Below, one piece after another: positions 1-43,037 of a DNA stretch of 43,037 bases. The notes beneath the pieces are model-generated. The model made no database searches. It was not told where the DNA came from and was given only the letters and a program-made list of their open reading frames with translations. The first letter of the stretch is position 1, and the number at the start of each line of letters is the position of its first letter. The translations under genes and the position numbers were made by a program. Origin of the DNA: a virus (Duplodnaviria > Caudoviricetes); IMG/VR virus record IMGVR_UViG_3300049144_000060, positions 1 through 43,037 of that record. The stretch is one strand, 5' to 3'.

Positions 1-102
1 CGGCTGGCTGGTCTTTACGCTCGTCCACGTCGACGGCTCCCGTTCGTCGGCCATGCCCCCGGGCCGTGTCCGCGGTCGCGGGGGTCTTCCCTGTTCAGAC
101 GG

Positions 103-176
103 TACCGCTACATACCGCTACATGGGGCCCCATGCCGCCATCTGCGGATGCCGGGTGCTAGACAGCGCCCTACGTT
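103..176 (+). promoter_or_regulatory. gntR promoter/operator region
   Basis: Tandem TACCGCTACA x2 (103-122), palindrome CATGGGGCCCCATG (121-134), -10 TACGTT (171-176) 6 nt before ATG183 (leaderless geometry). Confidence 0.5.
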
Positions 177-182
177 TCGATC

Positions 183-416
183 ATGGGTGAGGTGCCGATC
201 GGGTACGTGTACATGCGGGTCGCCGACGAGGTCGAGGCGGAGATCCGCTCGGGCCGGCTGCCCCGCGGGGCCCGGCTGCCGAACGAGCGGGACATGGGTG
301 CCCAGTACGGTGTCGCGCCCGGGACCGCGCGCCGGGCTGTGCAGGAGCTGCGGGACCGCGGCCTGGTGGTGACGCTGCCGAACAAGGGGACGTTCGTCGT
401 CGCCGGCAACTCGTAG
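183..416 (+). CDS. GntR-family winged-helix transcriptional regulator (HTH only)
   Basis: Y-x-RVADEV...I.SG.L..G.RLPNERDM...YGVA.GTARRA..EL...GLV......GTFV matches the GntR wHTH signature. Confidence 0.9.
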   Translation: MGEVPIGYVYMRVADEVEAEIRSGRLPRGARLPNERDMGAQYGVAPGTARRAVQELRDRGLVVTLPNKGTFVVAGNS

Positions 417-421
417 CCCGC

Positions 422-443
422 TGTCAGACCCGCGCCCTAGAAT
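422..443 (+). promoter_or_regulatory. RecA-NDp/PafBC-type promoter, leaderless
   Basis: TGTCAG-N10-TAGAAT then 6 nt to ATG450. Confidence 0.7.
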
Positions 444-449
444 CGCGGC

Positions 450-644
450 ATGATCCCCTCTCCTCTTTGTGCGGGTCCGGTGCGGCCTGCTGCGGTGGTG
501 AACGAGGAGATCCGTCGTCTGTGGTCGGATCCGCGGGTGCGGCTATCGCCGGAGGTCCGGGCCCGGTACGAGCAGCTGGTCGCGGAGTGGACGGTGGCGG
601 TTGCCGCCGAACGCCTGCGCGAGGAGATCGACGTCGCCGCGTAG
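450..644 (+). CDS. hypothetical protein (64 aa)
   Basis: ORF with leaderless promoter geometry and normal codon usage. Confidence 0.75.
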   Translation: MIPSPLCAGPVRPAAVVNEEIRRLWSDPRVRLSPEVRARYEQLVAEWTVAVAAERLREEIDVAA

Positions 645-653
645 GATCCGCCC

Positions 654-860
654 GTGAGCGACTACGACTTCCCCGACGACCTGCTGGAGCTGGAACGATC
701 CGCCTGGGCGGCGATCCAGGCTGGGACCCTCACCGTCGACCAGGCCGACGCCGTGCAGGCCGGGGTCACCGCCTACGCCGAAGCCGCGCGCCTCGACCGG
801 TACAAGGTCGAGATGGCGCTGAAGAAGGCCATCAGGCACGGGGAGCCGACCGACGCCTGA
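654..860 (+). CDS. hypothetical protein (68 aa)
   Basis: AGGA RBS before GTG, high GC3, followed by a hairpin. Confidence 0.75.
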   Translation: MSDYDFPDDLLELERSAWAAIQAGTLTVDQADAVQAGVTAYAEAARLDRYKVEMALKKAIRHGEPTDA

Positions 861-868
861 CAGCAGCG

Positions 869-898
869 CGCCCCGTCCGGTGCTGTACGGACGGGGCG
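869..898. terminator. hairpin terminator between convergent units
   Basis: CGCCCCGTCCG-N8-CGGACGGGGCG perfect 11-bp stem. Confidence 0.7.
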
Positions 899-937
899 AT
901 CTCAGCACTGCGCCAGCATGGGCTGATTGATGGGATC

Positions 938-960
938 AGCCTACGACTCCCCACTGACAA
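938..960 (-). promoter_or_regulatory. RecA-NDp/PafBC-type promoter with no intact downstream gene
   Basis: Minus strand TTGTCAGTG-N8-TAGGCT. Confidence 0.6.
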
Positions 961-1060
961 CGCCGGGGCGCGTGGACAGCCGGTACTCGTCGACGGGCGG
1001 CGCCTCCCCCACGATGTCGTCGAGCTCTTCGTCCTGCTGCGGGGTCTCGTCCTCGTTCAT
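941..1060 (-). CDS. small acidic hypothetical protein (39 aa, MNEDETPQQ...)
   Basis: ATGA overlap with the stop of 1057..1275. Confidence 0.45.
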   Translation of the reverse strand: MNEDETPQQDEELDDIVGEAPPVDEYRLSTRPGVVSGES

Positions 1061-1275
1061 GGCGTCAGCATGGCAGGAGACGGCGCCGGGTCCGGCCACT
1101 CCGTCAACGTCTTGCCGGTGTCCTCGTCGACGAGGGTGACCCGTGCGCCGGGCTTGCCCCACTCTCCCACCCAGGTCGCGAACTTGCCGCGGGCCGTTGC
1201 CTCCGACGCCCACCAGCCGTGTGCGACCGGGCGGCCGGCCACGGACAGGACGAGGTGGTAGCGGGCGGGGTGCAT
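1057..1275 (-). CDS. hypothetical protein (72 aa)
   Basis: Protein-like composition (GWW..EATAR.KF..W), operon overlap. Confidence 0.7.
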   Translation of the reverse strand: MHPARYHLVLSVAGRPVAHGWWASEATARGKFATWVGEWGKPGARVTLVDEDTGKTLTEWPDPAPSPAMLTP

Positions 1276-1462
1276 ACGGTCACCCTACGGGCAGCCGCAT
1301 GGCCTCCCGCGGGGAGGAGACGGGAGGTGCGGCGGGCCCTGCCGCATCGGCGACGCACGGCAGGGCCCGAGAGGGGAGTCCTCGCCTGGGGTGCGCGGAT
1401 CCCGTGCGCACCACCATGCACCATGATCCGGCCACGCGGTAGATCACGGCCGGAACTTATCG

Positions 1463-1485
1463 TTGTCAGTGCCACCAGGCATGAT
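1463..1485 (+). promoter_or_regulatory. RecA-NDp/PafBC-type promoter, leaderless
   Basis: TTGTCAGTG-N8-CATGAT then 6 nt to ATG1492. Confidence 0.7.
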
Positions 1486-1491
1486 GCCCGC

Positions 1492-1665
1492 ATGCAGAAC
1501 TATGGCCTCACCTGGACCGACCCCGACGGCCGGCCGCGCGCATCCGCCGTCGCCTACGACAAACCCTCCGCCGACGAGCAGAAGCAGGAACTCGAGAACG
1601 CCGGCTGCACCGACATAGAGATCGTCGAAGTGAAGCCCGGCGAACTCCCCCAGCCGCGGGCCTGA
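1492..1665 (+). CDS. hypothetical protein (57 aa, MQNYGLTWTD...)
   Basis: 3' part of ORF 1219..1665; start chosen from promoter geometry; followed by a hairpin. Confidence 0.75.
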   Translation: MQNYGLTWTDPDGRPRASAVAYDKPSADEQKQELENAGCTDIEIVEVKPGELPQPRA

Positions 1666-1673
1666 CGCGCAGA

Positions 1674-1704
1674 GGCCCGCCTCGACGGGGGAACGAGGCG
1701 GGCC
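1674..1704. terminator. bidirectional hairpin terminator
   Basis: GGCCCGCCTCG-N9-CGAGGCGGGCC between convergent genes. Confidence 0.7.
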
Positions 1705-1731
1705 GAAGCCAGTGTGGCATGGGGTGGTGCG

Positions 1732-2751
1732 CTACAGCCCGATGTCCTCGGAAGCCGCGTCGGTCCATTTGTCGGCTTCGCGGATGTACCCCCAGAAGGC
1801 GGGGCTGTTCTCGGCGTGGCCGCTCTGTTCGCGGATCTTCTCCTCGCGCTTGCCTGCGCGTCGAGAGGTGGTGATGAACCCGGCCCGCATGGAGTGGCCG
1901 GTGAGGCGGACGGAGAGGCCGGCGCGTTCGGCGTTGCGGGCGATGATCTCGCGGACGGCTTCGGGTGAGAGGGCGCGGTCGCCGAGGCGGCCGTGGACGG
2001 TGATGGGCAGGAAGGCGGGCCCCGAGGTGATGCCTGCGGCGGCGCGCCAGGTGAGCCAGGCGCGGACGGGGCAGGTGTCGGGGTTCTTGCCGTAGTGGAC
2101 GACGACGTCCCGGGGCGGGCGTCCCTTCACTGCGGGAACGTGGACTTCCAGGCCCTGGCTGACGTGGACGATCGCCTCGGCGCGGAGGGCGGCGACTTCG
2201 GCGGAGCGGCCTGCGATGAAGAAGGCCATGAGCCACAGCGCGCGGTCCCGGAGACCGGTGAGCCCTTCGGGGACGGCGGCGGCCATCTGGCGAAGCTGCT
2301 CCGGGGTTGCGGCCTTGGCCTGGCCGCGTCCACGTGCGATGCGGTCCTCGTCTGCCTTCAGTGGCTTGAGTGCCTTGCGCGCGGCGACAGTGGCGGCCTT
2401 GGGAACTTCGATGCCGTACTGGTCTCGGGCGGTGACGGTGACGCCGGTGATCCTGCGGTCGATGCTGTTGGGTGCGGCGAGCTTGATGGTGTCGAGCCAG
2501 ACGACGAACCCGACGAGCGTGCCCTTGGTGACGTTCGTGGAGGCGATTCGGTGGCCGGTCCGCTCCCCCAGCCAGTCGTGGAACTCCTCCCACAGCGCCC
2601 AGTCGTTGGCGTAGCTGCGTTTGGTGTTGTGGGGGCGGATGGCGTCGAGGTGCTTCTCGGCTGCTTCTTCCATGGCGGCGAGGACCGCGAGCGTTGCAGC
2701 GTCGTAGGCGGCAGGGGCGGCGTCCAACTGGCGCGGGGCGAGGTCGGTCAC
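1732..2751 (-). CDS. tyrosine recombinase (Cre/Xer-like)
   Basis: LRDRAL..., GRSAEV (R), VKGR (K), CPVRA, GHSMRAG (HxxR), SGH (H), WGY (Y); N-terminal core-binding domain NTKRSY..DW. Confidence 0.9.
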   Translation of the reverse strand: MTDLAPRQLDAAPAAYDAATLAVLAAMEEAAEKHLDAIRPHNTKRSYANDWALWEEFHDWLGERTGHRIASTNVTKGTLVGFVVWLDTIKLAAPNSIDRRITGVTVTARDQYGIEVPKAATVAARKALKPLKADEDRIARGRGQAKAATPEQLRQMAAAVPEGLTGLRDRALWLMAFFIAGRSAEVAALRAEAIVHVSQGLEVHVPAVKGRPPRDVVVHYGKNPDTCPVRAWLTWRAAAGITSGPAFLPITVHGRLGDRALSPEAVREIIARNAERAGLSVRLTGHSMRAGFITTSRRAGKREEKIREQSGHAENSPAFWGYIREADKWTDAASEDIGL

Positions 2752-2779
2752 GTGCTCTCCAATCGAGTACGGTACGAGG

Positions 2780-2814
2780 CGGAGCCCCGGCTGTTTGCCT
2801 CAGCCGGGGCTCCG
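2780..2814. terminator. 14-bp hairpin upstream of the recombinase
   Basis: CGGAGCCCCGGCTG-N7-CAGCCGGGGCTCCG. Confidence 0.65.
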
Positions 2815-2836
2815 TCTTGCTTTCGTTGGCGACTCA

Positions 2837-3088
2837 TCACGCGGTTCGGGAGAGCGACTGCGGGTCGGCCTCCAGATAGTCGCTCGGCAGGTACTTGCCA
2901 CGGGCGATCCCGTCGGTTCCGTAGAGGGTGGCGTACCCGTCGCCAGCGGACTCCCAGTTCCGCACGGTTACCTGAGCGAAGCTTGCCCAGCCCTCCACCA
3001 CCACGACGGTCTCGGGGACCGCCTCGCGGGCAGTGATGACGACGTTGGACGCGTCGATGCGGGTGCTGTTGGGGTCATGACGGTCCAT
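2837..3088 (-). CDS. hypothetical protein (83 aa, MDRHDPNS...)
   Basis: GGAGG RBS before ATG3088. Confidence 0.6.
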   Translation of the reverse strand: MDRHDPNSTRIDASNVVITAREAVPETVVVVEGWASFAQVTVRNWESAGDGYATLYGTDGIARGKYLPSDYLEADPQSLSRTA

Positions 3089-3300
3089 GGTCTTCCTCCA
3101 TCGGTTCGGTGGGTCGGGATCCACAGAGAGCAGGACTGCCATGGCGGGTGATACGAGATCTTCGAGGGGGTCCGGTCCGTCTCGCGGGTGCTCTCCGCGC
3201 CCTCTTCAGCTTCGTCTGTCCCATGGTTACGCCTGCACAGCCAGCACATGCAGGAGGCCTGCTCTCTGTGGAGTTGTCGCCGGGTTCCCCCGACACACTC

Positions 3301-3345
3301 AATGTAAGGGGACCCCTTACGGCATGTCAACCCTCCCCCTACACT
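3301..3345. promoter_or_regulatory. divergent promoters with palindromic operator
   Basis: Perfect palindrome GTAAGGGG-A-CCCCTTAC (3304-3320); minus TTGACA(3330-3325)-N18-TACATT; plus -10 TACACT (3340-3345) 6 nt before ATG3352. Confidence 0.7.
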
Positions 3346-3351
3346 GATCCC

Positions 3352-3660
3352 ATGACCACACCGCCGAGCCCCTTCGAGAACCTGAAACACCTTGCCGAGC
3401 AAGGTGATGCGACCCAGCGCGCCAAGGACGTCAGCGCTGCCCTTCAGGCGATTCCCGAGCTGCAGCACTGGCTGCGGGAGATCCGGCAGGGAGCTGTTCA
3501 GGAGATGCGCTCGGAGGGCATGAGTCACGCCGAGGTGGGCGCAGAGCTGGGGGTCAGTCGAGCGCGCGCTCAGCAGATCGCCGAGGGGCGCACCACTGGA
3601 AAGCGAGCCAACCCAGCGACGGGTACCCCCGACCAGGAGTCGGACAATCGCCCCAAATAG
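3352..3660 (+). CDS. HTH DNA-binding protein (leaderless)
   Basis: GMSHAEVGAELGVSRARAQQI helix-turn-helix. Confidence 0.8.
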   Translation: MTTPPSPFENLKHLAEQGDATQRAKDVSAALQAIPELQHWLREIRQGAVQEMRSEGMSHAEVGAELGVSRARAQQIAEGRTTGKRANPATGTPDQESDNRPK

Positions 3661-3690
3661 CGCCCGCGATATGGCATGTTATCGAGAGGC
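3661..3690. other. candidate lox/dif-like recombination site
   Basis: CCCGCGATA-TGGCATGT-TATCGAGAG: imperfect inverted arms with an asymmetric 8-bp spacer, 0.9 kb from the tyrosine recombinase. Confidence 0.4.
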
Positions 3691-3740
3691 AGACCCGGCC
3701 ACTTCCGAGGTAGGCGCCCCTGATTCAACACTACCCCCCG

Positions 3741-3788
3741 AATGATGCACCCCCTGCATTGACACGCCGATGCGGGGGGTGCATCATT
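3741..3788 (+). promoter_or_regulatory. promoter embedded in a 19-bp inverted repeat operator
   Basis: AATGATGCACCCCCTGCAT-N10-ATGCGGGGGGTGCATCATT (18/19 match); TTGACA(3759)-N17-CATCAT. Confidence 0.7.
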
Positions 3789-3812
3789 GAGTCATCGACC
3801 GAGGAGGACACG

Positions 3813-4421
3813 ATGACGATCACACCGACGCCCATCGCTGAGAACGACCGCTTCTCCATCGCGGACCGCATGCCGATCGGCAGCCGCTACACCGACGGCG
3901 AGGAGGAATTCACGCTCGTCGCCTACTCGGTCGACCCCCACAGCCGTACCGCCTTCCCTCTCTTCATCGCCGACGAGGACGTCGCCGCAGGCCCCAACGC
4001 CCACTGGTACGACCGGGCCGCCAAGGGGAGCATTGCGCTGCTGGAGATCTCCGACCTCGTGGGAATCGACGACGAGGCGATCCAGCCCGCCGCTCCGAAC
4101 CAGGAACGAACCGAGGCCGCCCTCGCTGCCCTGGCCAACCGTGAGGAGCACACCTTCCGCGACACGAGGGACTTTTCCCGCGTCATGCTGCACGGCGACC
4201 TCAATACCGAAGACGAGGTCACCGCGTTCCTGGCCTACGCCAAGGCCGAACTTGAACTGCGTGTGGCACAGAGCCAGCTTGAGAGGGCGTCACGGGAACG
4301 GTCCGAGCGGATCGCCCTGGTCGCCGACCTCACAGGTTCGCAGCGGCGAGCCGCCAAGGTGCTGGGGATGAATCAGTCGACGATCAGCCGTGCTCTGCGG
4401 GAGCGCCCCGAGCGCCCCTGA
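3813..4421 (+). CDS. hypothetical protein with C-terminal HTH
   Basis: GAGGAGG RBS before ATG3813; SQRRAAKVLGMNQSTISRAL. Confidence 0.8.
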   Translation: MTITPTPIAENDRFSIADRMPIGSRYTDGEEEFTLVAYSVDPHSRTAFPLFIADEDVAAGPNAHWYDRAAKGSIALLEISDLVGIDDEAIQPAAPNQERTEAALAALANREEHTFRDTRDFSRVMLHGDLNTEDEVTAFLAYAKAELELRVAQSQLERASRERSERIALVADLTGSQRRAAKVLGMNQSTISRALRERPERP

Positions 4422-4435
4422 GGAGGTACGACGAT

Positions 4436-4473
4436 GCGCCCCGCTCCCCTGCCGAAGCAGGAGGGCGGGGCGC
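4436..4473. terminator. bidirectional hairpin ending the late operon
   Basis: GCGCCCCGCTCC...GAGGGCGGGGCGC stem between convergent genes. Confidence 0.65.
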
Positions 4474-4477
4474 TGTG

Positions 4478-4564
4478 TCAGTCGTCGCTGTCGTCGGGTG
4501 GCCAGTCGGGTTCGCGGAACGGGCGGGGCGACAGCCAGAACGGCGGCTCTTCCTCTGGCATCAC
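4478..4564 (-). CDS. small Pro/Asp-rich peptide (MPEEEPPFWLSPRPFREPDWPPDDSDD)
   Basis: AGGAGA RBS immediately after the collagen gene stop; GTG-ATG start; below the ORF track threshold. Confidence 0.5.
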   Translation of the reverse strand: MMPEEEPPFWLSPRPFREPDWPPDDSDD

Positions 4565-4570
4565 GGTCTC

Positions 4571-5236
4571 CTACAGGTATTGGCGGCGGTGGGGGTCGAG
4601 GGCCAGGGCTTGTGGGCTGGGGACATCGCCGGGCTGGTCGGGTTGCGGGGCACCGTCCTTGCGGCACACCAGCGCGTCAGGGTCATACGAGGGCGCCTGC
4701 AGGCTGTAACCGTCGGGGCAGGCCGGTCCTGGTGGACCCTGCTCGCCCCGCTCCCCCGACTCACCCTGCGGGCCGGCCGGACCCGGGTCTCCCTGAGGTC
4801 CGGCGGGGCCAGGCGGCCCGGCAGGTCCCGCCGGTCCGGTGGCTCCAGCCTCGCCCGGTTCGCCGACCTGGCCGTCGGCGCCGTTGGTTCCTTCACTGCC
4901 CGGTGCGCCGGAGGGTCCGGGTGAACCCGGCCGGCCGGGTGGCCCAGTCGGGCCGGGCGCTCCTGGGTCGCCTTGTGGGCCGCGTGGCCCGGCGACGCTT
5001 TCGCCTGGTTCCCCGCGACTGCCGGGTGGGCCGGCGACGGGGCTCGCCCCGAGGCCTTGCACCTGTGAGGCGAGGGCGTCGCGGGCTTCGTTCGCCGACC
5101 GCAAGTCGTGGGAGAGGGCGACGACTTGGATGGCGAGCCAGGCCAGGAGCAGCAGGACGACGGCCCCGGTGAGGCCGATCAGCCACTCCGCGCGCGGCAG
5201 CCGGAACGGGCGGCGCTTCTTGCGGGTGCCGGTCAC
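4571..5236 (-). CDS. membrane-anchored collagen-like protein in the lysis cassette
   Basis: Basic N-terminus, TM helix, coiled coil, long Gly-X-Y run, CPDGY...LVC tail. Confidence 0.85.
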
Positions 5237-5583
5237 TTTGCCACCACCGCCCAGATCGCGACTGCTGCGGCGAGGAGCCCCATCAGGACGGGCACGATCG
5301 CCTGATACAGGCGTGCTTGTCGTTCTTTTTCGCGGCGGTCGCGTTCGTCGAGCTGGTACTGCTCGAAGGCGGCTTCCACGGCTTCCCGTGCGCTGACCTC
5401 TTTCTGCAGTTCTTGCGACAGCGCGGTGATGCGCTGGTCGGTGTGGGCTGACTGCAGGGCATACACCTCAGCCGACACGAGACGGTCGAGGCGGCTGTTG
5501 ATGGACGCCATGCCGTCGCGGAACTCGCGGCGCATGGCGTCCACCGTGCGCCCGAGTTCACCGACGCTCAGGTCGTCGGACAC
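5233..5583 (-). CDS. coiled-coil protein with C-terminal TM (lysis-associated)
   Basis: C-terminal hydrophobic helix; GTGA overlap with next gene. Confidence 0.8.
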
Positions 5584-5602
5584 GGGCTGCTCCGTTCAAG
5601 AG

Positions 5603-5947
5603 TCAGACGCCGCGCGGGCCGGTCGGGGTGGCGGGGGAAACCTGGCCGCGGGTGAGCAGGCCGAGGACGGCGAGCACGACCGCGTTGATGGCGCCGACCT
5701 GTTCCACCGAAAGTTCCAGGCCGTAGGCGGCGAGGAGCGCTGCGGCGGCTGCGACGAGGCCGGTGAACGCGCTGGGTGCGATGGGTCGGGTGACGGCGGC
5801 GGTGGCTGCGGCGAACACGGCGCTGATGACGGCGACGATCGCGCCTGCCTGCTCGGCGGACAGGCCGAACCCGAACGTGACCAGCAGCGACAGGCCGGCC
5901 GAGACGGCAGCGATGAGGAGCGCGGGCTCCCTACCGAAAGCCTTCAT
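5603..5947 (-). CDS. holin (multi-TM, MKAFGREPA...)
   Basis: 114 aa, about 4 TM helices, directly after the endolysin. Confidence 0.75.
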   Translation of the reverse strand: MKAFGREPALLIAAVSAGLSLLVTFGFGLSAEQAGAIVAVISAVFAAATAAVTRPIAPSAFTGLVAAAAALLAAYGLELSVEQVGAINAVVLAVLGLLTRGQVSPATPTGPRGV

Positions 5948-5949
5948 GG

Positions 5950-6912
5950 TCAGGCTTCCTTCCAGACGAGCGCCGACAGGACGGCGCTGGTGACGGTGAC
6001 GGGGTTCTTCGACGTGTTCAGCGCCCGCACCCGCATGCTCCGGCCGGCGGCGAGGCGCTTCGTCAGCGGCGTGACGTGGAACGTGCTGCCGCTGGTGCCG
6101 ATCACTTCGTCGATCGGATGGTCCGCGCGATGCTCGCTGCCCTCGTACTCGGACATGCGGACCTGGACGATGTCGCCCTTCGGCAGGTCGGAGAGGTTCA
6201 GGCTGACGCTTCCGGTGAAGCGTGCGGCGCCGCGGACGAAGACGGAGCTGTTCGTCGCGTGGTCGCCGGCTTCGTCGGTCCACTCGCGCGTGAACTCGAG
6301 GCTGTCCCACACGCCGGGCCTGAGGGTGGCCGCCTTCGCGAGACCGAGGTTCACGTAATCCGGCATGTCTTCCTCCTGGTCCTGGCCGGTGGCCCGCGCG
6401 ACGATCCTCGGGAACACGACCTCACGCCACTGCCTGATCCGGGCCGCCCCGGGGCACGCCGTCCCACTCGTCGACCACTGGGGGAACATCGAGTGGTAGC
6501 CGTAGCCGGGGTCGTCGTGGCTACGGCAGATCCGCAGCGGGATCTCGTGCTCTTGGTGCAGCCAGACACCGAGACGGACGAGCGTCTCGATTTGCTCCTC
6601 GGTCCACGGGTCCGACCCCGCCGTGTTCGACGCCGTCTCCGCGCTCACCGCACCCGTGCCGTCCGGTCTTCGGTTGGCCCCCGCGTTCGCGTCCGCCCGG
6701 GTCTGCGTGCCGATGTACTGGGCCACGCTGCCGTCGTAGCCCACCCCGAAATGGGACTCCAGGTTCGTGGAGTCCCGCCAGAACTCGTATGTGCGCTGCG
6801 GCGTCCACGGTGCGACGATGCTGTGCACGATGAACTGCGTCGGCCTGATGGCCTGCTGCTGGTCGCTCTCCGGCTGGAGTTCCAGCTTCCTTGCGAACGG
6901 GCACCAAGCCAT
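5950..6912 (-). CDS. endolysin, N-acetylmuramoyl-L-alanine amidase
   Basis: IVHS, SHFGV..DG, SAET, GYHS...TACPG Zn-amidase (Amidase_2) motifs. Confidence 0.9.
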   Translation of the reverse strand: MAWCPFARKLELQPESDQQQAIRPTQFIVHSIVAPWTPQRTYEFWRDSTNLESHFGVGYDGSVAQYIGTQTRADANAGANRRPDGTGAVSAETASNTAGSDPWTEEQIETLVRLGVWLHQEHEIPLRICRSHDDPGYGYHSMFPQWSTSGTACPGAARIRQWREVVFPRIVARATGQDQEEDMPDYVNLGLAKAATLRPGVWDSLEFTREWTDEAGDHATNSSVFVRGAARFTGSVSLNLSDLPKGDIVQVRMSEYEGSEHRADHPIDEVIGTSGSTFHVTPLTKRLAAGRSMRVRALNTSKNPVTVTSAVLSALVWKEA

Positions 6913-7229
6913 CAGGGGCCGTCCTCGGTTTCGGGCGGCGGGGTGTAGCCGGACAGGGTCGAGGCGACCGCCGGGGTGAAGCCGCCCGCCACCAGGGCGT
7001 CGTAGGCGGCCTTCTTCAGTGCGGTCTCGGCGCCCTGGGCTTCCTCCTGCCGCTGCGCGGTGGCCGCCTGCAGCTCGGCCAGCTCCGTCTGGTACTCGGC
7101 CTGGCTCACGATCCGGCCGGGCTTCACCAGCACCGGCTCCGGGGCGCCGGCCGGGACCTGCATCAGTCCGACGGATCCGTCGTCGTACACGACGTGGTAC
7201 GTGGTGAGCTCGTCAGTGGGGGTGGACAC
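6912..7229 (-). CDS. putative tail-fibre chaperone (paralogue of 8252..8644)
   Basis: Y..DG, helical E/Q/A stretch, Y..LV...VA..L..YTP shared with 8252..8644. Confidence 0.7.
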   Translation of the reverse strand: MSTPTDELTTYHVVYDDGSVGLMQVPAGAPEPVLVKPGRIVSQAEYQTELAELQAATAQRQEEAQGAETALKKAAYDALVAGGFTPAVASTLSGYTPPPETEDGP

Positions 7230-7239
7230 AGCGGCCTCC

Positions 7240-8151
7240 CTAGCGGGTGATGAAGAAAGCGCGGAAGATGTTCTGGATCTGCGTGTAGACGGCGCCGCCG
7301 GTGCCCTTACCGATCCGCACGTCTCCGGTGATCGTCACCGACCCGCCCGCCGGCACAGTGGCCTGGTACTGGAGCCACCGCGAGGACTGCAGGTGGGAGT
7401 CGATGAGGGTGGTGTTGCCGTTGTTGAAGGTGAGCCACATCTCCTCGCCGTCCTGCCCGTAGGCGGCGGACGACCCCGGCGGCAGCGTGAAGTAGACGTC
7501 GACTTCACGCTCGATGAACAACCTCGCGGACCGGCACGGGTCGGGGTTGGTGACCGTGACCGAGAACGTGTCCGCCGGCTCGATCAGATCGTTTCCGGTC
7601 GGTACCGGCACGCTGGGGTAGAAACGCACGTCGAAGTGGTTGCTGTAGTCGGTGCGGGCGCGCGGCTCGCCGTACAGGCGCCCCGTGGCCGGGTCACAGG
7701 CCACGACACCGCCGCTCGTGGCGATGTCGCACGCATACGGCCAGGGCCCGGTGTCGGCGATGAGCGGGTCCTCGGTCGTTCCCGCGCCGGTGAGGCCGCA
7801 GCCTGCCACCAGCTCGGACGCTGGCGCGTACAGGCCGTCGGCGCCCACGGTGAGCGTGTTGCCGGCGGCGTCGGACACGTCCGCGGCGAAGACGCCGGTG
7901 GCCGGGTCGTAGGTGATGCCGGGGCCGGCGGACAGGCACGGGCGGACCTGCGCGCAGTCCACCGTGCCACCGCCGCCGGGCGGCACGTACAGGCCGCCGG
8001 GGTCCAGGGTGAGTGCGTTGCCGGGGGTGTCGGACACGTCCGCGCCGACGATGTAGGGGTTGTCGGTGGATCCGGCCCCCTGTACCGAGATGCCGGGGCC
8101 TGGCAGGATCACGCAGTTGCAGGCGCCGCCGCCGCACTGGCACTTGGCCAT
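7240..8151 (-). CDS. minor tail/fibre protein A
   Basis: MAKCQCGGGACNC start; G.GS..NPY, AGN.L....GLY repeats; position at end of tail module. Confidence 0.8.
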   Translation of the reverse strand: MAKCQCGGGACNCVILPGPGISVQGAGSTDNPYIVGADVSDTPGNALTLDPGGLYVPPGGGGTVDCAQVRPCLSAGPGITYDPATGVFAADVSDAAGNTLTVGADGLYAPASELVAGCGLTGAGTTEDPLIADTGPWPYACDIATSGGVVACDPATGRLYGEPRARTDYSNHFDVRFYPSVPVPTGNDLIEPADTFSVTVTNPDPCRSARLFIEREVDVYFTLPPGSSAAYGQDGEEMWLTFNNGNTTLIDSHLQSSRWLQYQATVPAGGSVTITGDVRIGKGTGGAVYTQIQNIFRAFFITR

Positions 8152-8177
8152 GCTTCCCTCCGAAGGAGTGGAATTCG

Positions 8178-8211
8178 GCTCGGCCCAAAACCAGCAACCG
8201 CCACAATCATA
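8178..8211 (-). promoter_or_regulatory. late leader motif copy 1 (8178-8195) plus -10 TATGAT
   Basis: GCTGGTTTTGGGCCGAGC, 26 nt before ATG8151. Confidence 0.8.
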
Positions 8212-8251
8212 TGGTTCATCGAGCGCCGGTCCGACGACGCAGCGCAGGTCA

Positions 8252-8644
8252 TCACTGCACTGCGGTGTCCTCGTCCGCCGGGGTGTAGCGGGCCACTCGC
8301 GCGGCTACTTCCGCCGGCAGGAGCTTGACCAGCTCCAGGTATGTTTCCCGGGCTTGGGCTTGCTCCTGCGCGAGCTGCGCGGCCTCCCGGGCGGCTTGCT
8401 CTTCCTGCACGGCGGCTGTGGCCGCTTGGAACTCCTCTTCGGTGAGCCGTTCCGCGCCCTCCGGGGTGTGGACGTCTACGTCTCCGAACAGGGCTACCGT
8501 CCTCAGTCGACCGTCTGCCAGCCGGTAGTACCGCGTCACCAGGGTCGGGGGAGTTTCCTGCGGCGGCTCCTGCGGCCACGGCTCGTCCGGCGTAGGTTCC
8601 TGCGGCTCGTCCACCGGCTCACCTGTCGTGTCGTCCACGCTCAC
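8252..8644 (-). CDS. putative tail-fibre chaperone
   Basis: GTGA overlap with the stop of 8641..9483; similar to 6912..7229. Confidence 0.7.
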   Translation of the reverse strand: MSVDDTTGEPVDEPQEPTPDEPWPQEPPQETPPTLVTRYYRLADGRLRTVALFGDVDVHTPEGAERLTEEEFQAATAAVQEEQAAREAAQLAQEQAQARETYLELVKLLPAEVAARVARYTPADEDTAVQ

Positions 8645-9483
8645 TCCTGGGGGATAGAGAACAGCCACGCGCGCACGTTGGCTTGGATACGGGTGTACGT
8701 CGCGCCGCCGGCGCCGCGGTTCAGCGTGATCTGCATGGTGTGCGTGGTGGTGCCCCCCGCCGGCACCAACAAGTTGCTCATCACGCTGTGCTGGCTGTGC
8801 CAGAGGTTGATGGCCCCGCTGCCGGTGTTCCGCAGGTAGTTCACGTCGTCGGCGCCGATGGCGGAGGATGCTGCCCCGCCGTCCGCCGGCAGGTTGAAAA
8901 TCACGTCCACCTCTTGGTACAGCAGGGCGAACGCGGGCCGGCAGGGGTCCGGGTTGGGGATCTGCAGCGCGAGGGTGTCCACCACCGTCTCCGTCGACGG
9001 CACCGTCCGCGGGCTGGGCAGCAGTTCGTTGACGGACGCCTGCCGGAACGAGGACCGGAACGGGGGGTCCGTGCGCATCCGTCCGCTGACCGTGTCGCAG
9101 TAGACGTTTCCGCCGTTGGTGGCGATAGCGCACGTGTGCGGCCACGTCGCGGAGTTGACCCGCACCGGGCTGCCGCCCGAGCCGTCCCCGGTGAGCCCGC
9201 AGCCCGTGCTGACCGTGGCCGACCCCGTGGGCACGTACAAGCCGTTGGGGCGCCGCACCAGGTTGTTACCGGCGTCCTCCGACAGATCCACAGAGATCTG
9301 ACCGGTGGCCGGGTTGTACGTGATCCCGGACCCGTTGGACAGGCACTGCCGGACCTCCGCGCAGTTGGTGACCGCGCTGACCTCATACGGATTGGCCGTG
9401 GAGCCGGAGCCGGTGACCACCGTGTTGTCGCCGGCCTGGACGACGCAGTTGCACTGACTGCCGCCGCACTGGCACCTTGCCAT
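8641..9483 (-). CDS. minor tail/fibre protein B (paralogue of 7240..8151)
   Basis: GGAGG RBS; MARCQCGGSQCNC; colinear motifs NPDPCR, EVDV.F.LP, GGA.YT.IQ. Confidence 0.8.
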   Translation of the reverse strand: MARCQCGGSQCNCVVQAGDNTVVTGSGSTANPYEVSAVTNCAEVRQCLSNGSGITYNPATGQISVDLSEDAGNNLVRRPNGLYVPTGSATVSTGCGLTGDGSGGSPVRVNSATWPHTCAIATNGGNVYCDTVSGRMRTDPPFRSSFRQASVNELLPSPRTVPSTETVVDTLALQIPNPDPCRPAFALLYQEVDVIFNLPADGGAASSAIGADDVNYLRNTGSGAINLWHSQHSVMSNLLVPAGGTTTHTMQITLNRGAGGATYTRIQANVRAWLFSIPQE

Positions 9484-9509
9484 GCTGCCTCCGGGGAGGA
9501 GTACCCACG

Positions 9510-9542
9510 GCCCGGCCCAGAACCAGCAGCGCCCCAAGTCTA
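9510..9542 (-). promoter_or_regulatory. late leader motif copy 2 (9510-9527) plus -10 TAGACT
   Basis: GCTGGTTCTGGGCCGGGC, 26 nt before ATG9483. Confidence 0.8.
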
Positions 9543-9586
9543 GGCGCTGGGCATGCGTCCGGGGGGCCGCGCGCCCGGCGGGGCAC

Positions 9587-10309
9587 TCATCCGTACAGCT
9601 CGAGTAGCACGATGCCCGGCTGGCCCTCCTCGCCCGCGACGCTGCTGCCGTCTCGAGCGAGTCCACCGCCCGCGCCGCCGCCGTAGCCGCGGCCCGCATT
9701 ACTGCCGGTGGAGGCCCGCTGGATGCCGCCGTGCCCGAAGTAGGCTTCCCCGCCCACACCGGAAAGGCCGGTGGTGCCGTTGACGCGGAGCGCGCCGCCG
9801 CCCGCGCCGCCGCCCATGGCGATCTCCCCGGTGCCGGCATACGGTCCGGCGATACCGGAGAAAGCGATCGGGGTGGTGCCGCCCGTCATGACTGCCGGCC
9901 CCCCGGCCCCGCCGTTGGCCGTGGCGAAGCCACCGAAGGAGCTCGCGCCGCCGTCTCCGCCGTCGCGGGCCGAGGTGCCCGCAGCACCACCCCGGCCAAC
10001 GATCACTGTAGTGGTGGCGCCCAGGGAGGAGACGTCCACCATCGTCTCCGAGTAGCCGCCGCCGGCGCCGCCGGGTTGCGCTGCGAGCTGGTCCTGTCCG
10101 GCTGACGCGCCTGCGGAGCCGCCGCCGCCTGCCTGCACGCGAGCCCGCACCCGGGCCAGCCACGGATAGAGCCCCTTTTGGAACGTGTACGTGCCCGGGT
10201 CCCGGTACACGACGACGTCCCGTAGGCCCATCGTGCCCTTCCTGAGGCACAGTTCGCCGTTATCCGAATCGACTACGAAGTAATCGTCACATACGCACGC
10301 TCTAGCCAC
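9587..10309 (-). CDS. glycine-rich minor tail protein
   Basis: [46 protein letters not shown] glycine-rich domain. Confidence 0.8.
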
Positions 10310-10337
10310 TTACGCCCCGCATGTCTGTTTCAGCGGT

Positions 10338-10370
10338 GCCCGGCCCAAAACCAGCGACGCGAAAAGGGTA
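10338..10370 (-). promoter_or_regulatory. late leader motif copy 3 (10338-10355) plus -10 TACCCT
   Basis: GCTGGTTTTGGGCCGGGC, 28 nt before GTG10309. Confidence 0.8.
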
Positions 10371-10383
10371 GCCGCGCCTGCGG

Positions 10384-11016
10384 CTACCTCGCCGTCTCAC
10401 CGCAGGCAGTCACGTGCACCAGCACGCCGACGCCGACGGGCACGGCCGGTAGCAGCCCTAGACCAAGGAGCTGCTGCGTCTGCCAGACACGGACGACGGC
10501 ACGTGTTGCCGTGACCTCTTCGAGCGCGACGCTCACCGTGCGATCGTCGGCAGGATTCGGATCGACGGCGAGCGCGCTGATCACCGGCGGCGCAGCGAAC
10601 GGCTCGGCGAACGTCCACCTGGCGCGGCCGTCCGATGCCGTGACGACGACGGCCGCGGCCGGCGCTGCTCCGCGCGGACCCCGCTCGCCGGGCGGACCCT
10701 GCTCGCCCTGCTCACCGCGCGGACCCTGCTCGCCCTGCTCACCGCGCGGACCCTGCTCGCCCTGCTCACCGCGCGGACCCTGCTCGCCCTGCTCACCGCG
10801 CGGACCCTGCTCGCCCTGCTCACCGCGCGGACCCTGCTCGCCCTGCTCACCGCGCGGACCCCGCTCACCAGGCGGTCCGGGCGGACCCTGCTCGCCCTGC
10901 TCGCCGGGTCGGCCGGCCGTGCGCGCGGCCGTGCGCGCCTGCCGACTGAGGTCACGCAGGACGCCGCCCATCGGATTACCGGGCAGCCGCCGATGCGCCG
11001 ATCCTCTCGAAGCCAT
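10384..11016 (-). CDS. collagen-like minor tail protein
   Basis: (GPRGEQGEQ)6 then a beta-rich C-terminal domain ([13 protein letters not shown]). Confidence 0.8.
10694..10855. repeat. 27-bp perfect tandem repeat x6
   Basis: GGACCCTGCTCGCCCTGCTCACCGCGC at 10694, 10721, 10748, 10775, 10802, 10829. Confidence 0.95.
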
Positions 11017-12041
11017 CAGTCCTCCAGCTCACTGCTCGCCGGCGCGAGCGTGACTTGAACGCTCTCGCCGTCGCCGTCCTCTTCGACTTTCACCCCGGCG
11101 ATCTTCAGCCGTTGCGTCAACGGCCGGCAGGTCGCCTGCGTCGCGACGTCGACGCACCAGCCGGGCACCAGCTTGGCGACGTCGACGGCCGCCTCCGGTG
11201 AAAGCGTCACCCGATCCGAGGAGAGGAAGACGGGCACCGGATAGTTCGCTGCGCGTCGGCTGCGCGCTGCGGCGAGCGCCGAGCCGCTCGTCTTGACGCT
11301 GGCCTCCTCGATGCTGCGCTCCAACAGCCCGTAGTAGGCATTTGCGCCGCCGGAGACGCCCTTCACGCCGCTCGCCTCGCCGCCGTGGACGATCACCCGC
11401 GTCGCGAGCTGCGAGCCGTCCTCGGCGACGATGAGCCCCTCGGGGAAGTCGGCGTCGGTCAAGACCCCGACGCTCGCCGACCACGTCTCCGGCATGAGCA
11501 CGATCGTCGAGCCGACGGCCGTGTAGTCGAGACCCGTGTCCGCCAGGTCGCGCAGATGGTCACCAGTCTGCCCCACGTCGCGCGTGTACTCGCGTCCCCC
11601 ATCGACTCCGGCGAGCCCGACCACCTGCACGTCGTGCCCCGGATCGTCCGGAGCGAAGCCGTCCTCGATCAGCCATGTCCCGATCGTCGTCAGATCCTCG
11701 TTCGCGAAGACGATCGATTCGTGCGGCACACGGCGATCGAGCCAGACGAGAATGTCGGACGCCCAAAGCTCGACCACTCCGAACGACCACTCCGCCTGGA
11801 TGATCGGCCCTTCCCAGACGGGCACGCCGTCACGGGCGATCGCGAGCTTGTGCCGCCAGGTGCGGACATTGCCGAGCGCGGCGCAGCAGTCGCCGTCCGG
11901 ATGGATAACGACGTGCGCCGTCGAGACGTCGTCGAGGATCCGACTCCACTCGACGGAGATCAGGACGTCGGCGGCCGCGACGATCGCCCCGTCACGATCG
12001 ACGATCATCGCAGTATGCGTGCCGCAGCCGGCCGTAGCCAT
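11016..12041 (-). CDS. minor tail protein (baseplate hub-like)
   Basis: [20 protein letters not shown]; second gene after tape measure. Confidence 0.75.
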
Positions 12042-12065
12042 GAAGCCCCCACGAGAGCGAAGGAG

Positions 12066-12100
12066 GCCCGGCCCACAACCAGACGGCTACGAGCAGAGTA
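12066..12100 (-). promoter_or_regulatory. late leader motif copy 4 (12066-12083) plus -10 TACTCT
   Basis: TCTGGTTGTGGGCCGGGC, 24 nt before ATG12041. Confidence 0.8.
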
Positions 12101-12107
12101 CGGCGAC

Positions 12108-13451
12108 TCAGTAGCCGCGGCCGGTCACAGCGATCGAGACTGTCGCGTCGTCCGCCGGAGGCACGATCTCATCCGTCTCCAGGCAGACGACGAGCGTGCC
12201 GCAGTCGATCAAAGGCCAGGTCGACGGCGTGCCGTCGCGGCCCCATACGCTCGTCGACGTCTCGCAGGAGCCGCCGCACTCCACGACGGCGCGGCCAATC
12301 TGCCCGTCGAGGGTGAGCGTCCCGGACGCGGGCACGAACCCGACTTCGAACACGGCGAGCGGATCGCATCGCTTCTTGTCCGCGACCTGCCCGGCCGTCA
12401 AGCCGGCGTCAGCGTCCGAACGTTCATAGAGAGAGATCGTGAGCCGGCGCAGATCCTCACTGCCGGCGTAGACAGTGATCACCGGCACGTCCGAGGACCA
12501 GGCGGGCCGGCCCATCAAGTCAAGGTCGTAGCACTCCCGGTTCGTCGCGAGCGCCATGCAAAAGCACGACGCCGGTGAGGACGGCTGCGGAGGAGCCGGC
12601 GGCGCGCACGTCGGATCCGCGCAGGCGGCTCCGGCGTCCGGGCAGCCGCGCAGCCGGCAGCCGCCGGGCTGGCACTGCGGCACCCAGTCCGGGAGCGTGT
12701 CGCGGTGGATGCACCACTGGATGCATTCGCTGTCGTCGTCCGTCGGCACGTTGACGGAGAGGATCGGCACCTCGTCCGTCCACGCCCACGGCGTAGCCGC
12801 ACTGAGCACGAACTCGACGGTGAGGATGTCGGCACCGGAGGAGCATTGTCCGGCCGCGCAGGAGCCGTCGCCCTTGCGTGCGGTGACGGTCGGCCCCTGC
12901 ACGAGCGCGACGCGGCGGAACGTGCGCCGATGCCGCGCCAGGAACTCCGCCGGCTCCTGGTCCTCGCCGGGGCAGCAGTTGAACATCTGAACGCAGTCGC
13001 CGCCGCACGCCGAGCCGGTGCAGCCCTGCAGAGCCTCGGCGAGCCAGTGAAGCCCGTACTCGACGGCGCAGCACGTCGCACCCAAGAGGATGCCGGTCAC
13101 GGTGATCGTGCGGGGCTGCACACGTGCGGGCCCGAATGCGCCGCCGCCGACGACCGCGTTCGTCACTGAGCGGCGCACGGGGTAGTCATCGACGCCGTCG
13201 AAGGCGAGCGGAAGGAACCCGACGAACTGCGCCGACTCCGGCACGTCGACGTCGTACCAGGGCGCCGGACTGTCGGGGTCGTCCGGCGTCGTATACGGCG
13301 CATGATCGAAGACGTCGTTCGTCAGCGCCTCGCAGCCGCAGACGTCGTCGGCGCCCGACGTCAGCGGAGATCCGATCGTTGCCAGGTAGGCGCGCAGACG
13401 GGCCGTGTTGATGACCTCAATACCGCCTACCGAAAGGAAGTCGGAGAGCAC
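12108..13451 (-). CDS. minor tail protein (distal-tail-like), Cys-rich
   Basis: First gene after tape measure; RTITVTGIL, VEFVLSAATPW. Confidence 0.75.
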   Translation of the reverse strand: MLSDFLSVGGIEVINTARLRAYLATIGSPLTSGADDVCGCEALTNDVFDHAPYTTPDDPDSPAPWYDVDVPESAQFVGFLPLAFDGVDDYPVRRSVTNAVVGGGAFGPARVQPRTITVTGILLGATCCAVEYGLHWLAEALQGCTGSACGGDCVQMFNCCPGEDQEPAEFLARHRRTFRRVALVQGPTVTARKGDGSCAAGQCSSGADILTVEFVLSAATPWAWTDEVPILSVNVPTDDDSECIQWCIHRDTLPDWVPQCQPGGCRLRGCPDAGAACADPTCAPPAPPQPSSPASCFCMALATNRECYDLDLMGRPAWSSDVPVITVYAGSEDLRRLTISLYERSDADAGLTAGQVADKKRCDPLAVFEVGFVPASGTLTLDGQIGRAVVECGGSCETSTSVWGRDGTPSTWPLIDCGTLVVCLETDEIVPPADDATVSIAVTGRGY

Positions 13452-13475
13452 GAGCGGACTCCTGTGTCGGAGGAC

Positions 13476-13508
13476 GCCCGGCCCACAACCAGCGGCATCG
13501 TCAGCTTA
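13476..13508 (-). promoter_or_regulatory. late leader motif copy 5 (13476-13493) plus -10 TAAGCT
   Basis: GCTGGTTGTGGGCCGGGC, 24 nt before GTG13451. Confidence 0.8.
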
Positions 13509-13522
13509 CGGCCGGCTGCTGA

Positions 13523-16399
13523 TCAGCCCAGCGCGTAGGCCATCGCCATGCGTCGCATGACGCGGGCGGCGGTCGCCTCGCCGTCGCCGACTTCGTTGAT
13601 CGTCCAGTAGTTGGTGACGACGGGACCAGCCGCGCCGCCGCCACTGCCTCCGCTGTCGGTAGCAGCGCCGATGATGTTCATCAGCCCGGACCGCTCAGCC
13701 AGCTCCCGCGCCCGCCGCGGCTTCGTCAGCGGGATGACGACCTCCGGCCCGTCGCCCTCGCCGATCAACGCCACCGTCGGCCCGGTGACGATCCCACCGT
13801 TCGCCAGCCCCGGGATGGCGTTACGGATCGCGGACGGCAGGCTGTTGCGGATACGGGACGCGATACTTCCGCCGATGTCACCGATGGCATTCAGCAGCTT
13901 CCCCGGCAAATCCTGGAACATCGCCACCAGACTGGAGATGAGCGCGGACGCGGCACCGCGAGCCCGGGTGGCAGCAGTACGGATCGCACCGGCAATCCGG
14001 CCGCCCAGCCCGGACAAAGCGCCGCCAACACGGCCGATCATGCCTCGAAACAGGCCCACCACCCGAGAGATGGCACCGGAGACGACGGACGACGCGCGGG
14101 ACATCATCGCCGTGAACGCGGCCGGCAGCCGACCGGCCAGCGTCGTGACAATGCCGGTCACGCGCGTGAACATCGTGGAGAAGAACGTGCCGACGCGGGT
14201 CAGGGCCCCACCGACCCGCGCCGCCGCCGTCGTCACCGCCGCTCCCAGCCGGCCCATCCATCCGATGACCGTGCCCGTCGCCCTGCTGATGGCGAAAAAC
14301 TGTGCGATCACCGCGACCAGCGGCGCGACGAGCTGAATCAACGGCGTGATCAGCCGCAGTACCCACGCGATGAGCTGCCCCAGCAGCGAGACGATCGGCG
14401 TCAGCAGCGGCGCCAGCTGCACGAACACGTTGACGACCGGCATGAACGCCAGCGCCACCTGCACCAGCGCCGGAGCCAGCGCCGTCAGGATCGGCGACAG
14501 AGCCTGAACGATCGGGATGAGTGCCTGCCCGAGTGCCATACCGAGCTGGAGAACTGGCTGGAGCAACTGCATGAGCACCGGAACGAGCGCGGTGAACACG
14601 GGCAAAAGGGCCGCTGACAGGGTCGACACCAGTTGCGTGACGACCGGCACGAACTGCTGGAACGCCGCGATGATCGGCTGGATCAAAGGGGTGAGGGCGG
14701 CGAGGATCGGCGCGAGCGCGGACGCGAACGCTGCCGCGAGCTGACCGACGATCGGCAGCAGCGGCGCCAGCGCGGCGAGGATCTGCCCGATCGCAGCGCC
14801 GAGCGGAGCGAGTGATGGACCCACCGCGGCGAACGCCTGCGCGAGGCCCTGCGCGACCGCTTGAATCCCCGGCATGATCGCCGCGATCGCCGGACCGAGC
14901 GCATTGATCACACCGACGATCGCCGGACCGAGGGCGGTGAGGATCGGACCGATCGCGGGAGCTATCGCACCTACCTGCGTCACCAGAGCAGCGAAGATCG
15001 GCCCGAGCTGCGCGGCGACCTGCGCCAGCGTCCGGAAAATGTTCGTCAGCGCCTCCTGACCGGCTGCGGAGTTGACGAACCGGTCAAAGCTGGCCGTGAT
15101 CGTCTCCAGGTTCCCCAGGAACCCGCCCCCCGCAGCAGACGCGGCCTCGAAAACCCCGGAGAGAACGCCCCCGACGTTGGACGCGATCCGCCCGAGCTGC
15201 GCGAACACGTCCAGCGCCGACCGGACCGCTTCCACGGCCTGCCCAGAGGCCGCCATCGTGGACAGCCACGTCCCGAACTGCGCGCCGAGTTGCCCGATCT
15301 GCGCACCAACCCCCGCGCCGAACGCGGTAGCAATAGCGGCACCGATGTCCAAGAAGCCCTTTGCCAAAGGAGCCACAGCCGTCTGGAGACCCGAAGCGGC
15401 CTGCGCCGTACCCTGCAAAAGCGCCCGGATCGGTGCCGCGGCCTGCGCGGACGCAGCGAACTTCAGGCCCGCGGCAGCGGCCTCGCCGAATTCCGCGGCG
15501 ATCCCGGCCAGGCCCGTGCGGAGCGGGCCCCCCAGGGCCTTCGCCGCGGAGGTGATCTGCCCCTCGAACTGCTTAAAGAAGGAGTCTTGAACGCTGGTCC
15601 GTAGCTCCTCAAACGCCGGCTTGAGGGCGCGGATCTCCTTCGCCGCGGCCTGCGCGGCCGGGGACAGGTCCTCCAGGGCCTCCGTGAACTCCTCGGCCGT
15701 CCCGGTGAGCGCGGCCTCGAACGCCTCTTGGACGCCCAGTAGCGCGATCTTGAGGGCGCCTAGCGCGGCCTGCCACCCGAGGATGAGCGCCGGGTATGCG
15801 GCGATGATCCCGGCCGCCGGAGCGAGCGCGGCCGTCAACGCGACCACGCCCTGCGCAGCACTTGCGGCGGCGATCCCGACCGCGCCGAAGCGCAGCAGCG
15901 AGCCGAGCATGGAGCCGACGCGGCCAGCGATCCCACCGAGACCGGCGAGTGCACTACTGAGCCGATCCGTATCGACGTCGGCATTCACCGTGACGTCCGG
16001 GGGGCTGTGGCCGCGGATCCGCGCGTCGAAGTCGCTCAGGTCCGGGACAACGCGGATGCTCACCTCTTCGCCGGCAAGCGCGGCACGCAGCCGCGTCATG
16101 AACTCGTCGAGATCCGGCGCGACGGGGATATTCAGTGAGTCAATCCCGCTCAGGCCAGCGAGGAGCTGCGCGTCGAAGCGCGAGAGATCCGGATCGACAC
16201 GGACGCTCACCGACGCAGCGGAAAGACCCCGCTGAATGTTCTGCCGAATCCTGTCGCCGGCGTTGCGCGTCGCGCGGACTAGTGCGCGCTGGATACGGAG
16301 CCCGAGGTCGCGTGACTCCTGGACGATCTCGCTGTCGTCGAGCGTGATCGTTATGCGGGCGGACCCGTAGTCCTCGCTGTCGCCGGCCGGAGTGGTCAC
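13523..16399 (-). CDS. tape measure protein (958 aa)
   Basis: Long Ala/Leu-rich helical protein with Pro-spaced repeats; C-terminal ANGGIV.GPT.ALIGE..GPEVVIPL; follows the chaperones. Confidence 0.92.
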   Translation of the reverse strand: MTTPAGDSEDYGSARITITLDDSEIVQESRDLGLRIQRALVRATRNAGDRIRQNIQRGLSAASVSVRVDPDLSRFDAQLLAGLSGIDSLNIPVAPDLDEFMTRLRAALAGEEVSIRVVPDLSDFDARIRGHSPPDVTVNADVDTDRLSSALAGLGGIAGRVGSMLGSLLRFGAVGIAAASAAQGVVALTAALAPAAGIIAAYPALILGWQAALGALKIALLGVQEAFEAALTGTAEEFTEALEDLSPAAQAAAKEIRALKPAFEELRTSVQDSFFKQFEGQITSAAKALGGPLRTGLAGIAAEFGEAAAAGLKFAASAQAAAPIRALLQGTAQAASGLQTAVAPLAKGFLDIGAAIATAFGAGVGAQIGQLGAQFGTWLSTMAASGQAVEAVRSALDVFAQLGRIASNVGGVLSGVFEAASAAGGGFLGNLETITASFDRFVNSAAGQEALTNIFRTLAQVAAQLGPIFAALVTQVGAIAPAIGPILTALGPAIVGVINALGPAIAAIMPGIQAVAQGLAQAFAAVGPSLAPLGAAIGQILAALAPLLPIVGQLAAAFASALAPILAALTPLIQPIIAAFQQFVPVVTQLVSTLSAALLPVFTALVPVLMQLLQPVLQLGMALGQALIPIVQALSPILTALAPALVQVALAFMPVVNVFVQLAPLLTPIVSLLGQLIAWVLRLITPLIQLVAPLVAVIAQFFAISRATGTVIGWMGRLGAAVTTAAARVGGALTRVGTFFSTMFTRVTGIVTTLAGRLPAAFTAMMSRASSVVSGAISRVVGLFRGMIGRVGGALSGLGGRIAGAIRTAATRARGAASALISSLVAMFQDLPGKLLNAIGDIGGSIASRIRNSLPSAIRNAIPGLANGGIVTGPTVALIGEGDGPEVVIPLTKPRRARELAERSGLMNIIGAATDSGGSGGGAAGPVVTNYWTINEVGDGEATAARVMRRMAMAYALG

Positions 16400-16427
16400 C
16401 GGGCACCCTCACGAAGTCGTGAATGGT

Positions 16428-16445
16428 GCCCGGCCCAGAACCAGA
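16428..16445 (-). promoter_or_regulatory. late leader motif copy 6
   Basis: TCTGGTTCTGGGCCGGGC, 28 nt before GTG16399; TAACCT at 16489-16484 beyond an intervening hairpin. Confidence 0.8.
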
Positions 16446-16486
16446 CGGCGAGCGGCAGCACGCGCGGCGCTGCCTTGTTTCTCAGG

Positions 16487-16809
16487 TTAGCCGCTGCGAC
16501 GGCTTGCGAGCTGTGCGTCTTCCGCCGCGACCTGCGCCATCAGCGCTCGCGCCTGGCCTGCGTCGACGCGTGCTGCGGCCGGTCGGCCGCGAGCTCGTTC
16601 ACCGCGAGGCGGCGCGTACAGCTTCGCGCGGATGCGCTGCCGCTCGGCGTCGTCCTCCGAAGACATCTCCATCGCGACCTCGGCCGCCGCGAGCATGGTG
16701 CTCAGCGTCCACGTGTGCGGGTCGACGCCTTGGAGGGCGAGGTGGCCGACCCACGAGTCCCACGACTCGGCGATACTGCCGCAGAGCCGCTGGACGACCC
16801 AGTAGGGCG
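16487..16809 (-). CDS. tail assembly chaperone, frameshifted C-terminal extension (gpGT-like)
   Basis: -1 frame PYWVVQRL...KLYAPP overlapping the upstream chaperone at CGC CCT AC. Confidence 0.7.
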
Positions 16810-17127
16810 GGCGCCGTACTGCTCCACCGTCCACTCCAGGAGGTCTACCAGGATTCGGTCGGGCAGGCGGGTTTGGGCGAAGATGTCGCGGGATTCGGGG
16901 AGCATGAAGCTAGAGAGGAAGTCGCGCAGCGCGTTGGTGACTTTGCGGATTTCCGCCGGGTCTGCGTTAGCCGGGTCGTCGGCCTTGGCTTCCTTCTGCA
17001 CAGTGCGCAGCTTCTCGTAGGCGTCAAGAAACTGGTCCCCGTACACCTCGGCCTGAAAAAGCAGCTTGGTGTCGCCGATCTCGGCGACGTGGGGTTCGGT
17101 GTTCAACGCGAACTTGCGAGTGGCCAC
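16702..17127 (-). CDS. tail assembly chaperone (gpG-like)
   Basis: GTG start; ends ...EQYGARPT plus a Ser-rich tail; precedes tape measure. Confidence 0.8.
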   Translation of the reverse strand: MATRKFALNTEPHVAEIGDTKLLFQAEVYGDQFLDAYEKLRTVQKEAKADDPANADPAEIRKVTNALRDFLSSFMLPESRDIFAQTRLPDRILVDLLEWTVEQYGARPTGSSSGSAAVSPSRGTRGSATSPSKASTRTRGR

Positions 17128-17153
17128 AGGTCTTTCCCTGTCTCCCGTTCCTC

Positions 17154-17188
17154 GCCCGGCCCACAACCAGCAGCGCACTACGAGGGTA
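17154..17188 (-). promoter_or_regulatory. late leader motif copy 7 (17154-17171) plus -10 TACCCT
   Basis: GCTGGTTGTGGGCCGGGC, 26 nt before GTG17127. Confidence 0.8.
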
Positions 17189-17223
17189 GCCGCAGGTGCA
17201 GCAGGACAAGGAACGGAACGGCA

Positions 17224-18123
17224 TCACACTCTGACGGCTGGGTGGTTGTCGACAAGGTCCAGCACTAGGGGCAAGACGTGCACGGAGAAGTACTCGCGGC
17301 CTCGAAGTGGCTCCTCTCGGGCGTCGCGAAGCGCGGCGAGCACATTGCGTTCGATCCCTCGCGCGGCATCGCCAGGCAAGCCTCGATGCAGGCGCACGAC
17401 GCTGTGGAGGCCGTCCCGAGCATGGTTCTGGAGTCGCGGGCGCGGGTCTCCAGACGTGACCCCGATCTTCACCACAGAGCCACTCGTGACGACGTAGAAC
17501 ACGTCCCAGATGCGTCCCTTGCACTTGTGGCACGGGCCTTTACCCGATGCGATATGCGTCGGCGTGGGACGGCACTGATGTCCTTCCTTGCAAAGCACAC
17601 GGTGCGGCTTGTGGGCCCCTAACCAAGCAGGTTCAAGCAAGGTTGCGCCGAGCTCCGCGATACGCGCCTGGAAGGCTTCCCACGCGGCTGCCGGGTCGTT
17701 CCCTCCGCAGGTGCGGCAGATACCGACGCCCTCTGCGACGCGCGCCGGGTACGGGTGGCCGATGTGCCCGTATCGACACCGAACTTTGTGCGGCTTGAGG
17801 ATGCCTCGCCACTCAGTTTCAAGTACCTCGCCACCGAGTTGCTCAACCCGTGCGCGGAACGCGGCCTCCGTGACCGCCGGATCGTTCCCTGCGCACGTCC
17901 GGCACATGCCCCGCCCAGGGCGGCGAAGATCATTGGGGCGAGGTTTGCACTCGTGGCCTTTCGAACAGACAGCACGGTGCGGTTGCCCTGCCCCGAGCCA
18001 CTCCGGTTCCAGCACGATGCCGCCAAGTTGTGCGACGCGTGCCCGAAAATCCGCCTCCGCGCGCAGGGACTTTGGCTGCCTTGATCTGCTACTGCTCGGC
18101 ACTTTTGTCGTACTCTCGGCCAT
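17224..18123 (-). CDS. zinc-ribbon-repeat, GIY-YIG/T5orf172-like endonuclease (putative homing endonuclease)
   Basis: AAGGAG RBS; three F.AR...LG...LE..W.G...PH...C..GH...P.P.....G.G.C..C repeats; FYVV...VKIGVT..P..RL...E...EYF. Confidence 0.7.
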   Translation of the reverse strand: MAESTTKVPSSSRSRQPKSLRAEADFRARVAQLGGIVLEPEWLGAGQPHRAVCSKGHECKPRPNDLRRPGRGMCRTCAGNDPAVTEAAFRARVEQLGGEVLETEWRGILKPHKVRCRYGHIGHPYPARVAEGVGICRTCGGNDPAAAWEAFQARIAELGATLLEPAWLGAHKPHRVLCKEGHQCRPTPTHIASGKGPCHKCKGRIWDVFYVVTSGSVVKIGVTSGDPRPRLQNHARDGLHSVVRLHRGLPGDAARGIERNVLAALRDAREEPLRGREYFSVHVLPLVLDLVDNHPAVRV

Positions 18124-18271
18124 AGGCCGGTTCTCCTTCTCACTCAAGGAAGCCGGACGAGACCCCCGGTGCTCGCTTGGCCGCATCACCGGGGGTCGCC
18201 GTTTTAAGGTCTCACTGAGTGAGACGCCCGAACTTGCCCTAGAGTTCCGCCCTTTGGAGTGAATTTGCTGG

Positions 18272-18649
18272 TCAGCGCCCCAGTCGCAATGCGCGACCCA
18301 GGAAATCATTAGCCCTGCTCCCGGGGTGGCGAACGAGCTTCGTGTAGACCACGTCACCGCCGACTTCGAACCGGAGCGCTTTCGCCCGGCGCGGGCGGAT
18401 GAGGTGTGGACGGGTGGCGTTCAAGACGTAGTGGACGGCCGGGTGATCACACACGATGACGCCTTGCAGGCCGCGCGGCCCTTCGGTGACCTTCCAGTCG
18501 ATGTACTGGCCCATGCTGCCGGGCGCCTCAGTCTCCGCAATGCGAGCCACCCGCTCCGTGCGGGCGCTCATCCGGCGGTGGGCGATACCGCCCCGGGCGC
18601 GGATGAGGCGCAGTATGCGACCGGGGTCGACGGTGACTTCGACGCTCAC
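18272..18649 (-). CDS. neck/tail completion protein (HK97 gp10-like)
   Basis: TRPHLIRPRRAKALRF...VRHPG..AN.FL.RAL; position. Confidence 0.7.
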   Translation of the reverse strand: MSVEVTVDPGRILRLIRARGGIAHRRMSARTERVARIAETEAPGSMGQYIDWKVTEGPRGLQGVIVCDHPAVHYVLNATRPHLIRPRRAKALRFEVGGDVVYTKLVRHPGSRANDFLGRALRLGR

Positions 18650-19230
18650 GGGGTCACCGCCTCGTCGGGGCAGCCGCAGCCGGGCAGGGCGACGGTGACG
18701 CGCTGCTCGACGCCGACGCAGCCCCCTTCGGGGCCGAGGATGCGCGACTGTCCGAGGACGAACTTGCGGCCCCTACGGCTGGTGCTCGTCGCCGGGAGAC
18801 AGCACAGCAGCGCATTCATGATGACCGCCGAGTCGATGTGGACGGTGCGGGCGACGGCGGCCTGCTCGTCGCACGACGGTGGACAGCCCCGATCAGTGGG
18901 CAGGGGCGCGCATCGCAGCAGCGTCACCACGTACTCAACCGCGGTGATCGGCGGCGGGGTGCAGCCTCGCAGTCCCTGCACCTCCGCGTCCTGCGCCGGG
19001 AAGTTCGAGGAGGGGTACATGCGGGCGACGGACACCGACAGCTGACCGCCGGTCTCCCCCGTGCACGGCTCGGCGCACGAATCCCATGCCGGCTGGCCGG
19101 GCACGATGCACGCCCGGCAGGGGCAGCCGGGGTAGTCGTCGATGTCGGCGGCGGTTTCGTCGAGGGCGGCGCACACGCAGCCGAGGAGGGCCTGGGCTAG
19201 GTCGTGGACGGCGAGCGCCTGCAGCGCCAT
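18646..19230 (-). CDS. tail terminator-like protein
   Basis: Neck position; AWD.C...GQLSV, GP.GGCVG. Confidence 0.65.
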   Translation of the reverse strand: MALQALAVHDLAQALLGCVCAALDETAADIDDYPGCPCRACIVPGQPAWDSCAEPCTGETGGQLSVSVARMYPSSNFPAQDAEVQGLRGCTPPPITAVEYVVTLLRCAPLPTDRGCPPSCDEQAAVARTVHIDSAVIMNALLCCLPATSTSRRGRKFVLGQSRILGPEGGCVGVEQRVTVALPGCGCPDEAVTP

Positions 19231-19239
19231 GAGGGCTCC

Positions 19240-20049
19240 TTACGGCCAGATCTGCGAGCGGGGCCGCCGATGGTCGGGGCTGTAGACGCGGCTGGGAGAC
19301 GTGAGCCGGTGGGGGTTGACGGTGGTGAGCCAGAGGTCGACGAGGGGCAGGCCGGTGCGCATCTCGGTGTAGAGCAGCGTCGGGTCGGCGAACTCCTGGT
19401 CGATGCCTTGACGGGAGAGACGGGTGACGTTCGCGGGCATCTTGCAGCCGCAGGCGCCGCCTCCGTTGCAGCCTTTGAGCAGGTGGCAGACGAGTTCGCT
19501 GTAGGCGGCGATCGCAGCGTCGTCGAGGGGTAGGCCGATGCGGTAGTGCACGGCGAACGTGCCCGGCTCACCGACGGGGGCGGCGAGGTCTTGGCAGTCG
19601 GGCCAGCAGCCGCCGTCGGTGCGCACCAGCAGCCCCGGCGAGTCGACCCGATACGCCGACGCCGGCAGCGTGACACCGTCGACCTCGACGCCGAGGATGT
19701 CGTAGACGGGCCCTTCGAGGCGGACTTCGCACAGCTCGGTGCAGGAGCAGTCGGAGGCGCAGCCGCACACGGACGCGTTGCGCCACTGCCCGTCGCGGCC
19801 GATGTACGGGATCCACGGCGAGCCGCCAGCCCAGGATGAGGCGAGCGGCAGGGAGTCGAGGCAGCTGCGCCGGCAGGGCCGCACCGTGTAGGGGCAGGAG
19901 GGGCCCCAGCGTCGGCCGGACAGGTTGAACAGGATGGTGGTGGCGACCCGCTTCCACCGGTCGAGTGTCGCGTCTTCGGCGTCTTCGGCTGCGGAGCAGC
20001 ACGACATATCGAGTGGCCAGGGCTCACAGAGGGGCCGTTGCAGGGCCAC
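19240..20049 (-). CDS. head-to-tail adaptor
   Basis: IL..LSGRRW..C..TVRPC, V.VDG.TL...AYRVD, CWP.CQD, RQG, TGLP.VDLWL..VNP. Confidence 0.75.
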   Translation of the reverse strand: MALQRPLCEPWPLDMSCCSAAEDAEDATLDRWKRVATTILFNLSGRRWGPSCPYTVRPCRRSCLDSLPLASSWAGGSPWIPYIGRDGQWRNASVCGCASDCSCTELCEVRLEGPVYDILGVEVDGVTLPASAYRVDSPGLLVRTDGGCWPDCQDLAAPVGEPGTFAVHYRIGLPLDDAAIAAYSELVCHLLKGCNGGGACGCKMPANVTRLSRQGIDQEFADPTLLYTEMRTGLPLVDLWLTTVNPHRLTSPSRVYSPDHRRPRSQIWP

Positions 20050-20078
20050 GACGTCTCCTCACAGGGGGTGGGCGGGGT

Positions 20079-20122
20079 GTGCGGTGGCCGGACGGGGAAC
20101 GGGGTCCGTGCGGCCACCGCAC
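20079..20122 (-). terminator. hairpin after the major tail gene
   Basis: GTGCGGTGGCCG...CGGCCACCGCAC 12-bp stem. Confidence 0.6.
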
Positions 20123-20149
20123 GATCAGGGGCGCCAACAGCCGGGTCTG

Positions 20150-20836
20150 TTACGGCGCCGGGACGGGCACCGCCGCGTAGTCACACGACGGCACCGGGGG
20201 CGGCGTGGTCGTAATGAAGGTGCGGCGGTGGCAGGAGCTGTCGAGCGGGGTGAGCATCGGGCCGGGCGTTCCTGCGGCGTCGGTCGGCATGACGTCGTAG
20301 GGGCCGACTCCCCAGGAGCCGCCCGCGCGGGTGGAGCCGGTGATCTGCAGGGTGACGGCCTCGGATCCGATCTCCAGGTCGCCGAGGAGTCCGTTGGTGA
20401 CCCAAGGCAGCAGGAAGTAGATCCACTGGCCTTCGGCGCCTTCGACGCACTCCTCGCCGAGGACTTCGGCCCACAGTTCCAAGGCGAAGCCGGTGTCGCA
20501 GCGAACCGAGCAGGTGTCGAAGCCGATGGGCTGGCCGTCGTAGCCGAGGACGACGGGGTTGCCGGTGAGGATCTCGATCAGCTCGGGGCTGACGGAGAAA
20601 ACGTTCATCTCGAGGTCGAAGCCTCGGAAGGTGGGGCAGCCGCGCTTGAAGCCGCAGACGCGGCCGTTGGCGGCCTTGTACTCGATGTCTTCGCCGTCGT
20701 CCGAGTTGATGTTCATGCCGAGGCTTGCGAAGCAATCGAAGACGAAGCCGTTGTCGGGGCCGGGGATGGGGTTGCCGCACTGGTCGAGGCGCGTCACGCG
20801 CATGACGTCCGCGTTCGCGATGAGGGGGCAGGACAA
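20150..20836 (-). CDS. major tail (tail tube) protein
   Basis: AGGAGG RBS, TTG start; RVTRLD.CG.P, GFALELW, Y.LLPW. Confidence 0.8.
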   Translation of the reverse strand: MSCPLIANADVMRVTRLDQCGNPIPGPDNGFVFDCFASLGMNINSDDGEDIEYKAANGRVCGFKRGCPTFRGFDLEMNVFSVSPELIEILTGNPVVLGYDGQPIGFDTCSVRCDTGFALELWAEVLGEECVEGAEGQWIYFLLPWVTNGLLGDLEIGSEAVTLQITGSTRAGGSWGVGPYDVMPTDAAGTPGPMLTPLDSSCHRRTFITTTPPPVPSCDYAAVPVPAP

Positions 20837-20861
20837 GCCAGGAACCTCCTACTAGCAGGAG

Positions 20862-20897
20862 GCCCGGCCCAGAACCAGCGGCTCGCAAATCAGTTTA
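20862..20897 (-). promoter_or_regulatory. late leader motif copy 8 (20862-20879) plus -10 TAAACT
   Basis: GCTGGTTCTGGGCCGGGC, 25 nt before TTG20836. Confidence 0.8.
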
Positions 20898-20998
20898 TCG
20901 GTCGGCGATCAGCGTCAGACCGCCGTCGTCCTCCCGCAGGCTGATCCCGGAGCCCTCAAGGGCGTACTGCACGCGGGGCCTCCCTTCACGTGAGAAGG

Positions 20999-21029
20999 GC
21001 CGCGCCCGGCCTGGAGGACCGGGCGCGGC
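20999..21029 (-). terminator. intrinsic terminator
   Basis: GCCGCGCCCGG-N9-CCGGGCGCGGC followed by CCTTCT on minus. Confidence 0.7.
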
Positions 21030-21035
21030 ACCGGG

Positions 21036-24000
21036 TCAGCCGTTCGCCGACGACGGCGGTAGGAAGCAGGGGGCGACGCGCCAGCCGTCGGGCACGCTGT
21101 CCTGCCTCTGCCCGTCCTCGTCGAGGTAGTAGATCGAGTCGTCGCAGCACACCATCCGTGTCCACGACCGCGTCTCCGGGATCACCTGGTAGTACACGCG
21201 CAGGTGCACCATGAGGCCGGCGCCGCCGCCCACGGTCTCCTCGACGTCGAGGTAGAGCGCGTTGCGGCCGGCCTTGGCGCCGGGGATGGCGTCCGGCCCG
21301 AAGGTGTAGGTCGTGCCGTTGTGCGTGGCCGTGGCGGGCAGCGGCTGCCAGGCGCCATCGTTCAGGCGGAACGCGCGGCCAGCCTGGTCGGCGTTGAACA
21401 CAGTCGCCTGCACCCGGATGGTCGCCGGGTCCGCGTTGGTCGGCAGGTCGAAGAACGCCCGCGGGTACCAGTGCGTGTTCAGCAGCGACGGGCCCTCATT
21501 GGGTCGCGGCGGGCTCGCCTGCGCCGAGCGGCCGTCCGGGTGCGGGCTCACCCACCACGCCGGCCGTGCCGTGTCGGAGTCCCGCACCGTCCAGTCGGCG
21601 GAGAACTGGAACTGGTACATGTCGTACCAGGGCGGGTTCGCCACGCTCAGGTCCGTGGTCCACTTCCACACCGGGTCCACCGAATTGTCATTGCGGTGCG
21701 CCTCATTGGAGATGAACTCACGGACCTGCGTCGGGATCTGCTGAATGCACACCTGCACGGGCTGGCAGCAGGTGTCGCTGCAGGTGAGCGTCGCCCGCGC
21801 GGGCAGCGGTTGCCGGGAGTCCCCGTCAACGATGGAGATGACGCCGTGACAGTCCGCCAGCTTGAGCGCCGGCCACGGCACGGTCTGGGCGACGACGCCG
21901 CACAGCCGCTCGTTGTGCGGTGTCGGCGGGTCCGCGAACCCGACGGTGGTGATGGCCAGACGGAGTGGCGTGGAGAACTCGATACGGAACCGGTCGCCGG
22001 GCTCCAGGTTCAGTTTCGTGGTGTCCGCGTTGAGAGCCAGACCGTTGCCGGCCAGAGCGCGCAGCGTGATGGTGGTGCTGCCGACCTTCGCTGTCCCCAC
22101 GTAGGTTGGCGACGACTGCGTGGGGTGGGTGGGGATCGCCGGCTGGAAGAGGGCGAAGTTGATGTTCCCGCCCAGGTCGGAGCTGTAGAAGCCCATCCCG
22201 GAGATCGCGCCGGTATCCGACTGGTACGTTCCTTCCCAGGACGTGACGCGGTCGCCGTAGGTGTAGCCCGGGTTGGTGGCGGTGCCCAGCCAGCAGTCAG
22301 GGTACGACACACTGTCGAGGGTGAAGCCCACGGCGGTGTCGGGCATCGAGTAGACGCATTCGCTCATCACCGTGGTGTCGCACGGCTGCGGCTCCGTGCA
22401 CTGCCCGACCACCCCCAGTGGGGTGTACGGCGTGACGCCGTCCACTGTGGTGTCGGTGACGCTGGTGACCTGGCCGTCGCAGTCCCGGCAGATATGCCGC
22501 ATGAACTGCCCGGCGGGCACGACGTTGATCGCGCCGACCCACGAGGTGTGGAACTGCCCGCACGCGGCGAAGCGGTTGCCGAGGTAGGCCGTCCTCAGAG
22601 ATGCCACGGGCTCTGTGGTGCGGAACCGTGCTGCCACGGCGCGCGTCGGGTTGGTCAGGTTCGGGCACTGCTCGCCCACCTGCCCGGCGGTTACGCACAC
22701 CTGGTTCGTTGCCGGGTTGTAGACGAAGCCTGTGGGCAGTGAGATGACCTCGACGCCGGGCGGGAGCTGCATGCAGTTGTCGTCCGCCTGCGCCGCTGCC
22801 GAGTCGTAGGCCATGTAGACGGAGAACTCGATGAAGGACGGTCGGCTGAAGGTGAATGTGTACGGCGGGGCGGCGATGTTCGGGAAGTTCTCCGGCCTGC
22901 CCCACCAGGCGCCATCGGCGTTGGTGACTTTGCTGGGGGTCGGGGCGCCGCTGCCGCGCACACTCCAGGTCACGCCGTTCGTGAGCGTCCCGGAGGACAC
23001 GCCGGAGCCCGTGATGGTAGCGGGCACGTCGGCGCCCTGGTCGCACAGGATCAGCGTCTCGCAGTTCTGGCATGCCGGCGCAGGCGCCGCTGTGGTGCCG
23101 ATGCACGGCACGATGACCGCGTCGTCCACGATGTCGCCGCTGTTCGCGTCGCGGACGGCGGGAACGCCCGTGCCCCACTCGACGTAGCCGGACCTCACGG
23201 CAGCCCCGGAGACGACCTCGATGGCGAAGTCGACCGTGGCGTTGCCACTCAGGGTGATGACCGAGCCGTCCTCGAAGTCCAGCGCCGTGAACGCGCCAGG
23301 GTTGTCGGTGACGATCCGGCCCGAGCCGCCGCCGGGCACGGTGAACGTCAGCGTGTGTGGGCCGTTGGTCTGGGTGAGCGTGCCGTCCGCGTAGGTCACG
23401 CCCGGCTGCGCGCCCTCCACCAGGGCGGAGACCTGCGCGCCGCCGCAGTCCACGGTCAGCGTCGCCTCGTAGGAGGAGAAGAGGTCGATCTCCCGCCAGC
23501 CGATGTCCGGGGCGACCGTGCCCGTCGACGTCGGGAACTTCGCCAGGTTGGACAGCCGCATCCGCACCACGCCGTCCAGGTTGCCGACCGGCGTCACGCA
23601 CGGCGTGGCATAGGCGCTGTTGCTGCTGTAGGTGCAGGTGACGAGGGGGCCGGTGAACAGGACCGCGTCGGCGGCGTTGTAGAGCGTGACCGTGGCGGAG
23701 CCGATGCCGTCGTTGTCGGTGACGATGCCACCGAAGCCGTTCCACAGCCGGACGGCGGTGACGTTGTCGCGGGGCTCCGACAGCCGGTAGTCGATGACGA
23801 CGGCGGTGTTCCCCTGGAACTGGTCGCAGTCGATGACACCGGTAGGGGCGGACGGGCCGCCCGCGCCGGTGACGTCCCCGTTGAACGTGCTGTCCAGGGC
23901 GTCCTGAAGGATCTGGAAGTTCAGCGGGTTGTCGACCACACGCGCGGAGATGAAGCGCGGCTGCGGGATGTCCGTGATCTGCACGTTGCTGCACGGGCCG

Positions 24001-25172
24001 TAGGAGGTCGTGGACCGGTAGCAGACCATCTCCCGGTCCGGGCCGTCCGAGGTGAGCGGCTGGCAGACGCCGGCCGTGCCGAGGACCGTGTACGGGGTGG
24101 TGCCGTTCAGGGCGGTGTCGGTGACGGCGGTGACCGTGCCGTCGCAGGTCCGGCAGATAGTCCGCAGGAAACTGACCGGCTCGGGGTTGAGCGTGATGCC
24201 ACCGAACTGGAACGGGCCGATCTCCGTGCAGGCCGGGGCCGCAGCTCCGAGGTAGTGCACCTGGAATGACGGCACGGGGGTGGTGATGAGGAACCGCGCC
24301 GACGTGGCGTTGAGCGGGGTCTGGAAGGTCGAGCACGGCGCCTGATTGGCAGTGGCATCCACCGTGAGCCTGCCGGTTGCCGCGTCGTAGGCGTAGCCGG
24401 CCGGGAGGTTGATGACCGTGAGCCCGGCGGGGAGCTGCGCCGTAGCGGGCGTGCCGCCGCCACCGCCGCTGTAGCGCATGACGACGCTGAAAGCGACCGT
24501 GGCCGGCGAGTCCAGCTCGACCGTGGTCAGCCCGTAGGCGGCATTGGGATAGGTGGCGACCGTCCACCAGGCGCCGTCCGCGGTGTCCTTGACCGACTCG
24601 AACGGCGCATCGGCGTCGCCCAGCACCGTCCACCCGATGCCGTTCTCGGCGACGCCCTGCGCCGCGTTGTCACCCCGGATCACTCCCGGCTGCGTGCCGG
24701 GCGGGGAGAGACGGTCGCAGAGCTGGATGGTCTCGCAGTCGTCGCACTGCGGCGGGATGCAGGCGCCGACGGTGCCGGTGACGGTATACGGGGCGCCGTC
24801 GAGCGTGAGGTCGGTGTGCCCGTCCGGCTCGCCCGTCGCGCAGTCGTAGGAGTAGCGGCGCAGGAACCGGACGGGGTCGCCGCCGCCGGGCGGGGTGTCG
24901 CACAGCAGTTCCGTGTGACTGTCGCAGCCGTTCTCGCCGGGGCAGTGCTTCAGTTCACCCTGCGGCGTGTACGCCTCGCCGGTGGCCGGGTCAACGGTGC
25001 GGGTGCCGATACGGTCGCCGCTGCTGACGTCGTACACCGGCTCCAGCAGCACCGTCTTGGCGACCGTGCCGTCCGGGAGGACGTCGCACAGGATCTCGGT
25101 CTCCACGTCCACTCTGGTGGGCGGCACCGCCTGGTTGAAGATCACGGGCTGTCCGCAGCCGCATCCGCTCAC
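21036..25172 (-). CDS. giant Cys-rich modular protein (1378 aa), putative head fibre/adhesin
   Basis: GTGA overlap start MSGCGCG; LCD...FLR...DG.TPY...G..G.C repeats with inserted beta-rich domains. Confidence 0.8.
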   Translation of the reverse strand: MSGCGCGQPVIFNQAVPPTRVDVETEILCDVLPDGTVAKTVLLEPVYDVSSGDRIGTRTVDPATGEAYTPQGELKHCPGENGCDSHTELLCDTPPGGGDPVRFLRRYSYDCATGEPDGHTDLTLDGAPYTVTGTVGACIPPQCDDCETIQLCDRLSPPGTQPGVIRGDNAAQGVAENGIGWTVLGDADAPFESVKDTADGAWWTVATYPNAAYGLTTVELDSPATVAFSVVMRYSGGGGGTPATAQLPAGLTVINLPAGYAYDAATGRLTVDATANQAPCSTFQTPLNATSARFLITTPVPSFQVHYLGAAAPACTEIGPFQFGGITLNPEPVSFLRTICRTCDGTVTAVTDTALNGTTPYTVLGTAGVCQPLTSDGPDREMVCYRSTTSYGPCSNVQITDIPQPRFISARVVDNPLNFQILQDALDSTFNGDVTGAGGPSAPTGVIDCDQFQGNTAVVIDYRLSEPRDNVTAVRLWNGFGGIVTDNDGIGSATVTLYNAADAVLFTGPLVTCTYSSNSAYATPCVTPVGNLDGVVRMRLSNLAKFPTSTGTVAPDIGWREIDLFSSYEATLTVDCGGAQVSALVEGAQPGVTYADGTLTQTNGPHTLTFTVPGGGSGRIVTDNPGAFTALDFEDGSVITLSGNATVDFAIEVVSGAAVRSGYVEWGTGVPAVRDANSGDIVDDAVIVPCIGTTAAPAPACQNCETLILCDQGADVPATITGSGVSSGTLTNGVTWSVRGSGAPTPSKVTNADGAWWGRPENFPNIAAPPYTFTFSRPSFIEFSVYMAYDSAAAQADDNCMQLPPGVEVISLPTGFVYNPATNQVCVTAGQVGEQCPNLTNPTRAVAARFRTTEPVASLRTAYLGNRFAACGQFHTSWVGAINVVPAGQFMRHICRDCDGQVTSVTDTTVDGVTPYTPLGVVGQCTEPQPCDTTVMSECVYSMPDTAVGFTLDSVSYPDCWLGTATNPGYTYGDRVTSWEGTYQSDTGAISGMGFYSSDLGGNINFALFQPAIPTHPTQSSPTYVGTAKVGSTTITLRALAGNGLALNADTTKLNLEPGDRFRIEFSTPLRLAITTVGFADPPTPHNERLCGVVAQTVPWPALKLADCHGVISIVDGDSRQPLPARATLTCSDTCCQPVQVCIQQIPTQVREFISNEAHRNDNSVDPVWKWTTDLSVANPPWYDMYQFQFSADWTVRDSDTARPAWWVSPHPDGRSAQASPPRPNEGPSLLNTHWYPRAFFDLPTNADPATIRVQATVFNADQAGRAFRLNDGAWQPLPATATHNGTTYTFGPDAIPGAKAGRNALYLDVEETVGGGAGLMVHLRVYYQVIPETRSWTRMVCCDDSIYYLDEDGQRQDSVPDGWRVAPCFLPPSSANG

Positions 25173-27001
25173 AGGTCCACTCCTGTCGTCCAGTTGATCG
25201 TTATGGCCCCGGTGGCGGCCTCGATGGTCAGCGGCCCGATGAGCCGCACGTCCACGTCCCGGGTGATGGACCACTGCGCGGTCTCGCCGTCGTGCAGGGT
25301 GCTCGTGCCGTCGGCGGTGGTGATGGTGCCGGTGCCGCCCCAAGCGGTCGCCTGCACGGCGCGCAGCGTCCCGTGCGCGGCGGCGGTCCAGGTCTGGCCG
25401 GCGGCGAGCTCGACGCGGTGCGCCTGCACGCCGATGGGCCGCTCGGGCACCGCGTCCGGGGAGTCGCAGTCCACCGGCGCGGTGGGGGTGTACGGCCCCG
25501 ACAGGTCACACAGGTAGGTGCCGAGGCTGGTGACGTTGCCTGCGCAGTCCACGCCGAGCATCTCGGTATACGTGACGTCCGCGATGCCGTCGCCGTTGGT
25601 GTCGTCGCAGCGCTCGGCCTGGACCAGGTTGGTCACCGGGCAGTCGTCGGGGCCACAGACGCCCACGGTGCCCGTCACCCGGTAGGGGGTGACGCCGTCC
25701 AGGGTGACGTCCGCAGTGTCGAGGACGTAGCCGCTGCACGTGGTGGTGATCTTCCGCAGGAACGGCGTCGACTGCCCGTCGGCCGTGACGTCGCACAGCA
25801 TCTCGAACGTGCTGCCGCACGGCTCCGGGGCCGGGGCCTCACCGTCGTCGGTGTCGCAGTCGATCGGCGCTACGGGCTCGTAGACGTCCGCCAGGTCGCA
25901 CGTGCGGGTGGCGAGGCTGGTGACATTGCCTTCGCAGTCCACCGCGAGGAGCTCGATGTACGTAGTGTCGGGCTGCCCGTCGCCGTCGGTGTCGTCGCAG
26001 CGCTCCGCCTGGATGATGTTCTGGACGTCGCAGCCGGTGTCGCATACGTCGACGGCGCCGCTCGGGGTGTACGCGGCGCCGTCGAGCGTGTAGTCCGTGT
26101 GGCCGGTGATCTGGCCGTTCTCGTCGCGCATGTAGTCGCGCAGGATGCGGCGCACGCTGCCGTCCGCCCGCGTCTCGCACAGCACGACGAGATCCTTCTC
26201 GGGCTGCGCGACGCCAGCCGGGCAGGTCGTGATCTCGCCCTGTGGCGTATAGAGCTGGCCCGTCGTCGCGTCGACGATACGGACGCCGGACACGCCGCCG
26301 TCCGGGCTGTAGGTGTACTCGATCAGGACGAGTCCGTACACGGTGCCCGTGCCGGGGTCGACGTCGCAGAACGTGCCGGTCGTCGACACGCTGCGCGGCG
26401 TGCCGCACGCGACTACGCCTGCCGGGGGCCGGCCGGCCGAGTAGGCGCCCGTCGCAAGGTTCAGCCAGCCCTCTTGCCGGATCGCGCCGTCGCAGTCGCG
26501 GGTGACGAGGACGCCGATCGGTGTGCCGTCGGCGAGGCATAGGCCGAGCGTCGCGACGGGGGCGTGCTGCTCGGCGCAGTCCGAGCCGCCGTCGCACGAG
26601 CGGACGGTGCCGATGACGACGTGCGGGGTCTCGCCGTCGACTTCTACGTCGAGGTAGGCGGCGGTGCCGTTCGACAGGAACGTGAACTTTCGCAGGAACG
26701 GGCGGCCGGAGTCGTCGCAGAGCAGTTCGGTGTGGCACTGCATGGTGCCGTGCTCGCAGTCGACTGGCGAGACGGGCGTGTACGGCTCGGACGGGTCGCC
26801 CTGGTAGGTGAGGACGAGCTGGCTGGTGCCGTCCTGCTGAATGCACCACAGCTCGCTGTAGGTGGTGTCGGGCAGGCCGTCACCGGTTGTGTCGTCGCAG
26901 CGCAGGACGCAGGTTGTGGTGACGCACGTGGGGGGGCATTCGCATTCGCCTCCGCCGCCTCCCCCGGCGCCGCAGGTGCAGCCGCTGTAGGAGATGGCCA
27001 T
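25169..27001 (-). CDS. Cys-rich repeat protein (610 aa) with Dx[DNT]xDG loops
   Basis: Repeats CDDTxGDG.PD.TY.EL and LCD....FLR....DG.TPY..G.V..C. Confidence 0.85.
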   Translation of the reverse strand: MAISYSGCTCGAGGGGGGECECPPTCVTTTCVLRCDDTTGDGLPDTTYSELWCIQQDGTSQLVLTYQGDPSEPYTPVSPVDCEHGTMQCHTELLCDDSGRPFLRKFTFLSNGTAAYLDVEVDGETPHVVIGTVRSCDGGSDCAEQHAPVATLGLCLADGTPIGVLVTRDCDGAIRQEGWLNLATGAYSAGRPPAGVVACGTPRSVSTTGTFCDVDPGTGTVYGLVLIEYTYSPDGGVSGVRIVDATTGQLYTPQGEITTCPAGVAQPEKDLVVLCETRADGSVRRILRDYMRDENGQITGHTDYTLDGAAYTPSGAVDVCDTGCDVQNIIQAERCDDTDGDGQPDTTYIELLAVDCEGNVTSLATRTCDLADVYEPVAPIDCDTDDGEAPAPEPCGSTFEMLCDVTADGQSTPFLRKITTTCSGYVLDTADVTLDGVTPYRVTGTVGVCGPDDCPVTNLVQAERCDDTNGDGIADVTYTEMLGVDCAGNVTSLGTYLCDLSGPYTPTAPVDCDSPDAVPERPIGVQAHRVELAAGQTWTAAAHGTLRAVQATAWGGTGTITTADGTSTLHDGETAQWSITRDVDVRLIGPLTIEAATGAITINWTTGVDL

Positions 27002-27384
27002 CAGCTATCCCCCTCGGGGTGGGCTTGGCGGCGGTGGGTGTTCCGGCCGCGTTCGGTGGTGAAGGTGCGCGGGCACCGGTCACAGGCGTAGGCGTCGTCG
27101 CTGGTGGGGGCGTCCTCCAGCGGCGCGAAGTCCGAACTCGGTCCGGCCCCGAATGCTTCGGGGGTGGCGACGCCCAGGAGTTCCTGGCCCGCGTCCTCGA
27201 CGGGTGAGCGGTAGCGGTGGCCGTCGACGAGGGAGCCGATCAGCAGCTCCTCCGGCATGTGCGTGAACAGGTCCGGGGGGACGGCGAACTCGCTGTGGGA
27301 GCAGGTGGCTACCTGCGGGGTCTGGGCGGTCGCCCACCGGGCGAACGCCGTGCGCCGCTCGGGCGCGGGCCGCACTTTGATCAT
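27001..27384 (-). CDS. hypothetical protein with C-terminal C2H2 zinc finger
   Basis: YACDRCPRTFTTERGRNTHRRQAH. Confidence 0.75.
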   Translation of the reverse strand: MIKVRPAPERRTAFARWATAQTPQVATCSHSEFAVPPDLFTHMPEELLIGSLVDGHRYRSPVEDAGQELLGVATPEAFGAGPSSDFAPLEDAPTSDDAYACDRCPRTFTTERGRNTHRRQAHPEGDS

Positions 27385-27386
27385 CG

Positions 27387-28223
27387 TCAGCAGCACGTCG
27401 AGATCCTCACTGCCGCCGCCTCACAGCACGCCACCTCGATCACGGAAGTGCGCTCGGCGAGGACGTACCGGTCATTCAGGCGGGTGTCGATGCTCCCGGC
27501 CTCGGTGGGCGGGATGATGTCGAGCGGCCCGCGCCGCACCCGCACGGGCCCGGTGATGTAGAGCCAGGCCTCGCCGTCGGGTGCTTGGGTGCAGGTCGGC
27601 CCGCCGACGTTCGTGGCGTAGCCGGCGCCCATCACCACGCCGTTGCCCATCAGCGTCTCGGGGCATTGGGTGTCGCGGGTGCGGGTGACGACGTTGCAGC
27701 AGCCCAGCAGCGCTGCCGCGCCGGCAGGGATGTGCAGGATGCCTTCGCCGCCGTAGTGCTCGGCCAGCCAGCCCTCCAGCGCGGCGATGCCCTGCGCGGC
27801 CGGCAACGCCCCCGACGCGGGGGTGAGGTCGTTGTCGGCGGCCATCGTGCACAGGGCGTTCATCATGAACCAGGATTCGAGGGCGCGCTGCTCGCCCATG
27901 CGGAGAGTTTCCGCAGCGTGCTCGACGGCCTCGTCGTAGGTCATGCCGAACGTGCTGCACGTGGACCCTGCGTATGTAGTCACCGGGTCGAACTCGCACA
28001 CCCCGGGCCGGTCGAAGATCTTCGATGCCGGGTTGGGCACGGTGGGGGGCGGGCAGTCCCGCTCCCACGTGTGGGTCTCCGCGCACGACAGCGGCACGAA
28101 CTGGGTGCCGTTCAGCTCGTGCAGATCGGTGACGTCTACGACCTCTACGCACCCGCCGAGGAGGCCGTAGGGGCTGGGATTGCCGCGGATGGGGGTTACG
28201 GTCTTGCGCATCCCTCCCGCCAT
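27387..28223 (-). CDS. second capsid protein (pentamer-type)
   Basis: Follows the major capsid gene; PYGL, F.P.T.YA...CS..G, E.RALE, LYITG.V...RG, N...VLAER; start may be 28232. Confidence 0.65.
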   Translation of the reverse strand: MAGGMRKTVTPIRGNPSPYGLLGGCVEVVDVTDLHELNGTQFVPLSCAETHTWERDCPPPTVPNPASKIFDRPGVCEFDPVTTYAGSTCSTFGMTYDEAVEHAAETLRMGEQRALESWFMMNALCTMAADNDLTPASGALPAAQGIAALEGWLAEHYGGEGILHIPAGAAALLGCCNVVTRTRDTQCPETLMGNGVVMGAGYATNVGGPTCTQAPDGEAWLYITGPVRVRRGPLDIIPPTEAGSIDTRLNDRYVLAERTSVIEVACCEAAAVRISTCC

Positions 28224-28249
28224 CTGCCTCACGCCCTCTCGCTGTTCGG

Positions 28250-28284
28250 GCGCAGCCTCGGCCGGCAGATGGCCGAGGCTGCGC
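28250..28284 (-). terminator. 14-bp hairpin after the major capsid gene
   Basis: GCGCAGCCTCGGCC-N7-GGCCGAGGCTGCGC. Confidence 0.7.
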
Positions 28285-28296
28285 GCAACGGGTGGG

Positions 28297-29943
28297 TTAG
28301 GCGGTCGGGCAGGCGACGGCGGCGCGCGGGCCGACGGAGCCGTCGGCGCACACCGGGATGGTGATGGCGCGAGCCTGGGGGCCGCGGTAGATGAGCGCGT
28401 TGCAGGACTCGAAGAAGAGGGCGGTCATGTCGTTGGTGCGCAGCAGGGTGCTGTCGTGCACGACACCGAGGTTGATCTCCGGGCCGCGGCCCATCTGGAA
28501 CGCACCGGCCGGGTAGAGCAGGGCCTGCACGGTGGCGGGCCAAGCGGTGGCGGGGGTCGTGTTGCCGATCTGGGTGGGGACGGCCGGGGGCAGGCCCTTG
28601 ACCCACTGGACGCGGACGCCGAGGTCGGCGAAGGCCTGCTCGACGCAGTTCTGGTTGAGGTCGCAGACGTTGACGCCGTCCCTGCGGGCGATGTCGGCGA
28701 GGAACATGTTGCGCGCCCAGTACGGCAGGACCAGCTCGAGGCCGATCCGCTCGCACAGGCTGAAGCGCTCGGTCATGTCGGCGATCTGCAGGGCGAGCGC
28801 CCCGTACACGGCGGAGAAGGAGGCGAAGCTGGTGGCGGTGGTGACGGGCGTGGCCTTCGTGAGGGCCTGCTGGTACATGGCGGCCTTGAGACGCATCTCG
28901 TAGGCGACCATGGCGCGGCGGATGTAGAAGGTGGTCAGCTCGGGGAAGAACCGCTGGGAGAGGATGCCGGCCTGGATGCAGGCGCCGTAGGCGGTGCAGC
29001 GGACCTCGACCGGGTCCACACAGGGGATCTTGAAGCACGGCTTGGTGGGGTCACCGTCGACCGCGCTGATGTCGTCGGCTTCGGTCCACACCCACGACAT
29101 CGCGGTGACGTCCAGCTCGGGCGTCATGTAGTAGCGCAGCCCGCCCCGGGACAGGTTGAGTTCGGGCAGGTCCCACAGGTTGTCCGGGCAGGAGATCTCG
29201 GTGAAGTCGTAGACGGTCTCCGAGGGGGCGCACCAGCCGCCCGAGGCGACGAGGTCGCCGCCCTTCAGACGCTTCTGGTCCGCGGCCCGCATCAGCTTGG
29301 TGGTGCCCTCCTCCGGAGACCCCGCATCGTTGATGATCAGGTCCTGGGAGAACGGCAGCTGGTACGACGCGGCGTAGGCCTTGCCGCCGCTCGCGACGAG
29401 CCCGGCGACCTTGGTGACGGACTCGGTCAGCCCGTCCATGTCCAGGGGCGCGCCGAGAGTGGCGCCGGGGACCTCGGCGGAGGCGACGATCGTGACGGCC
29501 GGGGTGCCGGACTGGGGCATCGGCTGGCGCGGCTGCCGCTCCCGCACCGTGGCGAGGCTGATGATCGGACGCCGCACGACGGCGGAGGACGCGGCGACCT
29601 CCTCGACGACCGGCTCCTCCTCGGTGGCGGGCTCGGCCGGTTCGTCCGTCTCGGCGGCGGGGCTGTCGTCGGTGTCGGTGACGGCTTCCTCGCCGAGGAC
29701 CTGGGCGGCGAGTTCGTCGAGTTCGGCGACGGCGGCCTGGGCGGCTTCGACGCGCTGGGTCTGCTCGGCGCGCAGCGCTTCGATGCCGGTGGCCAGCTCG
29801 CGCAGGGCGGGCAGGTCTTCGGTGGTGAGGTTGGGGTCCTGGCGCCGGGCGTTGAACGCCTCGACGGCGGCGGCGAGGGTGGCGTCGAGGTCCTCGCTGC
29901 TGAGGCTGGTGAAGTCGTCGGGAAGCTGGAAGGGCTCGGACAT
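28297..29943 (-). CDS. major capsid protein (hexamer-type) with N-terminal scaffold-like region
   Basis: AGGAG RBS before ATG29943; acidic coiled-coil N-terminus; LVASGGWCAPSETVYDF, LPE...RGG, KPC..IPC, DSTL..TND.TALF.E. Confidence 0.85.
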   Translation of the reverse strand: MSEPFQLPDDFTSLSSEDLDATLAAAVEAFNARRQDPNLTTEDLPALRELATGIEALRAEQTQRVEAAQAAVAELDELAAQVLGEEAVTDTDDSPAAETDEPAEPATEEEPVVEEVAASSAVVRRPIISLATVRERQPRQPMPQSGTPAVTIVASAEVPGATLGAPLDMDGLTESVTKVAGLVASGGKAYAASYQLPFSQDLIINDAGSPEEGTTKLMRAADQKRLKGGDLVASGGWCAPSETVYDFTEISCPDNLWDLPELNLSRGGLRYYMTPELDVTAMSWVWTEADDISAVDGDPTKPCFKIPCVDPVEVRCTAYGACIQAGILSQRFFPELTTFYIRRAMVAYEMRLKAAMYQQALTKATPVTTATSFASFSAVYGALALQIADMTERFSLCERIGLELVLPYWARNMFLADIARRDGVNVCDLNQNCVEQAFADLGVRVQWVKGLPPAVPTQIGNTTPATAWPATVQALLYPAGAFQMGRGPEINLGVVHDSTLLRTNDMTALFFESCNALIYRGPQARAITIPVCADGSVGPRAAVACPTA

Positions 29944-29971
29944 TGCCGTGACTCCTGGTGTGATCACAGGA

Positions 29972-30005
29972 GCCCGGCCCAAAACCAGCGGCGTATTCGA
30001 TTGTG
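29972..30005 (-). promoter_or_regulatory. late leader motif copy 9 (29972-29989) plus -10 CACAAT (alternative TAAGAT 30020-30015)
   Basis: GCTGGTTTTGGGCCGGGC, 28 nt before ATG29943. Confidence 0.8.
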
Positions 30006-30023
30006 GTGAAAGGAATCTTAGCT

Positions 30024-30062
30024 GCATGGGCGGGCGGTGAGCGTCAAGCCGCCCGCCCGTGC
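30024..30062 (-). terminator. hairpin terminator
   Basis: GCATGGGCGGGCGG...CCGCCCGCCCGTGC. Confidence 0.6.
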
Positions 30063-30066
30063 AAGG

Positions 30067-30336
30067 TTAGGACGAGGTAGCCGGTTCGGTCTCGTCGTTG
30101 GTGGTCTGCTCGACAGTCTCGGTGTCCGGCGTCGGGTCAGTCTCGGGTGAGGCGTCCGGGTCAGGCGCCAGCACGCTGCCGGGGTAGTTCCTGGAGACGT
30201 TCCGGGCGAGCGTCAGGTCATGCGTCTGAAAGGCCGTGCGGCCGGCGCCACCGTCGAGGACGACCTGGTACAGGGTGCGGGTGGGCCCGCTGCGTGCCCG
30301 GGAGCGCCCGCTGCTGCCGCACGCGCCGCACGCCAT
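30067..30336 (-). CDS. small hypothetical protein (MACGACG...)
   Basis: TGATG overlap; N-terminal CxxC. Confidence 0.7.
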   Translation of the reverse strand: MACGACGSSGRSRARSGPTRTLYQVVLDGGAGRTAFQTHDLTLARNVSRNYPGSVLAPDPDASPETDPTPDTETVEQTTNDETEPATSS

Positions 30337-30488
30337 CAGGCGCTACCCTTCGGTACTTCGCGGACCTCGCCTTGGTGCCGGCTGGCCATGGCGTCGGCGG
30401 TCGTCTTGTAGGGGGTGGGCCCGAACACGCGGGTGCCGTCCTTGACGACCTCGTACTGTGTCTTGTTCTTCTGGCAGGCGCATCCCAT
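30336..30488 (-). CDS. small hypothetical protein (MGCACQKNKTQYEV..., 50 aa)
   Basis: AAGGTG RBS; 3' part of ORF 30336..31040. Confidence 0.7.
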   Translation of the reverse strand: MGCACQKNKTQYEVVKDGTRVFGPTPYKTTADAMASRHQGEVREVPKGSA

Positions 30489-30493
30489 GGAAC

Positions 30494-30967
30494 TCACCTT
30501 TTCCGTGTCGAACCGCTGTTGGCGGCCTTCTCTTGCGCGTACTGCTGGGCCGCCCGTATGCGCGCCCGTTCGAGGTAGCAAAGGCGACAGCCACGTCGTC
30601 GCCCCTTCTCGTCCCACCGACAGTTCTCGATCACCGTAAGGTCGTGCAACCCAGAGCGGCAGCGGTCGAGCCGCTTCCGTCGGTGGTTCTTTTGCGGGGT
30701 TACCGCCTCTAGATGCTCTGGGTTGACGCAGAGCTTGATGCGGCACACATGGTCGACCTGGTACCCGTCCGGGATGGGGCCGACTATCTGCTCGTAGATC
30801 CACCGGTGGGCGTAGACCTTGCCGTCCGCCGTCCTTGTGCTGGCTTGGAAGCCGCCGTACTGATGGTTGCGGTTGCTTCCCAGTGTGGTGCCCTGCCACA
30901 TCCAGTGACCTTGCTCCTCGTTGACGAAGCGCATGAATCGCTGCATGGGGTCGATAGGCTTTCCCAT
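30494..30967 (-). CDS. HNH endonuclease
   Basis: W.W.G...YG.F...AHR..YE...GPIP.G..VDH.C....CVNP.HLE.VT...N. Confidence 0.9.
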   Translation of the reverse strand: MGKPIDPMQRFMRFVNEEQGHWMWQGTTLGSNRNHQYGGFQASTRTADGKVYAHRWIYEQIVGPIPDGYQVDHVCRIKLCVNPEHLEAVTPQKNHRRKRLDRCRSGLHDLTVIENCRWDEKGRRRGCRLCYLERARIRAAQQYAQEKAANSGSTRKR

Positions 30968-31085
30968 GTCCGTCCTCTCTCGCGGGATCGGGCCACACCC
31001 CCGGGCGATTGCCGTCGTCGCGGGGGCTTTGCCATATCACGATGCTAGGCGGGTAGATCGACTGACCAGAGCCGGTTTTGTCACA

Positions 31086-34000
31086 TCACGGCTGCACTCC
31101 TTCCTGCTGCGGTGCAGCACTGGCGGTCAGGGTGAGGCTGGTCGGCTCGACCAGAGCTGAGAGCGCGTCGAGTTCGGCGCGCATGCGCTCGCGTTCGGTC
31201 TGCCGCTGCTCGAACGCGTCCAGGAGTTGGTCGAGGGCGGCCGGATCCTGGGCGATGGCCGCAGTGAGCGTCCCCACGTCCCCAAGGGGCACCTCGTTGC
31301 CTGTGCGGGTGTGCACGGGTTCAGGCTCGGCAAGCGGAGTGGTGAGGGCGGCGGCAGCCGCGGTGATGGCGATGTTTGACCGGTCGATAACGGCCGCGAC
31401 CTGGTTGGCGCCAGACGCGGCGAGGCGGGATGGGTGCCCGGGGCCGGGTACGGACAGCACGGCCTTTAGCTGGTACGTGCCGTCGGTGGCCTGCGTCATG
31501 TGGTAGCTGGGCTGGCAGGCTCGGAACACGAGCCCGTCCCAGGCGGACAGCCAGTCCCCTGCCGCACCGGAAAACCACATGCCACCCTCGTTGATGCCGA
31601 CCGTCACGATCGCCCCAACAGTCCGAGAGTCGTCGAACTGGCAGGCGGCGGTTTCGCATTCGGCGCCGTCGCGGTGGTGGCCCACGTTCATCGTCATTGG
31701 CCCGACCGCGACCTCGGAGCCGTCGTCGAGGGTTAGCTTCGTCCGCAGGAAGTACGAGGTGTCGATGCCGCGCTGGGCGAGCTTGTCGATGGTGACCTTC
31801 CGGCCGTGAACCTCGTGCGGCACGCCAGCCTGGGCGACCCAGCCGTAGGCGCGGCCGTTGACGACGTGGACGCCTCCACTGTCGGGCGGCAGTTCCTCCT
31901 CGGTCGGCTCGCGGAACCACTCGGCCGGGAACGGTTCCTTGGCCTTCATCACCTGCATGGCGGAGGCTTCGAGCTCGCTCATGTCGCTGTCGTCGTCGCT
32001 GGTGTCGTCGTCCCACGGCGGTCGGATGCTCGGGTCGTCGAACGCTGTGGCCAGGCTTTCGTACAGGTCGTCGACGCGTTCGCGGATCTGGGCCTGCTCG
32101 TCCTGGGGGATGTCGACGCCGCCGCGCGCACCGGACAAGGCACCGGCCACGGCGTACACGCCGCTCGCGACGACCTCCAGCCGTGGGCCGTCACCCGTGT
32201 CGAAGACGTCGGCGAAACCGAGCTTGTAGGCGGTGAGGGTCGCCGGGTCGGCGTCTGGGTCGCGGTAGAGGAAGGCCCGGCCGAGCGCTTCGGCGTCGAC
32301 CGTGCCGTCGTCACCGGTGGCCCAGTCGAGGACGCGGGAGGCAGCGGCGTCGCCGTCCCATTCGGCGTCCCGGTCGGTGTGCACGGGCAGGCCGAGGTCG
32401 CCGGAGGCCGCCGCGATCATCTCCCCTTCGGGGATCGACGAGGGGGCGGTGTACAGGCCGCGGCCGATACGCAGGACCCGGCCGTCGCGGACGGCGTCCC
32501 GCAGGTGGCGTTTGGTCGTCGACACGGTCAGGCCGAGGGCGTCGGCGACCTCCCGCGCCCCGACCGGTACCGGCGACGTGCAGACGTGGCCGATGACCCG
32601 TTCGAGGTCGTCGCCCGCCGCTGCGGCTACTTCCGTGACCGGCTCGTCCTCGTCGGTCGGTTGCTCGGCGGTGGGGTCGGGGTCGAGGACGATGCGGGCG
32701 TTCGCGAACGCTGGCATGGCGACGAGGGTGGCACCCCTGACCCGGGCGCGGGTGATGCGCACGAGGAAGTCGCCCGAGTTCTCGGTGTGGACGACGGTCC
32801 CGGCCTGCGGGTTGTCGGGGTCTCCGGCTGCCGCGGTGAGCGCGCCGGGGAAGAGGGTGCGGGCGGTGTCGGCGGGGATGCGTCCGCCGGGCCCGGAGAT
32901 GACCGACGTTGTCCGGGTGCTGCGCTGCATTGCGGCGCCGGATGCGGTCCACTCGGGGGCACTGCTCGCGGTAATCATCCATCCGCCGTCGTCCAGGGAC
33001 ATAACGGATGCGCGGGCGTAGGAGGCGGTAGCGAGAACAAGGTCACCGCCCTCGCCCCCGCTCTCACCAGTGCTGGTGTTGTCGACCAACTCGATGCTGA
33101 CGTCGTCAAGGTCGACGGACACTCCGAGCGGCGCGCCCTGGTCGAGCAGCAGTTCCGCCTCGTATCCGGCGCGCTGCGTCAGGTACAGCACGCCTGTACC
33201 GGGGATGCGGTCGCCGTCGCGGTCGATGGTGTGGATGGCGCCGGCGAGTTCGGCGCCCATGTGCGCGCCGAGGTTCTCGTCCGCGTACTCCATAGGCCAC
33301 GGGCCGGCGCCGTCCCAGTACAAGGCGCCCTTGGCGAAGATCCGGCCGTCGCCGGTCTGCTGGTTCTCGAAGGCGAGCGCTGCGTCAGCTGGGGTCGACC
33401 AAGTGCGAACAAGTGGCGGGTCGTCCGCGGCGGCGGCGGTGGTGTGGGATTCGCGCACGGAGTTTCCCTCTCCTGCTGGGCTGGTGGCGGCGCTCTGCTC
33501 GGTGTCGGCCCGTGCGAGGGCGAGGACACAGCGGCAGTTGACGGTTAGGGCGGCTGGGGCGGTGGGGTCGCCGGGGTAGGCCATGTCGACGCCGCCCACG
33601 GTGAAGGGCTCGTCGAGGAGTTGCAGTTGGGCGTCGGCGTCGGCGTGCACGTCGCGGACGCGCTGGTCGTGGCGGGTGATCCACTGTTTGACGAGGGGCC
33701 GGTCCGGGCCGGTGAGCGCCTGCGCGGCTGCCAGGGTGGCCGCGTTCCAGGCGCGCGTGGACTCGGTGCGGGCGATGCGTTCCTCGCGGGTCTCGCCCAG
33801 CTGGGTGCCGTCGGCGGAGAGCAGGGCACGCAGCCGGGCCCGAAGCTGCTCGGTGTCTTCGCCTGCGTCGAGCCCTTCCGCGAGGGCAGTGATGGCGGCT
33901 TCGGTGAGCCGGTCACCGACGGCGCGCAGCAGGTGCTCAGTCTGCTCGGCGTAGTCGCCGAGGGATGGCGGGAGGGTGTCGTCGTCGTACCGGCCGGGCA

Positions 34001-34274
34001 GATCATCCCAGTCGTCAGGCAGCTCGGCGTCGACGTCCGTGGCGGCCTGCTGGCCTGCGGTTTGGGCGACGCGGAAGAGGCGCCGCATGATGCGCGGCAC
34101 CCGTTGCGCCCACATGGCGGTGATGCGGCTGAGGGAGAACCGGGCGGCGACGATCTCCGTCGCGTCCTCCAGCTCGGCGGCGATCTGGTCGGCGAGTTCG
34201 TCGAGGACGGCACGGACCTCGTCCGCTACCTGCTGCTCGCTCTCCTCCAAGAGCTGAGCGAGTTCGTCATCCAC
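31086..34274 (-). CDS. MuF-like minor head / capsid maturation protease fusion (1062 aa)
   Basis: GAGGAGG RBS, GTG start; K.W.T..D..VR..H...DP......NCRC (MuF); TGDGR.F, GVSVDLD, GATLV.MPAF (protease). Confidence 0.8.
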   Translation of the reverse strand: MDDELAQLLEESEQQVADEVRAVLDELADQIAAELEDATEIVAARFSLSRITAMWAQRVPRIMRRLFRVAQTAGQQAATDVDAELPDDWDDLPGRYDDDTLPPSLGDYAEQTEHLLRAVGDRLTEAAITALAEGLDAGEDTEQLRARLRALLSADGTQLGETREERIARTESTRAWNAATLAAAQALTGPDRPLVKQWITRHDQRVRDVHADADAQLQLLDEPFTVGGVDMAYPGDPTAPAALTVNCRCVLALARADTEQSAATSPAGEGNSVRESHTTAAAADDPPLVRTWSTPADAALAFENQQTGDGRIFAKGALYWDGAGPWPMEYADENLGAHMGAELAGAIHTIDRDGDRIPGTGVLYLTQRAGYEAELLLDQGAPLGVSVDLDDVSIELVDNTSTGESGGEGGDLVLATASYARASVMSLDDGGWMITASSAPEWTASGAAMQRSTRTTSVISGPGGRIPADTARTLFPGALTAAAGDPDNPQAGTVVHTENSGDFLVRITRARVRGATLVAMPAFANARIVLDPDPTAEQPTDEDEPVTEVAAAAGDDLERVIGHVCTSPVPVGAREVADALGLTVSTTKRHLRDAVRDGRVLRIGRGLYTAPSSIPEGEMIAAASGDLGLPVHTDRDAEWDGDAAASRVLDWATGDDGTVDAEALGRAFLYRDPDADPATLTAYKLGFADVFDTGDGPRLEVVASGVYAVAGALSGARGGVDIPQDEQAQIRERVDDLYESLATAFDDPSIRPPWDDDTSDDDSDMSELEASAMQVMKAKEPFPAEWFREPTEEELPPDSGGVHVVNGRAYGWVAQAGVPHEVHGRKVTIDKLAQRGIDTSYFLRTKLTLDDGSEVAVGPMTMNVGHHRDGAECETAACQFDDSRTVGAIVTVGINEGGMWFSGAAGDWLSAWDGLVFRACQPSYHMTQATDGTYQLKAVLSVPGPGHPSRLAASGANQVAAVIDRSNIAITAAAAALTTPLAEPEPVHTRTGNEVPLGDVGTLTAAIAQDPAALDQLLDAFEQRQTERERMRAELDALSALVEPTSLTLTASAAPQQEGVQP

Positions 34275-34464
34275 GATCGGCCTCCTCGAACTCCGGGTTG
34301 TCGTGGACCTCGCACCACGCGTAGGTCTCACGCCGGGTGACGCCAGCCCAGGTGAGGAGCAGCAGGTGGGAGACGAGCAGGGTGTAGGCCTTGCAGGTCT
34401 TGCACCATTGCGTCGTCGGGTCGCTCATGACGGGCGTCACCGTGAGCGGCGTCTGCCTGTTCAT
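34267..34464 (-). CDS. small CxxC...CxxH protein (65 aa)
   Basis: ATGA overlap with portal stop; WCKTC...WCEVH. Confidence 0.65.
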   Translation of the reverse strand: MNRQTPLTVTPVMSDPTTQWCKTCKAYTLLVSHLLLLTWAGVTRRETYAWCEVHDNPEFEEADRG

Positions 34465-36173
34465 GCCGCGCTCGCCTGGCAGGGGTGGCGCATGATGCGG
34501 GCGGTGTCCTCGAAGCTGTGGGGCATGCGGGCGGCGATCAGGGCGCGGGCGTAGTCGTCGAGCTGCCGCGTCAGACAGTCCGGGTCGAGCCCGTACCGTT
34601 TCGCGATTTCCGGGACCCGCGCCCACACCCCGTCGAAGAGGCGCCACTCGTCGACCAGCTCAGGGTCGACGGGGTAGGCGGTGTGGAGTTCGGCGGGCGC
34701 GATCTCGCGGGCGCGGGCGCGCTCCGGGCGCGGGCACACGGGCCGGTTCCGCAGCCGGGTGCCGGCAGCGTAGAGGGCGTTGTAGATGATGCCGTCGACG
34801 GCGGCGAGAACCTCGGCCGGCAGGTTCAGCGAGGCGGGGGTCGCGGCGGCCGGCAGGGTGTCGGGCAGGTCCTGGGTTTCGCTCACGGGGAGAGTGGTCA
34901 CGGTGCTGTCGCCTTCGTTGTCGGTCGCCTCATCGTCGGCGTCGCTGGCTGGTGCGGTGGGGGCGTCGGCCTCGTCGAAGCCGGTCTCGCGGCGGGCCGC
35001 GGCAGCCGAGATCAGACCGGCTTGGAACGCTTCGAGGGCGGTGGCGGCGCGGTTGGCCTGGACGCGGAGTTGGCTGGTGTCGTGCCAGACGAGCCACTCG
35101 GCGGCGTCGGTGGCTCCTTGGGCCTCGAGGAGGGGGCGCAGCCACTGCGTGGTGAGGGCGTTCGAGACGAGGGTGAGGCGCGGCTCGACGCCGAGACGGA
35201 CGCCTTCGGCGGAGGCGAGCCAGGCGCCCCAGTGGTTGAGGCCGCCCATGCCCAGGAGCACTTCGGGCGGGGTCTCCAGGCCGGTGGCGAAGCGGCGGAT
35301 GCACTCGTCCCTCAGCTTGATGGCGATCTCGTCGAAGTCCGACTCGAACTTCAGGTGCTGGATCTGTCCGATCATCTCCCCGGGGACCTGCAGGATGATC
35401 GGCACCGTGCCTGCTGCGGACTCGGGTTCGCGGTAGGCCGTAGACGCGACTTCCATGAACACGTCGACGAGGTCGTCCTGTGCTTCCTGGCCGGGCGCGG
35501 TGGGGAAGGTGACGCCGTTCGGGAAAAGGAGGACGCCGCGGCCGACGAGCCGGGAGCGGGCGGCGGCGGCCACGGCGGCGTTGAGGAGCCGGAGTTCCTC
35601 GAGGACGACCAGTGACGATCGCACGGGGCTGTCGGCTTCGATGTGCCTGCGGGGATGCGGGTCCCACACGCGGATCGCGACCGGAGTGTCGGGGTCGGCC
35701 GTTGCGTCGGGGTCGTAGGGCGGGATCTCGACTTCGTCGCCGTCGATCTCCGCGGTCATGGTGCCCTGCTGCTGTTTGACCTCGGCGACGGACAGCACCC
35801 GCCAGTCGGCGTCACCGGTGTCTGTCGGGCGGATGATGATCCATGCTTCGCCTGCGACGACGAGGTGCGGGCCGAACTCGGCGAGGAACTGGGACTGTCC
35901 TCCGGGCCCGCCTGCGATTTGGGAGACGATCTCTGCGGCCGGGTGCCCGTCGGGGGCTTTTTCGATGGTGCCGTCTTCGAGGCGTCGGCCGGCGTAGAGG
36001 CGGGCGCCTCCCATGGCGTTGCCGATCCAGGTGGCGGCGAATCGGACTTCAGGGATGACGCTGAAGAGGTCCCAGGCTTCTTCCTGCCAGCCGCCGCCAC
36101 TGCTGGTTGGTTTCTGTCGGCCGAGCTTGCGGGAGGTGAAGCGGTTGGCGGCGGCGGTGAGTTGCCGGATCAC
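34461..36173 (-). CDS. portal protein (570 aa)
   Basis: GTGA overlap start; WQ.EAW, RVW.PHPR....ADSP, RSRL.G.G.L, PEVL.G....NHW.AW. Confidence 0.85.
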   Translation of the reverse strand: MIRQLTAAANRFTSRKLGRQKPTSSGGGWQEEAWDLFSVIPEVRFAATWIGNAMGGARLYAGRRLEDGTIEKAPDGHPAAEIVSQIAGGPGGQSQFLAEFGPHLVVAGEAWIIIRPTDTGDADWRVLSVAEVKQQQGTMTAEIDGDEVEIPPYDPDATADPDTPVAIRVWDPHPRRHIEADSPVRSSLVVLEELRLLNAAVAAAARSRLVGRGVLLFPNGVTFPTAPGQEAQDDLVDVFMEVASTAYREPESAAGTVPIILQVPGEMIGQIQHLKFESDFDEIAIKLRDECIRRFATGLETPPEVLLGMGGLNHWGAWLASAEGVRLGVEPRLTLVSNALTTQWLRPLLEAQGATDAAEWLVWHDTSQLRVQANRAATALEAFQAGLISAAAARRETGFDEADAPTAPASDADDEATDNEGDSTVTTLPVSETQDLPDTLPAAATPASLNLPAEVLAAVDGIIYNALYAAGTRLRNRPVCPRPERARAREIAPAELHTAYPVDPELVDEWRLFDGVWARVPEIAKRYGLDPDCLTRQLDDYARALIAARMPHSFEDTARIMRHPCQASAA

Positions 36174-36493
36174 GACGCGTCCATGGTGTCGTCCCGCCGG
36201 TTCAGCAGGGCCTGTATGCCTGAGATCGCGAACCAGAGGAGACCGAACTGGACGAGCAGGTTGTCGCGCCAGAACCACCATGCGGTGAGGACGACACCGG
36301 AGAGCCAGAAACCGAGGCAGTAGATGCAGGAGATCAACTGCATGAGGAATGTGCGGGGCTTGCTGTCGATCTTGTTGGTGTGCCAGGCGGCGAGGCGTTG
36401 CCGGACGGGGTCGAGGATCGTGTCGTGGACGCCGAGTTGGGTGGCCCGGTAGGACGCGGCGCCGAGGAGCGCGAGTTCCGGGAGTGAGATCAA
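36170..36493 (-). CDS. DUF1360-like membrane protein
   Basis: YR.T.L...D.I..P.R...LISC.YC.G.W. Confidence 0.75.
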   Translation of the reverse strand: MISLPELALLGAASYRATQLGVHDTILDPVRQRLAAWHTNKIDSKPRTFLMQLISCIYCLGFWLSGVVLTAWWFWRDNLLVQFGLLWFAISGIQALLNRRDDTMDAS

Positions 36494-36616
36494 GGCCGCC
36501 CCCTGCTGAAGATCCTGCGGTATCGGCGACCACTATAAGCCGATGGCCGGAAAATCTTCTGTCGGTGAACCTTCGGGGCGGAGTATTTACAGGTAGAGGG
36601 TGGGGTGGATGGGCGG

Positions 36617-37993
36617 CTACTTCCCGAAGATCGGCCGCGCGTACCGGGACCCGCCCGCCGTCCGCTGGGACGGACCGCGCCGCGTAGGCGACTGCACCTG
36701 CCCTGCCCCCACCAGGTCCACTGCGGCGACCATGTACCGCATCGCGTCCACGCCGTGGTCGTCCTGCTTCAGCGGCTGCTCCTTCAACCCCCCTGCCGCG
36801 CCCGGCTTGACCGCCCACACATAGCCGTTGATTTCCTCGGCGGTGGACGTCGGCTTGCCCGCGTCGGCGAGGTCCTGGTCCCGGTCGACCACGGAGTCCC
36901 GCAGGATGAACAGGCGCGGCTTGCCGTCGCCTGCCGGGCGGATCCGGGTCTGCACGGCCTGAATGCCTGGGGAGACCGTCTTCTTCGCGGCGGTCGTGAC
37001 GAGGCCGGAGTGCCTTTCGAAGGTGGCCCGGTCTTCGGCGTCGTGGTCGCAGACCACCGCGACCGGGTACGGTTCGCCGGTCTCGCCGATGATCCGCTTT
37101 ACCTGCTTGGCGTGATCCTCGGCGAGCACCCGTGTCCTGTAGATCTCCCGGTACAGGTACAGGCGCCCATCCCCGTCCTGCGCCCACCACTGGATCACCA
37201 TGGGGTTCGTGAAGCCGAAGTCGATCGACATGTACCGCTGCCAGGCGTCTGGGATGTCAAACCGGTCGACCACGTGGACGGCGTCCTGCCACTCCTCGTA
37301 GATGACACCCTCGGCACTGACCCACTTGCCCCACCGCAGACGCTGGTAGCGCGGCCCGGTGAGGCTGTCCAGGCGCGCCAGGTATGCCTTGCCGTAGTCG
37401 GTCCATTCGCCGCCTTGGTAGAGGCGGGGGTTGTCTTCGTGACGGCTGTAGAGGATGCGGCACCGGCCGGCGTCCGCCCGAAGTTTCAGGTGGTGGGATG
37501 GGGGGCCGGGGTTGGTGCACATGATCAGCCGCTGGAGTGGGAGCACTCCGTTGCGGAGACGGGACACGATCGTGTCGAGGTCTTCCGCCGTCACCTCTAT
37601 CGCTTCATCAACCAGAACAAGATCAAATTCGGTCGAGAGCAACTTCGTTGGCCGATCAAGCCCGCCGACCACGATGACACTGCCGTTGGCGTACCGGTAA
37701 CTGGCGGGCTCCTGCGCCGAGCCACCGAAGAAGTGCAGCAGGCCGGCAGCGATGGCTTCCTTCGCGACCTTCTCCCGGAAGCTCACCAGCGTCGATGACG
37801 TGAGCGACGCGTGCGTCTTACGGACGATCAGCGCCCGGGTGTGCGGATTGTCCAGGCACTGCAGGTGCACATACATGAGGGCGCCCACACTCTTGCCCGT
37901 GCCGGCCGCACCCGAGAGCAGCACCTCGGTATCCGTGGAGCGGAAAAGTTCCCGGACGGCACCGCGGGCTTCGAACGTGACGGTGTCAGGCAT
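36617..37993 (-). CDS. terL: terminase large subunit
   Basis: Walker A GAAGTGKS, Walker B VLVDEA, TNP coupling motif, nuclease IDFGF...DHGVDA.RY. Confidence 0.95.
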   Translation of the reverse strand: MPDTVTFEARGAVRELFRSTDTEVLLSGAAGTGKSVGALMYVHLQCLDNPHTRALIVRKTHASLTSSTLVSFREKVAKEAIAAGLLHFFGGSAQEPASYRYANGSVIVVGGLDRPTKLLSTEFDLVLVDEAIEVTAEDLDTIVSRLRNGVLPLQRLIMCTNPGPPSHHLKLRADAGRCRILYSRHEDNPRLYQGGEWTDYGKAYLARLDSLTGPRYQRLRWGKWVSAEGVIYEEWQDAVHVVDRFDIPDAWQRYMSIDFGFTNPMVIQWWAQDGDGRLYLYREIYRTRVLAEDHAKQVKRIIGETGEPYPVAVVCDHDAEDRATFERHSGLVTTAAKKTVSPGIQAVQTRIRPAGDGKPRLFILRDSVVDRDQDLADAGKPTSTAEEINGYVWAVKPGAAGGLKEQPLKQDDHGVDAMRYMVAAVDLVGAGQVQSPTRRGPSQRTAGGSRYARPIFGK

Positions 37994-38480
37994 CGGTTAC
38001 GTCGTCCGCGAGGCCGACGATTTCGTATCGGACGCCGCCGGCTACGTCGATTTTCTGGCGTGCGTCGAGGCCGAAGAGGCGCCGGTAGCTTTCGCGGACC
38101 TTGACGAGCCGGTCGATCGCGGCAAGCTTCGGCCCGTGATCTGGCAGGGGGTTACCGTCTTCGCCTTTGACGATGTGGCCGTGGGACACCATGACGTGGT
38201 CGCGGTGGAGGACGTCCAGGGCTTCCTCGTAGAGGCTGTCGAGGCGTGCGGCTTCCTGCTGGATCAGGGCTTCGGCGGGGCCTTGGACGATTTCGCGGAG
38301 GGCACGTTGGATGGCTTGGCGGGCGTTGGATTTGTCGGTGTAGCCGAGTTCGTTGGCGATGTCTTGGAGTTTCCAGCCTTCGGCGCGGAGTTGGGCGGCG
38401 CGGGCGTCGCGGGCTGCGGTTTCGGGGGTGCGTATGTAGCGGCCTTTGCCGTCTCGGGCGTTGTCGGGCGGTGAACTCAT
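37986..38480 (-). CDS. terS: terminase small subunit
   Basis: HTH (LRAEGW.LQ.IA.ELGY), AIDRL.K..E....L.GLD; overlaps terL. Confidence 0.8.
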   Translation of the reverse strand: MSSPPDNARDGKGRYIRTPETAARDARAAQLRAEGWKLQDIANELGYTDKSNARQAIQRALREIVQGPAEALIQQEAARLDSLYEEALDVLHRDHVMVSHGHIVKGEDGNPLPDHGPKLAAIDRLVKVRESYRRLFGLDARQKIDVAGGVRYEIVGLADDVTDA

Positions 38481-38563
38481 GGGTGCCGCCTCCGCTCGTG
38501 GGGTTACTGGTTGATCACATCAGATGGTAACGATCCGTGGCGTGGCTGGTGGGCGGGTATGCG

Positions 38564-38595
38564 TGTGGGCCCGCACCAGACGGCGCGGGCCCACA
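38564..38595. terminator. hairpin between early genes and terS
   Basis: TGTGGGCCCGC-N10-GCGGGCCCACA. Confidence 0.55.
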
Positions 38596-38646
38596 GGGGG
38601 TGGGGCGTTACATCTGTCGCCAGGGTTGGCCGCTGCGTTCTTCGTA

Positions 38647-38937
38647 TCAATCCTTCCTTGTGGCCCATCGCTGCCATGCGGCGAGTCCGGCGACGGCAGC
38701 TTTCTCGCGGGTGGTTTCGGGTTGGCGGGAGGCACTGCCGGTGGGGAGCCACCACGTCCATCCGTTGCGGCCCGTGCGGGAGGTGCCGCCGTAGGACGGG
38801 GCGATCACGACGAGCACCTCCCCGTCGCCGGTGACGACATGCCAGTGCCGGGAGTCCCGCCAGTTCGGTGCCTTCACCAGCTCGGCGGCCTCGATTACGG
38901 CGCGGGCGCGGCGGGCGGACATCGGACGGCGAGTCAT
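38647..38937 (-). CDS. hypothetical protein
   Basis: ATGA overlap, Trp-rich 96 aa. Confidence 0.75.
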   Translation of the reverse strand: MTRRPMSARRARAVIEAAELVKAPNWRDSRHWHVVTGDGEVLVVIAPSYGGTSRTGRNGWTWWLPTGSASRQPETTREKAAVAGLAAWQRWATRKD

Positions 38938-39203
38938 GGCGCGGGGAACTCGTCGTTGGCCTGGACGCTGGCGAGCGCCATGAGTCCGGTCAGGATGTGG
39001 CCAACCATGGGTGGCGTGTCGTCTCGGTTGATGTAGTCGACGAGGCTGGACTCCAGCAGCTGCAGGCGACGCAGCTCCCGCTGCTGGTCGATGCTCCCGG
39101 CGGTCCGGGCTTCCTTCTCGACGCGGTCGAGGAGTTCGTCGAGGTAGTCGCCTCCGAGGTGCGCGTCGTCGGCGTAGTTGTACAGCTCGTTGCGGGCGTT
39201 CAT
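38934..39203 (-). CDS. hypothetical protein (MNARNEL...)
   Basis: GAGGA RBS before ATG39203. Confidence 0.7.
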   Translation of the reverse strand: MNARNELYNYADDAHLGGDYLDELLDRVEKEARTAGSIDQQRELRRLQLLESSLVDYINRDDTPPMVGHILTGLMALASVQANDEFPAP

Positions 39204-39319
39204 GAGTCCTCGTCTTTCGTCCAGTACAGGCGGTCGTAGCGGGCGGCTTCGGCGGGGGTTTCCTCCCACCAGCCGGGTGCGGGGCCGGGCTCGATGAGCG
39301 GCGCTTCGTCCGTGGTCAT
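39200..39319 (-). CDS. small hypothetical protein (MTTDEAPL..., 39 aa)
   Basis: ATGA overlaps on both sides. Confidence 0.55.
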   Translation of the reverse strand: MTTDEAPLIEPGPAPGWWEETPAEAARYDRLYWTKDEDS

Positions 39320-39582
39320 ACCCGCGCCTTCCTGGGCGTCTCGTTGCGGGCGGCGATCAGCGCCTGGCGGTGGTTCTCCATGGCGGATTCGCGGTTCGTG
39401 GCGGGCTTGGACGACTCGTCGATGATGTACCCGCCGATCGCCATGCCGACGTGCTGCTTGTTCGGACTGTCGTCGAAGATCGCGGTGTCGTAGTAGTCGG
39501 CGGCGATACGGATCGTGGAAACGGTCAGCTGCTTGTCGCCTGCGATCACGGGCCGCTGGGCGACGATCTGCGGAACGCTCAC
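39316..39582 (-). CDS. hypothetical protein (MSVPQIVAQ...)
   Basis: AGGAGA RBS before GTG39582. Confidence 0.7.
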   Translation of the reverse strand: MSVPQIVAQRPVIAGDKQLTVSTIRIAADYYDTAIFDDSPNKQHVGMAIGGYIIDESSKPATNRESAMENHRQALIAARNETPRKARV

Positions 39583-39632
39583 GGGGTTCTCCTGTCGGTT
39601 CAGGCCGGGCGGGACAGCCCGGCGGGCGGAGG

Positions 39633-39842
39633 TCAGGTGGGGGTGATGGAGCGGGCGCGGACGCAGGTCGCGGCGACGTGGCCGGTGCTGTCGACGAGCT
39701 GGAAGCGGGCGCTGCCGATGATCGGGTCGTCGCAGTTGAGGCAGGTGCACGGGTACGCCCGGTAGGTGCCGTGGAGGCTGGTGAGGCTGCCGGTGTAGCG
39801 GACGAGCACGCCCGGCTCCCAGGCGATCATCGGGTTCAGCAT
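39633..39842 (-). CDS. hypothetical protein (CxCxxC)
   Basis: AGGAG RBS. Confidence 0.7.
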   Translation of the reverse strand: MLNPMIAWEPGVLVRYTGSLTSLHGTYRAYPCTCLNCDDPIIGSARFQLVDSTGHVAATCVRARSITPT

Positions 39843-39851
39843 GGCGGGCTC

Positions 39852-40091
39852 CTAGGCGGTGGTGCGGTTGGCGAACCGGGCGAGGTCGGCGACGAACTCG
39901 GCGACGAGCTTGCGCGCCTCGTCCTCGTCGTCGGCGATCCAGTGGTAGGCGGGGTCGGTGCGGGGCGTGTCGGGGTCGTCGAAGGGGTTGAGGGTGAGGA
40001 CGAAGCCCTCGACGAGGTAGCGACCGTCGGGCAGGGCCTGGGCGGCGACGAAGCCACCCGGGCACGGGGTGAACGCGGGGAAGGCCGGCAT
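39852..40091 (-). CDS. hypothetical protein
   Basis: AAGGAG RBS. Confidence 0.7.
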   Translation of the reverse strand: MPAFPAFTPCPGGFVAAQALPDGRYLVEGFVLTLNPFDDPDTPRTDPAYHWIADDEDEARKLVAEFVADLARFANRTTA

Positions 40092-40142
40092 TGCGGGCTC
40101 CTTGCAGGGGATGCGGTTCGTCTGGTGCGCCGTGAAGTTGGT

Positions 40143-40577
40143 CTAGGCGGCCTCCGTGTAGGCGGCCTGGAAGAAGTCGGGGCGGGCGAGGTGCTTGGTC
40201 TGCTTGTAGGTGGCGAGGCCGATGTAGAGGGCCATGTCGAAGGGCGAGTAGACGTGGACGTGAATCCAACGGCCGGTGGTGCGGTGGCGGACCCAGCAGC
40301 GGACGGGCTCGGTGCCGGTGGCGGCGACGTGGGCCTTCTTGACGTGCCGGCCGTACCAGGCCTGGTAGCCGTCCTTGAGGTCGCTGGCGCCGAGCCGGTC
40401 GAGGATGTCGCCGGTGCGCACGAGCTGGCCGGCTTCGACGGCGACGATGATCTGGCCGCTCAACGCGCGGTAGCGGAGGGCTTTCGGCATGGTCATCGCG
40501 GTGTGGTGGGTGCGGCGGATGACGGTGAGGGCGCGGGCCTTCAGGTTGCTGCGGCGGGTGCGGCTGGTGCGGATCAT
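40143..40577 (-). CDS. hypothetical basic protein
   Basis: GGGGGAG RBS, high GC3. Confidence 0.75.
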   Translation of the reverse strand: MIRTSRTRRSNLKARALTVIRRTHHTAMTMPKALRYRALSGQIIVAVEAGQLVRTGDILDRLGASDLKDGYQAWYGRHVKKAHVAATGTEPVRCWVRHRTTGRWIHVHVYSPFDMALYIGLATYKQTKHLARPDFFQAAYTEAA

Positions 40578-40680
40578 CTAGGTTCTCCCCCTTGGCTATT
40601 CACGTTCCCGCATGGCAACTCATTAGCGATCATGTGTTGCGCTGGCGTTGACTCAGACAGTACCCCTGAGGGATGTGCAC

Positions 40681-40702
40681 CGCAAGTCTGTTGCGATAGA
40701 TT
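40681..40702 (+). promoter_or_regulatory. leaderless promoter with palindrome
   Basis: CGCAA-N5-TTGCG (40681-40695) abutting -10 TAGATT, 6 nt before ATG40709. Confidence 0.55.
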
Positions 40703-40708
40703 GATGCC

Positions 40709-41005
40709 ATGAACCCGACCCCGACCACTGAGCCACCCACACTCGAAGAGATCGCCGCAGCCGGAGCCCGCCGCCAGCGCGACGCCGACCGCCTCAAGAA
40801 GTCCAGCGACGACCTCCGCGAACTCGTCCTCGCCGCCCTCCGTGAAGGGCACCTCAAGCCGACCGAGGTCGCGAAAGCCTCCGGCTGGACCGGAGCACAC
40901 GTCCGCAAGATGGCCCGCGATGCCGGCATCGAACCCGACGAGCGGTACCGCGACCGCGCCGAACGCCTCAAGAAGGCCCAGGCCGGGGAGGCGCAGGATG
41001 GATGA
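40709..41005 (+). CDS. HTH DNA-binding protein
   Basis: KPTEVAKASGWTGAHVRKMAR. Confidence 0.75.
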   Translation: MNPTPTTEPPTLEEIAAAGARRQRDADRLKKSSDDLRELVLAALREGHLKPTEVAKASGWTGAHVRKMARDAGIEPDERYRDRAERLKKAQAGEAQDG

Positions 41006-41369
41006 CCTGGCGCAGTGGCTGCGCGAACAGCTCGACGTCGATGCGGCGCGGGCTCGAGCGTGCCCAGGGAACGGCGAGTGGACTGCGGAAGACATCGCGG
41101 TCTACGGACCCGACCTGTCCCCTGAGGTGCGCGCCCACATGGCCGAGCATGACCCACGGCGGGTGCTGCGGGAGGTCGAGGCCAAGCGGCGGACGCTGGA
41201 CCGCCATACACCGCATTCCATGGGCGGCTGCCGAGTCTGTGAAGCACCACACTGGGGCGTGCAGGTCTGCAACCACTGCTACGGCAAGGCTTGGCCGTGC
41301 CCCGATATTCTGGATTTCGCCACGGTGTACGCGGACCGGCCTGGCTACCGGGAGGCATGGCGTCCGTAG
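40998..41369 (+). CDS. DUF6221-like protein
   Basis: MDDL..WLR..LD.D, HDP.RVLREVEAKRR, YADRPGYRE.WRP. Confidence 0.75.
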   Translation: MDDLAQWLREQLDVDAARARACPGNGEWTAEDIAVYGPDLSPEVRAHMAEHDPRRVLREVEAKRRTLDRHTPHSMGGCRVCEAPHWGVQVCNHCYGKAWPCPDILDFATVYADRPGYREAWRP

Positions 41370-41462
41370 CCCGTCCGCTCGAAGCGTCCTGCTGGATGAC
41401 TCCGGTGGGGCGCTTCGCCGATTCCGCCCCTTCTCCCCCGCGGTCAGCGTCAGACTGCTGTC

Positions 41463-41663
41463 ATGGCGATTCGGGCGAGCATTCAGGCGGACACCGAAGA
41501 CGAGTGCGTCGAGGGCTTGGCGAAGCTGGTGGATGCCGGCTTCCGCCCGACTCTGCCGCCGCGGTACATGACGGATGGCCGGTGGCTTGCCCGCGCCGTG
41601 CCCGCACCCGCGACGAAGGCCCCGACCGTCGATGACGGCCGGGGCCTCGAAGTTGCAGGCTGA
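41463..41663 (+). CDS. hypothetical protein
   Basis: 66-aa ORF; TAGACT-like CAGACT a few nt upstream. Confidence 0.6.
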   Translation: MAIRASIQADTEDECVEGLAKLVDAGFRPTLPPRYMTDGRWLARAVPAPATKAPTVDDGRGLEVAG

Positions 41664-41867
41664 TCAGACGGCGCTCTTCTCGCGAATGTCGTGGACGAGC
41701 CCGAGCCCGTCGACCTCAACGACCGTCCCGCAGTCCCCGCACACATACTCGAGGTGCCCCTGAATATGGGCGGGCTTCGGGTCCATCGGCCCATAGCAGC
41801 AGTCCGGGACGGCGTCGTCGATGTGCACGCCCGGGTCGAGCTCCATGCCGTAGATCGTCGGCTCCAT
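41664..41867 (-). CDS. small zinc-ribbon protein (MEPTIYG...)
   Basis: PDCC...M...YVCGDCGT; TAATG overlap. Confidence 0.7.
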   Translation of the reverse strand: MEPTIYGMELDPGVHIDDAVPDCCYGPMDPKPAHIQGHLEYVCGDCGTVVEVDGLGLVHDIREKSAV

Positions 41868-42169
41868 TAGGACCACTCCCAGTTCTGGCCGGCGCGGGCT
41901 GCGCGGTGGGCGGCGTCGGCGAGTTCGGCGGCGAGTTCGCCCCATTCGACGTTCATGGCGCGCTGGCCGGCGGCCTTTTCGAGGAGGTCGCCGATGCGGG
42001 CGGCTTCGTAGGGCGGGATGACGGCGATGTCGGCGAAGCGGCCGTCGAACAGGTGGCTGATCTCTCGCCATTCGCTGCTGCTGAGTGCGTGGGCGAGGTG
42101 CTGGCCGAGGTTGGCGATGGTGAGCGCCGATCGGGTGCCGCGGACGCCATGACTGATGCGGATTCCCAT
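41867..42169 (-). CDS. hypothetical protein
   Basis: GAGGAGG RBS, TGATG overlap. Confidence 0.75.
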   Translation of the reverse strand: MGIRISHGVRGTRSALTIANLGQHLAHALSSSEWREISHLFDGRFADIAVIPPYEAARIGDLLEKAAGQRAMNVEWGELAAELADAAHRAARAGQNWEWS

Positions 42170-42381
42170 CAGAGGCCCCTCCTCGCGGCCTTCTTGAACC
42201 GCTTCTCGGCGTCGATGACGGCCTGGTTGAGGCGCTGGTAGGCGGCAGTCTCGGTGACGATCCCGGCCGCGGCCTCACGGGCGGTGTTCTCGGCGAGGTC
42301 CGCCTTGGCGCGCTGGTAGGCGGCGATCAGCCGGTTCTCGTCGGCGTAGACGTTGAGCTCGTCGGGTGTGGGACTGGGCAT
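42169..42381 (-). CDS. hypothetical protein (MPSPTPDEL...)
   Basis: AGGAGA RBS before ATG42381. Confidence 0.7.
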   Translation of the reverse strand: MPSPTPDELNVYADENRLIAAYQRAKADLAENTAREAAAGIVTETAAYQRLNQAVIDAEKRFKKAARRGL

Positions 42382-42455
42382 GGGTTTCTCCTGAGTCTGG
42401 CGGGTGTGGGTGGCGTGGGGTGGGGTTTCTGCGCGGTGACCGGGCAGGGTGGGGT

Positions 42456-42656
42456 TCACCGGCGGGTGTACTTGCGTTCGGCGTCGGCGATGGCGGCGGC
42501 TTCGGTGGTGGCGAGCGCGGACTTGACGACGGGCCGGCCGGTGACGCTGTCGACGATGGCGGCGAACCAGGTCTTGCCGTTGGTGGTGGGGTTGTCGATG
42601 TGGCCGTGGTGCTGGCCGGTCTCGAGGGTGTGTCCGGGCTTGAGGGTGATGGCCAT
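42456..42656 (-). CDS. hypothetical protein
   Basis: GAAAGGA RBS. Confidence 0.7.
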   Translation of the reverse strand: MAITLKPGHTLETGQHHGHIDNPTTNGKTWFAAIVDSVTGRPVVKSALATTEAAAIADAERKYTRR

Positions 42657-42678
42657 TGCGGTTCCTTTCGGTGGGTGG

Positions 42679-43035
42679 TTAGAGGCCGCGGGTGTGGGCG
42701 AGGTCGGCTGCTTGCGTGAAGGCGAGGAGGACGGGAGCGGGGCTGGTCTGTTCGACGTTCCAGCTGGGGATGGTCTCGGCGTCCCGGTAGTGGCGCTGGA
42801 TGGCGTCGAGGAGGAGCACGCAGGCGTCGTGTGCCTGGTCGCGGCTGGAGGCTTCGAGGCGGATGGCGCGCATGGGGCAGACGGCGCCGGTCTCGTCGTA
42901 GAGGGCGGTGCGGCACCAGCCGTCGGTCTCGAGCCGGGTGCGGGCCCGGTGGAGGAGGTCGGCGATCGGCGTCCGGTACGGGCCCGGGGTCGGGGTGAGC
43001 GGGACGACTTCGGCGGGGGCGGGTACAGGCTGGGC
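42679..43035 (-). CDS. DUF6197-like protein, 5'-truncated by the window edge
   Basis: Frame open to the edge: LL.RA..RL...GWC.......G..C...AI...IPSWN. Confidence 0.6.
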   Translation of the reverse strand, partial: AQPVPAPAEVVPLTPTPGPYRTPIADLLHRARTRLETDGWCRTALYDETGAVCPMRAIRLEASSRDQAHDACVLLLDAIQRHYRDAETIPSWNVEQTSPAPVLLAFTQAADLAHTRGL

Positions 43036-43037
43036 GG

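Follow-up and report, generated by a model that had tools for sequence, protein, structure and literature searches.

The window, a stretch of 43,037 nucleotides from a Streptomyces-type phage, contains nine copies of a 21-base motif, CTGGTTNTGGGCCGG. As the initial annotation had reported, all nine lie on the minus (coding) strand ahead of virion genes. Eight are exact matches and one has a single mismatch, and they stand 41-45 nt 5' of the starts of nine capsid and tail genes. A TANNNT hexamer (-10), overlooked in that annotation, lies upstream of every copy:

29972..29992 (-), major capsid motif hairpin; start 29943; RBS-hiding stem 29950-29974 and flanks
30015-30020 (TAAGAT, the same as the orthologue's box) and 30000-30005 (CACAAT), major capsid -10 candidates
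20862..20882 (-), major tail protein motif; TTG 20836; -10 TAAACT 20892-20897; RBS-hiding stem about 20837-20868
17154..17174 (-), tail assembly chaperone motif; GTG 17127; -10 TACCCT 17183-17188
17126-17141, separate stem ACAGG/CCTGT of the tail assembly chaperone leader
16428..16449 (-), tape measure motif with one additional bulge base; GTG 16399; -10 TAACCT 16484-16489, a further hairpin sitting between box and motif
16399-16433, tape measure RBS-hiding stem, the strongest among the window leaders
13476..13496 (-), motif of a distal-tail-type minor tail gene; GTG 13451; -10 TAAGCT 13503-13508; stem 13451-13480
12066..12087 (-), motif of a minor tail/hub gene with one additional bulge base; ATG 12041; -10 TACTCT 12095-12100; stem 12043-12069
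10338..10358 (-), motif of a glycine-rich tail-fibre gene; GTG 10309; -10 TACCCT 10365-10370; occlusion weak
9510..9530 (-), motif of "fibre B" (a label from the initial annotation; no family match was found for the gene); ATG 9483; -10 TAGACT 9537-9542; stem 9479-9511 covering the AUG
8178..8198 (-), "fibre A" motif, variant GUUG...GAGC with U-A instead of C-G at -2:14; ATG 8151; -10 TATGAT 8206-8211

The same arrangement recurs in related phages. The coding strand carries 424 of 426 stem-complete copies, and TANNNT is found at -28 to -15 in 322 of the 426, against 38 and 6 in two control windows. No -35 consensus was detected upstream of the copies, leaving the -10 boxes bare. The hexamer never begins nearer to the motif than -16, which places the first motif base at about +1, and with a bare box ahead of each copy the motif likely opens the mRNA. 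On its other side, among 320 leaders chosen for having the motif within 36-65 nt of the start codon, 298 have it at 41-50 nt, a distance also kept in tape-measure leaders, where the -10 box is far away.

The motif had been proposed to fold as CUGGU/GCCGG, with the variable base in the loop. The base is indeed in the loop, but the register does not hold: among 272 non-redundant copies, the outer pair 0:14 is paired in 243 and never shows a two-sided change. The copies instead describe a doubly bulged hairpin, GCY-G-C-U-GG...CC-G-RGC, in which four pairs covary. Pairs 0:13, -2:14, -3:15, and -4:16 are paired in 271, 270, 271, and 268 of the 272, with many double changes, which come from several gene groups; the mutual information is diagonal, and the four pairs hold 64 G-U cells against 2 A-C/C-A cells. 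The unbulged 7-bp stem once assigned to two GUCUG copies falls as well, since the added base varies over 16 such copies (12 A, 3 T, 1 C), as expected of a bulge insertion rather than a seventh pair. Nearest-neighbour energies count against the explanation we favor: they prefer the original register (-5.2 versus -3.0 kcal/mol). At -3.0 kcal/mol, the covarying fold is the minimum-energy fold in none of 103 distinct motifs, which suggests that the hairpin needs a ligand. The bulged G is invariant and the loop falls into conserved classes (positions 4-8: TTNTG, TTNAG, YGNTA and similar). Such conservation in a fold that is not of minimum energy implies recognition. No Rfam 15 covariance model matched the motif in the window, although 21 nt may be too little sequence for a match to register; the sole match there at E up to 1 was a sub-threshold sar at 2751-2817, far from the motif.

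The initial annotation also held that each leader can take either of two folds that exclude one another, the RBS-burying one being the default. Predicted energies for 320 orthologous leaders, together with three-way compensatory change, support this, and two of the outcomes that had been named as refuting it, stability no greater than in shuffles and a lack of covariation, were not what we observed. The computed cost of opening the RBS has a median of 15.5 kcal/mol, which falls to 9.6 when the motif is blocked; 246 control leaders lacking the motif give 10.9. Blocking the motif saves 5.8 kcal, versus 1.0 for a block of equal size in controls. The RBS helix is predicted to win at equilibrium, and a block on the motif to restore RBS accessibility to control levels. 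The opening cost exceeds that of the leader's own spacer shuffles in 253 of the 320; because the leader sequences are related, p-values here overstate independence. The 3' arm of the hairpin pairs with the RBS or start in 34/34 capsid, 39/39 tape measure, 78/84 major tail, and 45/50 fibre leaders. Arm variants are matched downstream in 12/19 (U16), 10/18 (A15), 9/13 (U13), and 6/16 (A14) leaders, spread over 4-8 sequence clusters each, and where the 3' arm is mutated, its 5' partner and the RBS-side strand often both change too. Natural arm variants retain occlusion, while the same arm put into consensus leaders costs them about 2 kcal. The GAGC arm test was not significant (p 0.09), nor were swaps of RBS halves between orthologues for hub (13/23), gly-rich (14/25), and chaperone (27/54) leaders. 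On sequence comparison, then, the position, strand, and register of the motif and both putative pairings of the same arm are conserved.

Occlusion strength varies strongly by gene, and capsid is among the most occluded. The effect is weak in gly-rich leaders (15/25 above shuffles), and blocking the motif still leaves some SD stem in several leaders (tape measure 17.3 and fibre A 15.4 kcal). Of the seven RBS stems originally drawn in the window, our script found six as written; the major-tail stem, though real, was unmatched because the innermost of the pairs drawn for it would leave a loop of just 2 nt. All seven are present in predicted minimum-energy folds, the capsid stem in a partly shifted register. 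Against whole-leader dinucleotide shuffles, folding was more stable for tape measure (z = -5.6), capsid (-3.1), hub (-2.5), fibre A (-1.9), and distal tail (-1.8), but within chance for major tail (-0.7), fibre B (-0.4), gly-rich (+0.3), and chaperone (+0.5). For the chaperone, the separate stem drawn earlier was found, but not the switch by the motif: no motif-dependent occlusion was computed (20/54 leaders above shuffles; motif shuffle p 0.6).

We think it reasonably probable that the element is a two-fold translational switch on the nine late genes, opened by a phage-encoded RNA-binding protein. Each gene's bare -10 box would give a transcript starting at or just before the motif. During transcription the hairpin is predicted to form first and to give way when the SD or start comes out, only about 1-11 nt ahead of the start codon. 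Its 3' arm would then swap into the stronger helix over the Shine-Dalgarno sequence and start codon, so that translation is likely off. A phage protein may recognise the bulged shape, clamp the hairpin, and free the ribosome site; its binding would activate translation, not repress it, and capsid and tail synthesis would be held back until lytic growth. In the chaperone leaders, simple strand swap is no explanation; there the separate stem adjoins the hairpin, as in Mu mom. The switch had been thought to gate the whole virion programme. This is not so, because the terminase and portal operons, each behind a -10 box of its own, have leaders without the motif. They provide internal controls:

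36494..36537 (-), portal operon, TATAGT box and a leader without the motif; opening the RBS costs 9.1 kcal/mol
38480, start of the gene ahead of terminase, a similar control; RBS opening cost 10.0 kcal/mol

The same two folds could have a transcriptional output. The long RBS helix, or the untranslated RNA behind it, would stop transcription early, by Rho or at a U-less terminator, and a factor bound to the nascent hairpin would serve as an antiterminator or attenuator switch. The motif's place at the predicted 5' end, its early folding, its tandem occurrence in 23 of 123 major-tail leaders, and the C-rich spacer behind it would suit this. However, it is the distance to the start codon that is tight, whereas that to the -10 hexamer is spread over -16 to -24 and may include another hairpin; the competing helix covers the SD and start, and every gene already has its own -10 box. 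We therefore regard a transcriptional output as unlikely. Equally unlikely is a host reader (30S, S1, or another conserved actinobacterial RNA-binding protein), for which the hairpin would be a structured landing site needing no phage key. In its favour, the element is kept in phages of Streptomyces, Gordonia, Rhodococcus, Mycobacterium, and Microbacterium whose early genes differ greatly, and no universal phage regulator was found. Yet a key supplied by the host alone leaves the default-off helix unexplained. Moreover, in 17 of the 18 host genomes searched, almost all pattern matches fell in tight clusters, and the clusters examined were prophages. The element is thus phage-side, and host mRNAs seem not to use the motif.

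Less probable again is a leader with no trans factor, in which a brief co-transcriptional window for ribosome loading tunes stoichiometry, or one bound by a repressor protein. The early, transient hairpin and the gene-dependent occlusion would fit, but the invariant bulged G and conserved loop classes imply recognition, holding the hairpin would open rather than close the RBS in most leaders, and the capsid gene needs high output despite its occlusion. A 5'-end stability or processing tag of late mRNAs, with or without bound protein, would suit a hairpin at the predicted +1; we give it little credence, since the motif lies away from the 5' end in tape-measure leaders and second tandem copies, and covariation with the RBS side is left unexplained. 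The initial annotation had offered a phage sRNA as an alternative key. In antisense-controlled leaders of the P1 c4 or toehold type, the trans RNA is complementary to its target, and the high conservation of the motif within a phage would agree with a toehold switch. But in 68 of 123 loci the copies carried by a single phage are set apart by double changes, 14 loci hold two loop classes, and intramolecular covariation is unexpected in an antisense target, which makes an sRNA very unlikely; no full-length antisense copy was found in the window, and none with <=1 mismatch on the minus strand of the complete TurkishDelight genome. A DNA operator or downstream promoter element, suggested by repeated sequence adjoining -10 boxes, is hardly credible given the G-U-rich covariation on the coding strand, the variable -10 spacing, and the pairing with the RBS.

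Returning to the translational switch, its hairpin is likely read by a protein, for which the window offers three candidates:

30336..30488 (-), candidate 1, a basic, DUF7196-like MxCxC protein of 50 aa, late in the portal/protease gene run that lacks the motif; next to it, at 30067-30336, comes a second gene of similar appearance
34267..34464 (-), candidate 2, a 65-aa CxxC...CxxH protein between portal and MuF, with relatives in 11 of 15 genomes compared
31086..33458 (-), candidate 3, the region of the capsid maturation protease, which has a winged-helix domain embedded at about aa 283-337; found only in Streptomyces-type relatives

Candidate 1, just upstream of the capsid promoter, is the best lead. 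Many structural proteins here likewise begin with Cys-rich motifs, so it may itself be a virion protein. The small Cys-rich candidates gave no family or fold match, and no match to the family of Com, a CCCC zinc-finger protein, was found among the 57 ORFs of the window, which is without much of the early region. Beyond head and tail genes, few genes are common to the 15 genomes compared. The MxCxC gene is also present in Casend, where no motif was seen. A wider reading, which we hold only tentatively, is that one tiny DUF7196-like protein of a new RNA-binding family runs the late programme of a large group of actinophages at translation. The group would comprise Streptomyces prophages, TurkishDelight, clusters BG, DC, DE, and EC, and mycobacterial cluster B, in which host-type -10-only promoters would yield locked capsid and tail mRNAs, all opened via the shared bulged hairpin. 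If true, translation of many genes would be activated as one regulon, and the 21-nt switch-and-key pair would be portable.

In translational riboswitches and RNA thermometers, two exclusive folds likewise exist, one of which hides the SD. Here, in contrast, there is no Rfam match, and what is conserved spans only 21 nt and recurs ahead of structural genes, so that a protein fits better than a metabolite. A small bulged hairpin near the transcript 5' end, read by a viral peptide, is also used in lentiviral TAR-Tat and lambdoid nut/boxB-N, but those systems target the elongation of transcription, at one or two sites. The likeness is one of resemblance only, two single bulges one pair apart recalling BIV TAR.

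The part of a 2022 review considered here (PMC9262239) describes few mycobacteriophage late promoters as characterised and their regulation as in need of study. The element offers a concrete answer for one large phage lineage, and a testable one because cultured Streptomyces, Gordonia, and mycobacterial phages carry it, with laboratory hosts at hand (Wizard/Gordonia terrae, TP1604/Streptomyces griseus, Rosebush/Mycobacterium smegmatis). For annotation, the motif is a marker of where virion genes truly start and where their transcription likely begins.

Among actinophage repeats, the SAS of cluster K mycobacteriophages, as given in part of the report on it (PMC3203893), is a 13-bp sequence, GGGATAGGAGCCC, with an SD, 3-7 bp before the starts of non-structural genes. 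SAS and ESAS are there described as repeated in one orientation upstream of starts, absent from the host, and proposed to act in translation initiation, with ESAS repeats that do not support RNA pairing. Our motif shares the single orientation and placement upstream of start codons, but on that account differs in sequence, stands clear of the SD at 41-50 nt upstream, is found ahead of virion genes, and shows covariation at the RNA level.

The closest parallel is Mu Com, in the part of PMC6483171 considered here a small phage protein proposed to melt a translation-inhibition structure of the single mRNA mom on binding a short hairpin, recognising CC(N)2-3GAG in the loop. Here too, going by covariation and folding, a putative ligand hairpin adjoins or overlaps a structure that covers the site of translation initiation, the chaperone leaders excepted. 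Unlike mom, however, up to nine or more leaders share the hairpin in one genome, the targets are capsid and tail genes, the hairpin is doubly bulged with a variable loop, and its own arm forms the predicted inhibitory helix. The Com motif is absent from the loop (CCGAG occurs in only 3 of 272 copies and is not the bipartite motif). The element would work like Com/mom, yet it belongs to another RNA family. Should the reader be a phage protein, this single-gene principle would be extended to a regulon of structural genes, the protein would likely define an RNA-binding family that is new, and actinobacterial engineering would gain a compact translational switch. In four prophages, a motif copy also lies ahead of a DAM-like + GNAT gene (PF22555 + PF22559), a DNA-modification-type, mom-like target.

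The window carries nine copies of a 21-nt motif, all on the coding strand and 41-45 nt upstream of the starts of the genes for the capsid, the major tail, the chaperone, the tape measure, two minor tail proteins, the glycine-rich fibre and two 'fibre' genes. The full unit reads GYYG(+1)CTGGTTNTGGGCCGRGC and is numbered here from the C of CTGG (position 0). Scanning viral contigs for the exact 21-mer returned at least 212 loci, and 424 of 426 stem-complete copies lie in the coding-strand orientation.

The motif is almost certainly an RNA hairpin. Copies for covariation analysis were collected with the anchor TGG-N4-RGGCC plus a -10 box, with the flanks left free; this gave 921 anchor matches in 146 loci, 400 with the box and 272 non-redundant. 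Positions 1-3 and 9-12 are set by the anchor and have no power to show covariation, and the other stem pairs are as follows.

Pairing at stem positions outside the anchor (272 copies)
Pair 0:13: C-G 256, A-U 11, G-C 2, U-A 2, unpaired 1
Pair -2:14: C-G 207, U-G 47, U-A 16, unpaired 2
Pair -3:15: C-G 236, U-A 21, U-G 10, A-U 3, G-C 1, unpaired 1
Pair -4:16: G-C 248, A-U 11, G-U 7, U-A 2, unpaired 4

Every one of the 272 copies has a bulged G, followed in 16 by one additional base. Mutual information is 0.13-0.40 on the diagonal and at most 0.05 elsewhere, and double changes in the stem are seen in several gene groups. Across the covarying pairs there are 64 G-U cells versus 2 A-C or C-A cells, which favours RNA over a DNA cruciform. 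The initial annotation had drawn the stem as CUGGU against GCCGG. That register is rejected: its outer pair, 0:14, is paired in 243/272 copies, and among 23 aligned sequences chosen by hand for their variants it shows no double changes, versus 12 for the corrected register. By computed energy it reaches -5.2 kcal/mol, whereas the covarying fold is weak (median -3.0 kcal/mol), and none of 103 distinct motifs has it as its minimum-energy structure. That selection maintains a fold which energy alone would not favour suggests that tertiary contacts or a bound ligand may lie behind its conservation. For the loop, we compared closure by 4:10, leaving five bases, with closure by 4:9 and base 10 bulged; by eye, the former is favoured in B1/B4 and ReqiPine5 and the latter in one genome (L312). 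Loop positions 5 and 8 covary (U-G versus G-A).

Each of the nine window copies has a TANNNT hexamer upstream, as do most copies elsewhere. Among the matches listed, 188 non-redundant copies gave 164 hexamers starting at -16 to -24. Under a looser anchor the hexamer lies at -28..-15 in 322 of the 426 stem-complete copies, whereas two control windows yield 38 and 6. The other 104 include 28 that stand behind another copy in tandem. No consensus for a -35 or activator box was found upstream of the motif, the -35 region being unconserved among the 188 listed copies. Ordinary sigma-70 promoter spacing fixes +1 relative to the -10 hexamer. The hexamer starts at -16 in 42/272 copies and at -15 in none, so that -16 is the closest approach; with that spacing, the first motif base would fall at +1 or later of the transcript.

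The leaders very probably have two conserved alternative folds, the second of which pairs the 3' arm of the hairpin with the RBS side. The RBS stems quoted in the initial annotation are present in the window, except that the innermost pair quoted for the major tail would close a 2-nt loop and the capsid stem is predicted in a partly shifted register. When the motif is kept from pairing (blocked), the RBS opening cost falls by 14.3 kcal/mol for the tape measure, 5.3 for the capsid and -0.7 for the chaperone, and by 9.4, 7.6, 5.8, 5.6, 3.0 and 1.8 kcal/mol in the other six leaders. For four window leaders, 1-8 of 100 spacer shuffles were at least as costly to open as the real sequence, and for the other five 10-59 of 100; whole-leader z scores were clear in three, borderline in two and null in four. 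Among 320 non-redundant orthologous leaders the median opening cost is 15.5 kcal/mol free and 9.6 blocked, and 246 motif-less leaders have a median of 10.9. Blocking saves 5.8 kcal, compared with 1.0 for a same-size block in controls, and the saving reaches at least 3 kcal in 235/320 motif leaders versus 61/246 controls. Observed costs exceed those of spacer shuffles in 253 of the 320 leaders and those of swaps with an orthologue's RBS half in 209. The exceptions are the chaperone leaders, with 20/54 above shuffles, and the glycine-rich leaders (15/25); in hub leaders the swap test was not significant.

The strongest sign of the second fold is three-way change, in which the arm, its 5' partner and the RBS side vary together. 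With chaperone leaders left out, a Watson-Crick match on the RBS side accompanies the U16 arm in 12/19 leaders (8 clusters), A15 in 10/18 (7 clusters), U13 in 9/13 (6 clusters) and A14 in 6/16 (4 clusters). Natural arm variants retain occlusion (GGGU +2.1, GGAC +0.9, GAGC 0.0 kcal). When 40 consensus leaders were given a variant arm, the loss was 2.25 kcal for GGGU (p 6e-5), 2.15 for GGAC (p 0.002) and 1.5 for GAGC (p 0.09, not significant), all p-values counting kin sequences as independent and thus overstating significance. In consensus folds from orthologue-group alignments the helix is visible and clean double changes are few, because its register slides. CC stands immediately 5' of the start codon in 171/320 motif leaders versus 68/246 controls, and a GCN second codon follows in 168/320 versus 66/246; both enrichments agree with arm pairing to CC-AUG-GC, although the GCN excess disappears in single-gene comparisons (hub, distal tail). 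In growing-transcript folding the hairpin core pair is lost a median of 1-11 nt ahead of the start codon, and so brief a lifetime of the nascent hairpin would leave a ligand only a short window.

Activation of translation by a phage protein that binds the hairpin is the best mechanism we can offer, and a somewhat favoured one. That the binding factor is instead a host component is improbable, and an antisense RNA in its place is unlikely. PMC6483171 proposes for the Mu Com/mom system that hairpin binding melts an inhibitory structure, and the window leaders may work similarly, with a hairpin ligand opening the structure over the RBS. The motif is not in the Com/mom family, since its sequence differs, no Com was found and its targets are many. 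Nor does it belong to SAS/ESAS as described in PMC3203893, and Rfam gave no match. No description was found in the literature searched, most subscription papers being outside its reach; term searches found no mention in PMC5559632, PMC11536984 and PMC5737381 (main text), nor was there any in the full text of PMC5511901.

To look for the binding factor, gene content was compared across 15 genomes or prophage regions and two additional partial pieces. Once a DUF1360 protein and the genes recognisable as head or tail components were set apart, the comparison left only a few small candidates. The following features bear on the search.

30067-30336 and 30336-30488, minus strand: two adjacent small genes with similar starts (MxCxxC and MxCxC), both with a YxVV strand; they may have arisen by duplication
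31086-33458, minus strand: capsid maturation protease with a winged-helix domain at about aa 283-337, conserved in 17 Streptomyces-type sequences
L248:46587-46973: stand-alone RapZ C-terminal RNA-binding domain (PF22740), gp55 of the cluster BG phage TP1604

The small gene at 30336-30488, encoding the 50-aa MxCxC protein, has its counterparts immediately 5' of the capsid leader in all lineages inspected. It belongs to a motif-less gene run, which fits a candidate factor produced ahead of its targets. The protein is basic, with a predicted small beta-beta-alpha-beta domain (pLDDT 81). Its Rosebush counterpart is DUF7196 (E 5e-20); the window protein has no Pfam match, only Atlas clusters with 14-24% DUF7196, and neither the model (best Foldseek E 1.8; best Z 4.1) nor a PDB sequence search gave a useful match. 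It may equally be a virion protein; Rosebush gp14 is not listed in the virion mass-spectrometry tables S3 and S4, but only large gel bands were cut for these, so its absence carries no information. Weaker leads are the 65-aa CxxC gene (34267-34464, minus strand), present in 11/15 genomes, and the protease winged helix, confined to Streptomyces-type sequences and not found in Wizard, Rosebush or the other cultured phages scanned. Rejected as candidates were WhiB (10/15 genomes; missing in Wizard, Rosebush and the window), the HTH gene before the terminase (7/15) and the RapZ-type protein, matched in TP1604, the genome scanned with PF22740.

The motif core precedes 44/45 capsid, 112/123 major tail, 92/97 chaperone and 72/79 tape-measure genes, fractions inflated because motif-fetched loci are counted in. 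It is found in 19/87 distal-tail leaders and in none of 116 adaptor, 18 portal, 31 protease or 41 orthologous leaders of the 610-aa phrog_18824 gene. In the window, a -10 box also stands ahead of the terminase and portal operons; their leaders are motif-less and their RBSs open. Nine copies occur in TurkishDelight, including two that are the second of a tandem pair; TP1604 has two and Wizard four, and the Gordonia phage records examined have the motif at three or four places each. Unscored calls by eye gave variants in the capsid leaders of Ribeye, Phorgeous, ReqiPine5, Rosebush and Phaedrus, more diverged ones in Oosterbaan, ChrisnMich and MellowYellow, and none in Casend. Host genomes picked for carrying such a prophage matched in 17/18 cases, nearly all matches lying in tight clusters. 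Close to one chromosome end (L400 ~6855; G004:C1:8656839), surrounded by IS elements, a lone perfect motif with a -10 box precedes a 46-aa ORF. Four prophages have a distant copy before a 485-aa gene, a likeness to Mu mom; the one domain-scanned is as follows.

L401:6445-7902 (prophage in G017): 485-aa gene, DAM-like (PF22555) plus GNAT-like (PF22559), preceded by a motif leader and lying 5' of the terminase region

Similar N-termini occur in G005, G006 and G015, and this is likely a late DNA-modification gene.

The window is a siphovirus piece of 43 kb and ~69% GC. Its minus strand bears genes for terminase, portal, protease, major capsid, tail and lysis; an integrase is present too, and most of the early region appears to be missing. 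Prophages in Streptomyces genomes encode versions of its major tail protein with as much as 91% identity, and the closest cultured phages are TurkishDelight and cluster BG, followed by Gordonia, Microbacterium and mycobacterial cluster B phages, from which we infer a Streptomyces-like host. Other features of the window are listed below.

33545-34331 and 31086-33458, minus strand: MuF and protease in a single long reading frame (31086-34331), a fusion like TurkishDelight gp15
36170-36493, minus strand: CxxC-containing DUF1360 membrane protein, encoded ahead of the portal and present in all genomes compared
16487-17127, minus strand: an overlapping pair of chaperone ORFs in different frames, a layout typical of programmed frameshifting
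17224-18123 and 30494-30967, minus strand: T5orf172-type and HNH endonuclease genes inserted within the structural region
2751-2817, plus strand: strong hairpin directly 5' of the integrase start, with a weak, sub-threshold sar RNA score (E 0.26)
21036-27001, minus strand: a pair of very long, repetitive, Cys-rich genes separating capsid from major tail (1377 and 610 aa, phrog_18824)

A 2'-5' RNA ligase-like domain is weakly matched in the TurkishDelight, TP1604 and Mischief19 fusions, with no match in the window. Numerous virion proteins in these phages are Cys-rich, so that a role of the DUF1360 protein in disulfide formation would be a guess.
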